Part shown: positions 1 through 64,000 of the stretch, one piece after another
Position numbering within the stretch: the stretch's first letter is position 1
How the letters are laid out: each line of letters begins with the position of its first letter
Source of the DNA: Leucoraja erinacea
Lineage: Eukaryota
NCBI RefSeq assembly: GCF_028641065.1
Contig: NC_073409.1
Coordinates: forward strand, 62,001-126,000
Reading direction: 5' to 3'
DNA length: 64,000 nucleotides
Position numbers and translations under genes: made by a program
Notes under the pieces: model-generated
The model's input: only the letters and a program-made list of their open reading frames with translations
What the model was told of the DNA's origin: nothing
The model's database searches: none

Positions 1-1785
1 GGAGTTTCGATCATCCCGAACATCAGAACAGTCTGGAGCGGTGAACTGCGGAGGGTTCAAAGGCCCCGACCAAGGGTAAACAAAGGAGGAAGATAACTGA
101 ACTTTATTGCCTTCCATCACAGTGAGGATTGTTGATTCCACTGTGGTGGATGCTTATGTTTAATTATATTTTATGTGTGTATTGTGTTCTTTTCACTTAG
201 TATGGCTGTATGGTAACTCAAATGTAACTGTATCTCAATTGGTTAAGTGACAATAAATGCGAACTTGAACTTAAAAGAAAATTGCATGCAAGCCTCTCGT
301 TTCCAATTGGTATCTATTGACTAATAAATGAAACTACTTTATTTTATTTTATTTCTCACATGGAAATTTGAGTATTAAAGGTTGTTTCACAGTTTGTGAA
401 ATGTGAAAGGCTCCCTGTAATCATCCCTGTACAAGTTAGCCAATAGTATCTGTGAGATTAACTCAGCATACAGAGTTCCTTTAGCGTTAGGAAATTGTGT
501 CATTGTTCTGTGTGTTGCAGTCTGGAGTTCCATTGTATAGTTTTGCTTAATTCTACAGTATGTCTCTCGTTCAGAGGTTTAGGCAGAGCTCAATGTTACT
601 TGTTTTTTGTGGTAGGAACAGTCTAATGAGAACTGGTGACTACGCAGCAGATGGTCACTTGGATGACTGAATATGACATGCTGGTGCACTCGAATGACCA
701 ATCTGAATACAGTTCAGCTGTCTTGATGTGCACTGGCTTGATAAAGCTATATTGCAATTGTCTGTATTTAATTAATTTTGCAAAGAACCCAACTTGGCCT
801 CCTGTCATTCTCCCTTCCTACCTCTGCAATATGTGTTTGGCTGACTATTATCTTTGGCAGCATCTTTGGAGAGAGGGAATGGGTGATGTTTCGGGTCGAG
901 ACCCTTCTTCAGACCTGACCAGAAAGGTCTATAGGAGCAAAGAGGTCCTTCTGCAAATGCAATATGGACAAATCGTGGGCAGGTGGGACAAGTGTAGCTG
1001 GGACATGTTGGCCAGTGTGGGCAAGTTGGGCGAAGGGCCTATTTCCACACTGTATCGCTCTATGACTCAAGTTCCAACAGATTTGTCAGGCAAAATATCC
1101 CCTTCAAAAAACCATGCTGACTACGGCCTTTTTTATCATGTGTTTCTCAGTACCTGGAAACCATAATAATCATCAAATCTACCAACTACTGGTCAGGCTT
1201 CTGGCCCATAGTTTTTCCTCTTTTGCCTCTCTACCATCTTGAACAGTGGAGTAACATTTGCCATTTTCCAGTCAAACCCAACAAATGAGGGACGATCTTA
1301 TTCAAACAGGAAAGATCCAAAGAGGGCTTGACGGGATACATTTTTAAAATTCACTAGTTGGAGAATCTCAAACAAAGAGAGATAGCTACAAGATAAGGGA
1401 CCAGTCATTTAAATTGCAAGTGTATCAACATTTCTTTTCACAGTGGGTGTGACTTTTAGACAGATAGACGTAGGACCGGTTTAGAGGGATATGGGCCAAA
1501 CGCAGGCAGGTGGGACATGTTGGCTGGTGTGGGCAAGTTGTGCTGAAGGGCCTGTTTCCACACTCTGTGGCTCTATGTATGATTCTAGAACCCTTTGCTG
1601 AGTCAAGTTGCTTTGCAGGAATCCACAGCCCTTTAGATACTTTTCAGGGTGGGGGTCTGGCATAGATCTACAGATGTTTGTTAGTGAGCAGGTATTTAAA
1701 TGTTTGTCGTGCCCTGGCCATTAAAGGAGAGAAAGCAATCAAGATTTGATATTGCAGGACCAAATCCACTTCGATCTAATAACTG

Positions 1786-3225
1786 GTGGTAGACAAAAAT
1801 GCTGGAGAAACAGCGGATGAGGCAGCATCTATGGAGCGTAGGAAATAGGCGATGTTTCGGGTTGAAACCCTTCTTCAGACTGATGTGGGGGTGGGGGAGG
1901 AAGAAAGGAAGAGGTGGAGACAGTGGGCTGAGAGGGAGCTGAGAAGGGGAGGAGAAAGTAAGGACTACCTGAAATTAGAGAAGTCAATGTTCATACCGCA
2001 GGGGTACAAACTGCCCAAGTGAAATATGAGGTGCTGCTCCTCCAATTTACGGCGGTCCTCACTCTGGCCATGGAGGAGGCCCAGGACAGAGAGGGCGGAT
2101 TCGGAATGGGAGGGGGTTGAAGTGCTGAGCCACCGGGAGATAAGGTTGGTTATTGCGAACCGAGCTGAGGTGTTTGGCAAAGCGATTGCTAAACCTACGC
2201 TTGGTCTCACCGATGTAGAGCAGCTGATACCTAGAGCAGCGGATGCAATAAATGAGGTAGGAGGAGGTGCACCTGGAAAGACTGCTTGGGTCCTTGAATG
2301 GAGCCAAGGGGGGAGGTAAAGTGATAAGTGTAGCATTTCTTGCGATTGCAAGGGAAAGTGCCCGGAGAGGGGGTGGTTCAGGTGGGAAGGGACTAATTGA
2401 CCAGGGAGTTACGGAGGGAGCGGTCTGTGGAAAGCAGACAGGGGAGGAGATGGAAAGATGTGGCAAGTGGTGGGATCACGTTGGAGGTGGCGTGAATGTC
2501 GGAGGATTGTTTGTTGTATGTGACGGCTGGTAGGGTGGAAGGTGAGGACAAGGGCGACTCTGCCCTTGTTATGCGTGGGGGGATGGGGAGTGAGAGCAGA
2601 GTCATGGGGTATAGAGTAGACCCTGGTGAGAGTCTCATCTATGGTAGAAAAGGGGAATCCCTGTTCCCAGAAGAATGAGGACATCTCCGATGCCCTGGTG
2701 TGGAACACCTCATCCTGGGTGCAGATGCGGCGTAGATGGAGGAATTGGGAGTAGGGGATGGAGTCCTTACAGGAAGCAGGGTGGGAAGAAGTGTAGCCCA
2801 GATGACCATGGGAGTCAGTGAGTTTATAGTGGATGTCGGTCAGTAGTCTGTCACCTGCGATGGAGATAGTGAGGTCAAGAGATGGTAGGGAAATGTCAGA
2901 AATGGTCCAGGTGTATTTGAGTGCCGGATGAAAGTTAGTGGTGAAATGTATGAAGTCAGTGAGTTGGGTGCAGGAGGTAGCACCAATGCAGTCGTCGATG
3001 TAGCGGAGGTAGAGTTCGGGCATAGGGCCACGGTACGTCTCGAACAAGGATTGTTCGACGTACCCGACAAAGAGGAAGGCATAGCTGGGGTCCATGCACG
3101 TGCCCATAGCTACGCCTTGTATTTTGAGGAAATGGGAGCAGTCAAACGAAAAGTTATTAAGGGGAAGGACAAGTTCCACTAGGCAGAGGAGTGTATCAAT
3201 AGATGGGAACAGAATCAGCAATCTA
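1786..3225 (-). mobile_element. Penelope-like retroelement (RT + GIY-YIG endonuclease + terminal repeat), 5' truncated and frameshifted
   Basis: ORF 2409-3221 has RT motifs QGVAMGT and YLRYIDD. ORF 2059-2466 has GIY-YIG (IYCIRCSRYQLLYIGETKRR). ORF 1965-2351 ends with the typical ...GSLYPCGMNIDFSNFR. Confidence 0.9.
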
Positions 3226-3282
3226 TCTGTGCTGTGAAGACTAGATAATTACAGATAGTTTGGGAGTGGTTTGAAGATAAGG

Positions 3283-4430
3283 TACTACCCAGTATTCCGC
3301 AGGTTTCCGCCTTCTGCAGGGATCGTTCCTTCCGCAACTCCTTGGCTCACTCATCTCTAACCCTCACTCATTTAAGAATAAGGAGTAAGCCATTTAGAAC
3401 GGAGACGAGGAAACACTTTTTCTCACAGAGAGTGGTGAGTCTGTGGAATTCTCTGCCTCAGAGGGCAGTGGAGGCAGGTTCCCTGGATGCTTTCAAGAGA
3501 GAGCTAGATGGGGCGCTTAAAAATAACAGTCAGGGGATATGGGGAGAAGGCAGGAATGGGGTACTGATTGGGGATGATCAGTCATGATCACATTGAATGG
3601 TGGTGCTGGCTCGAAGGGCCGAATGGCCTCCTCCTGCACCTATTGTCTATTATTTCTTCCCACCCAAAGTATTGCTTCCCCAGGTACTTTCTTCTGCAAC
3701 TGTAGGAGATGCAAAACCTGTCCTTATACTTCCTTCCTCAACTCCATACAAGGACCCTGACAGTCCTTTCAGGCTAGACAGAGATTCACATGCACCTCCT
3801 CTAACCTCATCTACTGCATTCGGTATTCCCGATGTGTGCTCCAGTGCTTTAGCGAGACCAAACATAGGCTCACTGACTGTTTCGCTGAACACATACGCTC
3901 GGTCCATCTAGGCCTATGGGATCTTCCAGTTGCTAACTATTTCAGCTCCCCTTCCCATTCCCACACTGACCTTTCTGTCCTGGGCATCTTCCATTGTCAG
4001 AGTGAGACCACCTGCAAATTTGAGGAACAGCACGTCATATTTTGCTTAGGTAGCTTACAACCCAGTGGTATGAACATCGAAGTCTGTAATTTTAAGTAAC
4101 TTCTACTTACACTCCCCTCCCCTCCCTCCTCTTTTGTCCACACCTGCCCTTCGCCCACCCTTGCTGTTTTACCAGTTCCACACATGGTTTCTTTTGAGAT
4201 CACACCTTCCCTTGGCAACAATGGGGCCACCAGGCACTCTCTGCCTGAGCACATTTGTGGATGGCCCTGAGTGGTCCTGGTGTTTCCTCGCCTCTAGCTC
4301 TTCACCTCCCCCCCCCCCCCCCCCCCCCCCCACCCCCACCTTTCAGTCTGAAGAAAGGACCCGATTCGAAACATCATCCATCCTTTTTCTCCAGAGATGC
4401 TGCCTGACCCGTTGAGTTACTCAAGCACTG
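3283..4430 (+). mobile_element. Penelope-like element 3' part (GIY-YIG region + terminal repeat), interrupted by a CR1 3' fragment
   Basis: ORF 3836-4099 ends ...GSLQPSGMNIEVCNFK and is homologous to the opposite-strand copy. Terminal repeat with a poly-C tract at ~4307-4430. Confidence 0.85.
3364..3650 (+). mobile_element. CR1 LINE 3' fragment nested in the Penelope copy
   Basis: RT C-terminus FFSQRVVSLWNSLP followed by the CR1 3' UTR (gggccgaatggcctcctcctgcacc). Confidence 0.85.
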
Positions 4431-5139
4431 AGAGGCAGATCAGGGGACAGTCCTTGGAGAGAGTATGCCGGCAGAAGAAAAATAGTTGCATAACATTGAA
4501 ATGACTAAAGAGATTCAGGGATGGTTAGCTGTGGGTTGTTCTCAAGGGAAATGAAACAGGAATTGTGCACTTGAGGGGGTATTTGCTGGGACTAATAGAG
4601 GAAGTTGCAGTAAGAAAGAATTAATTACTGGATTTTAACTTGTCTTTCCCAAAGAAAGGGTTAGGATTCATGAGCAAGCAGATTTCCAGTTTGTCATGTT
4701 TGGGAACTAAGATAGACACAAAGTGCTGGAGTAACTCAGCGGGTCAGGCTGTATCTCTAGACAAAAAGGATAGGTAACGGATTGGGTTGGAACCCTTCAG
4801 TCTGACGAAGGGTCTGACCCAAAACAACACGCATCCTTTTTGTCCAGAGATGCTGCCTGACCAGCTCAGTTACTCCAGCACTTTAGTATAAACCAGCATC
4901 TGCAGTTTCTTTGATGTCCACCATTGGGATATAATTTCATGCCAAGTTTGGGAAACACTAGAGATTCCAGTGTTGGCTACCCACCTAGGAATAGAGGCAG
5001 GAAGCACTGGCAGGTGCAAAATGGACATGTTCAGAACACAAGGGCATTAGTAGCCCTGGGATAGGAACAGATTAGGTTTAGGATTATTCTTGTCATGTGT
5101 ATCGAGGTGCAGTGAAATGCTTTGATTTTGTTTTGTTTT

Positions 5140-5450
5140 GAGATATAGTATGGAAACAAGCCCTTCAGCCCACCTACTCCACACTGACCATCGATCACCT
5201 ATTCACACTAGTTCCCTGTTATCCCATTTTTGCATGTACTCCCTACACACTGAGGGTAGTTTTACAGAGGGCTAGTAAATCTATAAACCTGCATGTCTTT
5301 AGCATGTGTGAGGAAACATGAGCACACAGAGGATAAAGTCACAGGGAGAACATGCAAACTCCGCACAGACAGCACCCGAGGTCAGGATCAATCCCGGCTT
5401 TTTGCCATTGTGAGGCAACAGTTCTACCAGTGGCGCTGCTGTGCTGCCCT
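5140..5450 (-). mobile_element. tRNA-derived V-SINE (HE1-like)
   Basis: The minus strand has a degenerate B box and the V-domain GCGGAGTTTGCATGTTCTCCCTGTGAC, plus a CR1-like 3' tail. Confidence 0.7.
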
Positions 5451-6455
5451 AATTTGCATGTTATCCAATCAGATCAGATAGTACTTTACATAAATACATT
5501 GGTCAAACTTATGCACAATAGATAGATGAAAGGGGAAGATTCAGTGCAGACTATCATTTTCAGCATTGTAGCACATCAGTTCCATAGAATGCATGTGTAA
5601 AATTAGAAGGCCATTTAGAGATGCAAATAGTTCCCTAAAGAAAAGAAAAACCTAAAATATTCCTGATTGTGGAACTAAACTCTAAAATAAAACAGAGCTT
5701 GCCTGAAACAGTCAGCAAGAAGTTTATGTGTGGATCGGATATTTCAGCTGTTTCTTGCAACAATGACAAATATTGCAGGTCAGAGCTCTCCGACTGCACA
5801 TCTGAGTACTGCTTGAATCTGATGAACGTTTTGCCTCTCCAACCCTTTAGGTTGTGAGTTCCACATTCCTGGGTGAAAAATATATTTACCTCGTCTCCAA
5901 TCCTTTCACAAATAAAGTGATATTTGCTGAGGTCCTCCGTGTTCATTCTATCTAGGCCCCTCATCATTTTATGACCTTGGAGATTATACTCTGTCTTCAA
6001 TCCCAAAGAAAGTAACAGTAAATTATCTAATCAAACAATAGCTACAGTTTTCCATTCTGGCAACATCTTTGTAGATCTCCTCCACATCCTCACAATCATA
6101 TCTTTCCTGTGAAATGGTGATTAGAACTATGCACAGTTTTCAAACTGTGAACTCTGACCTGAATAATGTTGTACACAGTTCCAGTGTGATCTATTGTATT
6201 CTATACAAATAAAGTATCCCATATACCTTTTTAACCTTAGTTGACTTGCTAGACTTGAAGATCTGCAGATATACACATGAAAATCCCTTTCTTCATTCAC
6301 ATCACTCAATATACTCCCATTCGCCTCTCAAAATGCACTGTATTGCACTTTTCCTGATTTAATTCAATTGACCATTTTTCTGACTAAATGTTCAGTATCC
6401 TGGAGGGATAATGAAAGAGAATTGATGAAGTGTAGCTGTTTCTCTTGTTTTTCAG

Positions 6456-6560
6456 GTACCCGAACCAAAGTTTCAAGTTCCAAATGCTGAAGAAAAGGAT
6501 TTGTGGCTGACTGCCTTAAATGAAGCAATCAAAGAGGCCAACAATGAACAGTTTGATCAG
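6456..6560 (+). CDS. PLEKHO2: PLEKHO2-like internal coding exon (end of PH domain: VPEPKFQVPNAEEKDLWLTALNEAIKEANNEQFDQ)
   Basis: Acceptor ttttcag and donor gtgatt; 105 nt, phase 0/0. The translation matches the C-terminal PH helix of the PLEKHO1/2 family (EEKxxWxxALN). Confidence 0.85.
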
Positions 6561-8928
6561 GTGATTGTTTTCAGTGTCAGTAAACTGCTGTGCAGACTGG
6601 ATTGGTAATCAACTCGTGGCCCAGGTGTTATAGGGTACAGCAGAAACAAGACAAGAATCACCCTCTGTTCACATTGAGCCAATTCTGTGAAACACAAAGT
6701 ACTGGAGTAAAGCAGTGGGTCAGGCAGCATCTCTGGGGGACATAGATATGTGACCCTTATGTCAGTCAGGACCCTTATGGAGCATGTAAAAGGATCCAAC
6801 CCAAACGTTGCCTATCCATTCCCTCTACAGATACTCCCTGACCCACTGAGCTATTCCAAAACGTTGTGTTTTAATCAAGATTCCATTTGCAGTTTCTTGT
6901 GCCTCCCTGTACACTTCTCACAGAAATGTTAATCTTCATGAGAAGGTCCATGTGGCATCTTACACAAAATGGTGTACCCTTTATCCTTACTATATGGACA
7001 GATTGATTGTGATCACGTATAGTCTTTTCTTTGACTGGACAGCATGCAACAAAAAAGATTTTCACTGTACCTCAGTACATATGACACTAATAATAACTAA
7101 ACTAAACTAATTTAAAAATTAAAATCTAAAAGGATGCCATTGATCAGGCATGTAGGCATGTCAGCACAGTGATGACAGTAAATAATTATACATTATCACA
7201 TGGTCTTACGAAAGCTCAGCATCCACGGTTTCCAGTTTCACTTCCCAGGGGCTTACCAGTCTCTCGCTTAGATCAGATAAAGAGAGGAACACTATTTCCT
7301 GTACAGTGAAGTTAAGAACATAGACTTAAAGTGATGGAAAAAGGCAGGGAATCTGAGAAGAAATCTTCTTACATAGAATAGTTAAGCACTGCAGTGCATT
7401 GCAATGTTGTGAAAATGGAGAACCACTCACTGCACTACAGGAATTAGAATCACAGAATGGTTTAAGCAGAGACAGAGGCCTTTCATCCTATGAATTCTCT
7501 GCCAGTTCTTTGTGGAGAAATCCCATTAGTCCAATATCCCTTTTTCCTTGCGGCTCGGCAATAAATCCCACTTAAATGCCCATAGAACTGTTCCATCACC
7601 CTGATAGGCAGTGCACTCCAGTGCTTCACCATTCTGTAAGTTTGTATGTTTCCTTTCATATCCTTGTGTCTTTTCATATCATTTTAAAGTCTGTCTTGCC
7701 TGGATCTCACTGTAATGGGAATAGGTTCTCTCCATTGATCTTGCATAAGCACATTATGATCATCTATACCTTCCACAGTAACACCATAACACTGTAACCT
7801 CATGGTTAAAATATTTCATTCATGGATCCATTCCAGTCAATCTTTTCTAAACCTTGTCCTATTTCTACACATCATTCCTCAAGATAAATGACTAGAATTG
7901 AATGCTATACTCAAGTAACTTCAATTTGTTGCTAAATTATGTTATTAAATATTCAAAATAACCATAATGATTTAGCCATGGAAACATCTTAGGTTGCTGA
8001 AAATCTGAAGTAAAACAGAAATTGTTTCAAATACTCAGCAGGCCAAGTGACATCAGTGCACAGAGAAACAGAGTTAACATTTTAGGATTATTGGAGTTTT
8101 AAGGGCCTGTCCCACTTGGCGATTTTTTTCGGCAACTGCCAGCATCATTGACTGACGTATCAGGGTCAAAATCTTTTGGTGACACTGATATGACGCCGGC
8201 AGCCTACTTTGCCATCTTCATTCTCAATGTGATCTGTTACTTTCAAATATTTTTGGCCATATAATATCACACTTTTCAGTGTTAAACTTCAGCTGCCACT
8301 TGTCTACACATCATGTTAGGGTTAGGTTAATGCACTATCACCATCCTCTTCAGTTTGAAGACATATACAGATTTTTTAAACTCTATCCCCATTAATATAT
8401 GTCCCAGTGTATATCTCAAGGAAACCTCTTCCTACAATTTCCACTCCTTAATCCCATTTCCTAATGATGTTACAACTGACCCTTTATTTTCCCCAGGCAT
8501 GATTCTGATCATTTTTTTACGCCTTTGTCTGATATTTCATCAAAACAATTAATAGTTCAATTCACTTCACATTTTTAATGGCAAAGTTAAATTATGAAAT
8601 GTGTAAAACAAAGAAAATTAGATGCTGTGGTAAGGGATAGAATTTAACGTCCTATAATGATCACAGTCTGAGGTGGTTTGCTGCTGTTTGCCAATGATAA
8701 AGCTTTTACTTGACCGATTTATTCTGGTAAAAGTTGCTGTATGTTGCAAAGAACCTGAACCCCAAATTATGCTGATGCACAAAACGGAAGTAGAGTGAAA
8801 TCTGTCAGGACTGTCCTTGCCTTCATTTTCAGATCATAAATGTGATCAGATATCATACCTGCAGTGTCAGCAGTGTTCTGTCAAGCCCCTGAATATTTTA
8901 GCATCATTTACTGAATATTTGTGTTTAG

Positions 8929-9027
8929 GTTACAGTGGATGAAAAAAATTCTCTGGATCACTTGACACGTAACAGAGTGAAAATAAACCACAGCAGAAGA
9001 CCACCAACCAGACAACATCGAAGAGAA
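8929..9027 (+). CDS. PLEKHO2: PLEKHO2-like coding exon (VTVDEKNSLDHLTRNRVKINHSRRPPTRQHRRE)
   Basis: Acceptor gtttag and donor gtaagt; 99 nt, phase 0/0. HxTRxRxK..RRPPTR is the PLEKHO family motif, resembling a capping-protein-interaction motif. Confidence 0.9.
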
Positions 9028-9837
9028 GTAAGTTCCGCTGTAAAATTAGAAATTCCTTGTGTGGAGCACATACATTCACTTGCAATGTTCACAAGATCCA
9101 CATGACAACCACGTTTTTAAACAATTAAGAGTTACATTCAAGAATGTTACACATCAAGGTTCAAGATTAATCAACCACTGCAGTTAGTAAGAACCAAATA
9201 TTACAGCATCCGATGTGACACAGTCAGGCTTATCAAAACACTCTAAGCTTCCAGCTTCATTTCCTGCCTTGGGATCCACCCACCTGGAAAGGTCATTGGT
9301 ACAAAAAACATTCACTTGTTAAAAAAACCATTTAATTGGTCAGAGATTATGCACTTGATCCCTGAATTTTGATCTATGTTAGAAACATAGAAAATGGGTG
9401 CAGGAATAGGCCATTCGGCCCTTCGAATCATGGCTGATCATCGAAAATCAGTACCCCATTCCTGCTTTTTTCCCATATCCCTTGATTCCCTTAGCCCTAA
9501 GAGCTAAATCTAACTCTCTTGAAAACATCCAGTGAATTGGCCTGTTCCTGTTATTGGGGAAAAGTCAACATTTTGTCTTCACAAAGGTGATGTGGATATT
9601 GTAAGAACCTTTTTTGTTTTGAATTAGCTTTGTTGACAGCAAAAGAAACCAAGTGCTGGAATAACTCAGTGGGTCAGGCAGTATCTTTGGAGAACATGGA
9701 TAGGTGAAGTTTCAAATCGTGACCCTTCTTCAGACCGTTCTCCAGAGATGCTGCCTTACTTTGTGTCTTTTTTTGGTAAACCAGCAAATGCAGTTCCTTG
9801 TTTCCAGATTTATTGCAATTTTGATTACCTATCACAC

Positions 9838-10142
9838 TGAGTCTCTTGTGCAGAGTAAGTGAAGCAAGGACCAGAGGCCATAGGTTTAAGGTGAAGGGGG
9901 AAATATTCAATAGGGATCTGAGAGGTAGCTCTTTCACACAAAGGTGTATGGAACAAGCTGCCAGAGGATGTAGTTGAGGCTGGGACTGGCCAAATGTTTA
10001 AGAAACAGTTAAGACAGGTACATGGATAAGACAGGGATATGGACCAAATGCAGGCAGGTGGGATTAGTGTAGATGGGACATGTTGACCAGGGTGTGCGCA
10101 AGTTGGGCTGAAGGGCCTGTTTCCATGCTGTATCACTATGAC
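9838..10142 (+). mobile_element. CR1 LINE 3' fragment
   Basis: RGHRFKV..WNKLP-type RT tail and the 3' UTR gggctgaagggcctgtttcc. Confidence 0.8.
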
Positions 10143-11235
10143 CTGTAACTGACCCATCATTTGTAGTTCTTAAGCTCCACTTTCATTCTGTCTTGTACAT
10201 TACATCTGCCGTGCCATTTAACCACGTTATGGGCTGAAGGATCATCTAATGAAAAAGGGATGGAAAGGCCAAATTATCTCTCTATAGTTTTGACCTCTGA
10301 GGTTCCTATGTACCTGGGGTTAGTATTCAGGGGTTGGGAATTTGATTGAATCCCATCTCTCAGCAAAATTTGGTTAATGAAACACAACATTAGATGAACT
10401 CTAAAAATGAAATAAAGCTGATGCAGAATGCTAGATTTTGGAAATCTGAAATTAACAGAAAACGACTGAAAGGCATCAGATTAGACGTCATTCACGCTGA
10501 GTGAAGAGTAAACACTTCAGATAACAATTGCTCAAGAAAGGGTTATTAAACATTAGGATTAAAGAGGAACCAGCAATAATGTTACAGAAACTGAAGTAGC
10601 CCACTCATGAAGATCATGGCCAACTTTTACCTCTTTACTGCAACCCTATCTCTAGATTCTCTTGATGTCTAAAAAACAATTAAGACTGTTTCCTGACACC
10701 ACTGAACCCTCGGGTGGAGTATTCCAAAGGTTCACTACACTCTGGGTGGAAAGATTTCTCCTCTGGCCTGAATTGCTGATCCCTGGTTGTAGATATTACA
10801 GTAAGGGGAAACATCATCTGCTGAGCTCATTCGAACATAGAATGTAATTTATGATTCATATCATTCAACATTTTTCTTTAGTACAACTGATTTCTGCATG
10901 GATTTCCCCCTAAAGCAGTGTTTACTCTATTTTAATGTGTATTGACCTGAAATTGCCCATACTCAATCAATTGCTGTTTTATATTGAGCTATAATTCTGA
11001 AATTGAAGTCCCAGCCCTCTCTGTGAAATTTGACTGTTCACTTGCCAGTGTGTCAGCTCCTCACCTAAACTGTTTTAGAGATTGCTGCTGTTAAATACTT
11101 AACAGATCAGGCAGCAGAGGACAGATGACATTTCAGGTCGATAACCTTTAGATTAATCTTCTGATTCATTTGTATGAAGGAGGGCCCCAGCCTGAAATGT
11201 CATTCTCTCCCCCCCCCCCCCCCCCCCCCCCCCCC

Positions 11236-11283
<48 letters not shown>

Positions 11284-11526
11284 ACAGATACTGCCTGACC
11301 TGCTAAGTTCCTCCAGCACTTTGAGTTTTGCTCACGATTCCTGCGTCTGCAGCCTCATAGGAATCCACGTATCAATCCACACCTGATTCATCAGCTGCTT
11401 TGTCACCTCCAAAGATGCTGCCCAGCCAAATGTATTGTTCTTCACTTTTCTGTTGGCTCAATTGTGTTGCATCTCAGCATGTTAAAGAGTAATTATGCGC
11501 TCTAATCAATTCTTTTTAAATGGTAG

Positions 11527-12402
11527 GTTGCCACTGCTGTGTCTGATGGAATGCAGAGATTGGAACTTGGTGCTCAGAATCTTATAACTGAAGACAAAAG
11601 TGAAGAGAATTCAAAGGGAAATGTTCGTGACCATGCCAACACGAATAGACCTATCCTCATGCCTAAGGTGAAACCCAGTAATGCAAAAGTCAACATTGGG
11701 CCAGAGGTTTTGGACAGCCAGGGCAAGGAGCCTGTGACCAAGGAAGGGGAGGGGCCTGTGACCAAGGAAGGGGAGGAGTCAGCATCCAATGAAGGGGCGG
11801 GGCCGATGACCAAGAAAGAGGCGGAACCGGCGACCAATGAGGACAAGGAGACGGCTGGAGCAGACCCCATAGAATGGGAAAATGCAAATGAATCTGATTG
11901 CCAAGCAAATGTATCCAGGGGTGATGAAGTGAAGAAGCTATCTTCTGAAACAAACAGTATTAGTTCACTTTCTAGAGCAAATCTATCCAGAGTTAAATGT
12001 TCTTCCATGGGGAATCTCTTGGGCGAATCCAAACCGAAAGGAATGAAGAAAGGATTCAATGCCTATTTTGCTGACCTAAAGAATGAGAATGTGGCAAAAA
12101 TGGAAGGTGAAATAGCGTTGGAGCTAAAAGTAACACAGAAACTTCTCCATCAAGTGACTCAGGTCTTGGATCCAGGTAATGACACACCTGGTGAGCAGAG
12201 TGATGCCACACAGAATGGCCAATCAACCAAGCATGCCGCGCACTTACTAAACGAAGCTATGGCCAAATGGTCAGAGGCTGACAAAGTCTTGCAGGAACTT
12301 AAAGATTTAAAAGAATTATGCAAGAAATCTGAGACACTCACCTTGGAGGAGAATGTGAGACGCAAAAATCTGTTGATTATCCACAGAAGAAGTATGCCAT
12401 AG
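11527..12402 (+). CDS. PLEKHO2: PLEKHO2-like last coding exon (VATAVSDGMQRLEL...HRRSMP*)
   Basis: Acceptor ggtag, in frame with ORF 11539-12402. The VAxAxSDG..RL start, C-terminal coiled coil and RRSxP end resemble PLEKHO2 more than PLEKHO1. Upstream exons were not found in the window. Confidence 0.8.
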   Translation, partial: VATAVSDGMQRLELGAQNLITEDKSEENSKGNVRDHANTNRPILMPKVKPSNAKVNIGPEVLDSQGKEPVTKEGEGPVTKEGEESASNEGAGPMTKKEAEPATNEDKETAGADPIEWENANESDCQANVSRGDEVKKLSSETNSISSLSRANLSRVKCSSMGNLLGESKPKGMKKGFNAYFADLKNENVAKMEGEIALELKVTQKLLHQVTQVLDPGNDTPGEQSDATQNGQSTKHAAHLLNEAMAKWSEADKVLQELKDLKELCKKSETLTLEENVRRKNLLIIHRRSMP

Positions 12403-13689
12403 TTTGACTCTGTAATGTACAGGAATGCCAGTACAAACTTGCTGGTAGACTAATTGTTATATCCAAATCTTAAACCAGGTTTCTTACATTATCTTAAATT
12501 TGTCTGCAGTAAGTGGACAAGAAGTGGGAGAGCTATGCAGTTGGCCAGAACATCTTTGATGAAGTAATAGATTTTTTGTAAAATAATTATTTGTATGGTA
12601 TTGAGCTGAGAATCTGGGATCATGCAATGATCACACCAGTATGGTTATGCTAATCACCAGCTTGACTGCTACAGAGTCAAACATTTTGCACACGCTCAGT
12701 TTTTTAATCTTAGCTAATAAGAGCTTCCTCAGATTTTTTTTGTTCTCATTTTCCTTTGTTCTTGTTGTTTCAACTCTCTAGCTTTCCTGTTGTGTTGTTC
12801 AACTATGATTTGCAGCAAATGCAGGGGTTCTAGAGTTCCCTCTGCATGCTGTATGTCTTTTTTTAAATTATCCAATGGTATGATGAAGGTTGTTACAATA
12901 GATTTATTTCTGACAGTCGTGATGGCAAGAATGTTGTTTGTGAGTCCTGTTGTGAAGGAGACAGGCTACTGAGTCTATTCCTGCCCAGGGTCAGAAGGCA
13001 ATTATGTTCAAATTCAGTAATCATTAAAATATGAATGTAAAGTTGCTGATTTGTAATTTCCAGTCAGTATTTCAGTTACCGCAAGTATTACTGTATTTAA
13101 TTTAACTGCATTGTTCAAACAATATTTGTACAAGTATTTCTGCAAAAACACGATTTGTAAGAAACCACATTTTCAAAGATTGTGTTTTAAAAACAACTGT
13201 CATTGGGGATAAGAGGGGGTTAGGGGCTAGAATGTTTCAGATTTGCAATAATAGTTATTCTTCCTGCAGGATTTTCAAAACTAAAGGTATTTACAATAGC
13301 TACAAGTTTTGTTACTGCAAACTACAAATACTGAAGGTTGCGTATTATTTTATTTAATGGAGCATCATTGTACAAGTGTCAATACAAATGATTCGTGTCA
13401 ATTTCCAGTGGCCTCCCACATTGAAACCAGCAGCTGCATTCTGAAGAGAGTCTTATTACTGCATGGAGGTTACATGGAACAAAGTATTTACTCCAAACTT
13501 GTTTTCCCCAAGACAGCTTTTTTCCCCTGCTTATCAATTTCCAAAGTAATTTAAACGTGGCTCTCTACAGTTTGAGATTGAAATTGCATTATAACCAATT
13601 TGCGCTATGGAAACAAGCATTATAGCAGAACTACCTGTATTTCTGTGACCTCCAATTATTTTTACTGCCAGTATTAATAATTATGCAAA

Positions 13690-13851
13690 AATAAAACAAA
13701 ATGACTGTCTTAGTATATACCAAGTGGAATGTTTTATATATCCTACCAATTAACACTGGCTTATTGCTTTATTTATATTTTAACCATGTTTATATTTTTC
13801 CGTAATGAAGTAAATATACCATGAAATAATGTAGAAACATTTTAAAATAAA
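13690..13851 (+). terminator. Candidate PLEKHO2 polyadenylation signals (AATAAA at 13690 and 13846)
   Basis: Two AATAAA hexamers at the end of an AU-rich, repeat-poor ~1.4 kb stretch after the stop codon. Confidence 0.5.
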
Positions 13852-14299
13852 ATGGCATTCTGTCAACCACAGTATTAAATGCGTTAGGATTTATTGAATG
13901 ATTTGGGATATGCCAAATTTTAAATGTTCTGATGTGGCTAGGACTAATACCACTTCGGATGCTTTACTGTTACTCCTGAAGTCCAACATGTACTCCTGCA
14001 AATGCCTCGCCAATGAGTTTTGAATTGTTTGTAGAAGGTCCATAAAGCAATCCTTGAAATGGTCATGATTGTGTGGCTGGTTTCTGGAGGTTTGCTTCCC
14101 TGCTCTTATTGTGTCCCAGAATCTGTGGAGTTGTGTAACTACCTGACACAACAAGCAACGACTTACCCCCAAAAGCTGACCCTTTCCTGGTGCAATCCCT
14201 CAGTGTTGTATTTTACTTTACCACCAACAACATAGGTAGCAAGAAGAATGAGGTCTTGCAGGCAGAATTGCAGTAAATGTTAGTAAGTAAAGAAAAAGG

Positions 14300-15620
14300 A
14301 AGATAAAACAGATGTAGATGGTGTCAAGGAGCAGTTTCAGTGAGAAGAGGACTTTTAATAAATCAGATGGATTGCACCTCCATAAGAATAGAACCAATAT
14401 TCTAACGGGAGTTTGCTGGTGCTACGGAGGGGATTACAGAAGGAGAAGGAGACTACTTTAGCAGGGGGTTGTGAACAAGATTAGCTGCTAATATAAATGG
14501 GTATATAAGTAGTAAATGGGCGGTACATGGAGGAGACGTATTAAGCACGAAAATGGAACTTGCATGTGTATGCAGAAAGCAATGATTAAGGAACAAAATG
14601 AGTACTCTGCATCTGTCTTCAGGGAAGGGGGTACTTCTACAGTAATAGTGGAGCAGAAATAATAGTAATGTTAAAAATGGATAGTATGAAGGGTGTTGGT
14701 GAATTAAAAATATGAAAACCACTTGAACCAGAATGCTGCGCATCCAAGGATTTTGACGGATGTTTAGGAGGAAGTCACAAAGGCAATGTCATCACAGTTT
14801 AATGTTCTCTCTATAAAGATGGTGCCAGAGAACTGGTGACAGTTGCAAGCGTTACATCCTGTTCAAAAAATATAGAGTAAGCATAAAGTACTGGCTGATC
14901 TATTTAGCCTTGGTAATGGGAACAGTTTTAGAAACATTGAACTGTGGCACGATTAATGAAGGCAAACCCACACCCTTACATTAAGTGTCAATTATGTTTA
15001 AACAGTCTGATGGAAGTTCTTGTTGCAATGTTGGATGGAATAATGAGGGTAATGTAGTCAATTGGTGTAAATGTATTTCTAGAAGGCGTTTGATAAGATG
15101 CCACAGAACAGGCTTATCAGCAAAATTTAAACATGTATTAAAGGGACATTGATGAGATGGATATGAAGTAACAGAACAGAGGGTATTGGTTGTTCTGTCA
15201 GAAGGAAAGGAAATAATGGTGTTACCCAGGGAACAGTGTTAGGACCATTGTTTATTTTGGTCTATGTAAATGATTTAGATTGGGGGATGCAACCCACAAT
15301 TTATAAATTTACAGATGACATAAAACTAGGTAGACAAAAATGCTGGAGAAACTCAGCGGGTGAGGCATCATCTATGGAGCGAAGGAATAGGCGACCCGTA
15401 CCTTTGATTTTCCGGCATCTGCAGTTCCTTCTTAAACATAAACCTTAGCAGTGTTTTGAACTGAGATGAGGAAAGTGACAGATGATGAAGATATAAACTG
15501 GCTAGTGATAGATGATCAGACACTTGGTAGATGGTCTAATCATAAGCGGGGTGATGCATCTTGTTCGAATAAGTGAGAAGTAAGTGCTTTAGATCTTGAG
15601 AATCGCTCCAGCCGAGAGCT
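14300..15620 (+). mobile_element. Old, degraded CR1 LINE ORF2 remnants
   Basis: GVTQGTVLGPLFILVYVNDLD..KFTDDIKL RT motifs near 15220-15330; many stop codons. Confidence 0.6.
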
Positions 15621-17091
15621 GGGTTTCACACAATGGGCCAAATGGCCTCCTCCTGCACTGGAACCATCCTATGATTCCATCTCAGCCTACAAATTTGTGT
15701 TACAGTGTCTGGAACGGGACTTGAACACACAACCTGTAGGAATAGAACCTTCGCCGCCCTCCATGTTTACAACAGACCAATAACCAGATTACTCAACTGT
15801 GCTGAAGTCCTGTCGACGTTTTTGTAAATAACAAACCTGAATGCATATCCGGTGGTGAAATGTTCTTAATGATATAGCTGACATAAGGACCCCATTCCCT
15901 TTCTCTTCCCCCAGCCATGCTTTGAGTTAAGGCCTGGGTATTTTCACAATGGCTCTGCGAGTCGATCCCCCAATCCGATCGCTCTCCCAGTGAATGTTCA
16001 GCTCACCTCCTTGGCCACAGCCCCTCTGACTGGTTCCACTGATACCGGCTGGAGAGTTACCAGTTCCCCCTGACAATAACCATGTGACAACTACTTGCTA
16101 GGTGAACGGCCACCAGCATGACCAACTGAAACGTCAAAGTTCACTTTCACCCAGCATTATATTCACATTCCTCTTGCCTCTGGCCTGAGATAAGTACTCC
16201 AGCTCCCTTCCTACCTAGTGCCGTATCGGTGGTTGGTCGTATTTGAATAGTTACAATGAGCGCACACTTTAACTGCTGAAGTAAAAGCTTTTTAACTTCC
16301 CAGAGTCAGTTTCCTGCCTGTCCAGTTTCTTTCAGCCCTCACCCTTATAAACGTTTGGTCTCTACAAATGTGATGGTAAGTGAAGTCTAATTTTTTTCAT
16401 TCAATTTGGTACCGGTTCATTATTATTTTCTTCCCCTCTCCTGACCAATACCTGTGTTAGCTGATCAATTCAATTTGAAGACTTAGGAGAAGATAAACGG
16501 TTGATGGCAAGACCTTAAACTGCATTGATGTGCACAGGAATCTTTGGGTTCAGGTCCATAGCCAAACTAGTTTGAATGGTAAAGAAGGTATATGGTACGC
16601 TTGCCTTCATTGATTGAGGCATTGAATAGTCAGAAAGTCATGATGCAGCTGTGTCAAACTTTAGCATGCTGCATTTGGAGCATTGCGTGCGATTCTGGTC
16701 AAATATGGAGGCTTACCAGAATGATGCCTTGATACGGGATTATTAGCTAAAGGGTTGGAGAGACATGGATTGTTTTCTCTGAAATGCCGTAGGCAGGGTT
16801 CGTACACTTAGAACTATAAATTCAAGGACTTTCAAGGTCCAAAAATCCCATTTTCAAAACATTGATGGTTTATCGGAGACCTGTATATAAATTGCTTGGT
16901 ATTGGATGATTTGATTCTGTACCAGTTAAAAGTAAGTAAGAAGGTTAGCTGGTCACCATGTCAGATTTGATAGAAAATCATGTTTGGCACATCTCTGGTA
17001 CACAGCAGAAAAAACAACTTTCAACTCAAAGTTCCTTCGAAGTTATAGCTCGAATTATTGCCTAATGTCCATTAAAATTTGGAGTTGAGAC

Positions 17092-17472
17092 CAAAGATCC
17101 TATAGCGAGCAAGATAGTCCACTCGACGAAAAAGACATTGTAAGGGCATATTCATGGGTAATTTTTGGCCCTATTTCCGTAACCGGCTTCCGTCTCCGCA
17201 CCAAAGATCCCACAGGATACTAGTGCGGAGACGGAAGCCGGTTACGGAAACACCCTCGTAAAAATAAAAGTTATTTGGGAAAAATCTTCTCATTTTCAGA
17301 ATTATAATTTATTAACACAAACTGTTCCCCCGCAACGTTGATTAAACTGCGAGTCGGGTCGGGTTACTAAAATGGACGAAAAAAAGGCCTATGTTCCGCT
17401 CCGTTGCGTACTACACGTCAGCCCATTGCATTTAGAAGAAGTGGTCTATCTTGCTCCGCTGTAGGATCTTTG
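17092..17472. mobile_element. hAT-type MITE (381 bp) with ~33-bp TIRs and 8-bp TSD GTTGAGAC
   Basis: TIRs caaagatcctatagcgagcaagatagtccact / agtggtctatcttgctccgctgtaggatctttg. GTTGAGAC is present at both 17084-17091 and 17473-17480. Confidence 0.85.
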
Positions 17473-18119
17473 GTTGAGACCTTGTTTTCTGTTGTGTTAC
17501 TTGTGTGCTCTGATGTACAGACACTGATTTTCAGGGAAATCTGAGAAGATGATCAGTTAATTCATTAGTCCAGGTTGCACAGAACGACACTAAACTAGGG
17601 TGAAAGCAGGGTGTGGCACCAATTTAGCCGATAATATCACCAATATATGTTCCAGAACAGGTGGTGAAGGAGGGAGCCTGTCAAGACTCAAACAAGGACT
17701 GTTCTTGTATCCTATGGGCACCATCTGCAGATCCCAATAACTGCCCTTTTCATTTGGAGGAAATGAGTATAAAAAGAGTGTTTAATGTTAGACACAGTTC
17801 AGCCAGGCAAAGAAGTGTAGACAAGATCTGAAAGAGGTTCTTATAAATAGTAAGGATTTAAATGACAACCCAGTTCCAGTGAGACAAGCAATAAACGAGT
17901 GATGCATTTAAAGATAGATAGACACAAGGATGGGCATCAAAAGACATAGGCTGTGGGCCGAGCATCAAAAATGTGTCTAGAATTTAACTTTTCTGACCCA
18001 TGTCTGGGAACTACTTGATATTTTGCACAGATTTAGATAAAATATAATTGAGAAGGAAGTCATAACTCGTCAGTGCCAAAAGTTGCACATTAATTAATTA
18101 AGCTAATTAGAAAATGAGA

Positions 18120-18462
18120 TCGAAAACTTCTCGCAAATTTCTACAGTTGCACCATCGAGAGTCTGCTGACGGGCTGCATCACAGTCTGGTACGGGAACTG
18201 TTCTGCCCACAGCCACAAATCACTACAGAGAGTGGTGAAGGCGGCAAAGCACATCACTGGCAACTGTCTCCTGGCCATTCAGGGCATTTTCCACAGGCGG
18301 TGCCTGCGGAAGGCACACAGCATCATCAAGGACCACAGCCACCCAGCACGCAGACTGTTCTCATTGTTACCCTCAGGCAGACAATACATGAGCATGGCTG
18401 CACGTACCACTAGACTTCAGAACATTTTTTATCATCATGCCATCAGGCTTCTGAACTCATAA
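18120..18462 (+). mobile_element. Rex1/Babar (L2-related) non-LTR retrotransposon 3' fragment
   Basis: NFYSCTIESLLTGCITVWYGNC...LLPSGRQY..RTTRLQNIFYHHAIRLLN, a typical Rex1-type RT C-terminal region. A related minus-strand piece lies at ~46790-46925. Confidence 0.75.
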
Positions 18463-19349
18463 ACACATCATTATGTTAACTGCCAGTGTGCATAGTGGGG
18501 GTTACAGCCATAGTGGGTCTGGGGCAGTGCCAGGCTGGGGGAAGGCTAAGGCATCTTCCATGTGATTTGGAAAGACTAAATTTTACCTCCAGCTTTCTGT
18601 CATTTTCAAATCTGCTTGAGATGCAATTTAAATTTTCTTTACGTAATGAAAATAAGAATTATCACATGCTAATGCTTTGGAAAGTACCATCACACCCATT
18701 TAAGGAATGAACAGATATTTTAGAATAACATTACGCTACGTTGCTGCTTGATGAGTGATAATGGCAAGGAGAAGTTGAGAACAGACTAAAAATAACTGTA
18801 TACTCACACCCACCGCAGAGAACTGCACAAATAGGAACAGCGTTTCCTCTACGTTTATGAGTAATACACTGGAAGTGAAATGTAAACTGAAATCTATAAA
18901 GTCTTCCTGCAAATTTTCTGGCCATTAATGCAAAATAGAAGTACTTTATTTTCAGAATTCGGTTGCTGTTAAAACCAATAGATTTTCCAAGTGGATGAAT
19001 CTTGCAGGTTCCATGGAATTATGTAAGGTCGATATAATTCAGCTGCAGGCTCTTATTTTGAGGTTAAATATTTTAGTAGTTATTATCGGGCTGAATGTAA
19101 AAATGTAATAATTACATCTTATATTGTATTATAGGGCTGTATTTGATTACATTACAGGTTATGAGACCAGGGGCATGAACGGTGGTAGGGATCAGGTAAC
19201 TGGGACATTGAGGGCATCAGGGGTCAGGAGGGGATCAGGATGTTCTAAGAATATAAAAGGAGATATTGGGAGTTGTGGCTGGTGGGTGTAGAACAGGAGG
19301 CAAAGAAGGTTGGCTTGCTTTGGCAAGGCATCATAAACTCATTGCACAA

Positions 19350-20890
19350 CTGGAGGCTTTTATGCCCACTGACCCTAATCCCTTGTGTGGGACCTTGCCA
19401 AAGGCTTTTTGAAAGTCCAGACTGGTTCTCCCTTATCCATTCTACTTGTTACATCTTCAAAAAATTTCAGAAGATTAGACAAGCATGATTTCCCCTTCAT
19501 AACTCCATGCTGAATTTGACCGATCCTGTCACTGCTTTCCAAATGCGCTGCTATTACATCTTTAACAATCAACTCAAGCATCTTGCCCACTACCGATGTA
19601 AGACTAACTGGTCTATAATTCCCTGTTTTCTCTCTCCCTCCTTTCTTAAAAAGTGCAGTTACATTAGCTACCCTCCAGTCCACAGGAACTGATCCAGTCT
19701 ATATTACATTCCAACATTCTATAAATGTTGGAAAATGATCACCAATTTCTAGGGCCACCTCGAGTACTCTGGGATGTAAACCATCAGGTCCTGAGGATTG
19801 ATCTGCCTTCAGTCCCAACAGTTCACCTAAAACCATTTTCTGACTAATGTGGATTCCCATCAGTTCCTCCCTCCCACAAGATCGTCGGTCCCCTAGTATT
19901 CATGCTCTTTTCCCCTTTTCATTAGCCCCTTTGTCCTCCTCTGTTGAATGTTAAATTTCTCCCAGTCCTTCGGTTTGCTGCTTCCTCTGGCCAATTTATA
20001 TGCCTCTTCATTGGATGTAACACTATCTTTGGTTTCCCTCATTAGCCTTCGTTGAGCCACCTTCCCCGTTTTTTTAATTTGCCAGACAGGGATGATCAAT
20101 TTTTGGAGTTCATTCGTGCGAACTTTAAATCTTTGCCATTGCATCTCCACCATCAACCCTTTAAGTATAATTTGCCAGTCCATCCTAGCCAATTCCTGTC
20201 TCATACCTTCAAAGTCTCCTTTATTCAAGTTCAGGACCCTGGTCTCTGAATTAACTGTGTCACTCTCCATCCTAATACAGAATTCCACCATATTGTGGAC
20301 ACTTGCCCAAAAGCCCTTGCACAACAAGATCGCTAACTAATCCTTCCTCATTACACAATACCCAGACTAGGATGACCTGTCCTCCAGTCGGTTCCTCTAC
20401 ATATTGGCTTAAAAAACCCATCCTGTATACATTCCAGGAAATCCTCCTCCTCAGCACAGTTACCAATTGGGTTGGCCCATATCTATTTAGATATGTAAAA
20501 TGGAAATGATTAGTGAAGACAAATGTAGGTCCCTGAAAATCAGAGACAGATGAATTTATAACTACCCATGATAACTGCTGTACCTTTGCTACACGCATCC
20601 CTAATTTCTACTTGATGCTATCCCCAACCTCCCTACTGCTGTTTGGTGGGCTGTACACAACTCCAACAAGCATTTTCTGCCCTTAGCTATTTTGCAGTTC
20701 CACCCATACCCATTCTACAGCATCCAAGCTAATGTGTATCCTTACTATTGCATTTAAAAAACAATGCCACCCCACCTTCTCTTCCTTTCTGTCTATCCTT
20801 GATGAATATCGAACACCCCTGCATGTTTAGCTTCCAGCCTTGGTCACCCTGGAGCCATGCCTCCATAATCCCAACTATATCAAATGCTTG
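19350..20890 (-). mobile_element. CR1 LINE ORF2 fragments (endonuclease through N-terminal RT), decayed
   Basis: DWRVANVTALFKKGGREKTGNYRPVSLTSVVGKMLE; DIVGIMEAWL..KDRQKGREGGVALF; internal deletions. Confidence 0.85.
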
Positions 20891-22989
20891 TCTTTCTGTG
20901 ACTGTGTACAAGGACATCCCTTTGCACATCAATCATTTAAATAGCAATTCTCTCTTTAAACTGAAGTGGATAACCTCAGTTTTCCACAATGGCCTGTGTG
21001 CATTCCATATTTCCCCATTCATCTATCTTGCCACCTCTTTACATCGGAGTTTGGTGTATTGTTTTTTTATTGTCATATGTACTGAGATACAGTGGAAAAA
21101 ACATGGTATTGCATAGTATGTAGGAAAATCAAGAGCAACGGGAAGTTAAACCAGAGTATTTAGCTCGACCAATCAGACAAAATGTGTAAGAAGGAACTGC
21201 AGATGTTGGTTTAAACCGAAGACAGACACAAAAAGCTGGAGTAACTCAGTGGGACAGGCAGCATCTCTGGTGAGAAGTCTCAAGAAGGGTCTCAACTCAA
21301 AACGTCACCCATTCCTTCTCTCCAGAGATGCTGCCTGTCCCGCTGAGTTACTCCAGCATTTTGTGTCTATCAACCAGCCAGATATTGACCCAAATATAGC
21401 AGAAGATGCTGCAGCCAGCAAATCCAACCCAATCATCTCCCAAATGTTAGCTCATACGTATTGGCTGTGCATCAGTCGTCAGTTCATAACGTGGAGAGAA
21501 ATTGTACTACCATCTCTGACGACAAAGGGCCATGTTTACCTCAAAGACTCTAGTTTGTTCTCTCATTTTGTTTATCATTTATTGGACTCTAAAACATTCA
21601 CACTCATCAGGGTCACTGGTATAGGGGGGTTGAAGGTAGGTCATCGGGTCAAAGGGCGTGACGCACGGATCAACTCAATCCTTCTGGAGGACATGACAGC
21701 CTCCGGCATACACTGTTAACACACGAAACGCGTACTATCTTACCTGTTAAAAAAATGCCGAAATGGTCAATTTTTGTGCTGTAAATAATTCGGGAGGGTG
21801 AATGAGCACTCTGAACCAAATGCTCTAGTATCTTTGCTCTGAACCCGGGCACCTAAGTGTAAGCGGCCAAAGGAACGCATCCCTCGGGACAGCCCCCACT
21901 TTTCCCATGGGGTCAGTGCTGTCCGGCCACAGCTGCCCTCCGCCCCGTGCATTCGCACTGTCACGGGCTATGAGCCGGCAGCGCCCACACACTGGGACAA
22001 AAACCCGGCAACGTCCCCGTCAGCTGCAGCAGAGTTGGGGACAGTCTGGTCCCTCCGACAACCCAGTCACTGACCACACTACACCGACACCCCGACCCCC
22101 CTGCCCCACCCACGAGTGTGGAACCAGTCAGCATGGAGTCTGGATGCTGGGACAGAAGACAGGCCCATTGTACTGGCAGCCATAGTGAGTGCTTACCTGA
22201 TGTTCACCGCTTGTACTCCAGAAGGCGTTGCATGGCAACAGTACGGGTCACAGGTCGTGACCTTGACTGCCGTGCAACCTCTCTATTTCTGCCAAGCCCT
22301 TTTCTTGGGGTTAATGCCTTCTTTAATTCCTCTATGAATGTTAACAGGCAGTTCTGAAGTTCATTCGGCCCATCATGTCTACTCCTCCATTCAATCATGG
22401 CTGATCTATCTTTCCCTCTCAGTCCCATTCTCCTGCCTTTTCCCCGTAAGCCATCCGTACTAATCAAGAACCTGCCAATTTCTGCCTTCAAAATACCCAA
22501 TGCCGGCCTCCACCATCTGTGGCAATGAATTCCACAGATTCACCACCCTCGGACTAAAGAAACTCCTCCTCATCTTCTTTCTAAAGGTACCTTTTAATCG
22601 GCCTTTCACTATTCGACAGTCAGGCCAGGGGCATCTGCAGTCATGGAACCTGTTTTTGTCTGGGTGGGGGTGGGGTTGGGGCACACACAGATTGTAAAGA
22701 ACAACGAAAGTGTGGAATGAAGTGAAAGCAGAGAAACAAGAGGGATTGATGTAGATTTAGTGTGAGGTGGGCAGTGGGCAGATTCTGATTCGATGATACC
22801 TGCTGTTACTTTATTCACGATAATCACAATTCTCTCAGAGCCGCCTTCACCTCCGTTCTCAAACTCTCCCTCCCTCACTCAGAGCGATGATCCACTCGAG
22901 TCCCGCCTCGGGCACCACGGTGACTGTCCCCCAGATTAATCTCAGGGCAAACTAACCGGTGACCGAGGTTGCGGCCCGGCCCGGCTCCT

Positions 22990-24063
22990 GCGGCATCCTG
23001 GGAGTGAGGTCAGGGCCTCAAACGCATCATGGGAGTGAGGTATGGTCCTCCGATGCATCATGGGAATGAGGTCTGACTCCCTGAGGCATCATCGGAGCGA
23101 GGCATCATGGGAGTGAGGTCCGAGCCCGGTCGCATCATGGGAGCGAGGTCCAGGCTACTGGGACATCCCGGGAATGAGTTTTGAGTCCCTGAGGAATCAT
23201 GGCTGTGAGCAAAGATCTTAGATCTTTGGCTGTGAGTTCCAGGTTTCTGAGGCATTATGGGAGTGAGGTCTGGCCCCTGAGGCATCATGGGAATGAAGGC
23301 TGGGCCCTCGATGCATCCTGGGTGTGAGGTCTGGGCCCTGAGGTATCATGGGAGTGAGGTCCGGACCCTGAGGTATCATGGGAGTGAGGTCCGCACCCTG
23401 AGGTATCATGGGAGTGAGGTCAGCACCCTGAGGTATCATGGGAGTGAGGTCAGCACCCTGAGGTATCATGGGAGTGAGGTCCGCACCCTGAGGTATCATG
23501 GGAATGAGGTCCGGACCCTGAGGTATCATGGGAATGAGGTCCGGACCCTGAGTTATCATGGGAGTGAGGTCCGGACCCTGAGGTATCATGGGAGTGAGGT
23601 CCGCACCCTGAGGTATCATGGGAGTGAGGTCCGCACCCTGAGGTATCATGGGAGTGAGGTGAGGTCCGGACCCTGAGGTATCATGGGAATGAGGTCCGGA
23701 CCCTGAGGTATCATGGGAATGAGGTCCGCACCCTGTGGTATCATGGGAGTGAGGTCCGCACCCTGAGGTATCATGGGTATCATGGGAATGAGGTCCGGAC
23801 CCTGAGGTATCATGGGAGTGAGGTCCGGACCCTGAGGTATCATGGGAATGAGGTCCGGACCCTGAGGTATCATGGGAGTTAGGTCCGGGCCCTGAGGTAT
23901 CATGGGAATGAGGTCCGGACCCTGAGGTATCATGGGAGTGAGGTCCGGACCCTGAGGTATCATGGGAGTAAAATTATCCCCCGTGGAATCATGGGAGTGA
24001 GGTCCGGACCCTGAGGTATCATGGGAGTGAAAGTATCCCCCGTGGAATCATGGGAGTGAGGTC
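22990..24063 (+). repeat. 30-bp minisatellite (GGAGTGAGGTCCGGACCCTGAGGTATCATG)n immediately upstream of SNRPA1
   Basis: Over 30 copies, homogeneous at ~23310-23970 with degenerate edges; ends ~60 bp before the ATG. Confidence 0.95.
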
Positions 24064-24081
24064 GGTGGCCCCGAAATCTGG

Positions 24082-24089
24082 CGGAAGTG
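24082..24089 (+). promoter_or_regulatory. ETS/GABP site (CGGAAGTG) at the SNRPA1 CpG-rich promoter
   Basis: Consensus motif ~35-40 bp upstream of the ATG, in CpG-rich sequence. Confidence 0.55.
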
Positions 24090-24122
24090 CTGGCGTGCGG
24101 AGCATTGTGGGATCGCGGCAGC

Positions 24123-24204
24123 ATGGTGAAGCTGACGGCGGAGCTGATCGAGTTGGCGGCGCAGTTCACCAACGCCGTGCGGGACCGGGAACTCGACCTT
24201 CGCG
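24123..24204 (+). CDS. SNRPA1: SNRPA1 (U2 snRNP A') exon 1
   Basis: MVKLTAELIELAAQFTNAVRDRELDLRG; donor gtgagg; 82 nt. Confidence 0.97.
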
Positions 24205-24390
24205 GTGAGGCCCGGAGTATCTGCCCGTCCCCGCCCCCCCCTTCTTCCTCCTCCACCCCTCGGGCCAAGGACCGTTTCCCCGTCGCCGACCTCACGTCCC
24301 TCAGCCGCCGAGTTCCCGGCTGAAGGCGAGGCGGCGGATTTGTTTTGTTTCGCTGCCAGAGTCACGGGACAAATATTTTTATTGTTGCAG

Positions 24391-24538
24391 GATATAAGAT
24401 TCCAGTTGTGGAGAATTTGGGGGCGACTCTTGATCAGTTCGACTCCATTGACTTCTCGGACAATGAAATACGGAAATTGGATGGATTTCCATTGCTGCGG
24501 AGACTGAAGAGTCTGTTGTTGAACAATAACCGGATCTG
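24391..24538 (+). CDS. SNRPA1: SNRPA1 exon 2
   Basis: YKIPVVENLGATLDQFDSIDFSDNEIRKLDGFPLLRRLKSLLLNNNRI (LRR); ttgcag/gtgagt; 148 nt. Confidence 0.97.
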
Positions 24539-24566
24539 GTGAGTCTCTCCCCCCCCCTCAGTCGGA

Positions 24567-25127
24567 GTATTGAATACACAAGTTTGGAGGTCTTGGTGCA
24601 GTTGTATAAGATTATGTTCAGTTATGGGCACCAATTTAAAGGAAAGATGCCAAGCTGGAAAGGGTACAGAGAGGATTTACAAGGATGTTACCAGGGCTAG
24701 AAGGTCTGAGCTATAGGGAGAGGTTGAATAGGTCGGGACTGTATTCTTTGGAGCACAGGAGGATGAGGGGTTATCTTATTGAGGTGTATAAAATCATGAG
24801 GAATAGATCGGGTAGATGCAGAGAGTCTCTTGCCCAGAGTAGGTGAATCGCGGACCAGGGACATAGGTTTAAGGTGAAGGGGAAAAATAATTAATAGGGG
24901 TAACTTTTTCACACAAAGGATAGTGGTTGTATGGAACAAGCTGCCAGAGGAGGTAGTTGAGGCTGGGACTATCCCAACGTTTAAGAAACAGACAGATACA
25001 TGAATAGGACGGGTTTGGAGGGATTTGGACCAAACCCTGGCAGATGGGACGTGTGTAGATGGGACATGTTGGCTGGTGCGGGCCATTTGGGCCGAAGGGC
25101 CTGTTTCCACACTGTATCACTCTATGC
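24567..25127 (+). mobile_element. CR1 LINE 3' fragment in SNRPA1 intron 2
   Basis: KLERVQRGFTRMLPGL..LSYRERL RT tail and CR1 3' UTR. Confidence 0.85.
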
Positions 25128-25921
25128 CTAGGAGAAATAAGAAATAAAAAACGTGTGTTGTGAGTGGTCCTTGATTATGTTGGCTGCTTTCCCGAGGCAG
25201 CATGCCGTATATGTGGATGGAGGAGGGGGAGCTGATTCCTGGGACAGATCCACCACTGCAATTTCATGTAGTCTGGGCAGTTGCCAGCCAACCCAATCGG
25301 ATGCATTCTACGGTGTGCCTGCAGAAGTTGGAGCCATACAGACATGGTCATTGGAGGAAGTAGAGATGCTGGTGCAGTTGTGGGCTGCCGTTCCACTTTA
25401 CAGAAGGATGGCGGTGAGCCGTGGCCTAGAGGAGGGGGGAAGCCGTCATGCCCCGACCCTGCTCATCCTCCAAAGCTCAGGGAACCGAGCAAGAGGAGGG
25501 ATCTGGCAACGGCGGCCATGAGGAGCAAGGCTGGTGGACCGGGGGTTGTACCATGCGCACCCTCGAGGTTGGCTGCAGGAGGTGTTCCCAGAACAGACGG
25601 GTGGCCGGGCAAGGAGAGGGAAAACCAAGACAAAGGTGATGGCTAGAGGCCCAGCAGCAGCCTGGGACTCGCCTGGATTGGGCACCACTCCGTAAGTCCG
25701 TGCGCACGGGCCTTTGGAAATTGTGCCAAATCTGGCAACTCTGAATTTAACTGTCAAACTAACGCACCATTGTATTGCATTGTCACCCTGGACAGTGTCT
25801 GCAGTGAAGTCGTTTTCTGTACTCGATCGTGTCTGGTTCAATGATTTGTTTGTGGTTCATAAATCGTGACCAGTAAGCATCCCTATGCAGGATTCAATAA
25901 TCTGAAATGATTTTGTTTCAG

Positions 25922-26000
25922 TCGTATCGGTGAAGGCCTTGAACAGGCGCTGCCGAACCTGCGGGAATTGGTCCTCACCAACAACAATCTGCAGGAACTG
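25922..26000 (+). CDS. SNRPA1: SNRPA1 exon 3
   Basis: RIGEGLEQALPNLRELVLTNNNLQEL; tttcag/gtgagt; 79 nt. Confidence 0.97.
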
Positions 26001-27230
26001 GTGAGTTGAAGAAACTTTTGAACCTGTAAATAATGTTGTTTTTAGTCGTAGGCAGCCAGTCTCAATCTTCCCCGCGTTCAGTGATTTCGAACTTCCCTTG
26101 AAATGTTTTGATGGTGAAAATTGTGGTTATTAATGTGTGTTATGGCACTCGGTTCAGTTGTGGCATTGTCACTTGTCAGCTCGAATATTAGTAAGCCCCA
26201 AGCAGACACAGAAAGCATAACAAGCTGAGTGCATGATAGCAGGTGGCAGAATGTGGGCAAGCACAAGTTTGAAAGGACTAAATACCAGTGCGAGCAGCAA
26301 AAAAGGAAACATGGAGCAAGTTATCATATAATGTAAAGCAAATGACACGGGTCCCAGTGAAAGATAAATATCAGAATAAGAGTGTGGGTCAACAGGATTA
26401 TATCATGGATGCTGAAATATCAAACGATTAATAATAAATAATACACAATTCTGCAAACACTCAGTAGATTTTATCAGCACCTGTAAGAAGACTCAAATTA
26501 TCCTTACAGCCTGTGTAGAATGCTGAGATCAGCCTCTCATTTCCATTTCCAAATAGTAATGCTGTTGTGTAGAGCTGTGTGGTGACCCAAATGTTCCATG
26601 GTGCATGAGAGTAAGGTGCGTTAGCAGCCTGAGAGCTACTGCCAAGTGACTCAGCGGGTCAGGCAACATCACTGGAGAACATGGATAGGTGACGTTTCAT
26701 AGAGTGCTGGAGTAACTCAGCGGGTTAGGCAGCATCTGTGGAGAAAAGTAATTGGTCATCCTCCTGCAGGCTACTTGGATTCAGAACAGTTTGTGGTCAT
26801 TGTCAAAAATTGAATTATCAAAGTTTAAAGTAAGGATAGATGCAAGAATGTAACTGATCAGTGGATTTTTTTTTGGAGGGGGCTAGAAAGTCGTGTTGTA
26901 ACCAGCCAATCCATTGGTGAGCCCACAGTGGGAATTGTGCAATCATGGGCAATGTACACCACCTAGCCTTCACACCTTCTTCCCAAAGACCCCTTGGTAT
27001 TGGCAGATTATTGGATGGGTTTCGAGAACCTAGACAAGTACTGGAGTTAGTTCACAGGTCATCCTCGAGGGCAGGGCCTCTATGGTTGTCTTGTCCTGTT
27101 CCTGTAATTATTCAGTTGGCTTAACTTTGGTTGGGTGTGTGCTGTCAATTTCCCTGGGCCTGTAATAAAAATACTATAGCCGTTCCTTTGGCCGGCCGAG
27201 TTCATGCTAGTCTTCCATCTTCCCCCGTAG

Positions 27231-27277
27231 GGCGATCTGGATACACTTTCAACCATCAAGTCGCTTGAGTTTCTGAG
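27231..27277 (+). CDS. SNRPA1: SNRPA1 exon 4
   Basis: GDLDTLSTIKSLEFLS; ccgtag/gtatgt; 47 nt. Confidence 0.95.
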
Positions 27278-28484
27278 GTATGTTCACTACTCTTCATTAA
27301 TGTTAAGATATTGGCTTATTATTGTTGTGGTCATAAGACAGAATGAGGTCATTCAGCCCATCAAGTCTGCCTTGCCATTCGATCATGGCTGATCTGTTTT
27401 TCCACCTCAACCCTTCTCCTCCCTCCTATCTGTAGTGGACACTCTTCCTAATCAATAACCCATCAATCTCCAATGACTTGGCTTCCACAGCTGTCTCTAC
27501 CAACTAATGCCACAGTTTCACCCTCTGGCTAAAGAAATTCCTCCTCTTCTTTCTAAAGGTATAACCTCTTATTCTGAGGCTGTGCCCTCTGGCCCTAGAC
27601 TCTGCTTCTGGAGGGGCAGTGTGTTTTACTATAGCTATAACTGCCATTTTCTGATTGCATGTTTTCTCTTTACGAGGTCTTACTGGCTGCTAATATTTTT
27701 GAAATGTTTAAGGGAGCATCTTGAAGCTGTTTCTGATTTGCTGTTCATGAATATGTTGCTGGCAGTTTGCCTGTGCTATTGGGAATAAACATGTGCACAA
27801 CTTGTAAGTACTGCTTGTGCATTCTCTGTCCAAGGTACAATCATCTTTAATGTAGTGGCTTGTTTATTTGTATTTAATTGGAGTTGGGTGTTCAATTTAT
27901 AATTTACATGCCTGGATATGACTGGAGAAGATCACCCATAAGTATGAATATGTTTCCAGCTGTTTTAAACCCCACTTAGTTTCAGTCAGATGCTGATAAA
28001 CCTTGAGTGTAATATACAAATTGCTGGCTTTGGAAATTAATAAATGATATGGCCTTTTGTACGAGGAAGAGGACATGGGTTGTTCCACTTTCTTGTGGCC
28101 TTGTGATTGCTGCCAGCAGGTGGCAGTGTTACACCACTTACATTCACACTTGTCTGGCCAACATTCTGCTTGGATCACCAAGACCTGCAGAATTCTGATG
28201 ACCTGTTGGCAACCAGTTTTAACACAGGCATCAGTAGTGACTTGCATAATGAGTATTCAGTTATGTAAACTTCCTACTGCACCCTGCCTTGTGCATCTTC
28301 CTAGTTTTATTTCTGCAGCCTGCCAGCCATCCTATGGTGCACCTTGTCTGAGCCAAGCCATTAACTTGTTCTATTCCATCCTGCCCTTTATCTACTCCTT
28401 TTCTTCCATTCACTGACTGTCAGACTCTTAGCGAGATTTTCGGTTTGGTCAAATGCATTTGAATTATGAACATTGATTTTGCAG

Positions 28485-28587
28485 CCTCCTGAGAAATCCT
28501 GTCACAAGTAAGAAGCATTATCGCCTCTATGTGATCCACAAAGCTCCACAGATCAGAGTTCTGGATTTCCAGAAGGTCAAGCTGAAG
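28485..28587 (+). CDS. SNRPA1: SNRPA1 exon 5
   Basis: LLRNPVTSKKHYRLYVIHKAPQIRVLDFQKVKLK (LRRcap); ttgcag/gtatgg; 103 nt. Confidence 0.97.
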
Positions 28588-29940
28588 GTATGGTTTGGAC
28601 TTGCCGCTCTAGGTACCAGTTTTAGTACTGTGTCGCTTTGTATCCTGAAATATGATATGGTATCCCTTTAAATGAAATGGTTTTTATTTTGTAGTTCCTG
28701 AACTTTTGTGTGGTATGTTTAGGGCTGCTTCCAGCAAGCTCTCCTGACTTATTGAATCAGATTTATGCTTGTTCCTATGTGTTGAGGGATGTTAGGTCAC
28801 CTGGTTTCAGATCAAGCTGGAAAAGGTACAGAGATTTACAAGGATGTTGCCAGGATTCGAGGGTCTGAGCTATGGGGAGAGGTTGCGTAGGCTGGGATTC
28901 TATTGCTTGCAGCGCAGGAAGATAAAGGGTGATCTTATAGAGGTGCACAAAATCATTAGAGGAGGTGGTCCGGGCCTGGCTTTAGCCGGGAAGGCGGAGA
29001 AGCACTGGATGTTGTGGTGGCCATCTCGGCATCGTGGTGGTAGGGCAGGTGGCGCCCAATCCAGTGGTGGAGCTCCGGGCCTGCGGGTGGGCGGTCGAGG
29101 AGTGTCCGATAAACCATCAATGTTTGCTGGATTTTGGTCCTTAAATGGGATTTTTGGACCTTGAAACTGTACGAACCTCACCAATGGCATTTCAGAGAAA
29201 ACAATCCAAGTCTGTCTTTGTCTGCTGATGTGTCAGGACTTGGATATGCCTCTGAATAGTTACCTAGCCCTCTGAATTATATGCATGGTCACATAACCAT
29301 TGTTAACATGGTATAGATGCACAGGAGGATTTCTATCTTGCTCTGCTTGTATTTCTATTCAACTTCAGTGTGTCACTGTCGTTAGTGTTGCTCCATTGTT
29401 TATGGGTGAGAGGCCAGTGTTAAACTATGATCAGCCCTTGCCACCAGTTCAGTTCATGTTGAGAGTCCAGATAACATTAGCAGTCCACACCTGATATTGA
29501 AGTTCCAAGGTACGTACTGTTCTGTTCACCAAGCTCATCAACAGCGCTCCCACAATTGGAACCAACTCCAACTGCCGCAGAGTCAAACCTTTTGACAAGT
29601 GGAAATGTGAAGCTGCTTTTGTTTGGGTGACTGAATAGCTGCTTCTTCCAAAAGTACCCACTGTCATCTTTTTTTGCCATCCAGGATGTTTTGTTTTTAA
29701 ATTGCCTGATGATTCTTTACCTTGGACCTGATATAGGATACATTTCACTCTTACGGTACGATAGTTTTCTGAAGTGATCATTTCAGGATTTTGACTATCA
29801 ACTCTTTACTTTACTGCTATTTTTGTGCTCTCAATTTTTTTAATTTATTATAGCATATAACACATGTGGGTAGGCAGAATGTGACTGGCTGGGATGAGCC
29901 GTTCAGTTTGTTTGTAACTGAATGTGATGTATCGTCACAG

Positions 29941-30020
29941 GAACGTCAGGAAGCGGATCGGATGTTTAAAGGCAAACGTGGGGCGCAGCTTGCCAAGGAT
30001 ATAACCAAGAAAACCAAGAC
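29941..30020 (+). CDS. SNRPA1: SNRPA1 exon 6
   Basis: ERQEADRMFKGKRGAQLAKDITKKTKT; tcacag/gtaaga; 80 nt. Confidence 0.97.
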
Positions 30021-30342
30021 GTAAGATACAGACACTACACTTGACTTGATGCCTTGCCTCAGAAACACTGCAATTGGGCAAGAATCAACCAGAGAGATGT
30101 CTTTATTCAAGACCAACAGTGCTTCCAAATTGCTGATCTTTTCAGCAAGTGCTGCCTTCCCAGCACATTTGTGTTTCTGAGGGAAGTTATTTCAAGTAAT
30201 GATCTGTTCAGGGCAGAGTTGTAATATGTATCAGTTAATGAAAAGATCAGATACTGCACTGGTTTTTAAACATTGTGGCTTTAAAGGTCCAGAGAAGATC
30301 TTGTGTGGCAGCTTAATTGACTAAATTCTCTGTGTCCTTAAG

Positions 30343-30418
30343 TTTCACACCAGGTGCAGGATTGTCAGGGGAGAAGAAGAAAGCAGGTCCTACAGGACCT
30401 GAAGTTGAAGCTATTAAG
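30343..30418 (+). CDS. SNRPA1: SNRPA1 exon 7
   Basis: FTPGAGLSGEKKKAGPTGPEVEAIK; cttaag acceptor and gtaagc donor; 76 nt. Confidence 0.95.
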
Positions 30419-30944
30419 GTAAGCAGATGCACCCCGCTCGCTACAGGTTTAACTGGGCCCTGCAAGAGCAAATGCTGGAATCAGACAAAGAAACGAGGAA
30501 TCTTAGGGGCTAGGTTGGCGTCTGGAGAATTGCTTGTTTGACAATGCTGAAGCCAATGCATGAGCAAGATTTCAGAAATGAAATAAAAACAGAACTAAAG
30601 CAGAGATGACATGGATGCACAACATGAATCAAGCTAATTGCAGGTAGTCCTGTTGAACTGTTCTGTGAGGAGGTGAAGTCTCAGAGCAGGAGGAGTGATC
30701 TGTTCACTTGGGCCATTTAATTCCATTGGTTGATTATATTTGCACCATATCCCAGAATAATTTTGCCCAATTATACAGAGCAGTGGGAATTACCAGATGA
30801 AGGATGAATGATATCAGATGGGTCCAATTCGCCCTCCTCTCTTATTTCAATTCCCTGTCGCACGTTGTTGGGGGGGGGGGGGGGGGGGGGGGGGGGGCGG
30901 CAATGGAGCCGGTATGTTTCTGTGCCAAATGTTTTAGGAACTTA

Positions 30945-32130
30945 ATAAGGAGCAGCAGGATGTCGGCTGGCCTTTGAGTTAGCTCCACTATTCATGAGAT
31001 TCAAGACCAATCTACTTCTCTTTCTGATTTGATTGAGCTCATTGTTGAGCGGCAGGGCAGACGATTCCAACGGTTTATCTTCTGAGTAAATAATTATTTT
31101 TTCATCTTGGTCCTAATTTGCTTACCCCTTATTTCCAACATGTTCTGCATTCCTAGACTTCTCAGTCAGAGAAAACATCTTTACAACATCTGACCTGTCG
31201 AGGCCTTTCCTAGTTTGGTAGGTTTCCATGAGGTCTCCCCTCATCCCCCACACTCTGCGCTCTGCTCTACTCGATCTCTGTACAGGAAACACACCGTCCC
31301 CTGAACAAATCCAGCAAAGCATTGTTGCACTTCCATCATTTCTCAAGTAAAAAGATTAGATCTGTGCACAATACTCCCGGTGCAGTCTGACTGAGGCCTT
31401 GTACAATTATCTAGGTGTTCTTTACCCTGTAATCAAGCACTTCTGTTTATAAATGGAGCCCGTTTAAGTTTGCACTCTTCCTGCGTGTTTGACTTTGGTG
31501 ACGTGTAGAAGCACCACCCAATGTCTGATATTGAACAAATACTCTGCTTCACCCACTTTAGTCTATACTATACTATAATACTTTAGTCTATAATCACAGA
31601 TGCAATAATCGGATTGTGCAGACTTGCAAGTCTGATGTATGGTCGGTCCCCTTAGTTGATAGATGGTGAACAGCTTTGGCCCAACCACTGATCCGAGAAG
31701 TTCCCCAATAGTCACCTCTGCTGACGGAAGGAAGGACCTCTTTGTTGCCACTCTTTGCTTTCTATCCAATGACAGGTTCTCTAACCATGCCACTCCCTTG
31801 CTTCCACTTCCAAGTGCTTTGACCATTATGTTCCCGCTGAAGTTCCAATTACACCATATTACTGGGTGCACCATGTCTATTCACAAGTTGCATCTTCATT
31901 CTAGGACAATTTATTTGTAAGTCCATATTGACTCCTCAATCCTAGTATTGCATCATTGATTATAGATTTCACATTTTCCACTCCATTGACATTAACCTGA
32001 TGGATTGATTATTCCCCTTTTTCTCTCCAGCCTTCATTAAACTGGGCTACCTTGCAATCCATCGGAAAAATTCCAGGATCTTTAAAACCATGGAATAATA
32101 CCCACCATCTCTGAAGTCGTCTCTTTCAAA
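30945..32130 (-). mobile_element. Old CR1 LINE remnants in SNRPA1 intron 7
   Basis: MRGDLMETYQ..KGLDR and DRKQRV..GSVVGPKLFTIY motifs on the minus strand. Confidence 0.65.
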
Positions 32131-32569
32131 ATTCTGCACATAATTTACTTTAATCTTGGTGTTTATCAGCTTTCACACTGCGTTTCTTGACTATTAGTAA
32201 ATTCCAGTTCATTGGGTTCTCTCGACTCTTGATTTTCTAATATGTCTGGCAGGTCATGGAAAGCAAACAGATGCGTTGATAGAGATTGTGGGTTGGCATC
32301 AAACATGGAGCAAGCCTGGAGCGCTGCTGCGTAGAAACAGGCCCTTTGACCCACTCTGTGCCAAACATGGTCAAATTCAGTTTCAGATTGCAGGTGTATT
32401 CTTTTTTGCTCATGAATGGCTAGTGTATTATCTCCTAGACTTTGGGCCAACTGAGTACTTTAGTACCTGGAGAGACAGCAGATCTGTGGAAAGGCTGAAG
32501 GGTCACTTGGTTAAAAGGGCACCTTTGAACGTGTCAATCTCTGAAGCTATGCTGCTGTTTGATTTGCAG

Positions 32570-32663
32570 AATGCGATTGCCAATGCATCAACCCTGGCTG
32601 AGGTGGAGAAATTGAAAGGAATGTTGCAGGCTGGGCAAATCCCAGGCAGAGACAGGAAGACTG
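32570..32663 (+). CDS. SNRPA1: SNRPA1 exon 8
   Basis: NAIANASTLAEVEKLKGMLQAGQIPGRDRKT; ttgcag/gtgagt; 94 nt. Confidence 0.97.
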
Positions 32664-33978
32664 GTGAGTTGAGAGCATGAACATAAAATCAAATGGTCCA
32701 AAGCAAGGAAAGTCCTGTTCTCCACAAAGCCCAATCTGCCGATAATGCATTTAGCAGTTTTGTTGCAGACTTCGCGTCCTTCTGCTTCACAAAACTATAT
32801 TCCTTGTGGTAGACACAAAATACTGGAGTAACTCAGCGGGACAGGCGGCAACTCTGGAGAGAAGGAATGGGTGACATTTTTGGGTCGAGACCCTTCTTCA
32901 GAGCTACTATATTTCCTATCCCCCTCGAGATTCAAAAAGGAACAAGCAGAGTATGTAAGATCAGAGAAAACTCTGCCTTCCCTTTTCTAGACTGATCAGA
33001 TTAAACCAAACCTCCAGTCTCCCCCTCCCTGACTCTGTCTGATGAAGGGTCTTGACCCAAAAAATAATCTATTCATTTTCTCCAGAAATGCTGCCTGACC
33101 TGCCGAATTATTCCAGCATTTTGTGTCAATCTTTGATCAGATTAAAATTTGTCCAGTGTGTTCATTTCTGAGCTCCCATGGATTGAGCCCCCATTTTATT
33201 GATTGGAGAGGCTGTTTCTATCAGAACATAAGAGACTGGAAGATTTAATTGGGGTGTAAAATATTATGAAGGATCTAGATACTGTAATTAGAGAACACCT
33301 TTTTGCAGAAGGCTAAAAAATCAGACAATTTAGAATCTGTTGAAAAGTGAAAGCTTTATAGCTGGGTGTGAGCCTGGAAGGTGAATAGAGACACAACCCC
33401 ACATTTTAAATAAAACTTGGAATTGTACATGAAAAGGCCTAACTAGTGATGGATAGTGAGATGGTACACAAAAATGCTGGAGAAACTCAGCGGATGCAGC
33501 AGAATCTATGGAGCGAAGGAAATAGGCAACGTTTCGGGCCGAAACCCTTCTTTAAGGATAGTGAGATTATGTTTGGCAGTTCTTTTTCATTTGGCATGAA
33601 TATAATGGCTGAATGGCTCTGTTATAATTTTTTTGCAATTCTACACTTGTTTGGTTTAGTTCCTTTTTTATTTGCCCAGATCTCTGCCGATCTCCCCTTT
33701 CTATAAAGCAAGGCCAGACTTTTTCCATTATGTCAACAAACATTATTATCTCTCCACTGCTGTCACTACACGCTGACTGGTAGTAAACACTATCTGAGTG
33801 AACTGTGCAGCCCAGGTACTATTACTAATTGATAATGTAATACTGAGCTCCGTTACAGTACTGGTTAAAGCAACCCTCAACATCCTTGTGAAACTATTTT
33901 ATTAACAATTGTCAATCTTTTAATCTTTGAATAAAAAGAGTAGCAAGTTTAAGATGTCAGACATTTATGTTTTTACAG

Positions 33979-34040
33979 GCGCTACAGATGAAGTTGAGGA
34001 AGAAGATATGGAGGCGGATTCTGTAACCAACGGCAACTAA
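33979..34040 (+). CDS. SNRPA1: SNRPA1 exon 9 (last coding exon)
   Basis: GATDEVEEEDMEADSVTNGN*; ttacag acceptor. The nine exons sum to 771 nt = 256 aa + stop. Confidence 0.93.
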
Positions 34041-34346
34041 TGCTTCCCTAATGTGTTTATGTTAAAGTTCTTTGTTGGGTGGTCTCCGCTTTGGAGATGA
34101 ACCTTGAATTTAGTGAAGTGATGAGCATTGTGCTTGTGTGTGGTCTTGTCTATGGGCAGGCTCTGATCACCTGGAAACTGCAATGTCCTGTTATCACCCA
34201 ATGGAATACTGCTCAGGAACAACTTATTGTCCAAGTCAGACCTCACTGCAGAAAAGATTGGTTTGTGTTTTCACTCTAACTCCAAGTATCATTCACTTCA
34301 ATTATCATGTTCAGGCTGTATATGTTTTGCTTGTCAGGATTTTGAT

Positions 34347-34352
34347 AATAAA
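34347..34352 (+). terminator. SNRPA1 polyadenylation signal AATAAA
   Basis: About 310 nt after the stop codon, followed by T/GT-rich sequence. Confidence 0.65.
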
Positions 34353-35679
34353 CATTTTTTGAGGTAATTGTCAGTTTTTACTTTCACAAAGATGTAAATA
34401 TTCAGGTCAAGCGGGATGGTTGCTGATTCTAGTAGGTCACCTTCTCAAAGTATTTGAGACGAGAGGCTTTTGTTAGGTACAGAGCCTGGGATGGGAGGTG
34501 GAAAGCAAGGTCCATGCAGAGCAGAGTAACTGTTGGAGTGGAGGAGCAGCATTCAAGATGCATTGAGAACATCCTGTGTCAGGAGCAGATGGACAATGGA
34601 AGGAAAGGACCTGCCACTCATCCCATCAGGCACAACCTGTCTGTCCCCTCTGGGAGAGTGCAGGTCCCACCAATCACCTCGCAACCCACAGAACCCAATC
34701 ATCCTTGATCCTCAGGTTGACGCAGGAAGAAGATAAAGGCGTCACCTTCCCCGTCTCTTTAATAAGTAACCCATCGGAACTCATCAGTGGGGGAGGGATG
34801 AGAGCTTCTATCCAGTTTCGTGCTCTGTTCTCATCGTGAGGGGTACCTTGATGGGCCTAATGCCAAGGAGCAGAGTGTAATTGGCACCAAAGCTTAACCA
34901 TGGCACAAAAGTCAAGGAAGCTGAAGGAACTCGGCAAGTCAGAGTCAGTTTCTGCACAGAGAGAGAGAGAGAATAAATTAGCAGGCTAATAATCTTTTGT
35001 TAGGAAGGAGGAAGGTTGATGTGTTTTGTTCTGAAGGCATCGCTCTCTGATGTGCTATTTGAATTGCTGGAGTCGGGTTGTCAATGAATTGTGTAAACAT
35101 AGAATGTGTGCATATAACCTGAGTTTCAACAGAGGGCAGAGGAGGCCAGTGTATCTAACATCAGTGGTAACAAGGTACTCTGTGGCGCATTGAGTCCAAC
35201 CATTATTACATTGCTTCATTATCTGAGAAGTCTCGGCTGGAGTGGAACATTGTGCAATTATCAATGAACATTCCCATTTCTGAACCGAGTTCATTGATGA
35301 AGGACACGACCCAGAGGAACTCCTAACAAGAAGCCTGTGGCTGAGATGATTGACCATCCATCACAACTGCCTTCCTTTGTGCTATGTGTGATTCCATGGA
35401 GGGATTACCCCTTGATTCCTACTGACTCCAGTGTGGCCATTGCTGCTTGAAAAGCAGAGGTTAGAGCCTGGAGAAATGTTTGCAATCGGGCTCCGCGAAG
35501 GTTTTTGCAAGGTGTGGTATATTTGTGGTTTATGTCAATGATTTAGCTGTATGTAAAGAAGGTATCAACATTGACCACTCTCCATCTCCACTAGCACGTC
35601 CACCACTGTCATAATGCTGAGTGATGTTCTACCTAAAGTAGTACATCCAGATCCACACAGTCTTTAGAGTAAGAATAAG

Positions 35680-35917
35680 ATAAAAACGTGTACTTAAACA
35701 CGACGAAATGTAATGAGGAGCGGATACTTAGAAAGAAAAGTGAAATCTCTACCGAAATGGAAAAGATGTCGGCGATTCTGCGTCTGGTTTCGGAGTTGCA
35801 GGGAATCAAAGGAAGAAAGTCCGATTGGACATCAGTGAGCATTGGGCATTGTGCCATCACACGATGGAAACGAATCAAAAGGAAGAAAGGCAGCCGGCAG
35901 CCACAGACTTTTATATA

Positions 35918-35960
<43 letters not shown>

Positions 35961-35962
35961 TA
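35680..35962 (-). mobile_element. Possible non-autonomous DNA element end (Helitron-like 5' end) fused to a (TA)n(CA)n microsatellite
   Basis: CpG-containing segment whose minus strand starts TATATTATATAAAAGTCTGTGG; microsatellite at 35911-35962. The family assignment is tentative. Confidence 0.35.
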
Positions 35963-36496
35963 TGGTAAATGGACACACTGATCTGCATTTATGCGTACAA
36001 TATTCTGTTGTGCTGCAGCAAGCAAGAATTTCATTGTTCTATCTGGGACACATGACAATAAACTCTTGACTTGAAGGGCCTGTTTCCATGCTGTATTTCT
36101 AAACTAAAGACATGATGGGCATGCATGATTCTGTGATTAGTTGTACAGGAGGATTGGAGTTGGAAAGGAAACAGAATCTCGGTTGGGATAGAGTCCGGAT
36201 GGAGTGACAATTATACTGCAACACCTGCTGTGAAAATCCAGGGGGATCAGACATGATCCAGCACAGTCTGTGGTGCGAAACGGGCCCTTATGTCCAGTAG
36301 CCAGATGTTCCATCAACAGGTACACAAAAAAGCTGGAGAAACTCAGCGGGTGCAGCAGCATCTATGGAGCGAAGGAAATAGTCAACGTTTCGGGCCGAAA
36401 CCCCCATCAACAAACAGCCTTTAGCTCCTGCTGTGGGCCCCACCCCACCGGCGCCGCCGGCGTTACCCTTTTAAACGCGGATGCAGGTCCTGATTT

Positions 36497-36568
36497 GCCA
36501 CGTCAGTCGCTGCTCTGATTGGTCGAGCGGTCCCGGATGTCACGTGACCAACGGATCAGTCGGAAGTG
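36497..36568 (+). promoter_or_regulatory. SELENOS proximal promoter: UPRE (TGACGTGG on minus, 36498-36505), inverted CCAAT (36518-36522), GTCACGTGAC E-box/CLEAR palindrome (36539-36548), ETS (36561-36568)
   Basis: Exact consensus motifs packed within 80 bp upstream of the ATG. SELENOS is a known ER-stress-inducible gene. Confidence 0.7.
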
Positions 36569-36573
36569 AAACG

Positions 36574-36607
36574 ATGGAGGAGCGCGAGGGGCCGGCGGTG
36601 ACAGCAG
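36574..36607 (+). CDS. SELENOS: SELENOS exon 1 (MEEREGPAVTA + G)
   Basis: Strong Kozak context acgATGG directly after the promoter motifs. Donor CAG|gtggtt gives phase 1, matching the exon 2 acceptor. The N-terminus is shorter than in mammals, so this exon is less certain. Confidence 0.7.
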
Positions 36608-38195
36608 GTGGTTCAGTGTAGACAGTGGGGTAGATAGTGTGTGTATAGTGGTGTAGTGTGTGGGGTATAGAGTGTGTGTATATGTGTGGTGTAGAGTGTG
36701 TAGTGTGGGGTAGATAGTGGTGTAGTGTGTGGGGTATAGAGTGTATATGTGTAGTGTGGTGTAGATAGTGTGTAGACAGTGGGGTAGATAGTGTCTGTAT
36801 AGTGGTGTAGAGTGTGGGGTACAGTGTAGAGTGTGGGGTAGATAGAGTGTATAGGGGAGTGTGTGTAGTGTGGTGTGGGGTAGAGTGACAGCAGGTGGTG
36901 GGTGTATATAGAGTGTGTAGTGTGGGGTACAGAGTGTGTGTGTATGTGTGGTGTAGAGTGGTGTAGTGTGGGGTAGATAGTGTGTGTAGTGTGTGGGGTA
37001 TAGAGTGTGTGTATATGTGTCCTGTAGAGTGTGGGGTATAGAGTGTGTAGTGTGTAGTGTGGGGTAGCGTGTGGGGTACACAGAGTGTGTGGGGTATATG
37101 TGTCCTGTAGTGTGTGGGGTATAGAGTGTGTGTAGTGTGGGGTAGATGGTGTGTAGGTGTAGTGGGGGTAGAGTGTGTCTGTATAGTGTGTGTAGAGGTG
37201 TAGGGTATAGAGTGTAGTAGTGTGTGTAGTAGATAGTGTGTATAGGGTGTAGTGTGACAGCAGGTGGTTCAGTGTAGACAGTGGGGTAGATGTGTCCTGT
37301 AGAGTGTATGTGTATGTGTGCGTAGTGTGTGGGGTAGATAGTGTGTATAGTGGTGTGTAGTGTGTGGGGTATAGAGAGTGTGGTATACTGTGGGGTACAC
37401 TGTGTATGTGTAGTGTAGAGTGTATGTGTGGTATATAGTGGTGTAGACCGGTGTAGAGTGTGTGGGGTACACTGTGGTTCAGTGTAGAGTGTGGGGTAGA
37501 GAGTGTGTGTATGTGTGGTGTAGAGTGCGTGTAGTGTGGGGTATAGAGTGTGTGTGGTGTAGAGTGTGGGGTATATGTGTCCTGTAGAGTGCGTGTAGTG
37601 TGGGGTAGATAGTGTGTGTATGTGTAGAGTGTGGGGTACACTGGGGTTCAGTGTAGAGTGTATGTGTGGTATATAGTGGTGTAGACCGGTGTAGAGTGTG
37701 TGGGGTACACTGTGGTTCAGTGTAGACAGTGGGGTAGATAGTGTGTATAGTGGTGTAGTGTGGGGTACAGAGTGTAGAGAGTGTGTGTAGTGTGGGATAG
37801 AGTGTGGGATAGAGTGTGGGGTAGATAGTGTGTATAGTGGTGTATTTGTAGTGTGGGGTACACTGGGGTTCAGTGTAGATTGTGTAGAGTGTGTAGTGTA
37901 GAGTGTGTGTGTATATGTGTAGAGTGTGTGTGTATGTATAGTGTGGACTGGTGTAGAGTGTGGGGTACACTGGGGTTCAGTGTGGGGCCGATAGTGGTAT
38001 AGAGTGTGTATAGTGTAGAGTGGTGTATAATGTGGGGTACACTGGTGTATAGTGTGGGTACAGTGTGGGGGGAGAGTGGGGTACGGTGTAGACTGGTGTA
38101 CAGCGTGGGCTATAGCGTGGGGTACACGTGTACAGGGGGGGTACGCTGGTGTACAGTGGGGGAGGCCGAGGGGCCGGCGGTAATGGCAGGTGGTG
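36600..38195 (+). repeat. G/T-rich, C-poor complex minisatellite filling the start of SELENOS intron 1
   Basis: Recurring GTGTAGTGTGGGGTAGATAGTGT, GTGTAGAGTGTGGGGTA and GTGGTTCAGTGTAGA units over ~1.6 kb. Confidence 0.95.
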
Positions 38196-39009
38196 GAGGG
38201 CTTCCAGTTTGGGGGATGGGGAGACTGGTAGAGTAGGGGAAGGGGGGAGAGAGAGGGGGAGACGGAGTGGGGGCAGGTGCGTGGGGGGGAGTGAGTGAGG
38301 GTCAGGTGGGAGGGTGAGTGCGGGGAGAGCTGGGCTCCAGTCTGAGAGGGGGAGGGGGTGGTGGAGAGGAGAGGAGAGATTGTGGAGGGAGGAGGAGATT
38401 GGTGCTGGAGGGGGAGTTGCAGTGAGAAATTTTGAGCTAAAACCATTTTCTTTGAATTTCCCCCTTACCTCGTTTCATTTGCATTCTTATCCTTTTACTC
38501 TGTGAAACAAAAATCTAAATTGCATTAGAATGTTTAACTACAAACCAATATAGACTATTTGGCTTCCTTCTGTATCATAGCTTGAAGGAATAAAGCAGGT
38601 GCAGGGATGCAATTAACAAGGAAATTAATAGCAAAAAAGCTGCATCAAAAATAATTACTAGTAAAATCAAGGTAAATCTGAAGGTGCTTAATGTACAGAT
38701 TTGAACAAAAACAGAAAATATTTCTAACAATTCAGCAGGTCTAGCAGCATCTGTGAGAAGAGAAACCATCAACATTTTGGGTCTGGACTGGAAAGGGAAA
38801 ATACACACTGATTTTCAGTAGGAGGGGAGGTCAGGGAGAGATGGATAGAACAAATGTGATACAATGAGTGAAAATGGCTTACTAGTAGTAGTTACTGCCA
38901 CATTAGGTTTCATGGTCTGTGTAATGAGTTGTTAATGTGAGACTTGCCTGTCCGGCTACACCTGCTGAGTTTGTGCACAATTTGTATATCTTCAGCATCT
39001 GCAGTTTTG

Positions 39010-40120
39010 GAAACATAGAAAATAGGTGCAGGAGTAGGCCATTCAGCCCTTTGAGCCAGCACCACCATTCATTGTGATCATGGCTGATCATCCAGAATCA
39101 GTAGATTCTGCTTTCTCTCCATAACCTTTGATTCTGTTTCCCTAGGAGCAATATCCAACTCTCTTGAATACATCCAGTGAATTGGCCTCCACTGCCTTCT
39201 GTGGCAGAGAATTCCACAGATTCACAACTGGGTGAAAAGGTCTTTCCTCATCTCAGTCCTAAACCCTTATTTGTAAACTATGACCCCTGGATCTGGACTC
39301 CTCCAACATCGAGAACATTTTTCCTGCATCTAACCTGTATAATCCCTTAATAATTTTACATATTTCTATAATATCCCTTCTCATCCTTCAAAATTCCAGT
39401 GAATACAAGCCTATTCAATCCATTCTTTTATCATAATTTATTTCATTCTTTCGATCAATTTCCCTCCTGGGATAAATAAAGTTCTATCATATTGTATATC
39501 CCTGTCCCGTCATCCCGGGAATTAATCTAGTGAACCTAAACTGCACTCCCTCAATAGCAGGAATGTCCTTCTTCAAATTAGGAGACCAAAAACTGCACAC
39601 AATACTCCAGGTGTGGTCTCACCAGGACCCTGTACAACTGCAGTAGGACCTCTTTGCTCCTATATTCAAATCCCCTCTGAATTGAAGGCCAACATGTCAT
39701 TAGCTTTCTTTACTGCCTACTGACCCTGCATGCTTACTTTCAGTGACTCATGTACAAGGACACTCAGGTCTCGTTGTACTTCCCCTTTTCCTAATCTGAC
39801 ACCATAGATTTTTGTCTACCATTCAGATAATAATCTGCATTCTTGTTCTTGCCAGCAAAGTAGATAACCTCACATTTATTCACATTGTTATACTGCATCT
39901 GCCCAGTCATCCAATTTATCCAAGTCACCCTGCAGCCTCATAGTATCCTCCTTGCAGCTCACGCTGCCACCAAGCTTTGTGTCATTCACAAATGGAGATG
40001 TTACATTTAATTCCTTCGTCTAGATCGATAATATATTGTAAATAACTGGGGTCCCAGCTTTAAGTTTTGCGGCACCCTACTGGTCTCTGCCGGCCATTCT
40101 GAAATGGACCAGTTAATTCC
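39010..40120 (-). mobile_element. CR1 LINE 3' ~1.1 kb in SELENOS intron 1
   Basis: Same subfamily as 44032-44850: (TTTCTATG) tail and VRPHLEYCVQF motif. Confidence 0.85.
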
Positions 40121-41459
40121 TATAGTTTTGAACAAATGTATTTAATCTTTTAATGGGAGAAATATTATACGTATGGAAAAGGTGACACCACTGGAAATGC
40201 TAAATAAGGATAATTAAAAAGGATTGTCAACTTTACAGAGTGGCTCAGGTGTATTTTAAATGCTTAAGTGAACCACAGGAGGAAATTGTACCAGATATGT
40301 GGTATTTTCAAGGCGCAGATAGGTTGGTGTCAGCCAACTGGAAACTGCTGGTGTGCCGTAGTTTGAAAAGGGAGAAAGCACCAGGCTGAGGAACCTTGGG
40401 CCGGTCAACCTTCTGTTGGTCACTGAGGGTGAAGATAATTGTTGGAGAGTTCGAGGGAATTGAGAAATAATTATTTTACTCAACTGCCTGTGAAGTTGAT
40501 GGAAGCATGGCATTTAAGTATTAATAAGCAAACTGCTAGATAAATTCAGTGGGTTGAGCAGTATCCGCAGGGGGAAAGAAATTTGCTGTGCCACCAGAAG
40601 TTTTCTTTTTTTGCTCCAGATTCAAGCATCTGCAGTCTCTTGTTTGAAGCAGTTCCTGGATAAGTACCTTTAAGTTGCTTCATCGGTAGCACTGGTTAAC
40701 TAAATGGGATTAAGCTATATCCTGTGTTTGGCTAGCCCAAGTTTGAAGGGCCGAATAGGGTTGCGTTGTCCCGCAAGGTCCTGAGTCCCTGCAGTCCCAT
40801 TTCCCTTGGCCCTGTTTACATTATCCATGCTCCTCATGAATTTGTACACTTCCACTAGGTCACACCTGAGCCTTCAATACTCCTCAGACAAAAGTCCCAG
40901 CCTATCCCTGTAACACAACCCCTTAATCATTAAAATATTAAAAAAAGTTCCAGCATTGACTCCTTGGAGGTGCCAATATCTGAGAAACAGCCATTTTACA
41001 CCACACTCCATCTGACTTTCCTAACCATGCTGTGATAGATCCTGTAATTCCATGGGGCTAACGGGCCTTCTGAAAATTCATGTGGTCAACATCTTACACA
41101 ATTCTTTAAGCTTCCTTTGTTATCTCACCAAAAAACATTCAGTCAGGTCAGTTAAACATAATTGTTCTTTATTATATCGGGGTCCTCTTTATCAAATGAA
41201 CCTTTACCAAGTGCCTATTAATATTTTCTCTGATAATTGTCATTAAAAGCTGTTCCACAACTGAGAAACTGATTGGCCTGTAGTTGTCTGATAAATCTGT
41301 AGACGTTTTCTGAACACTCCATTCTGACCTAACTAGACAAGCAGGGCAGAATACTTTCCACAGATGGAAATCTCTGTACACCGTAAGAGACTGAACCTAT
41401 TTTCATTCCATACCCATGGGGTCACCTGGTGAAGTTTGGGCAGGGACATCATCAGTCAG

Positions 41460-42057
41460 AGTATTGATTATAGAAGTTGGAAAGGTCATGTTGCAATTGT
41501 ATAAGACGTTCATGAGAACGCATTTAGAATATTGTGATCAGTTCTGGGCACCGTTATAGAAAGATATTGTCAAGCTGGAAAGGGTTCAGAGAAAGTTTAC
41601 AAGGATGTTGCCAGGACTAGAGGGTGTGAGCTATAGGGAGAGGTTGAGTAGGCTTGGTCTCTATTCCTTGGAGCGCACGTCGAGGAGGGGTGATCTTATA
41701 GAAGTGTATAAAATCATGAGATGAATTGATCGGATAGATGCACAGAATCTCTTGCCCAGAGTAGGGGAATAGAGGGCTTAGGTTCAAGGCGAAGAAGAAA
41801 AGATTTAATAAGAATCTGAGGGGTAACTTTTTCACACAAAGGGTGGTGGGTGTATGGAACAAGCTGCCAGAGAAGGTAGTTGAGGATGGGACTATCCCAA
41901 CATTTAAGAAACAGTTAGACAAGTACATGGATAGGACGGGTTCAGAGGGATACGGGCCAAGCACGGGCAAGTGGGACTAGTGTAGCTGGGACATTTTGGC
42001 CGGTGTGTGCAAGTTGAGCCGAAGGGCCAGTTTCCACATTGTATCACTCTATGACTC
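41460..42057 (+). mobile_element. CR1 LINE 3' fragment in SELENOS intron 1
   Basis: KLERVQRKFTRMLPGLEGVSYRERL; CR1 3' UTR. Confidence 0.85.
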
Positions 42058-42181
42058 CATAACTCCAATTTGTTCCCCAGCTACTCCTTGTATCAGGCCA
42101 ACCTACCTGAGGTGTTTTAGCTGTCTAGACGATATTCATGTGTGGGTAAAATGTCAGCATTTGTTTCTGTTTCCCTTTCAG

Positions 42182-42325
42182 TGACACAGTTGCTCCACAT
42201 CCTTTCGGAATATGGCTGGTATATCTTCTTCAGCTGCGTGGCTGGCTACTTTGTCCTTCAGAGAATTGGTTCCATAATGCGATTGAAGAGCCGCCAGCAG
42301 CCACAGGCCACGGAGGCTGAACTTG
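42182..42325 (+). CDS. SELENOS: SELENOS exon 2 (transmembrane segment)
   Basis: VTQLLHILSEYGWYIFFSCVAGYFVLQRI... matches SelS YGWYIVFSC; tttcag/gtacag; 144 nt. Confidence 0.93.
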
Positions 42326-42449
42326 GTACAGAATTTTACAATATTTTACTTTAACGGGCATTTTTTAACTTTTATCCAGATTCTAAACTGAATTAATACA
42401 TTTGTAATCTACAAGTGAGAATTGAATTTCAAAATGCAAGGAATCTTCG

Positions 42450-42901
42450 GCTGGAGTAACTCAGCGGGTCAGGCAGCATCTGTGGAGAACGTGGATAGGT
42501 GACGTTTCACAGAGTGCTGGAGTAACTCAGAGAGTCAGGCAGCATCTGTGGAGAACATGGATAGGTGACGTTTCACAGAGTGCTGGAGTAACTCAGCGGG
42601 TCAGGCAGCATCTGTGGAGAACATGGATAGGTGACGTTTCACAGAGTGCTGGAGTAACTCAGCCGGTCAGGCAGCATCTGTGGAGAACATGGATAGGTGA
42701 CGTTTCACAGAGTGCTGGAGTAACTCAGCAGGTCAGGCAGCATCTGTGGAGAACATGGATGGGTGACGTTTCACAGAGTGCTGGAGTAACTCAGCGGGTC
42801 AGGCAGCATCTGTGGAGAACATGGATAGGTGACATTTCACAGAGTGCTGGAGTAACTCAGCGGGTCAGGCAGCATCAGTGGAGAACATGGATAGGTGACG
42901 T
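42450..42901 (+). repeat. 66-bp tandem array (~7 copies) derived from the Penelope terminal repeat
   Basis: Unit agagtgctggagtaactcagcgggtcaggcagcatctgtggagaacatggataggtgacgtttcac starts at 42511, 42577, 42643, 42709, 42775 and 42841, with a partial copy before them. Confidence 0.95.
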
Positions 42902-43863
42902 GAACAGGAATGGGTGGTCGGGGGTCCGGACCTTCTTCAGACAGGAATAAAATAGTTTGTAGACGGCTCCCAACCTGAAACGCCACCAACCTTTTTCTTC
43001 TGAGATGCTGACTGACTCGTTGAGTTACTCCAGCACTCAGTGTCTATCTTCTGTATAAACCAGCACCTGCAGTTAATTTTTACATAAATCTTGGGCTGGA
43101 TTGGCTTGTGATTGACTAAAGTTTATTTCATGCTCTGGATTTGAATCTGTTTATTAGGGGCTACAGACCTTTTATTGGATGCTCGAAGTAGACATTGATG
43201 TGATAGTCAGAATGGCTTCTTGTACCGTATATTTTTTTATCATTCTGCAAACTTCTATTTGCTTTGTCATTGATAAGACAGGTTGATTGGTAGGGTGCAA
43301 AGTCGTTTTATGAGGATGTTTCTGGGACTGGAGGGTTTGCATTATGATAACTGATCCACACAAAAGGACACACAGTGCTGGAGTAACTCAGCTGGTCAGG
43401 CAGCATCTACGGGGAACATGGATAGATCCCGCTTCAGACTAATCCCTACAAGCTGGGTTCATGACATCCATTTGAGAAGGTTGAGCATATTATTAGAATT
43501 TATTATTTCTACTATATTTTCTCATCATATTTTAAGAGTTTTTGGAATAATTTTACATTTGAACTTTGATGCCATTGGACTTCAATTGTGATTTGATGGT
43601 GGTTTGTTAGTTTCACATTGTGGACAACCCACCTTCTAGATGTAACAGAAAACTCAGTAAATCATTGTCTTTGGACAGAAATGTAGTCTTCTCTCTGGTC
43701 AATTTATTAAGTTTGTCTTAGTTCTGCATTCATAAGAATTATTTGATCTATATTTCATAATATCGGATATGAACTATTCCTATGCCTATTCCTAAAGGTA
43801 AAATCTATTTTGCTTAAGGTTGGAGCTTCTTTAAATGTATTAATGTATTCTCCTTGTGTCCAG

Positions 43864-43970
43864 AACCATCATTAATTGTGAGACGGCAGGAAGCAATGGA
43901 TGCTGCTCGGCATCGCATGCAGCAAGAACTGGATTCCCAAGCAGCGAAATACAAAGAGAAACAGAAAGAA
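43864..43970 (+). CDS. SELENOS: SELENOS exon 3 (p97/VCP-interacting region)
   Basis: EPSLIVRRQEAMDAARHRMQQELDSQAAKYKEKQKE; gtccag/gtaagg; 107 nt. Confidence 0.96.
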
Positions 43971-44031
43971 GTAAGGGCGCATCAAATCATTTGGTCCTGA
44001 TGGTAAAATGAAAGCCCATGCAAACAGATCT

Positions 44032-44850
44032 GAACATAGAAACATAGAAATTAGGTGCAGGAGTAGGCCATTCAGCCCTTCGAGCCTGCACCGCCATTCA
44101 ATATGATCATGGCTGATCATCCAACTCAGTATCCCGTACCTGCCTTCTCTCCATACCCCCTGATCCCCTTAGCCACAAGGGCCACATCTAACTCCCTCTT
44201 AAATATAGCCAATGAACTGGCCTCAACTACCCTCTGTGGCAGAGAGTTCCAGAGATTCACCACTCTCTGTGTGAAAAAAGTTCTTCTCATCTCGGTTTTA
44301 AAGGATTTCCCCCTTATCCTTAAGCTGTGACCCCTTGTCCTGGACTTCCCCAACATCGGGAACAATCTTCCTGCATCTAGCCTGTCCAACCCCTTAAGAA
44401 TTTCGTAAGTTTCTATAAGATCCCCTCTCAATCTCCTAAATTCTAGAGAGTATAAACCAAGTCTATCCAGTCTTTCTTCATAAGACAGTCCTGACATCCC
44501 AGGAATCAGTCTGGTGAACCTTCTCTGCACTCCCTCTATGGCAATAATGTCCTTCCTCAGATTTGGAGACCAAAACTGTACGCAATACTCCAGGTGTGGT
44601 CTCACCAAGACCCTGTACAACTGCAGTAGGACCTCCCTGCTCCTATACTCAAATCCTTTTGCAATGAAAGCTAACATACCATTCGCTTTCTTTACTGCCT
44701 GCTGCACCTGCATGTGTACCTTCAATGACTGGTGTACCATGACACCCAGGTCTCGCTGCATCTCCCCCTTTCCCAATAGGCCATCATTTAGATAATAGTC
44801 TGCTTTCCCGTTTTTGCCACCAAAATGGATAACCTCACATTTATCCACAT
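44032..44850 (-). mobile_element. Young CR1 LINE 3' fragment with an open RT C-terminal frame, in SELENOS intron 3
   Basis: ORF 44126-44896 (KCEVIHFG...LVRPHLEYCVQFWSP...WNSLP) and a (TTTCTATG)n tail. Confidence 0.92.
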
Positions 44851-45393
44851 CAGTACATGCAGCACGGGCTGACAATGCACGCATTATGTGTTCCACGGGT
44901 GTGGGAATTGTAAGCCAGGGGAAAACAAGGATTTAAAAATTGTGATTTTAAATATCCTTTGTCAAAGGCTGGGAATAGATTCGGAAGTCATTTAGTCAAG
45001 CATGTATAAAAGGAATAATATGAAGGGCTGTGAGTTTAGTCGGAAGTCAATGGAGGCGTGTTGGACTGGACAACTTCTGTACAATGTATCATCCCAGAAA
45101 GTTAGCAAACTGCGGGGAGAACTGAGAATGGGATTTGTTTAGTAGATTGCTGAGATGTTAGGAACATGGAAGATGTAATTTAATTTGGATGATTCTGATG
45201 TGGTAGATTTTTTGAAGAAGAAAACTAAGATTAAGAGCTAACAAGTAAACTAACAATGGTAAATGAACAAGTGGATGTGTGCAGCATTGGGCTAATTTGT
45301 TACTGTAAGACTGAATAAGACTCATTGGTTCAAGCTGTGCAGATTCGGCTCTGGGGCGGTGGCTATTTGACCTTGTTGTTTTCTTTAATGCAG

Positions 45394-45483
45394 GTTGAAG
45401 AAGAGAAAAGAAGGGAGAAAATCCAAGCCTGGGAAAATTTGCAAGAAGGAAAGAGCACCCGGAGGAAACCAATCACAGATCCT
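45394..45483 (+). CDS. SELENOS: SELENOS exon 4
   Basis: VEEEKRREKIQAWENLQEGKSTRRKPITDP; atgcag/gtaaca; 90 nt. Confidence 0.93.
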
Positions 45484-45598
45484 GTAACATGATCTTGTTA
45501 TGTTTAGTTATTTACAATTGAGATGTCGTTAATGTATAATGTTCATGTTTATGAGATGAATAGGGCTAATTAGTTGTTTTATCATTGTTTGATATCAG

Positions 45599-45662
45599 GA
45601 GCCAGAATCCAACACACCAAGAGCAACAAAACCCAAATCTGACAAGAAGCCCTTGAGAGGAG
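45599..45662 (+). CDS. SELENOS: SELENOS exon 5
   Basis: EPESNTPRATKPKSDKKPLRG; tatcag/gtgagt; 64 nt. Confidence 0.93.
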
Positions 45663-46019
45663 GTGAGTGTTCCTAATCACCAAGTACTCACTGGTGTGGA
45701 GTCAAGTGTTCAGGGGAACAGCAACCATGTTTACATGGACATTGAATACTTTAACCCTGCATTTTATTCTCTGTTTCGAACAAATATTGCCAGGATATCC
45801 GCCTTAAGTTGTGGCAGAGTTGATTAATAGCTCCAGTGTATTAGTAGCATTATCACTTCAACGGGCCTTAGGAGTTCATCTGTGACCTGAGTTGATAACC
45901 TGGGTCACCTTGATTATGGTATGACTGATTGAAGCACAATTTCTCTGCCTCCTGCAGTAGTTTAACAGGTACTAGCAACATCATAGTGCATTTAGTAGAA
46001 CTGCTAAATACTAAGTTTC

Positions 46020-46345
46020 TCAGATGCACAAAGAATGCAAAGACTCTTTTGCCCAGACTAGGGAATCAAGATCAGGGGGCATATGTTTAAGGGGAGAGAG
46101 GAAAGATTTAATAGGAAACTGACTGGCACCGTTTTCACATAGGGAGGTGGGTATTAGGAACAAGCTAGAGGAGATAATTGAGGCAGGTACTATATCAACA
46201 TTTAAAAGACATTTGAAGGTACATGGATAGGGAAGGCTTCAAGGGATATAGGCCAAACATGACCAGATGGGCCTAGTGTAGCAGAGGCATCTTGGTCGGC
46301 GTGGGAAAGATGGGCAGAAGGGCCCTTTTCTGTGCTGTATGACTA
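46020..46345 (+). mobile_element. CR1 LINE 3' fragment in SELENOS intron 5
   Basis: Degenerate copy of the CR1 tail seen at 41750-42057. Confidence 0.7.
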
Positions 46346-47370
46346 ACTTTAATCCAAGAAGCCTTGTATTTTAATTCTCTATACTTTTTTTGTATACATT
46401 TAATAGTAACATTTCTGCAGTTAAAATACCAGTTATTTATTTTGTCAATTTTTAATCCCTGTTGTACTTTGGAAAGCCAAATCAGTTGATCCTCAGAAGC
46501 TTACCTGTGGGGGTCACTCATCTTTACCTCCCCTCCCTCCCAACTTCCATGAACTTTCTTGAATCTGAGTGTGTGATGCCTTTCACTAATTATGGAAGTT
46601 AGTGCAGGTTGCAAGCCTTGGGATTCAATTTATCTTCTTTACAAAAGCAATTCTCCCTGCGGTCCAAAGTTTGGTCTAGTGTTTAATTGCCTGTAACACA
46701 ATACATATAAATAATATATAATGGACAAATTCAATCAATTAATAAAGAAAATGTCCAAGTCCTTTGTGCAACCAAAGATAGTCCATAGTCCATTGGTTAG
46801 AGTTGAAGAGCCTGATGGTTGTTGGGAAGAAACTATTGTTTAACCTGATGGTCACGGTTTTCGACTCCCATGCCTTCCCGATGTTGGAGTGAAATGAGAG
46901 CATTGCTTGGGTGGTGTAGGTCCTTTTGCGGTTGCACCTCCCGTCTGGTCTGTTCTCCTGCTGTGGATGCATCAGATAATGTACACTCTGTTCACCACCT
47001 TGTGGTCACCCTGCTGCTCTCAATAATACTTCCATATATATTGACCTTGGGGGAGTACAGATTCACTAGCTGAGGGCCATTTGGATGGCAGTGATGTCTC
47101 CATGTATTGTACCTGTCTTCATATGTAATCTCAGAACTCCAGTAAAGAGACCCACACGCACAAACAGACATCTGCGGTGTAAGACTTAGTTTTTTTAATT
47201 CTTTCACTGAATGTGCCACTGCCAATGGTGGCACATTGATCATTTCTAAATATTTGGCACTCATCCACTTAGGTACCCAATGTACTACCATACCCCATGT
47301 CACAAAGTGTGATTTTCTGACTGCTCCATGCTCTTTGAAATGTCACAGTATTTTGCTGTTGGTCTTTCAG

Positions 47371-47456
47371 GTTTTAATCCCCTGACGGGTGACGGCGGTG
47401 GTTCGTGTTTGTGGAGACCAGGTCACAGAGGGCCTTCTTCTGGAGCGTGAGGTTAG
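47371..47456 (+). CDS. SELENOS: SELENOS exon 6 with Sec codon TGA at 47448-47450 ([28 protein letters not shown])
   Basis: tttcag acceptor; penultimate in-frame TGA followed by GGT TAG. The Cys lies 14 residues before Sec, as in human Cys174/Sec188. CDS total 525 nt = 174 aa + stop. Confidence 0.96.
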
Positions 47457-47461
47457 AGAGC

Positions 47462-47490
47462 GGTCAGTGGCGTTACCAGAGCTACTGGCC
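47462..47490 (+). other. Proximal 3' UTR stem-loop of SELENOS
   Basis: GGTCAGTGGC (47462-47471) pairs over 10 bp (two G-U) with GCTACTGGCC (47481-47490) around a 9-nt loop. Confidence 0.7.
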
Positions 47491-47644
47491 ATCTTTGGAC
47501 ACTGTCTACCCTGCTCCCTAGCTTGTCAATTTCAATCATTTTATTTTGTTACAGCTAGTTTCAATTTTCTGTTAGACCTAAATTTTATCATTCACTTTTT
47601 AATGTAAAGAGCATTGTTTACTCAAGTGAAACGTTATATGAATT

Positions 47645-47710
47645 GACAGCTATGAATGATGTTATCCCTGTAAATGGCATTGCCAGCGAGGATCTCTGAA
47701 AATGGGCGTG
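47645..47710 (+). promoter_or_regulatory. SECIS element (type II) of SELENOS
   Basis: ATGA core at 47656-47659; 11-nt helix II arm; AAA at 47672-47674; apical mini-stem TGGC/GCCA; TGA at 47697-47699. It lies ~200 nt after the Sec codon, and ATTAAA signals follow at 47720 and 47733. Confidence 0.88.
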
Positions 47711-48640
47711 GGTAGTGACATTAAAACATCTTATTAAATCTTTGGTTTTGATACCAACATAAATACATTAATTTTGTTTTAGCTGATAATTAAAACCATT
47801 AACTATGTTTGAGATTCCAAATGTTTAATTAGTAGTTATGTTAAGTATATTTTCTATACTGGTTATGGATACCTGAGAAAAAACTTGATTTGTGTGCGTA
47901 TATCTGCATGTGTTTGTTTTTTAATTGTCCTATCTACCTGTGCATGTCTTTATGCTTATGGAAAAGGAAAAGTTTGTGCAGATACATGTATTTTTGTGGA
48001 CAATTCGTTTTTTGTAGATAAGAGAGCTATTTATAGATGAGTGAATATCATTCCATGAACACTTACACATGCTTCTGCAGTTTTGTGTGGATTTCTGTAG
48101 TCTAGTGTGCACATTTCTTTCAATCCATGTGGCTATTTCTATAGAATTGTTTCTGCGCAATGATCTGTGCATGTGTGCTTTCGTTAAAAAGTCTCTAGAA
48201 TAAGCGAGTTCGGTATTCCGACTGCGCATGCCTGGGTCAAAGGTCACTATGCATAAACATTGCTGGAAAGCAGTGGAGCTGTGTACATATACACCTTCAT
48301 TTCTTCCTTTTTTTCCAGGTTTGATTCTTCTGGGTAGAATCAGCTTTCAAACTACGAATTATTGTTTATTGTTCCTTTGTTAAAAACTAAGATTATTTTG
48401 TCATTTTTATTGCTTTATACTTTGGTGAGTGAGCGAGATCGTGCTCGTCTGGGGTCGGGCCCGGAGCTCTGGCGCTGTGGGCGCTGTTGAGTTGCTGCTG
48501 GGCTGTTCCAGTCCCCTCCCGAATGTCTCGTGACTGTCTGGGGGTGGCCAAAGGTGTCGGGCCAGGCATGCAGCCGGCGAGGCAGAGGCAGCCAAATTGC
48601 TGCAGCGCTTTGTGTGTTTCCCCATTGAAGGCTGGTGCTC

Positions 48641-49028
48641 ATAGAAAATAGGTGCAGGAGTAGGCCATTCGGCCCTTCGGGCCTGCACCGCCATTCAATA
48701 TGATCATGGATGATCATCCAACTCGGTATCCTGTACCTGCCTTCTCTCCATACCCCCTGATCCCTTTAGCCACAAAAGCCACATCTAATTCCCTCTTAAA
48801 TATAGCCAATGAACTGGCCTCAACTACCTTCTGTGGCAGAGAATTCCACAGATTCACCACTCTCTGTTTAAAAAAAGATTTTCTCATCTCGGTCCTAAAA
48901 GATTTCCCCCTTATCCTTGAACTGTGACCCTTGTTCTGGACTTCCCCAACATCGGGAACAATCTTCCTGCATCTAGCCTGTCCAACCCCTGAAGAATTTT
49001 GTAAGTTTCTATAAGATCCCCCCCTCAA
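48641..49028 (-). mobile_element. CR1 LINE 3' fragment
   Basis: Near-identical to 44040-44430. Confidence 0.88.
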
Positions 49029-50533
49029 TCTGCGCCAGCACGGGGGGGGGGGGGGGGGGTGTGGTTGGCCACTGGTGGTGCCTGGCCCCTCGGCGAGCGG
49101 GTTCCTCGGGAGTTGGGTTGGGCTGGAGTTGGCGCTTCTTCTCCGCGCTGGCTGTGGGCCTGGAGCCGCTGGGATGGGACACCCAGCTGCGGCTCGACAG
49201 CACCTGCGGCGCTGGGTACCCAGGTTCGATCCTGGCTGCGGATGAAGCGCAGGTCTGTGAGCAATCTCCGCTGTCTCTCACTCGCATCTGCCCCCTCTCT
49301 GTTGCTGTTACCCCGCTCTCCCGCTACCCTGTTTGTTTGGGGGGGGGGGGGGGGGTGAGGAGTTGACCATTTATGGGAGTCTCTCTGGAATCGAGAATTT
49401 AATTGCTCATTTGTATTCGTATTAGCAGGATAGTTTGACTCAGAAACTATCATCGTTGTGTTCTAGTCTGGAATACATTCACTTTCCTATAATGTGACCA
49501 CACGGCACCCCTGTTCCTCAGATTAAAGATATTTTTACACATAAATTATGAACAAAGATGAGAATTTATATACTGTTTCTTCAGCCAGCTAGTTCGCTTT
49601 TGTTTATGGTGAAAGACCTTTGACAAATCCCATGAATCCTTGCGGTTTTTGGAATACCGAACTCGCTTATTGCTTACCTTTTTGGACATGGGGACGTTGT
49701 TCTTTAGTTTTAGTGTTTCTGTGAGCATGTAACTAGATTTGAAGGAAACTGTTGACATGTTTGTGGACACATGTATGATCAGAGTAGATAGGGGGATGAT
49801 AGATGGCTCTGATTTGCTGGGCAGTAGAGCCTATTCCTGTGTTGCACCTCTCTATTACTCAGTTTGAGTATCATTCTGCATATTTGTGTATCCAATTCTG
49901 TCAGTCTTTGTGGGTGCGTTTCTATAGATTCTATGATGGGCCCAAGGGAGACTGTTTGTACATTTGTGTGTAAGTTTCTGTTTTTTTTAATCCTTGTGTA
50001 TACATATTTCTGCAAATCTTTGTGTGTGGTGAAGGTTTGACATGGACATTTGAGTAGTTGTGATTCTGTAGATGTCTGTTGTTCACTTTAGTGGGTATGT
50101 ACTTGTGAAGAATTGTCTGGATATTTCTGTATTTCTCTACTTTTGTGTGCAGGTGCGATTCTGAATGTAATCTTCAGTGGTTCTCTGTGTGTCTGCAGAT
50201 TTGTGCAAACAGTTTAATATGTGAGGAGTTCTAAAGATCAGAGCATGCCAGTTTTGTAGATTTGTGTGTATTTTTGGAGAGAGCTGTCCAGTTTGCACAA
50301 ATCTGTCAGTTATCTTTCACAAATTGGAGTTTCAGTACTCTTGAGTGTATTCGTAGATTCTGTACATCCTTAGATTGATGAATGTTTATCTTTCTGCAGA
50401 TCCATATCAATATCTCTGTATCTACCTGAACATTTCTGTAAACTGTGACATGGTGTTTAGTTAAATCTATAACTTTTGTGAATTTATTGCATGCTTAGGT
50501 AGAAATTTGTACATGGCTTTTTATTCCTGTAAA

Positions 50534-50536
<3 letters not shown>

Positions 50537-50569
<33 letters not shown>
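50537..50569. repeat. (GT)n microsatellite
   Basis: Read directly from the sequence. Confidence 0.95.
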
Positions 50570-50570
<1 letters not shown>

Positions 50571-53454
50571 ATGTGCGTATTTATATGTACATATGCATGC
50601 ACCGGTAAAGACTCCACCCATGGGTGTCTTTGAATATTCATGAAATACATGCGTATATTTGTGTTAATCTTTGTGCATGCATGATTCTGAAGATCCAATG
50701 TGTTTGAATTTGCCACTAGTAATTTCTGTAGGTATTTCTGTACATTATTGAGTGTGTTTCTGTGATAATGAAGGTTTCTGTTTGATTTGTGTGCTTGTAA
50801 GAATGTGTGAATCCATGCGTATATTTACACGTTGACCTGGGTGCGTTTCTACAATAAAACGGTATCATGATGGAACACTCAGTAGGCCAGACAGCGTGAG
50901 TGGGAACGGGCTGAAATAGTGTATGTACTCAGTGGACAGGCTGAAATAGTGTATGTACTCAGTGGGACAGGCTGTAAAGCTGCAGCGAGTAAGAAATTAA
51001 TTCTTCCGGATCACTTCCTGTGCATTTGACAAGTAAACACTCTTGAACTTTAGATCCATGTTCAATGGTATGTGCAGAAATACCGTGAAATGCTTGTTCT
51101 GCATGCTGTCCAGCAAGTGATATCATACAACAGCACCACAGAACCTCGCCTAGAACAGCATGAAGAGAGGCGCCATCTTGCACCTTCCAAGTTTCTGAAA
51201 GGTATGATCTTTGCCCGGCTGCTCTCGGGCCTCCTGCAGCCACCTCCACCAACACCACAACCTCTGACTGCCACCGCCAGCAACTATCCCCTCCACTACC
51301 CTATGCTGAGGTTGCCTTGTCCCACCTCCCGAGCCCACCATGGAACAACAGTATTTTCTGAGGGTGTGGAATGTAAGTTTGCAGACCGTCCCCTTCACCT
51401 TCCACTGCCTGCATCACAATGCAGCCCGGACAGAGTAACTCAGCGGCTCAGGTAGCTTCTGGAGGGAAGGATAGACAGCATTTTGAGTTGGGATCCTTCT
51501 TCAGATGTGTGTGTGTGGATTAGTACATGTTGGAATCTGCAGATCTGAGTCTTCATATCTTAGTTATGTTTCTTTCTGTATCTGTGCACCAGACTGTAAC
51601 CACACACATCCACCCTCCAACAAATTGGTGGTTTTCAGAATGACATTATGTTTTGAAAGGATAAACTGAGAGTTTGTTGTTTCTTTCATTTTGTTGTAAA
51701 AATAGAGGCTGAAGATGATCGAAGAAGAATATAGTGGTAAATTGGTGATGATATGTTCACATTGAAAAAGATAAGGTCACAGAATGCTTTATCATAGTGG
51801 CACACAGGGAGTGTTTGCTGAGGAAATCATGATAAATTGGATAAATATTTGAAGAGGTATCGGATTCGAAGATTAATTTGGGTTTACACTAAAGAACTAG
51901 CATAGGCTCAATTGGTAAATGATTTCATGGTTTGTGAACGTATGATTGGTCACATAGGGACGCATGTGAATAAATAATTGAATATGGTTTAAAATGTTCA
52001 GTACACACTGTTTAAATACACTGTTGATGGATTCTTGGTTGCTACATTAACTGGAGTACTTGAAGATGCTACACTAACTAGCAAAATCAAAACGCAACAG
52101 ATTCTCTGAAAAGAGTGAGTTATGTTTCAAGTCAAAGACCCTTCATTAGAACTTGGAAAGAGGAAAATAAACAAGTTGGTTTTAATTGCTGTAAAGGCAA
52201 AATAAAAGGGTAAATGGAAAGGACAAAGGGACTATGTGGAGGAGTGAGACCAGGATTGTTATGAGTATGTTAGCTTTCCACAGATACTTGCCTAACTTGC
52301 TGAGTGTTCCCAGGATATCCTGTTTTTGTATGGAGAGAAGGCTGATTGCTAGTATCTGTAGTTTCTATGTATCTGATTGCTAGTATCTGTAGTATACATT
52401 TTTGCGTTCATTTTGATATGTTTGCAGAATATTGCCATACAGGGTAACTTGTAACTACACCAACCAACTGTAAAGCAGCTGAGCCTTCAGCTGCAGATGG
52501 ATAGCATAATTAGGCTTCTTGTATAAAAATCATAGGGTATTTTCTCAGGTTATAATTTGATCAAAATTTACGTGAAAAATGCAACATATGCCATCTTCTC
52601 ATGAAATATATATGGGGTGTGGCATGCTTGCATTCATCAGTCAGGTATTTGAGCATGAGACTTGCGCATTTCGATGAATTCTCACGCTGATCACAAATTC
52701 CTCACGCTCTGTCATGAGAAATTCTGTGATCAACGAGAATTTCAAAACTCATATCAGCTGCATGGGCCGCGGGTGTTGGAGAGCCGGGGCTGAGGGAGGG
52801 ATGGCAGCAGAAGCAGCGGCGGGACAGATGCAGATGCAGTTGGGAAGCTGGGGCTGGCGAGTGTTTTCCGGGCTGGCGAGTCGCTCGCTGCAGCTCCGGC
52901 CATGGAGCAGCCTCACTGCAAGAGTCCTGGGGCATCGGAAGTGTTGCACCACTACCGTTAGTCTCTGTGCCGAATTCGCCCTGGTGAACAACATGGATCA
53001 GGCAGCGTCTCTGGAGAGAAGGAATGGGTGACGTTTCTGGTCGTGCCCCTTCTAAGGTCGTTCCTTCTCACACAATGAGACCCAACAAAGCGACTTTGCA
53101 GCTAGTACCAGGTAGTAGTCGGGTGGGGGATGGACGGAGAGAAAGGAGATGTTAAAGAAATCGATATTCATAGTCAATCGGGGAAATTAGTTGATATCTG
53201 TCTTTAAATTGATATTTTGTTCATCTTTAAGTGTAAATCTTGTATCGCGCGACCAAATAAGCAAAGGCAAAATGGTAAATATAAACTACAAATTAACTTC
53301 AGAAAATGAAACTTGCAGAGATGAACTTTTCCCTTCACTTTACAAAGAATAACCTCAGGGATTATCCAGTAAATGCCATTCAAATACTCTGGGATAATAT
53401 TGTTCATGTTCAAATCCGATGGGTAAGTCTTGATTTGATCAATATTATAATTAG

Positions 53455-53725
53455 TTCAAAGATACAGTGTGGAAACAGGCCCTTCGGCCCATCGAGTCAC
53501 TGCTGACCATCGATCACCCATTCACACTGGTTCTGTTATCCCACTTATCCACTCCCTACACACTAGGGGGCAATTTACAGAGGACCTACAACCCGCACGT
53601 CTTTGGGATGTGGGAGGAAACCGGAGCACCCCCAGGAAACCCACGCGGTCACAGGGAAAACGTGCAAATTCCACACAGACAGCACCCGAGACCTGGATCG
53701 AACCCGGGTCTCCGGTGCTGTGGGG
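53455..53725 (-). mobile_element. tRNA-derived V-SINE (HE1-like)
   Basis: The minus strand has the B box GGTTCGATCC, the V-domain GTGTGGAATTTGCACGTTTTCCCTGTGACCGCGTGGGTTTCC and a CR1-like tail. Confidence 0.8.
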
Positions 53726-55139
53726 CATTAATCGTAATGCTAATACTTGGGCCTCTGCTGATATGCCGGGATGATTACACAATATTACTGATTATTAATC
53801 CATTGTATTATTGATTATATATGTTGCGCCTGTTCTCCTTTATCTCTACATCAGCTCTTATTGTGATTTTTCTTTTGCCTTTATGCCATGTTTCCCAGTT
53901 CCTCCCTAACATATACTGAAACACTACTTCAGGTCATGTGGCATTAACTATAAGAGGTCTGGGGGGCGGCGAGAAGAAAAGTGACATTAAGGTCAAGATT
54001 AGATCAGCCATGATTCAAGGAGCCTACAGCTGATTCATGTTATTAATCACTGAAACAGGCCTTAACATTTGCATGGTTTTCAGTGAAGAAAGAGTTTGCC
54101 AACTTCAGAGTAAAAATATCTGAGCCAAGGCACAACAAAGAAAAATGTTTTAGCAAATTACGTGAAGTTGAACCAATATCACTGTGTCCTGCAAGGTAAA
54201 AAATAAATATCAATAAAGCACACAGATCCGTGAATACTGCTGATCAAATCAAACCTCCCAATTTCAAACAATTTGTGAGATCATAAATTAGCTGTACTAA
54301 GGTCACATCTGAGATCTTATTAGTGGAAGTAAATCCACTGAATAGACAACATTCAGCTTGAACGAGCCACAATGTTTTAACCCTTCATTTGTTTTTCTGT
54401 AACTCCAGAAGCAAAGTTGAATGGAAGTTGCATTCTAACCTATTCAATTTCCTACCTACTTATTTGTATTTTGCTTTGGCTCGGGCATGCACACGACAAT
54501 CACCTCCACGTGAGTTATATCTTGTTCTTGGCCATTGGACTTTTTATAGTTGTCTGCCACCAGAGGATGAGACCTACCCCTTTGCTGCAAAATCCCCTTC
54601 AGGAATATTTAAGGTAAAACCAGAATATACCTAACAGGTCAGGAGAAAGACACGGTTAATATTTCAGGTTGATGGCCTGTCATGTTGGGGTCACCGTGCA
54701 GCAAAATGTGGGGTGTGAGAGGACAAATTGATTGCTCTTTACCTGTGAGAGCACTGGAGGCAAATGTGAACAGTACAGAATACTATACAAAATGCTGGAG
54801 TAACCCAGTGGGTCAGACAGCATCTTTGGAGGACATGGATAGCTGAAACGTTATTTCAGATTTTCAAGTCGGGAAATATGCTCTTTGCAGCCAGTCAAAC
54901 CATGTCAAAATTCTAATTTTCAATCCGATCCCAAACATTAACTAAATAAATATATACATTGTTGACTGTCTCTTCACAGGGCAGTCCCACCATCCCAGGA
55001 ATCAGTCTAGTCAACCTTTGTTGCACTTTGCCCTATGCATGTGCCTCTTTTCTGATGGAGTTCAAATCCCTAGATTAAATGCAGAGATTTGATGCGTTTA
55101 ACTTCCAAAATACAACCTGGGGTTTTCACAAGTTAGAAT

Positions 55140-55556
55140 TAGGCCATTCAGCCATTGATTCTACTCCACTATTCAATCATGTCTGATCTCTGCCTTCTTC
55201 CCATTACCCTTGATACCTGCTCTAATCAAGATTCAATGTATTTCTGATTTAAAAATATCTACTGACTTGGCCTTCCACAAATTAACTACCCTCTGACAAA
55301 CAAAGTTCTTCCTCACCACCTTTCTAAAACAGTGCCATTTAATTCTGAGGCTATAACCTCTGGTTCTAGAATCTCCCACCAGTGGAAACATCCTTTCCAT
55401 ATCCACTCCATTTCCATATCTATGGCTTTCACCATTCTATATGTTTCAATGATGTCCCCTCTCAACCTTCTAAATTCCAGTGAGTGGAGGCCCAGTGCTG
55501 TCAAACGCTCATCATATGCTAACCCACTCATTCCTGGAATCATTCTTGTAAACCTA
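55140..55556 (-). mobile_element. CR1 LINE 3' fragment
   Basis: RFTRMIPGMSGLAYDERL..LEFRRLRGDIIETY. Confidence 0.8.
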
Positions 55557-55934
55557 TGAAGCAAGTTATTGGGCAAAATCTCCAGCCAAGATGCACTGAT
55601 TTAAGCCAAAGGGGAATCTATTGGGTTTTAATACCGACAAGCATGATCAAACGTTTGTTATAAAACTCTTATAACTTTGGTTTAACTTTACAAGACTGAT
55701 TGTACCTCAAAAATACTTAATGGAGTAGTTTGGAGAGAATTGGATTAAATTAGTTCTAGATAGATATACACTTTATTGTCACATACCGTGAAGGTACAAT
55801 TAAATAGTTTTTTGCATACACAGTACAAGATTCACCACAATGTGCTGACAATGCTACAAAGTACCCTGAAATATAGTTGGTCCATTCATCATCTTCCCCT
55901 GCCCCCTCTCTTTTCCTTGGCGGCCCCCGATTAG

Positions 55935-56240
55935 TTCACAGTTTAAGGATAGGGGGGAAATCTTTTAGGACCGAGATGAGAAAAACATTTTTCACACCGA
56001 GTGGTGAATCTGTGGAATTCTCTGCCACAGAAGGTAGTTGAGGCCAGTTCATTGGCTATATTTAAGAGGGTGTTAGATGTGGCCCTTGTGGCTAAAGGGG
56101 TCATGGGGTATGGAGAGAAGGCAGGTTCAGGATACTAAGTTGGATGATCAGCCATAATCATATTGAATGGTGGTGCAGGCTCGAAGGGCCGAATAGCCTA
56201 CTCCTGCACCTATTTTTCTATGTTTCTATTCTATGTTCTA
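55935..56240 (+). mobile_element. CR1 LINE 3' end
   Basis: Same subfamily as 44032-44330, with a ttctatg tail. Confidence 0.85.
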
Positions 56241-56406
56241 GTGTTAATGGGTGGGTGGTTGGGCAAAGGGCCTGTTTCCATATTGCATTTCACCATCTTT
56301 AAGTACTTTGGCAGTCACACACCTTGAGGTTCTCAGAAAGGAGGCCAATTGCTACTATGTAAATGCAGGCGCTTTTTTCAACAGGACATCATGAAGCTCT
56401 TCACAG

Positions 56407-56432
56407 CAAAGATCCTATAGCAGAGCTCTTTG
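56407..56432. mobile_element. Collapsed 26-bp copy of the 17092 hAT MITE
   Basis: caaagatcctatagcagagctctttg flanked by cttcacag / tttcacag (7 of 8 TSD bases match). Confidence 0.7.
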
Positions 56433-56949
56433 TTTCACAGCTGAATAAATGCTCTGAAGGTGGTCACTGTAATGTCACAAATTATGGTACATAATCTTCA
56501 TGCACTATATTCCAGTTTGATTTGAATTTCAAAAATGAACTTTATTAAGAATAAAAAATATATAAAACAAAAACTGCAAAATTCTTCAATACATATTTAG
56601 TGTTCATTCATTCTATAGTGTTGCACTCAGTAATATTCACATCTTTCTTTAAATAAAATACAAAGTGCTGGCAAACACCTTTGCCGCTCATTTTGCTCCC
56701 AGTGGTGATATCTCTTCCACTGTTTGAGGAGTCCCCCCTCCGGACCCTGCACTGCTCTGCTCAGTAGTGTTGTGGTGCTTGCACACAGTCTGTATTCGTT
56801 GTACCCAACTGCAGTGTGTCCTCGGCCCTAAAGCCCTCGATGTCTCGGAACAGCACGGTAACTTTCATTTTCAAAAATAAACTTTATTCAGAATAAAGTA
56901 TATTCTGACCAGCTGTGTTACAAAGATTCTAGAGTTACTCCAGCACTGT

Positions 56950-57155
56950 GTTAAAGAGGGAACTGCAGATGCTGGAGAATCGAAGGTTACACAGAAAAGC
57001 TGAGAAACTCAGCGGGTGCAGCAGCATCTATGGAGCGAAGGAAATAGGCAACGTTTCGGGTCTGAAGAAGGGTTTCGGCCCGAAACGTTGCCTATTTCCT
57101 TCGCTCCATAGATGCTGCCGCACCCGCTGAGTTTCTCCAGCTTTTCTGTGTAACC
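56950..57155. mobile_element. Fold-back Penelope-terminal-repeat element with 15-bp TSD and a hammerhead-type core
   Basis: Arms at 56985-57060 and 57079-57155; TSD ttactccagcactgt at 56935-56949 and 57156-57170; CTGAAGA...GAAACGTT at 57062-57089. Confidence 0.85.
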
Positions 57156-57221
57156 TTACTCCAGCACTGTATCTGTCGGCGGGATATAAATCCCCAGGCG
57201 CCGGCGGCAATGCGCCTTTAA

Positions 57222-57276
57222 GGGGCGTGGCTAGACAGAGCAGCCAATGAGCGGCTCGTGGCGGGAGGGTTAAAGG
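57222..57276 (+). promoter_or_regulatory. CHSY1 core promoter candidate: GC box GGGGCGTGGC, CCAAT (57244-57248), TATA-like TTAAAGG
   Basis: Motifs in canonical order at the start of a CpG island. Confidence 0.6.
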
Positions 57277-57325
57277 CGCGGGTCGACAGCAGGGAAAGTA
57301 GTGGGAGAGAGAAGAGGAGAGGGGG

Positions 57326-58084
57326 GCGGTGGGGGGGCACTAGGACCGGGCACGGCACGGCGGTGGGGCACTAGGACCCGGCACGGCACGGCAGTGGGGC
57401 ACTAGGACCCGGCACGGCACGGCACGGCAGTGGGGCACTAGGACCCGGCACGGCACGGCACGGCGGTGGGGCACTAGGACCCGGCACGGCACGGCAGTGG
57501 GGCACTAGGACCCGGCACGGCACGGCACGGCAGTGGGGCACTAGGACCCGGCACGCACGGCACGGCGGTGGGGCACTAGGACCCGGCACGGCACGGCAGT
57601 GGGGCACTAGGACCCGGGCACGGCACGGCAGTAGGACCCGGCACGGCACGGCAGTGGGGCACTAGGACCCGGCACGGCACGGCAGTGGGGCACTAGGACC
57701 CGGCACGGCACGGCAGTGGGGCACTAGGACCCGGGCACGGCACGGCAGTGGGGCACTAGGACCCGGCACGGCGGTGGGGCACTAGGACCCGGCACGGCGG
57801 TGGGTCACTAGGACCCGGCACGGCACGGCAGTGGGGCACTAGGACCCGGCACGGCAGTGGGGCACTAGGACCCGGCACGGCAGTGGGGCACTAGGACCCG
57901 GCACGGCAGTGGGGCACTAGGACCCGGCACGGCACGGCGGTGGGGCACTAGGACCCGGCACGGCAGTGGGGCACTAGGACCCGGCACGGCAGTGGGGCAC
58001 TAGGACCCGGCACGGCACGGCGGTGGGGCACTAGGACCCGGCACGGCACGGCAGTGGGGCACTAGGACCCGGCACGGCAGTGGG
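57326..58084 (+). repeat. GC-rich compound minisatellite [GTGGGGCACTAGGACCC(GGCAC)nGGC(A/G)] x ~25 between the CHSY1 promoter motifs and the ATG
   Basis: About 25 TAGGACC cores with mostly 26/31/36-bp spacing, caused by a variable number of GGCAC pentamers. Confidence 0.95.
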
Positions 58085-58236
58085 GAGCGGGGACATGGAG
58101 GAGCGGCAGTGGCGGCACCGCGGGTCCCCGGCCTCCGCCAACCGGCCCCACTAAACGGCGGGGTGATCGCCCCGGCCTCGGGTACCCACAGCCCGACTAG
58201 CGAAGCGGCCGCGATAGAGGCCGGGCCCGGGCGGGG

Positions 58237-59004
58237 ATGGCGCCGCGCTGCCGGCGCTCCTGGCTCAGCGTGTTGTTGGGCCTAGTGCTCGGCTTCGGCC
58301 TCGCCTCCTGGTTGGTGCTGCCCCGGGCCACAGTGCCGGGGCGGGCGGCGCGCCAGCGGGAGAGGGCCGGGTGCGGGCAGTTAGCGGGGTCTGCGGGCGG
58401 GGAGGAGGATGAGGACGAGGATGAGCGGCCCGCCGCCTCCCGCTTCATGTACGTGGGGGTGATGAGCGCCAAGAAGTACCTGAGGAGCCGGGCGCTGGCG
58501 GCCTACGGCACCTGGGCCCGACACATCCCCGGCCGCGTCGAGTTCTTCTCCAGCGAGGGCTCAGACCTCAGCCTGCCGCTGCCGCTCGTCGCCCTCCCCG
58601 GCGTGGACGACACCTACCCGCCGCAGAAGAAGTCCTTCCTGATGCTCAAGTACATGGGCGAGCGGCATCTGCAGCACTTCGAGTGGTTCGTGCGGGCCGA
58701 CGACGACACATACATCCGCGGCGAGAGGCTGGAGCGCTTCCTACGGGGCCTCAACAGCAGCCAGCCGCTGTACCTGGGCCAGACCGGCCTCGGCGCGCCA
58801 GAGGAGATGGGCAAGCTGGCGCTGGAGCCGGGCGAGAACTTCTGCATGGGTGGCCCGGGCGTGGTGCTGAGCCGTGAGCTGCTCCGCCGGGTGCTGCCTC
58901 ACATCGGCCAGTGTCTGCGGGAGATGTACACCACACATGAGGACCTGGAGCTCGGCCGCTGTGTGCGCAGGGTCGCCGGCGTTCAATGCGCCTGGTCTTA
59001 TGAG
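58237..59004 (+). CDS. CHSY1: CHSY1 (chondroitin sulfate synthase 1) first coding exon; the gene continues beyond the window
   Basis: MAPRCRRSWLSVLLGLVLGF...YPPQKKSF...WFVRADDDTYI...ENFCMGGPG...HEDLELGRCV...CAWSYE then GAG|gtaagg; 768 nt. It sits next to SELENOS and SNRPA1, as in human. Confidence 0.93.
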
Positions 59005-59877
59005 GTAAGGACACAAGCCGAGCCTCTGATTCTCCGGCACTTTGTGCTCTCGGGAGGAGGAGGTGATGCCGGGGAAGCAGAGGCAGGGATGCTGCTGGTA
59101 AAACCATAGTCAATGCATGTCACAGTCTGAAAGTATAAACATGAAAACACCAACCTAGGGGAGGGAAGAGCAAAGTGATTGCCAAGTGGTGCGAAGGAGC
59201 TCGCAAGCTTGAAGTCACTTCTACACCCAGGGGGTGATTGATGTACTATAGTGTGGAACTTTTCTCCACGTGACAGCTATTACTCGACCAGTATTTTTAG
59301 TGAGATCCTTTGTCAAGAATGAGGAATTGAAGTTAAAGTTTCGACATAGTAATTGTTATTAAGATTATAAATCAATCATGATTTCATTCAAAGATGCTTG
59401 AAGAGGCATGGATATAAATCGTGCATCAGTATATATGTCTGGAGATATATTAAATAACTCCTAGTTAGGAGTATCAAACAATTGTGTGGATATTTGAGGT
59501 TTTATGTATGAAGAATGTATAAATTCTTCAATTTGTGCAGCTTCTGGATATTAAATCATTTGCATAATATTACTAGATCTTGCAAAATTGAATTTTGAGT
59601 TTAATTTGTGTAACAACATGAAAATCCTGACGTTGCAAGAATCTCCAGGTCAAAAAAATAAAGTGCTGAGGAACTCAGCGGGTCAGGGAATGGATATTTT
59701 GGGATGGGATCCTTTGAGGGACCTTTCTTCAAATGGTCCTCACCCAAAATATCATTAGTCTATTTCCTCCACAGATTCTGTTTTACCTGCTGAGTTCCCA
59801 CAGCACTGTTTCTTGCCCAAAAAGTTCTTTGAATTATGTGCTGTGGATAAAGTGGAGCAAGTCTACTTTATTTGGGG

Positions 59878-60065
59878 TTAAAGAGGGAACTGCAGATGCT
59901 GGAGAATCGAAGGTTACACAGAAAAGCTGGAGAAACTCAGCGGGTGCAGCAGCATCTATGGAGCGAAGGAAATAGGCAACGGATTTCGGCCCGAAACGTT
60001 GCCTATTTCCTTCGCTCCATAGATGCTGCTGCACCCGCTGAGTTTCTCCAGCTTTTCTGTGTAAC
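59878..60065. mobile_element. Second fold-back element, near-identical to 56950-57155, with a 15-bp TSD
   Basis: TSD ctactttatttgggg at 59863-59877 and 60066-60080; the central hammerhead half is deleted. Confidence 0.85.
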
Positions 60066-60366
60066 CTACTTTATTTGGGGACCTTTTTGATAAGTTTTAC
60101 ATCAAAAGTTGTTGAAAATAGAATTTGGTGTAGGTGGATATATATTTATTGGATAGATAATTGACGTACTAACTGGAAAATTGTGCATAAACGACCCTTT
60201 TGTTCGATTGATGTGTCAGTGGGATCAGTACCATAGTCTCGGTTTTTTCCATTTGTCTTGTATGAAGTTAACCGACTGAAGTATGGTGACTTCAATTTTC
60301 TCGATGAAAGAGGACAAAAATAGGTTGTGGCTGTGCAAAGATCTGGCAAATGTGGCAAAAAGATGC

Positions 60367-60402
60367 GAGTCTGAAGAAGGGTCTCCACCTGAAACGTCAC
60401 CC
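60367..60402 (+). ncRNA. Minimal type I hammerhead ribozyme motif (Penelope-derived)
   Basis: gagt-CTGAAGA-agg/gtctcca/cct-GAAAC-GTC-accc has an intact core, a 3-bp helix II, a palindromic loopless helix III and a GUC cleavage triplet. Helix I is weak. Confidence 0.55.
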
Positions 60403-61374
60403 ATTCCTTCTCTCCAGAGATGCTGCCTGGCCTGCTGAGTAAAGTATTTTTTATCAAAAGATGATATTTGGGTATTTTAGAGCATGAATATAGCAAAATA
60501 ATAGTCTGGGGAAGTTGAATAAAAGACAGGGAGCATGTATATACAATATTTCAGTCGTATATAAATCAGAAAGAAGGTGGGTGCTGAGCCAATGGACAAT
60601 GGTTTTGCAAGGAAAGGTTAAACAAGCTCGTTTTGTGTCTGCTGAAGTTTAGCTAAGTGAGGGCATAATTGAAAAATAAACCAACGGCTAGTGCTCACTC
60701 AGATAGGAGCTGAATCTATTGTTTAATACGATTACACCAACTGATCTGATTGTACTCTCAAAATCACAGTCCAGTCAATTCTTCAAGTATCGAACACTTC
60801 CTTAAAAATAATCCCAAAAAATCTTCCACCACTCTGGAGGAAGCACGAGGATTCCATCCTTAAAAACTGTATCTCAGCCCTGTTAAATAGGCTTTTTTTC
60901 CTTCCTTGCTGCACATCAAGGCTATGAGAGCACCTATAAAATCTTGGTATTTGTGATTTGTGTGGTGAATTAAACAAAAAAAGCATGGCATAAATGTGTT
61001 CTTTGTGTGAGACAAAGGGGCGACATGGGTGCACCAGAGTCTGCTTGTAGAGGAACGTTGGGCTGCAGTAAGTTTATCACACAAAAATCAGGGTTCTCAC
61101 CGTATGTACTACGTAATATTCAATAAATTGAGTAGTTCTCGCTTGCCATGTGAATACGTTCTTTGAAGTGTCAGAAGAACCTGCCTGGAACCAACCAGAC
61201 TGGTATGAATGCTATAAGGGGAATATGGTGATATAACTGCAAGCTGTTGGGAAATGGAATATGCATACCAGATTTAAATAGCATTGGGACAGAGAGAAAC
61301 TGTTACCTGTGCACACTCTCGGGTACCCTGCAGTGAGAGTTGTGAAAAGATTTGTAGAATGGACAGGCAAATGG

Positions 61375-62220
61375 TTCAGAGCATCCGAGATGTCCTCATT
61401 CTTTGGGGAACAAGGGTTCCTCACTTCTATCATAGATGAAACCCTCACACGTACCTCCTCGGTACCCCCGTAGCTCTACTCTTACTCACCCCTCCCCAGT
61501 TGCAACAGGGACAGAGTTCCCCTAGTCCTCACCTTTCACCCCATCAGTCACCTCCAATAATATCCCACCACTAATCACATTTTTCCATCTCCACCCCTTT
61601 CCGCAGAGACCGTTCCCTCTGCAACTCCCTGGTTAATTCATCCCTTCCCACCTAAACCACCCCTTCCCCAGGTACTTTCCCCAGCAACCGCAGAAGATGC
61701 AATGCCTGTCCCTATACCTCCTACCTTGACTCCGTCGAAGGACCCCGATAGTCCTTTCAGGTTGGGCAGAGGTTCACTTGTACCTCCTCCAACCTCATCT
61801 ACTGTATTCGTTGTTCCAGGTGTGGGCTATTGTATATTGGCGAGACCAAGCATAGACTGGGTGACTGCTGAACACCTTTGCTCAGTCCGCCTTGGCCTAT
61901 GAGATCTCCCAGTTGCCAAACACTTTAACTCCCATTGCCATACTGACAATTCTGTCCTCCATGGTAGACAAAAAATGCTGGAGAAACTCAGCGGGCGAGG
62001 CAGCATCTATGGAGAGAAGGAATAGGCGACGTTTCGGTTCGAGACCCTTCTTCCTCTTTCTGTCCTCCATTGTCAGAGTGAGGTCAAATGCTAATTGAAC
62101 GAACACCATGTCATATTTCGCTTGGGCAGCTTGCAAACTGACGGTATGAATATTGATTTCTCTAACTTCAAGTAACTCTTGCATCCCCCTCTCTCTCCAT
62201 CCCTCCCCCTTCCTAGGTCA
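61375..62220 (+). mobile_element. Penelope-like element 3' fragment (GIY-YIG region) with a nested short terminal-repeat insertion at 61963-62057
   Basis: NLIYCIRCSRCGLLYIGETKHRL and ...GMNIDFSNFK, homologous to 1965-2700. The nested insert is flanked by the 13-bp duplication ttctgtcctccat. Confidence 0.85.
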
Positions 62221-63683
62221 TTGTACTAGTTTTGCTGCTGTCCTGTGCAGAAAGAAACTGCAGCTGCTGGTTTAAATCGAAGATAGACACAAAATGCTGG
62301 AGTAACTCAGCCGGGCAGGCAGCATCCCTGGAGAGAAGGAATGGGTGACGTTCGGTGAAGGGTCTCGACCCAAAACATCACCCACAGATGCTTCACTGTT
62401 GTCCTTTTGAGGTTTATTGTCTGTATAACACAGCCAGCAATGGACAGTTTCCTTGATCATTGTTACTTTTTTGCATATCTTTCATTCATTTGTTCTATAT
62501 CACTGCTCTTGTTTCACTTTCCCCTGATTCTCAGTCTGAAGCAGGGTCTTAACCCAAAACGTCACCGATTCCTTTTCTCCAGAGATGCTACCTGACCCGC
62601 TGCATTACTCCAGCTTTTTGTGTCTAGTTTAAACCAGTATTTACAGTTCCTTCCTGCATGGCAAATGATAAATGTTGTGGAATGCCTTTTGAATGTGGAC
62701 ACAGTTGATATCCTGCAACGGACTAGGCTTTTAGAATTGTATTGCAATGTTTCTCTCTACAATAAAATGTTTTGTATTCCAAATGATCCAGATCTCCCAC
62801 AGCTGGAACTGGTCATTATATGATGTGCAGCCAACATGGAGTTTGGTGATTCCTGTCTCCTTGCCCCTTGAGCTTTAAGCAGCTGGGTAAAAGCTGACTT
62901 TAGATTTGATTTCAAGCAAAGATAGTGTGCACAAAATTGCAGAAAGGTAAAAGTTGTAGGTTTGGATCTGAGCTGAATTATCTTCCATACAGACAGGCCA
63001 CTTTTTGCATTCTGGATTGCAATGTAGTTGTCACTGGATTTTACTAGTGGAAGGTGGCCTTTTATTAAAACATTTTTTATGAAAAACCTTGAATTGGAAT
63101 GATGTCTTTCAAAACAAGATGGTGACAAGACTGACAGCATATTTCTGTTCCAAACATTATGTAACTTTGTGAATTCCTGAGGTTTGCTCATCAAAGAGGG
63201 CATTTTTATATTTTTGCATCACACTGAGACTTGGTGACACGATTCCTGTTTTGTAACTAAAAAACAAACTAGATGTTGGAACTGTGTATATAAAAACAAT
63301 GCTGGAAATCTTCTGCAGGTCAGGCTGCAGAGTGCGAAGAGCAGTACACTGATTGCTTACTGACTTTGAATACCGTCTGCATGATTCAAATGCAAATGCT
63401 TATTATGGGCATGTTGGAATGCTTCTTAATAAACAATTAAATCCTGAACCAGATCAGCATTGGGTTTTGGCCTATGACCTATGAGAACGACAGGTGGAAT
63501 TTCTCAGCCCAGATCTGCAGATTCTTTTATGCTTGAGGTCTCAAAGACCTCATCTCTGCTATTTGCTAATCATCAGCAATACTAACTCCTAGTTTGTTTC
63601 TATTAAGATGTGTTCCTTAAACTAATATCAGATAATATTTTATACTCTGTATCATAAATCTCCAGATTAGGATTTAGAATCGG

Positions 63684-63900
63684 ATAGACACCAGATGCTG
63701 GAGTAACTCGCCGAAACGGGCAGCATCTCTGGATAGAAGGAATAGGTGACGTTTTGGGTCGAGACCTTTCGGAGTCTGAAGAAGAGTCTCAACCCGAAAC
63801 GTCACCCATTTCATCTATCCAGAAATGCTGCCTGTCCCGCTGTTACTCCAGCATTTTGTCTCTATCTTCAGTGTAAACCAGCATCTGCAGGTCCTTCCTG
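63684..63900. mobile_element. Fold-back Penelope-terminal-repeat element with a hammerhead-type core
   Basis: Inverted arms gatagacac..gctggagtaac / gttactccagc..gtctctatc; CTGAAGA at 63776 and GAAACGTC at 63796. Older relatives lie at ~4710-4890, 6690-6880, 9650-9790, 21190-21370, 32808-33130 and 62250-62650. Confidence 0.75.
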
Positions 63901-64000
63901 CACATTTAGAATCAGATACCATTTTTGGTCTTGCTCACAAACCTCTACCTCTGAAATTGTTGTCACATAAAACTTCCAAGTCCATCATTGCTTGCCCTTC

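Follow-up and report, generated by a model that had tools for sequence, protein, structure and literature searches.

The commonest dispersed repeat in the 64,000-nucleotide stretch of Leucoraja erinacea DNA analysed here (the window) is, by its sequence, the 3′ pseudo-LTR (pLTR) end of Neptune-type Penelope-like elements (PLEs), the clade being assigned from a linker motif and not from a tree. This 3′ end has very probably spread as separate, very short reverse-transcribed insertions in which the hammerhead motif is a likely inert passenger.

The repeat stands well clear of chance. The exact pattern CTGANGA-N5..25-GAAACG occurs three times in the window against 0.10 expected, and the 28-mer of the original prediction has seven matches with up to three mismatches, against none in 100 shuffles. 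A profile search of the window with the ~100-nt unit gave 56 matches at E<1, 42 of them at E<1e-5, compared with 0, 0 and 2 weak matches in three shuffled controls; density is about one match per 1.5 kb. Self-BLAST depth reaches 37, and is at most 7 for every other family, which confirms the original ranking of this repeat as the commonest. All 13 positions first reported are occupied by a copy: plus-strand copies have C3 at 4348, 4802, 33039, 57062, 60371, 62536 and 63776, and the minus-strand motifs span 885-912, 1851-1878, 9706-9733, 32874-32901, 33528-33555 and 62028-62055. The copies at 33528 and 62028 are 5′-truncated and lack CUGA. The features are listed in the table.

Table. Features of the window
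Positions	Strand	Feature	Details
856..915	-	Short copy	Intact core; helix III reads ACAU; 3-bp helix I supplied by the junction
1785..3250	-	Penelope-like element A	5′-truncated RT, Zn-finger-like linker, frameshifted GIY-YIG, 3′ UTR, pLTR end; motif 1851-1878, helix III CpG-decayed to ACAU
3656..4432	+	Penelope-like element B	Remnant of linker and GIY-YIG (tblastn E 5.6e-26), then a pyrimidine-rich UTR; decayed motif 4348-4375
4705..4915		Head-to-head pair	Arms 4711-4798 (-) and 4798-4912 (+), C3 4802; tail on plus arm
6690..6900		Old head-to-head pair	Arms 79% identical; plus arm has a weak tail
9640..9795		Head-to-head pair	Motif 9706-9733 (-); tail on plus arm
15323..15440		Pair	Minus arm from GUC; plus arm is the tail alone
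21183..21371		Head-to-head pair	Decayed motif 21279 (+); tail on minus arm
32806..32904	-	Single copy	G12 lost
33006..33133	+	Single copy	C3 at 33039; 13-bp target duplication; ~25 nt of UTR included
33463..33555	-	Single copy	Truncated within core; 12-bp target duplication; first 7 nt are the reverse complement of the long tail end
36319..36403	-	Single copy	9-bp target duplication; sequence begins at helix II
42438..43084		Seven tandem 66-bp units (-) and head-to-head pair	Pair's tail on plus arm
56950..57155		Young hairpin insertion upstream of CHSY1	Arms 98.7% identical over 77 nt; 15-bp target duplication; motif 57062-57089 on plus arm, triplet GUU; tail on minus arm; inserted into an older repeat copy
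58240..59004	+	CHSY1 exon 1 (host gene)	Intron 1 from 59005; 98% to Amblyraja radiata CHSY1
59878..60065		Young hairpin insertion, CHSY1 intron 1	Arms 100% identical over 70 nt; 15-bp target duplication; CUGANGA on neither arm; tail on minus arm
60366..60455	+	Single sense copy, CHSY1 intron 1	Motif 60371-60398; 8-bp target duplication
61377..62658	+	Penelope-like element C	RT end broken; remnant of a C-x3-C-x2-C-like linker; then GIY-YIG, UTR, the decayed motif (62536-62563) and the long 3′ tail
61963..62057	-	Single truncated copy within element C	13-bp target duplication
62244..62390		Head-to-head pair in element C UTR	Tail on minus arm
63682..63903		Hairpin insertion, CHSY1 intron 1	84% arm identity; 10-bp target duplication; motif 63776-63803 on plus arm, A·C mismatch breaking helix II; tail on plus arm

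The parentage of the repeat can be read from three bodies in which RT/EN sequence detected by tblastn immediately precedes the motif in the same orientation. The motif had been placed at the 3′ terminal repeat of two long Penelope copies; the location was borne out, and the bodies number three. In element A the tblastn match reaches E 3e-83 and the GIY-YIG match E 3.6e-5, and element C is split by two short insertions of its own repeat. The RT region is 63% identical to shark proteins bearing RT domains. Neptune-clade features present in the window include a PLE-type RT followed by a C-terminal GIY-YIG endonuclease, and a pLTR with a hammerhead ribozyme (HHR) motif, an inverted truncated partner and a one-sided tail of 30-40 nt. 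The Zn-finger-like Cys linker described for that clade (PMC8557442) is represented between RT and EN by three Cys in a close homologue, P0003, and by a remnant in element C. All three RT/GIY-YIG bodies are broken, and the window holds no intact ORF or full-length source element.

The evidence supports, at the level of sequence, identifying the motif as the already described minimal type I hammerhead of PLE terminal repeats. Its majority sequence bears CUGANGA, GAAA and U16.1/H17, and CUGANGA and GAAA are both intact in 7 of 13 ungapped copies. The unpaired nucleotide between A9 and G10.1 is A in 12/13 copies and C in 1/13; the G10.1-C11.1 pair is G-C in 8/13, 60371 not among them. Helix II is 4 bp long, inside the 3-7 bp expected for this class, with 87.5% of cells paired across 16 copies. 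The loopless palindromic helix III reads ACGU in the majority sequence and in five of the 13 copies, and five of the other eight deviate from it by CpG transition alone. The weak point is helix I, for which the published descriptor specifies 3-7 bp: it is 2 bp in every copy with native flanks and in the genome-wide upstream consensus, and in the three copies that pass the descriptor (912, 9733 and 57062) the third pair is supplied by the junction. Because families with a 2-bp helix I, from Culex, Drosophila and Oikopleura, are already listed in Figure S3 of PMC4209133, the short helix lowers the case for PLE-hammerhead membership without excluding it.

An accidental likeness, arising as a by-product of a palindromic stretch of terminal repeat, would fit the behaviour of the Rfam hammerhead models, which had no match at gathering score in the whole window and did not figure among the 25 matches that a relaxed cutoff (E up to 10) gave for 56.5-64 kb. 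It would also fit the failure of helix I pairs 3 and 4 (paired in 3/16 and 8/16 of the window alignment) and the marginal covariation of helices I and II in that alignment (score 0.314, with 8/500 shuffles as high; for paired cells, 47/500). We nevertheless regard such an accident as extremely improbable. A type I descriptor search gave 3-5 matches in the window against 0.00-0.01 in shuffles. The position in the pLTR, the extra unpaired nucleotide after A9, G10.1-C11.1 and the loopless palindromic 15.2-16.2 helix III are, with the CUGANGA core, those of the published PLE consensus (PMC4209133), where motifs are likewise mostly dispersed singly, with some pairs on opposite strands; the skate motif differs from it in its 2-bp native helix I and has a 4-bp helix II. 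Helix I covariation is clear only in unrelated metagenome families with the same core, where the mean length of helix I is 3.0 bp (1.34 in cross-pair shuffles) and 35 of 72 distinct flank pairs reach at least 4 bp (shuffle maximum 14); 31 of 123 such loci have a PLE protein match.

The short copies look like separate truncated Penelope insertions, neither tRNA SINEs nor retrozymes, a reading drawn from their varied junctions, target duplications and one-sided tails. Exact direct repeats of at least 8 bp flank 8 of the 13 tested boundaries, all chosen by eye, against 57 of 3000 random pairs, and target duplications are 8-15 bp long. A tail score above the 99% null was found on exactly one arm in 10/13 head-to-head pairs (4 of the 10 tail-positive arms being their own references), on both arms in 0/13, and in 0/11 unpaired short copies. 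Counted from C3, the 3′ ends are of two kinds, short at about +91 to +99 and long at about +124 to +131.

The main competing account makes the short copies a self-standing non-autonomous family, SINE-, MITE- or retrozyme-like, whose short master transcripts borrow the Penelope RT. Short copies are indeed far more numerous than ORF-bearing bodies; the 5′ ends of 27 of 30 short copies lie within -9 to +29 of C3, eight of them in the AGT just before it; and the two youngest hairpins share a subfamily and the long end. A-box- and B-box-like stretches, picked out by eye on the antisense strand, count in its favour as well. Non-LTR retrozymes have, moreover, already been proposed as PLE derivatives (bioRxiv 10.64898/2026.07.22.740005). 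We nonetheless consider a self-standing family unlikely: head-to-head junctions differ from pair to pair, the two youngest included, a poly(A) end is absent, and genome-wide reads run upstream into pyrimidine-rich UTR. A tRNA- or 5S-derived SINE was rejected, since neither ARAGORN nor Rfam gave a match that could serve as a head at any copy and the 3′ ends are the PLE short and long ends. By definition a non-LTR retrozyme has two or more consecutive tandem units, every one of them with its own complete type I HHR. The only head-to-tail array of this repeat in the window, at 42438-42919, fails that definition, since its units start at GAAAC and have neither CUGANGA nor helix II. The description of the repeat as a SINE-like, ribozyme-bearing Penelope derivative thus stands in its minimal type I PLE terminal-repeat motif and Penelope origin, and "SINE-like" holds for size only.

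Separate insertion of truncated 3′ ends could proceed along lines with precedent in other PLEs. PLE insertions typically have an inverted truncated copy and a tail on one side (PMC8557442), and in the anole PLE both target strands are cleaved and extended, RT starts at two sites delimiting the tail, the RNA used is uncleaved and the HHR needs the protein (PMC11167929). In the skate, the PLE protein would nick both target strands 8-15 nt apart, and each nick would receive one cDNA, started at one of two internal positions in element RNA that had not been cleaved. Both cDNAs would usually halt at or within the hammerhead region; joined by microhomology they would give a hairpin, and a tiny or absent second cDNA would leave a single copy. 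The motif of the source element, if active at all, may work as a protein-assisted double hammerhead, whereas inserted copies would decay by CpG deamination or become buried in their own inverted arm, and host RNA is predicted to stay uncut. A more specific version, which we put forward tentatively and hold to be somewhat short of even, is that double priming yields mainly 100-230 bp hairpins, with the short site used at one nick and the long (tail) site at the other, and that the hammerhead region acts as the point where both cDNAs stop and anneal and not as a cleaver. If so, skate genomes would preserve PLE insertion events on a very large scale, as a natural record of the mechanism, and would be dense in intronic hairpins of double-stranded RNA.

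Changes among the copies are concentrated at CpG (26/78 cells against 34/286 at non-CpG, p 2e-5), and 23 of the 26 changed CpG cells are transitions. Outside CpG, variation is lower at core positions (8/130) than at the remaining positions (28/156; p 0.004), which could reflect selection, in a comparison inflated by the choice of copies for core similarity and by subfamily differences.

With exon 1 at 58240-59004 and no further CHSY1 exon found in the window, 60371 and 63776 are, as originally predicted, sense copies inside CHSY1 intron 1; 57062 lies outside the gene, ~1.15 kb upstream of the start codon. The copies at 57062 and 60371 had been credited with every core nucleotide. CUGANGA, GAAA and UH are indeed present in both, but the triplet of 57062 is GUU, and at 60371 G10.1·U11.1 replaces G10.1-C11.1, lost through a CpG-type change.

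Could the intron 1 sense copies (60371, perhaps with 62536 or 63776) cut the pre-mRNA and so tune host expression? The copy at 60371, whose predicted cleavage site falls after 60398, keeps CUGANGA, GAAA, the ACGU palindrome and a GUC triplet and is not within an inverted repeat. Another two sense copies with ACGU are found 2.2 and 3.4 kb farther downstream, and the 60371 insertion is also found in two other organisms and has thus been retained for some time. We judge such cleavage very unlikely all the same. In nearest-neighbour folding, which ignores tertiary contacts, co-transcriptional folding and proteins, 57062 is predicted to be buried in a 77-bp hairpin and 63776 to be buried likewise; the probability of helix II in a 328-nt context is 0.000 for both and <0.01 for 60371, whose modelled double hammerhead has a ΔG of -0.7 kcal/mol against a median of -13.7 kcal/mol for its relatives. 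Helix I of 60371 is 2 bp, which fails the published descriptor (stem I at least 3 bp), and 62536 lacks A9 and G12. RNA ends showed no pile-up in two single-cell runs, a test of little power given fragmented libraries and a unique intron depth of 0-2. The suggestion that these copies could in principle cleave the pre-mRNA is therefore not supported: folding predictions give the ribozyme structure almost no chance in the best copies, single minimal HHRs of metazoan PLEs show no cleavage and dimers only weak cleavage (PMC4209133), and the anole HHR is protein-dependent (PMC11167929). The copies near CHSY1, being mutated or predicted to be hairpin-locked, are probably mere passengers, with host RNA left uncut. 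Were 60371 to cut CHSY1 pre-mRNA, it would be a noteworthy example of co-option of a minimal hammerhead; present evidence is against it.

As a hammerhead, the motif is unremarkable: reports of minimal hammerheads scattered in their thousands with Penelope terminal repeats go back to 2014. Cartilaginous fish are absent from the motifs of Figure S3 (PMC4209133), and no description of the skate family was found in searches of the largely non-subscription literature. The residual value lies in the insertion anatomy, with its dense copies, target duplications and one-arm tails; statistics on copies across the whole skate genome would allow tests of the way in which PLE insertion is completed and of the purpose of the ribozyme.

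Compared with Neptune EN+ PLEs (PMC8557442), the skate elements have the same order of RT, Zn-finger-like Cys linker and C-terminal GIY-YIG, the same 5′ truncation and inverted truncated partner and a 30-40 nt tail at one end; unlike them, skate insertions are mostly just 90-230 bp and nearly all pLTR end, in a window without an intact ORF. Animal non-LTR retrozymes (bioRxiv 10.64898/2026.07.22.740005), reported in one chondrichthyan genome, are likewise short, non-coding, derived from PLE pLTRs and equipped with a type I hammerhead motif. They are, however, tandem with a complete HHR per unit; in the skate, copies occur singly or head-to-head, and the core is missing from the one tandem array. 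The Anolis carolinensis Poseidon element PAc (PMC11167929) likewise has two discrete 3′ ends with the tail between, keeps an uncleaved hammerhead in its copies, can insert into its own repeat and shows no RNA ends at the predicted site. PAc belongs to another clade, and its ORF begins inside the hammerhead, whereas no long ORF follows the motif in the skate copies; of the two, PAc is the one with demonstrated activity.

All 13 positions at which a hammerhead motif had been predicted carry a copy of it. The exact core pattern matched three times in the window, against 0.10 expected, and the predicted 28-mer, with up to three mismatches, matched seven times in the window but never in 100 shuffles. 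A profile of the repeat (the ~100-nt 3' pseudo-LTR end of a Penelope-like element, PLE) built on 11 window copies gave 56 window matches at E<1, 42 of them at E<1e-5; block shuffling, done three times, yielded just two matches in all (0, 0 and 2), each at E>0.6. Self-BLAST depth was 37 at the repeat and at most 7 elsewhere, making it the commonest dispersed repeat in the window, as claimed. Diverged, older relatives lie on the minus strand at 52098-52150, 8015-8084 and 38727-38788; the flanks of the relative at 52149 could form a 4-bp helix I, given one base lost at the cut site, a hint at a longer helix I in an older family.

The majority motif of the 13 ungapped copies, from which the consensus was taken, comprises CUGAAGA, GAAA, a 4-bp helix II and the palindrome ACGU followed by C17, in agreement with the consensus that PMC4209133 gives for minimal PLE hammerheads. 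An extra A follows A9 in 12 of these copies, G10.1-C11.1 closes helix II in eight, and ACGU precedes C17 in five. Helix I departs from that published consensus in being weakly paired past 2 bp: pairs 1 and 2 hold in 14 of 16 copies each, pair 3 in 3/16 and pair 4 in 8/16. The native upstream context is the same in other genomic copies, as read from loose-end consensus sequences at 59984 and 60368. At the stem I length of 3-7 bp in the published PLE hammerhead descriptor (PMC4209133), only copies 912, 9733 and 57062 (named by motif start) pass, each with its third helix I pair supplied by the insertion junction; relaxing stem I to 2 bp adds 1878 and 60371 but never 63776, and passes in shuffles were 0.00-0.01. 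Figure S3 of PMC4209133 includes families whose helix I is 2 bp, so the skate helix I, judged by sequence, falls inside the known range, at its weak end. Rfam returned zero families at gathering score across the window and no hammerhead family in 56.5-64 kb at E up to 10. Sub-threshold Rfam miRNA and hairpin matches at 57007-57133 and 59930-60047 merely reflect inverted repeats and were discarded. Among 16 copies the window covariation score was reached by 8/500 shuffles and the paired fraction by 47/500, which is marginal.

That the repeat terminates long Penelope copies was borne out, with three such bodies rather than two (see table). The open reading frames are broken in all three. The bodies match a GIY-YIG domain and, by tblastn, the RT-linker-EN region of P0003, a close protein homologue, and their RT region shares 63% identity with RT-domain proteins of sharks. 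Between RT and EN lies a Cys-rich linker, described as a trait of the Neptune and Nematis clades (PMC8557442), and Neptune is reported to be widespread among vertebrates (bioRxiv 10.64898/2026.07.22.740005); the element is therefore likely to be Neptune-type, on linker and vertebrate spread rather than on a tree. Bodies A and B stand head to head (1785-4432) with 280 bp of a different repeat family inserted between them; they belong to different subfamilies and lack a common target duplication.

Penelope bodies and minisatellite arrays in the window
Feature	Position	Strand	Remark
Body A	1785-3250	minus	ends in repeat
Body B	3656-4432	plus	ends in repeat
Body C	61377-62658	plus	ends in repeat
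Minisatellite, 30-bp array	23222-24059		unrelated to repeat
Minisatellite, TG-rich array	36600-38130		unrelated to repeat
Minisatellite, GC-rich 26-36 bp array	57294-58105		unrelated to repeat; between CCAAT-containing region and CHSY1 start codon

Of the original description as a SINE-like Penelope derivative, the Penelope origin stands, since three bodies end in the repeat, but the SINE head does not: ARAGORN and Rfam found no tRNA or Rfam head at any copy in the window. The short copies may, at low probability, come from a short non-autonomous template. Antisense to the hammerhead, at 32826-32895 and in other copies, A box- and B box-like stretches lie ~40 nt apart with no cloverleaf, a likeness that we judged by eye against the consensus and that may be due to chance. 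The sole tandem array (seven 66-bp units, 42438-42919) begins at GAAAC; as it is without CUGANGA and helix II, it was rejected as a non-LTR retrozyme under the definition in bioRxiv 10.64898/2026.07.22.740005. At 4330-4350, 1876-1900 (minus) and 62510-62538, pyrimidine-rich sequence runs into a CAG that stops two bases short of the hammerhead core. Tract and CAG before helix I resemble a 3' splice site and are placed like the intron end at helix I that PMC4209133 describes for D. virilis Penelope; none of the 15 splice joints listed, with 4998 further joints beyond that listing, falls at the CAG.

CHSY1 exon 1 is the open reading frame from 58240, whose 98% identity to the Amblyraja radiata protein marks the DNA as that of a skate; it is followed by a GT donor at 59005, and tblastn with that protein found no further CHSY1 exon in the window. 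Copies 60371, 62536 and 63776 are thus sense copies in CHSY1 intron 1, as had been proposed for the first and last of them; 57062 lies ~1.15 kb 5' of the start codon. Residues 204-237 of SNRPA1 (U2 A') are encoded by an exon at 32564-32665 (plus), and the SNRPA1-CHSY1 neighbourhood agrees with human gene order. ARAGORN called a tRNA-Gln at 56829-56929 (minus), probably spuriously, and Rfam did not confirm it. A 291-aa open frame at 11527-12402 (plus) has acidic repeats and a coiled-coil-like end, with no Pfam match at E 0.01.

The further proposal that 60371 and 63776 could cleave the CHSY1 pre-mRNA is disfavored by structure prediction. In a 328-nt context, helix II had a probability of 0.000 for 57062 and 63776 and <0.01 for 60371. 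Copy 57062, with GUU as cleavage triplet, lies where the two arms of an inverted repeat meet (98.7% identical over 77 nt) and is predicted to fold as one hairpin of -175 kcal/mol; 63776, whose helix II contains an A.C mismatch, is likewise predicted to form a hairpin (-127 kcal/mol). In copy 60371 the pair G10.1.U11.1 falls at a CpG. The double hammerhead modelled for this copy reached -0.7 kcal/mol, whereas the median among 72 relatives was -13.7, in a model without tertiary contacts used for ranking only; 912 and 1878 were dropped because they lack helix I or the ACGU palindrome, making their values meaningless. Minimal PLE hammerheads are reported to be uncleaved as monomers and to cleave at a low level as dimers (PMC4209133), and the anole PLE hammerhead to require protein (PMC11167929); the review PMC6765202, citing Lunse et al. 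2017, agrees on both weak cleavage and the need for protein.

Decay is heaviest at CpGs: changes affected 26 of 78 CpG cells, 23 of the 26 being transitions, versus 34/286 non-CpG cells. Non-CpG variation was lower at core positions (8/130) than at others (28/156), which counts against purely neutral decay and could mean that the core is under constraint; low core variation is, however, also expected if source subfamilies keep the core, and the contrast is inflated by the way copies were selected.

Reads of four sequencing runs out of 24 listed, two of the four single-cell RNA, were aligned to 59800-64000 at 88% likeness. In the RNA runs, 55,424 and 59,652 of the 17.6 million records read fell there, nearly all on repeats: the repeat family is common in RNA, and this RNA is likely to represent intronic passengers. 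Molecule ends piled up at no place in this region, a weak and not locus-specific result from fragmented libraries with unique intron depth of 0-2. At 62467 the RNA reads show a loose end of poly(T), suggestive of internal oligo-dT priming, which leaves strand bias uninformative. On either side of the 60371 copy, contigs of two other organism labels extend from unique flanking sequence into the copy, indicating that these labels share the insertion. At 59878-60065, CHSY1 intron 1 also holds a perfect 70-bp inverted repeat that probably makes a double-stranded RNA substrate; the RNA and DNA runs had comparable numbers of A>G and T>C there, so that an editing signal is inseparable.

The same core recurs outside the skate, at 123 metagenome loci in a partial scan (9/64 parts). 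Their helix I averaged 3.0 bp versus 1.34 in cross-pair shuffles; it was at least 4 bp in 35 of 72 distinct flank pairs, with many pair types, and at most 2 bp in 25. The published descriptor matched 92 of the 123 loci, and a PLE protein match accompanied 31. Loci L039, L046, L107 and L118 each hold two inverted cores 26-33 nt apart; inverted junctions beside the ribozyme are thus not skate-specific. Viral contigs gave 0 matches to the core pattern and prokaryotic genome contigs seven (L124-L130), the latter excluded from class statistics, energy ranking and descriptor counts. L125 and L128 resemble eukaryote-like metagenome families, possibly through host contamination of assembled genomes, and L129, with a 4-bp helix I, matches L098.

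Exact direct repeats of 8-15 bp surround 8 of 13 tested insertions versus 57/3000 random pairs, with boundaries picked by eye and slack slightly wider than in the null. Insertions are of varied age, as arm identity in head-to-head pairs ranges from 79% to 100%. The 3' ends form two groups, one at roughly +91 to +99 and the other at roughly +124 to +131 (counted from C3), and the tail between them is on exactly one arm in 10 of 13 pairs, on neither in three (one borderline) and on both in none; it is in 0/11 unpaired short copies and 1/3 element bodies (four positive arms doubled as references in this scoring). Junctions vary from pair to pair. Tails, junctions and duplications together suggest double priming, in which the two cDNAs would be joined by microhomology; single-cDNA foldback was rejected as the main hairpin route because 3' ends differ between arms. 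Newer copies lie within an older repeat copy or body C at 56932-57170, 61963-62057 and 62244-62390, which suggests that the element targets itself. For 30 short copies (the 42 matches without four that were unaligned, four array units and four copies with UTR), 27 of the 5' ends fall between -9 and +29 of C3, eight within the three bases preceding C3 and two at +29, the first base past the predicted cut; this clustering is partly ascertainment, since longer copies are more readily detected. Because most copies retain sequence 5' of the cut site, they were likely templated by uncleaved RNA.

Among the papers listed in literature searches, none describes the skate Penelope/Neptune repeat family, and those listed for Penelope twin priming concern other subjects. 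PLE copies are described as typically having a truncated, inverted partner and a tail on one side (PMC8557442, PMC8969392). For the anole PLE, PMC11167929 describes cleavage and extension of both target strands, reverse transcription from two start sites flanking the tail, and unprocessed RNA as template, and the uncleaved-template pattern in the skate is consistent with that account. The kind of element and of hammerhead is already known, and the skate family is a further member.

What the first reader, a model, noticed from the sequence alone, without database searches (positions are those of the whole stretch)
22990..58084. Three consecutive genes each have their own large G-rich minisatellite at the gene start
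Seen: a 30-bp array (~1.07 kb) ends 60 bp before the SNRPA1 ATG. A GT-rich array (~1.6 kb) begins at the SELENOS exon-1 donor. A GGCAC compound array (~0.76 kb) lies between the CHSY1 CCAAT box and ATG. The units are unrelated to each other and to the transposons here. All are G-rich on the sense strand and appear to grade into the local flanking sequence. No comparable non-transposon array was seen elsewhere in the 64 kb. Inference: CpG-island promoters in this lineage or chromosomal region repeatedly generate VNTRs, for example through promoter-directed recombination or R-loop/G4 instability, giving housekeeping genes length-variable cis-elements.
Basis: partly seen in the sequence, partly recalled or inferred. 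Interest (0 to 1): 0.7.

Follow-up and report, generated by a model that had tools for sequence, protein, structure and literature searches.

The report
Skate gene starts grown into minisatellites
In a skate-like fish, three neighbouring genes each carry about a kilobase of tandem repeat at their start, likely copied from local sequence (a predicted transcription-factor site, a splice junction, an untranslated leader); each kind is known from human genes, and whether this genome makes them unusually often or they alter gene output is untested.

Summary
Observation confirmed. Three unrelated arrays (1.07, 1.6, 0.76 kb) sit at all 3 gene starts in the window and hold 79% of its tandem-repeat bases; random placement gives P<0.003 (post hoc). 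The SNRPA1 array lies just upstream of where RNA contigs begin and repeats a ZNF143-like site 32 times, on the same strand as a single site that human and mouse also bind there. The SELENOS array starts at the exon-1 donor and lies between two copies of exon 1. The last ~40 nt of the CHSY1 array are in a spliced RNA contig; a relative 99.5% alike has the same junction, probably with a shorter array. No canonical G-quadruplex motif; two arrays are CpG-poor. Best reading: local duplications at open promoter DNA, grown by recombination-type repair and mostly tolerated (inferred). Each has a human precedent (TRIB3, F7 intron 7, 5' UTR VNTRs). The scan noted similar promoter arrays at five other loci of this genome (unchecked notes). 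Genome-wide enrichment, length polymorphism, function and PRDM9 status were not testable.

The parts
22990..24063 (+). A1: SNRPA1 proximal-promoter minisatellite, about 35 units of 29-31 bp; diverged 5' part (73-87% to the modal unit), homogeneous core (90-100%), 59-bp doublet at the 3' end; 32 ZNF143/SBS1-like sites on the minus strand
24081..24089 (+). ETS/GABP-type word between the array and the transcript start (motif recalled)
24096..24113 (-). Single SBS1-like ZNF143 site (13/18 to the published probe), in the same place and orientation as ChIP-supported sites at human and mouse SNRPA1
24099..34040 (+). SNRPA1 gene, 9 exons, ATG 24123; spliced RNA contigs of two studies begin at about 24099-24100
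   Evidence: first codons match the mouse Snrpa1 sequence printed
36400..36573 (+). SELENOS promoter: CCAAT (reverse, 36517), E-box (36541), ETS-type word (36561) (motifs recalled); run X4 cover piles here
36574..36607 (+). SELENOS coding exon 1 (34 nt, phase 1 donor); gene name from recalled likeness, an in-frame penultimate UGA at 47448 and synteny, not from a protein search
   Evidence: a bird gene model fusing PF06936 with CHSY1 (P0056)
36598..38194 (+). A2: compound GT-rich array at the start of SELENOS intron 1, built from 7-24-nt words; holds partial exon-end/donor copies at 36885-36900 and 37254-37295 (98% over 43 nt)
38157..38194 (+). Decayed copy of almost the whole of SELENOS coding exon 1 plus donor, closing A2 (84% over 38 nt; first ATG not kept)
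57220..57333 (+). CHSY1 promoter: GC box, CCAAT 57244, TATA-like word, purine-rich stretch (motifs recalled)
57334..58085 (+). A3: CHSY1 leader minisatellite, 24 units, mostly 26/31/36 bp set by 1-3 copies of an inner pentamer; longer units 5', shorter 3'; no ATG; last ~40 nt present in a spliced RNA contig
58095..58154 (+). 19-codon upstream ORF in good start context, between A3 and the CHSY1 ATG
58237..59004 (+). CHSY1 coding exon 1 (87% to Mobula hypostoma CHSY1); RNA contigs of two studies leave the window at 59004

Best explanation
These are three separate minisatellites at the starts of SNRPA1, SELENOS and CHSY1, each likely born by tandem duplication of its own gene's start sequence and likely grown by recombination-type repair in open promoter DNA, and likely tolerated more than selected. 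Shown: the arrays, their positions, their lack of kinship, the exon-1 copies framing A2, the ZNF143-like unit of A1, and transcription of the 3' end of A3. Inferred: a short duplication seeded each array (a ZNF143-type site; the exon 1/intron 1 junction; a GC-box-edged leader segment); breaks or strand invasions in accessible, germline-active promoter DNA then amplified and homogenised units, with slippage of the inner pentamer in A3; each array persists because it lies where it does not break the gene: upstream of the transcript start, behind the first (used) donor, or in an ATG-free leader. Side effects on output (extra weak ZNF143 sites, longer structured leader, G-run-rich intron start) are possible but not shown.
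For: 3 of 3 gene starts carry an array and the three hold 3378 of 4269 TRF bases; 10 of 13 introns examined have no TRF cover; placement P<0.003. Local origin: no hits elsewhere in the window; exon-1 copy 33.7 bits against a maximum of 24.7 in 300 shuffled introns; A1 unit carries the same core and strand as the conserved SNRPA1 site (shuffled-unit P 0.002-0.008). Polar structure (old 5' units, homogeneous core, 3' doublet in A1; graded pentamer number in A3) is what recombination-driven minisatellites show (own knowledge). Tolerance: all 8 units that keep the TGC of the ZNF143 site are 5' of 23330, while the 21 recently homogenised ones have TAC, the opposite of selection for strong sites if that base matters (probe and both mammalian sites keep TGC). 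Reading through the first SELENOS donor meets a stop at 36619, so later donors cannot give protein; upstream-most donor choice is shown for human F7 (abstract). Fast change: in organism B (99.5% alike, 53 of 9998 letters over 9 pieces) the terminal A3 units lie in a single-copy-depth contig (28.5) with side contigs of 10 and 18.5, whereas these words occur 8-14 times in the window and at depth 213-458 against 16.6 in run X3. Whale shark PRDM9 is complete but lacks a fast-evolving finger array and PRDM9 expression was not found in elephant shark, which leaves promoter-directed recombination open in this class.
Against: No recombination, break or methylation data were available. Both cartilaginous fish examined were classed as having complete PRDM9, and an unchecked note reports many PRDM9-like genes in a skate. 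In yeast, STRs were not more mutable in hotspots while transcription did predict mutability (PMC5814968, abstract and section titles; STRs, not minisatellites). A2 is irregular (no 31-mer more than twice) and strongly skewed, which suits slippage or R-loops as well. n = 3 genes in a window chosen for the pattern. Contig depth is not a copy number, X3's library type is not on record and only about 91% of X10 was read. A1 and A2 were not validated by independent reads.
Confidence: 0.5

Rival explanations
1. Transcription-coupled instability (R-loops, slipped strands, G4) at gene starts seeds and grows the arrays, without meiotic recombination.
For: A2 lies just downstream of the start with GC skew +0.81 and 53 G-tracts, and its 3' flank folds a G4 in the G4-enabled model; the 3' end of A3 is transcribed and A3 folds more stably than shuffles (z -6.9 on 15 shuffles); the inner pentamer of A3 varies like a slipped microsatellite; transcription predicted STR mutability in yeast (abstract).
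Against: A1 is upstream of where RNA contigs of two studies begin (a weak hint); 0 canonical G4 motifs in the three arrays, G-tracts 28-31 nt apart, G4Hunter never above 0.96 in A1; A3 skew is only about +0.16.
Confidence: 0.2
2. The arrays are selected regulatory dials: ZNF143 site number sets SNRPA1 output, G-runs support the weak SELENOS donor, leader length tunes CHSY1 translation.
For: 32 SBS1-like units ending about 35 nt before the RNA contig start; ZNF143 binds human (4 of 4 cell lines) and mouse (3 of 3) SNRPA1 and tolerates degeneracy around TGGGA; the SELENOS donor departs from consensus at +4/+5; copy number raises expression at human TRIB3 (abstract).
Against: The amplified units carry the changed TAC variant and only 3 old units reach 13/18 or more; the conserved single site is intact outside the array; A3 seems to differ in a 99.5%-alike relative; no expression data.
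Confidence: 0.15
3. The region or genome simply makes many minisatellites, and the three-for-three match is coincidence plus selection of the window.
For: Short elasmobranch chromosomes are richer in simple tandem repeats (PMC10620051); a fourth 452-bp array lies mid-gene; the notes on other loci come from readers looking for oddities.
Against: Window TRF cover is 6.7% and 79% of it is in these three arrays; 10 of 13 introns have none; placement P<0.003.
Confidence: 0.1
4. Assembly artefact: short repeats inflated by long-read consensus errors at GC-rich gene starts.
For: The window has long poly-C and poly-G runs that look like consensus problems; no read spanning a whole array was seen.
Against: Interspersed variant units and diverged edges are not what collapse or stutter errors give; the A3 junction is bridged by contigs of X10 and X12 and reached by X3, with high-depth unit contigs in X3.
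Confidence: 0.05

Closest known systems
Human TRIB3 promoter 33-bp VNTR (PMC7425993; abstract and section list read)
   Same: A promoter segment bearing a transcription-factor element is tandemly repeated in one lineage next to the start (A1).
   Different: TRIB3 has 1-5 copies, is polymorphic and is shown to raise expression. A1 has about 35 units, a ZNF143-like and partly degenerate site, the conserved site lies outside the array, and no polymorphism or function is shown.
Human F7 intron 7 37-bp minisatellite (PMC1557585; abstract and section list read)
   Same: First element spans the exon-intron border, so the true donor is followed by pseudo-donors (A2).
   Different: F7 has regular 37-bp units; A2 is an irregular compound array with 3 donor-word copies, is in intron 1 and is closed by a decayed copy of nearly the whole coding exon. 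Donor use not shown here.
Sequence/exon stuttering on avian dot chromosomes (PMC12954441; passages, Discussion and screen method read)
   Same: Locally born imperfect repeats with an exon-edge copy in the adjacent intron; span 1.6 kb is near their median of 1751 bp. The authors did not find it outside birds and gerbils.
   Different: A2 fails their screen (30.2 bits, 15 nt; 0 of 16 exons pass); here arrays sit at gene starts while most introns are free of them; length variation untested.
Human VNTRs enriched at 1-kb upstream regions, 5' UTRs, TF-binding clusters and CpG islands, e.g. MXRA7, DPYSL4, CSTB (PMC8096271; passages); GC-rich STRs at CpG-island starts (PMC3840602; passages)
   Same: Same three positions: upstream, first intron, 5' UTR.
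   Different: Here three consecutive genes each carry 0.75-1.6 kb; I have no matched human rate for arrays of this size, so an excess over humans is not shown.

Membership tests
Promoter VNTR bearing a TF site (TRIB3 type) - A1 | Tandem array in the proximal promoter | tested here: met
   Ends at 24063; spliced contigs of two studies begin at about 24099-24100 (contigs give only a hint of the start)
Promoter VNTR bearing a TF site (TRIB3 type) - A1 | Unit carries a recognisable TF element | tested here: met
   32 minus-strand matches of 11-14/18 to the SBS1 probe; all 4 matches of 13/18 or more among 148 hits in 64 kb lie in A1 or the adjacent site; shuffled-unit P 0.002-0.008. Sequence likeness only
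Promoter VNTR bearing a TF site (TRIB3 type) - A1 | Copy number varies between individuals | not testable with these tools
   No reads spanning A1; only contigs on offer
Promoter VNTR bearing a TF site (TRIB3 type) - A1 | Copy number changes expression or binding | not testable with these tools
   Needs reporter, ChIP or eQTL data
Donor-spanning intronic minisatellite (F7 IVS7 type) - A2 | First element spans the exon-intron border and pseudo-donors follow | tested here: met
   Donor word recurs at 36887, 37256 and 38186; the copy at 37254-37295 is 98% over 43 nt
Donor-spanning intronic minisatellite (F7 IVS7 type) - A2 | Regular unit repeated head to tail | tested here: not met
   TRF periods 9-238 at 60-96% matches; 1502 of 1573 31-mers distinct
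Donor-spanning intronic minisatellite (F7 IVS7 type) - A2 | Only the upstream donor is used | tested here: inconclusive
   Stop at 36619 makes later donors unproductive; the RNA tables at this place were cut
Avian sequence/exon stuttering - A2 | Exon copy in adjacent intron at 20 nt or more and 42.1 bits or more (blastn-short) | tested here: not met
   Best 15 nt, 30.2 bits; 0 of 16 exons pass. A looser BLASTn finds 33 nt at 82%, above 300 shuffles
Avian sequence/exon stuttering - A2 | Introns broadly filled with simple repeats | tested here: not met
   10 of 13 introns have no TRF cover; SELENOS intron 1 has 28%
Avian sequence/exon stuttering - A2 | Extensive within-species length variation | not testable with these tools
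   No spanning reads
5' UTR VNTR - A3 | Array lies in the spliced transcript | tested here: met
   X12 contig runs 58045-59004 and leaves at the donor: met for the last ~40 nt; how much more is transcribed is open. X17 contigs start at 58221
5' UTR VNTR - A3 | Variable copy number | tested here: inconclusive
   A unit variant at 58079 in X3 and X12; organism B has different terminal units and no high-depth unit contig among 5 laid; depth is not copy number
Promoter-directed (PRDM9-independent) recombination hotspot | PRDM9 absent or not directing hotspots in the species | not testable with these tools
   No genome held; no skate in the texts searched; shark and chimaera evidence is mixed
Promoter-directed (PRDM9-independent) recombination hotspot | Raised recombination or breaks at these promoters | not testable with these tools
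   No map available

The most novel reading that the evidence does not exclude
Skates have a lineage-wide process that turns the active starts of housekeeping genes into kilobase minisatellites built from their own TF sites, donors and leaders: a promoter-centred counterpart of avian sequence stuttering, a sequence footprint of promoter-directed meiotic recombination despite PRDM9 genes, and a source of cis-regulatory copy number (dozens of ZNF143 sites at SNRPA1) that changes between sister species.
Probability: 0.25. Interest if true: 0.72.

Novelty: new variant of a known kind. Interest (0 to 1): 0.42.

Why it matters
If the three-for-three pattern holds genome-wide, skate promoters would record where germline DNA breaks in a vertebrate class whose recombination landscape and PRDM9 function are unsettled, and a plain TRF-versus-start-site scan would test that from existing assemblies. 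The locus also offers ready natural experiments: ZNF143 site number and quality at a promoter bound in mammals, donor choice among copies in a first intron, and a leader array that seems to differ between close relatives. If it does not hold, these are three further examples of known promoter, intron and 5' UTR minisatellites.

Tried and rejected
Whole-genome TRF versus start sites: impossible, no genome held. Look-alike stretches in other scanned genomes: none. Comparison of the SELENOS N-terminus with relatives was not obtained, so whether the 11-codon exon 1 is ancestral, and which exon-1 copy is older, stays open. at 88% likeness was swamped by transposon copies (tables cut; 217,758 pieces not shown), so the SELENOS donor and the A1/A2 junctions could not be read; X10 had 0 records running over the stretch ends and about half depth in the first bin, which I do not count either way; X4 had 2 such records, end not stated. 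No holder is on record as RNA; the runs I treat as RNA are the tool's guess, backed by contigs that skip introns. No unit contigs upstream of 58045 were laid for X12 or X17: no cover, not evidence for a start inside A3. G4 as common cause rejected. Transposon origin rejected for A1-A3. ZNF143 likeness rejected for A2 (5 hits of 11-12/18, background level, none with the core) and A3 (0). An in-frame extension of CHSY1 or SELENOS through the arrays rejected: stops in all frames, no ATG in A3. Rfam: 0 matches at gathering score. The SECIS-like word at 47656-47699 did not fold better than shuffles (z +0.67). Published exon-stuttering screen failed. Literature: no paper held all of ZNF143, minisatellite, tandem, binding sites, promoter; none of the 20 listed of 65 papers mentions cartilaginous fish; 'minisatellite' has 0 occurrences in the main texts of three elasmobranch genome papers; further searches were seen as listings. 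Supplements of the two bioRxiv preprints are closed, file 1 of PMC3627581 was not searched and only one supplement file of PMC8892340 is held; these may bear on the 'not described' and PRDM9 statements.
Full report
Setting. The window holds the end of a PH-domain gene (PLEKHO2-like, name recalled), then SNRPA1, SELENOS and the first exon of CHSY1, all on the + strand. CHSY1 exon 1 is 87% identical to the devil ray Mobula hypostoma protein, its best hit, so this is a batoid; the label 'skate' comes from earlier notes on this genome, not from a test of mine. SNRPA1 is identified by its first codons matching the mouse sequence printed. SELENOS is named from recalled likeness, an in-frame penultimate UGA and a bird gene model that fuses the selenoprotein S family number with CHSY1. 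No whole genome is held, so nothing here is genome-wide.

TRF finds A1 (22992-24063), A2 (36618-38162) and A3 (57334-58094). None has a BLASTn hit outside itself; a fourth array, 66 bp x 6.8 in SELENOS intron 2, matches the common interspersed repeat. The three hold 3378 of 4269 TRF bases, and 10 of 13 introns examined have no TRF cover. Random placement hits all three starts with P between 4.5e-5 and 2.3e-3; this is post hoc. G-richness is real, but only A2 is strongly skewed, only A3 is CpG-rich, and none has a canonical G4 motif.

A1 repeats a ZNF143-like site. It has about 35 units, diverged at the 5' end, 90-100% alike in the core, with a 59-bp doublet at the 3' end. Spliced contigs from two studies begin at about 24099-24100, 36 nt past the array, a weak hint that A1 is promoter, not transcript. 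Against the SBS1 probe printed in PMC3627581 (passages), 32 units match at 11-14 of 18 on the minus strand. Of 148 hits at 11/18 or more in the window, all 4 at 13/18 or more lie in the old part of A1 (3) or in a single site at 24096-24113 (1); shuffled units reach the same score with an intact core in 0.2-0.8% of 20,000 trials. The supplement tables of that paper list ZNF143 peaks at human SNRPA1 (4 of 4 cell lines) and mouse Snrpa1 (3 of 3), with a site just upstream of the ATG in the same orientation. The link between this promoter and ZNF143 is therefore probably ancient, and the array looks like an amplified second site. The 8 units keeping TGC are all 5' of 23330; the 21 younger ones have TAC, whereas the probe and both mammalian sites keep TGC. 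That the change weakens binding is my inference; ZNF143 tolerates much degeneracy around TGGGA (PMC11754675, passages).

A2 lies between two copies of exon 1. Nearly the whole 34-nt coding exon with its donor recurs at 38157-38194 (84% over 38 nt; exon part 33.7 bits against at most 24.7 in 300 shuffled introns), and exon-end/donor copies recur at about 36885 and 37254. Between them is an irregular array of short words. Reading past the first donor meets a stop at 36619, so only the first donor can give the protein; upstream-most donor choice is shown for the human F7 intron 7 minisatellite (PMC1557585, abstract). A2 resembles avian 'exon stuttering' (PMC12954441), which the authors did not find outside birds and gerbils, but it fails their screen (30.2 bits; 0 of 16 exons pass) and the other introns are not stuttered. 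It works like that phenomenon; I do not file it as a member.

A3 reaches into the CHSY1 mRNA and seems to differ in a close relative. It has 24 units, mostly 26, 31 or 36 bp according to an inner pentamer, longer at the 5' end, with no ATG, followed by a 19-codon upstream ORF. A contig of run X12 runs from 58045 to the donor at 59004 and goes on with the same letters as in X17, so at least the last 40 nt of the array are in a spliced RNA; X17 contigs start only at 58221. Organism B (run X10; 99.5% alike over 9 pieces) spans the same junction in one contig, with two changes in the terminal units. Its depth is single-copy (28.5), and the only other unit contigs among the 5 laid are at 10 and 18.5. 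The same words occur 8-14 times in the window and at depth 213-458 against 16.6 in X3, another sample of organism A. This suggests a short or rebuilt array in B. Limits: depth is no copy number, X3's library is not on record, and about 91% of X10 was read. Run X4, with GATC insertions and cover piled at the SNRPA1 and SELENOS starts while 10 of 30 bins are empty, is consistent with both being active promoters (inferred).

Mechanism. Shown: local kinship of A2 with exon 1, motif kinship of A1 with the conserved site, partial grading of A3 into its flanks, and positions that spare each gene. Inferred: seeding by short duplication, growth by recombination-type repair in accessible promoter DNA, and tolerance. 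I prefer recombination (0.5) to transcription-linked R-loops or G4 (0.2) because A1 is upstream of the transcript hint, the arrays lack G4 motifs and A1 and A3 are polar. A2 alone fits R-loops well, and a yeast experiment favoured transcription over recombination for STRs (PMC5814968, abstract and section titles). PRDM9 does not settle it: elephant shark and whale shark are classed as complete (PMC8892340, passages and one supplement file), but the whale shark array is not fast-evolving and expression was not found in elephant shark (PMC5519329, passages); no skate appears in these texts or in PMC11600626. Selected tuning (0.15), coincidence (0.1) and artefact (0.05) are the remaining rivals.

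What is known. Human VNTRs are enriched upstream of genes, in UTRs and in CpG islands (PMC8096271, passages; PMC3840602, passages); a TF-site promoter VNTR raises TRIB3 expression (PMC7425993, abstract); short elasmobranch chromosomes are richer in simple tandem repeats (PMC10620051, passages; bioRxiv 2025.06.08.657570, passages); bird dot chromosomes have intronic minisatellites and promoter G4 enrichment (bioRxiv 2025.10.17.683159, passages). I found no description of start-site minisatellites in elasmobranchs (term counts and in PMC10115646; listings) or of a ZNF143-site minisatellite; the library is partial and some supplements were not visible. Earlier notes of this scan report TF-site promoter arrays at five other loci of this genome (JAM3, a SNORD12 host, a thioredoxin, SRP9/ENAH, SMCR8) and stuttered introns in a shark. 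They are unchecked and selected for oddity, so I count them as leads only.

Verdict. The lineage-wide claim is plausible but untested, and no function is shown. New variant of a known kind; interest 0.42.

Noticed in passing
window 42450-42901: Array of 66 bp x 6.8 (96% matches) in SELENOS intron 2, made from the end of the common interspersed repeat; a two-copy version of the same unit is at about 26650-26745.
   Followed up: partly
window 17090-17474: CpG-rich (o/e 1.12) element with 35-bp terminal inverted repeats and an inner perfect 28-bp hairpin; looks like a young MITE.
   Followed up: partly
window 11726-11840: Coding tandem repeat (24 bp x 4.7, eight-residue units) in the long last exon of the PLEKHO2-like gene.
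   Followed up: partly
window 47448 and 47656-47699: In-frame UGA as penultimate codon of SELENOS and a SECIS-like word 200 nt downstream; not found by Rfam at gathering score and no better fold than shuffles.
   Followed up: partly
window 58095-58154: 19-codon upstream ORF with a strong start context in the CHSY1 leader.
   Followed up: no
window 38157-38194: The decayed SELENOS exon-1 copy has a new ATG three codons before its donor, in frame with exon 2; it could give a shortened protein only if transcription started there.
   Followed up: no
window 4308-4337, 11209-11283, 30870-30897: Long poly-C/poly-G runs (30, 75, 28 nt); reads seem cut at the one inside the laid stretch; possibly retroelement tails or consensus artefacts.
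   Followed up: no
window 59075 (run X10): Organism B has a 21-nt insertion near the start of CHSY1 intron 1.
   Followed up: no
window 24391-24204 junction and intron 1: SNRPA1 intron 1 is only 186 nt and CpG-rich; X4 shows differences at 24318 and 24365, one shared with organism B.
   Followed up: no
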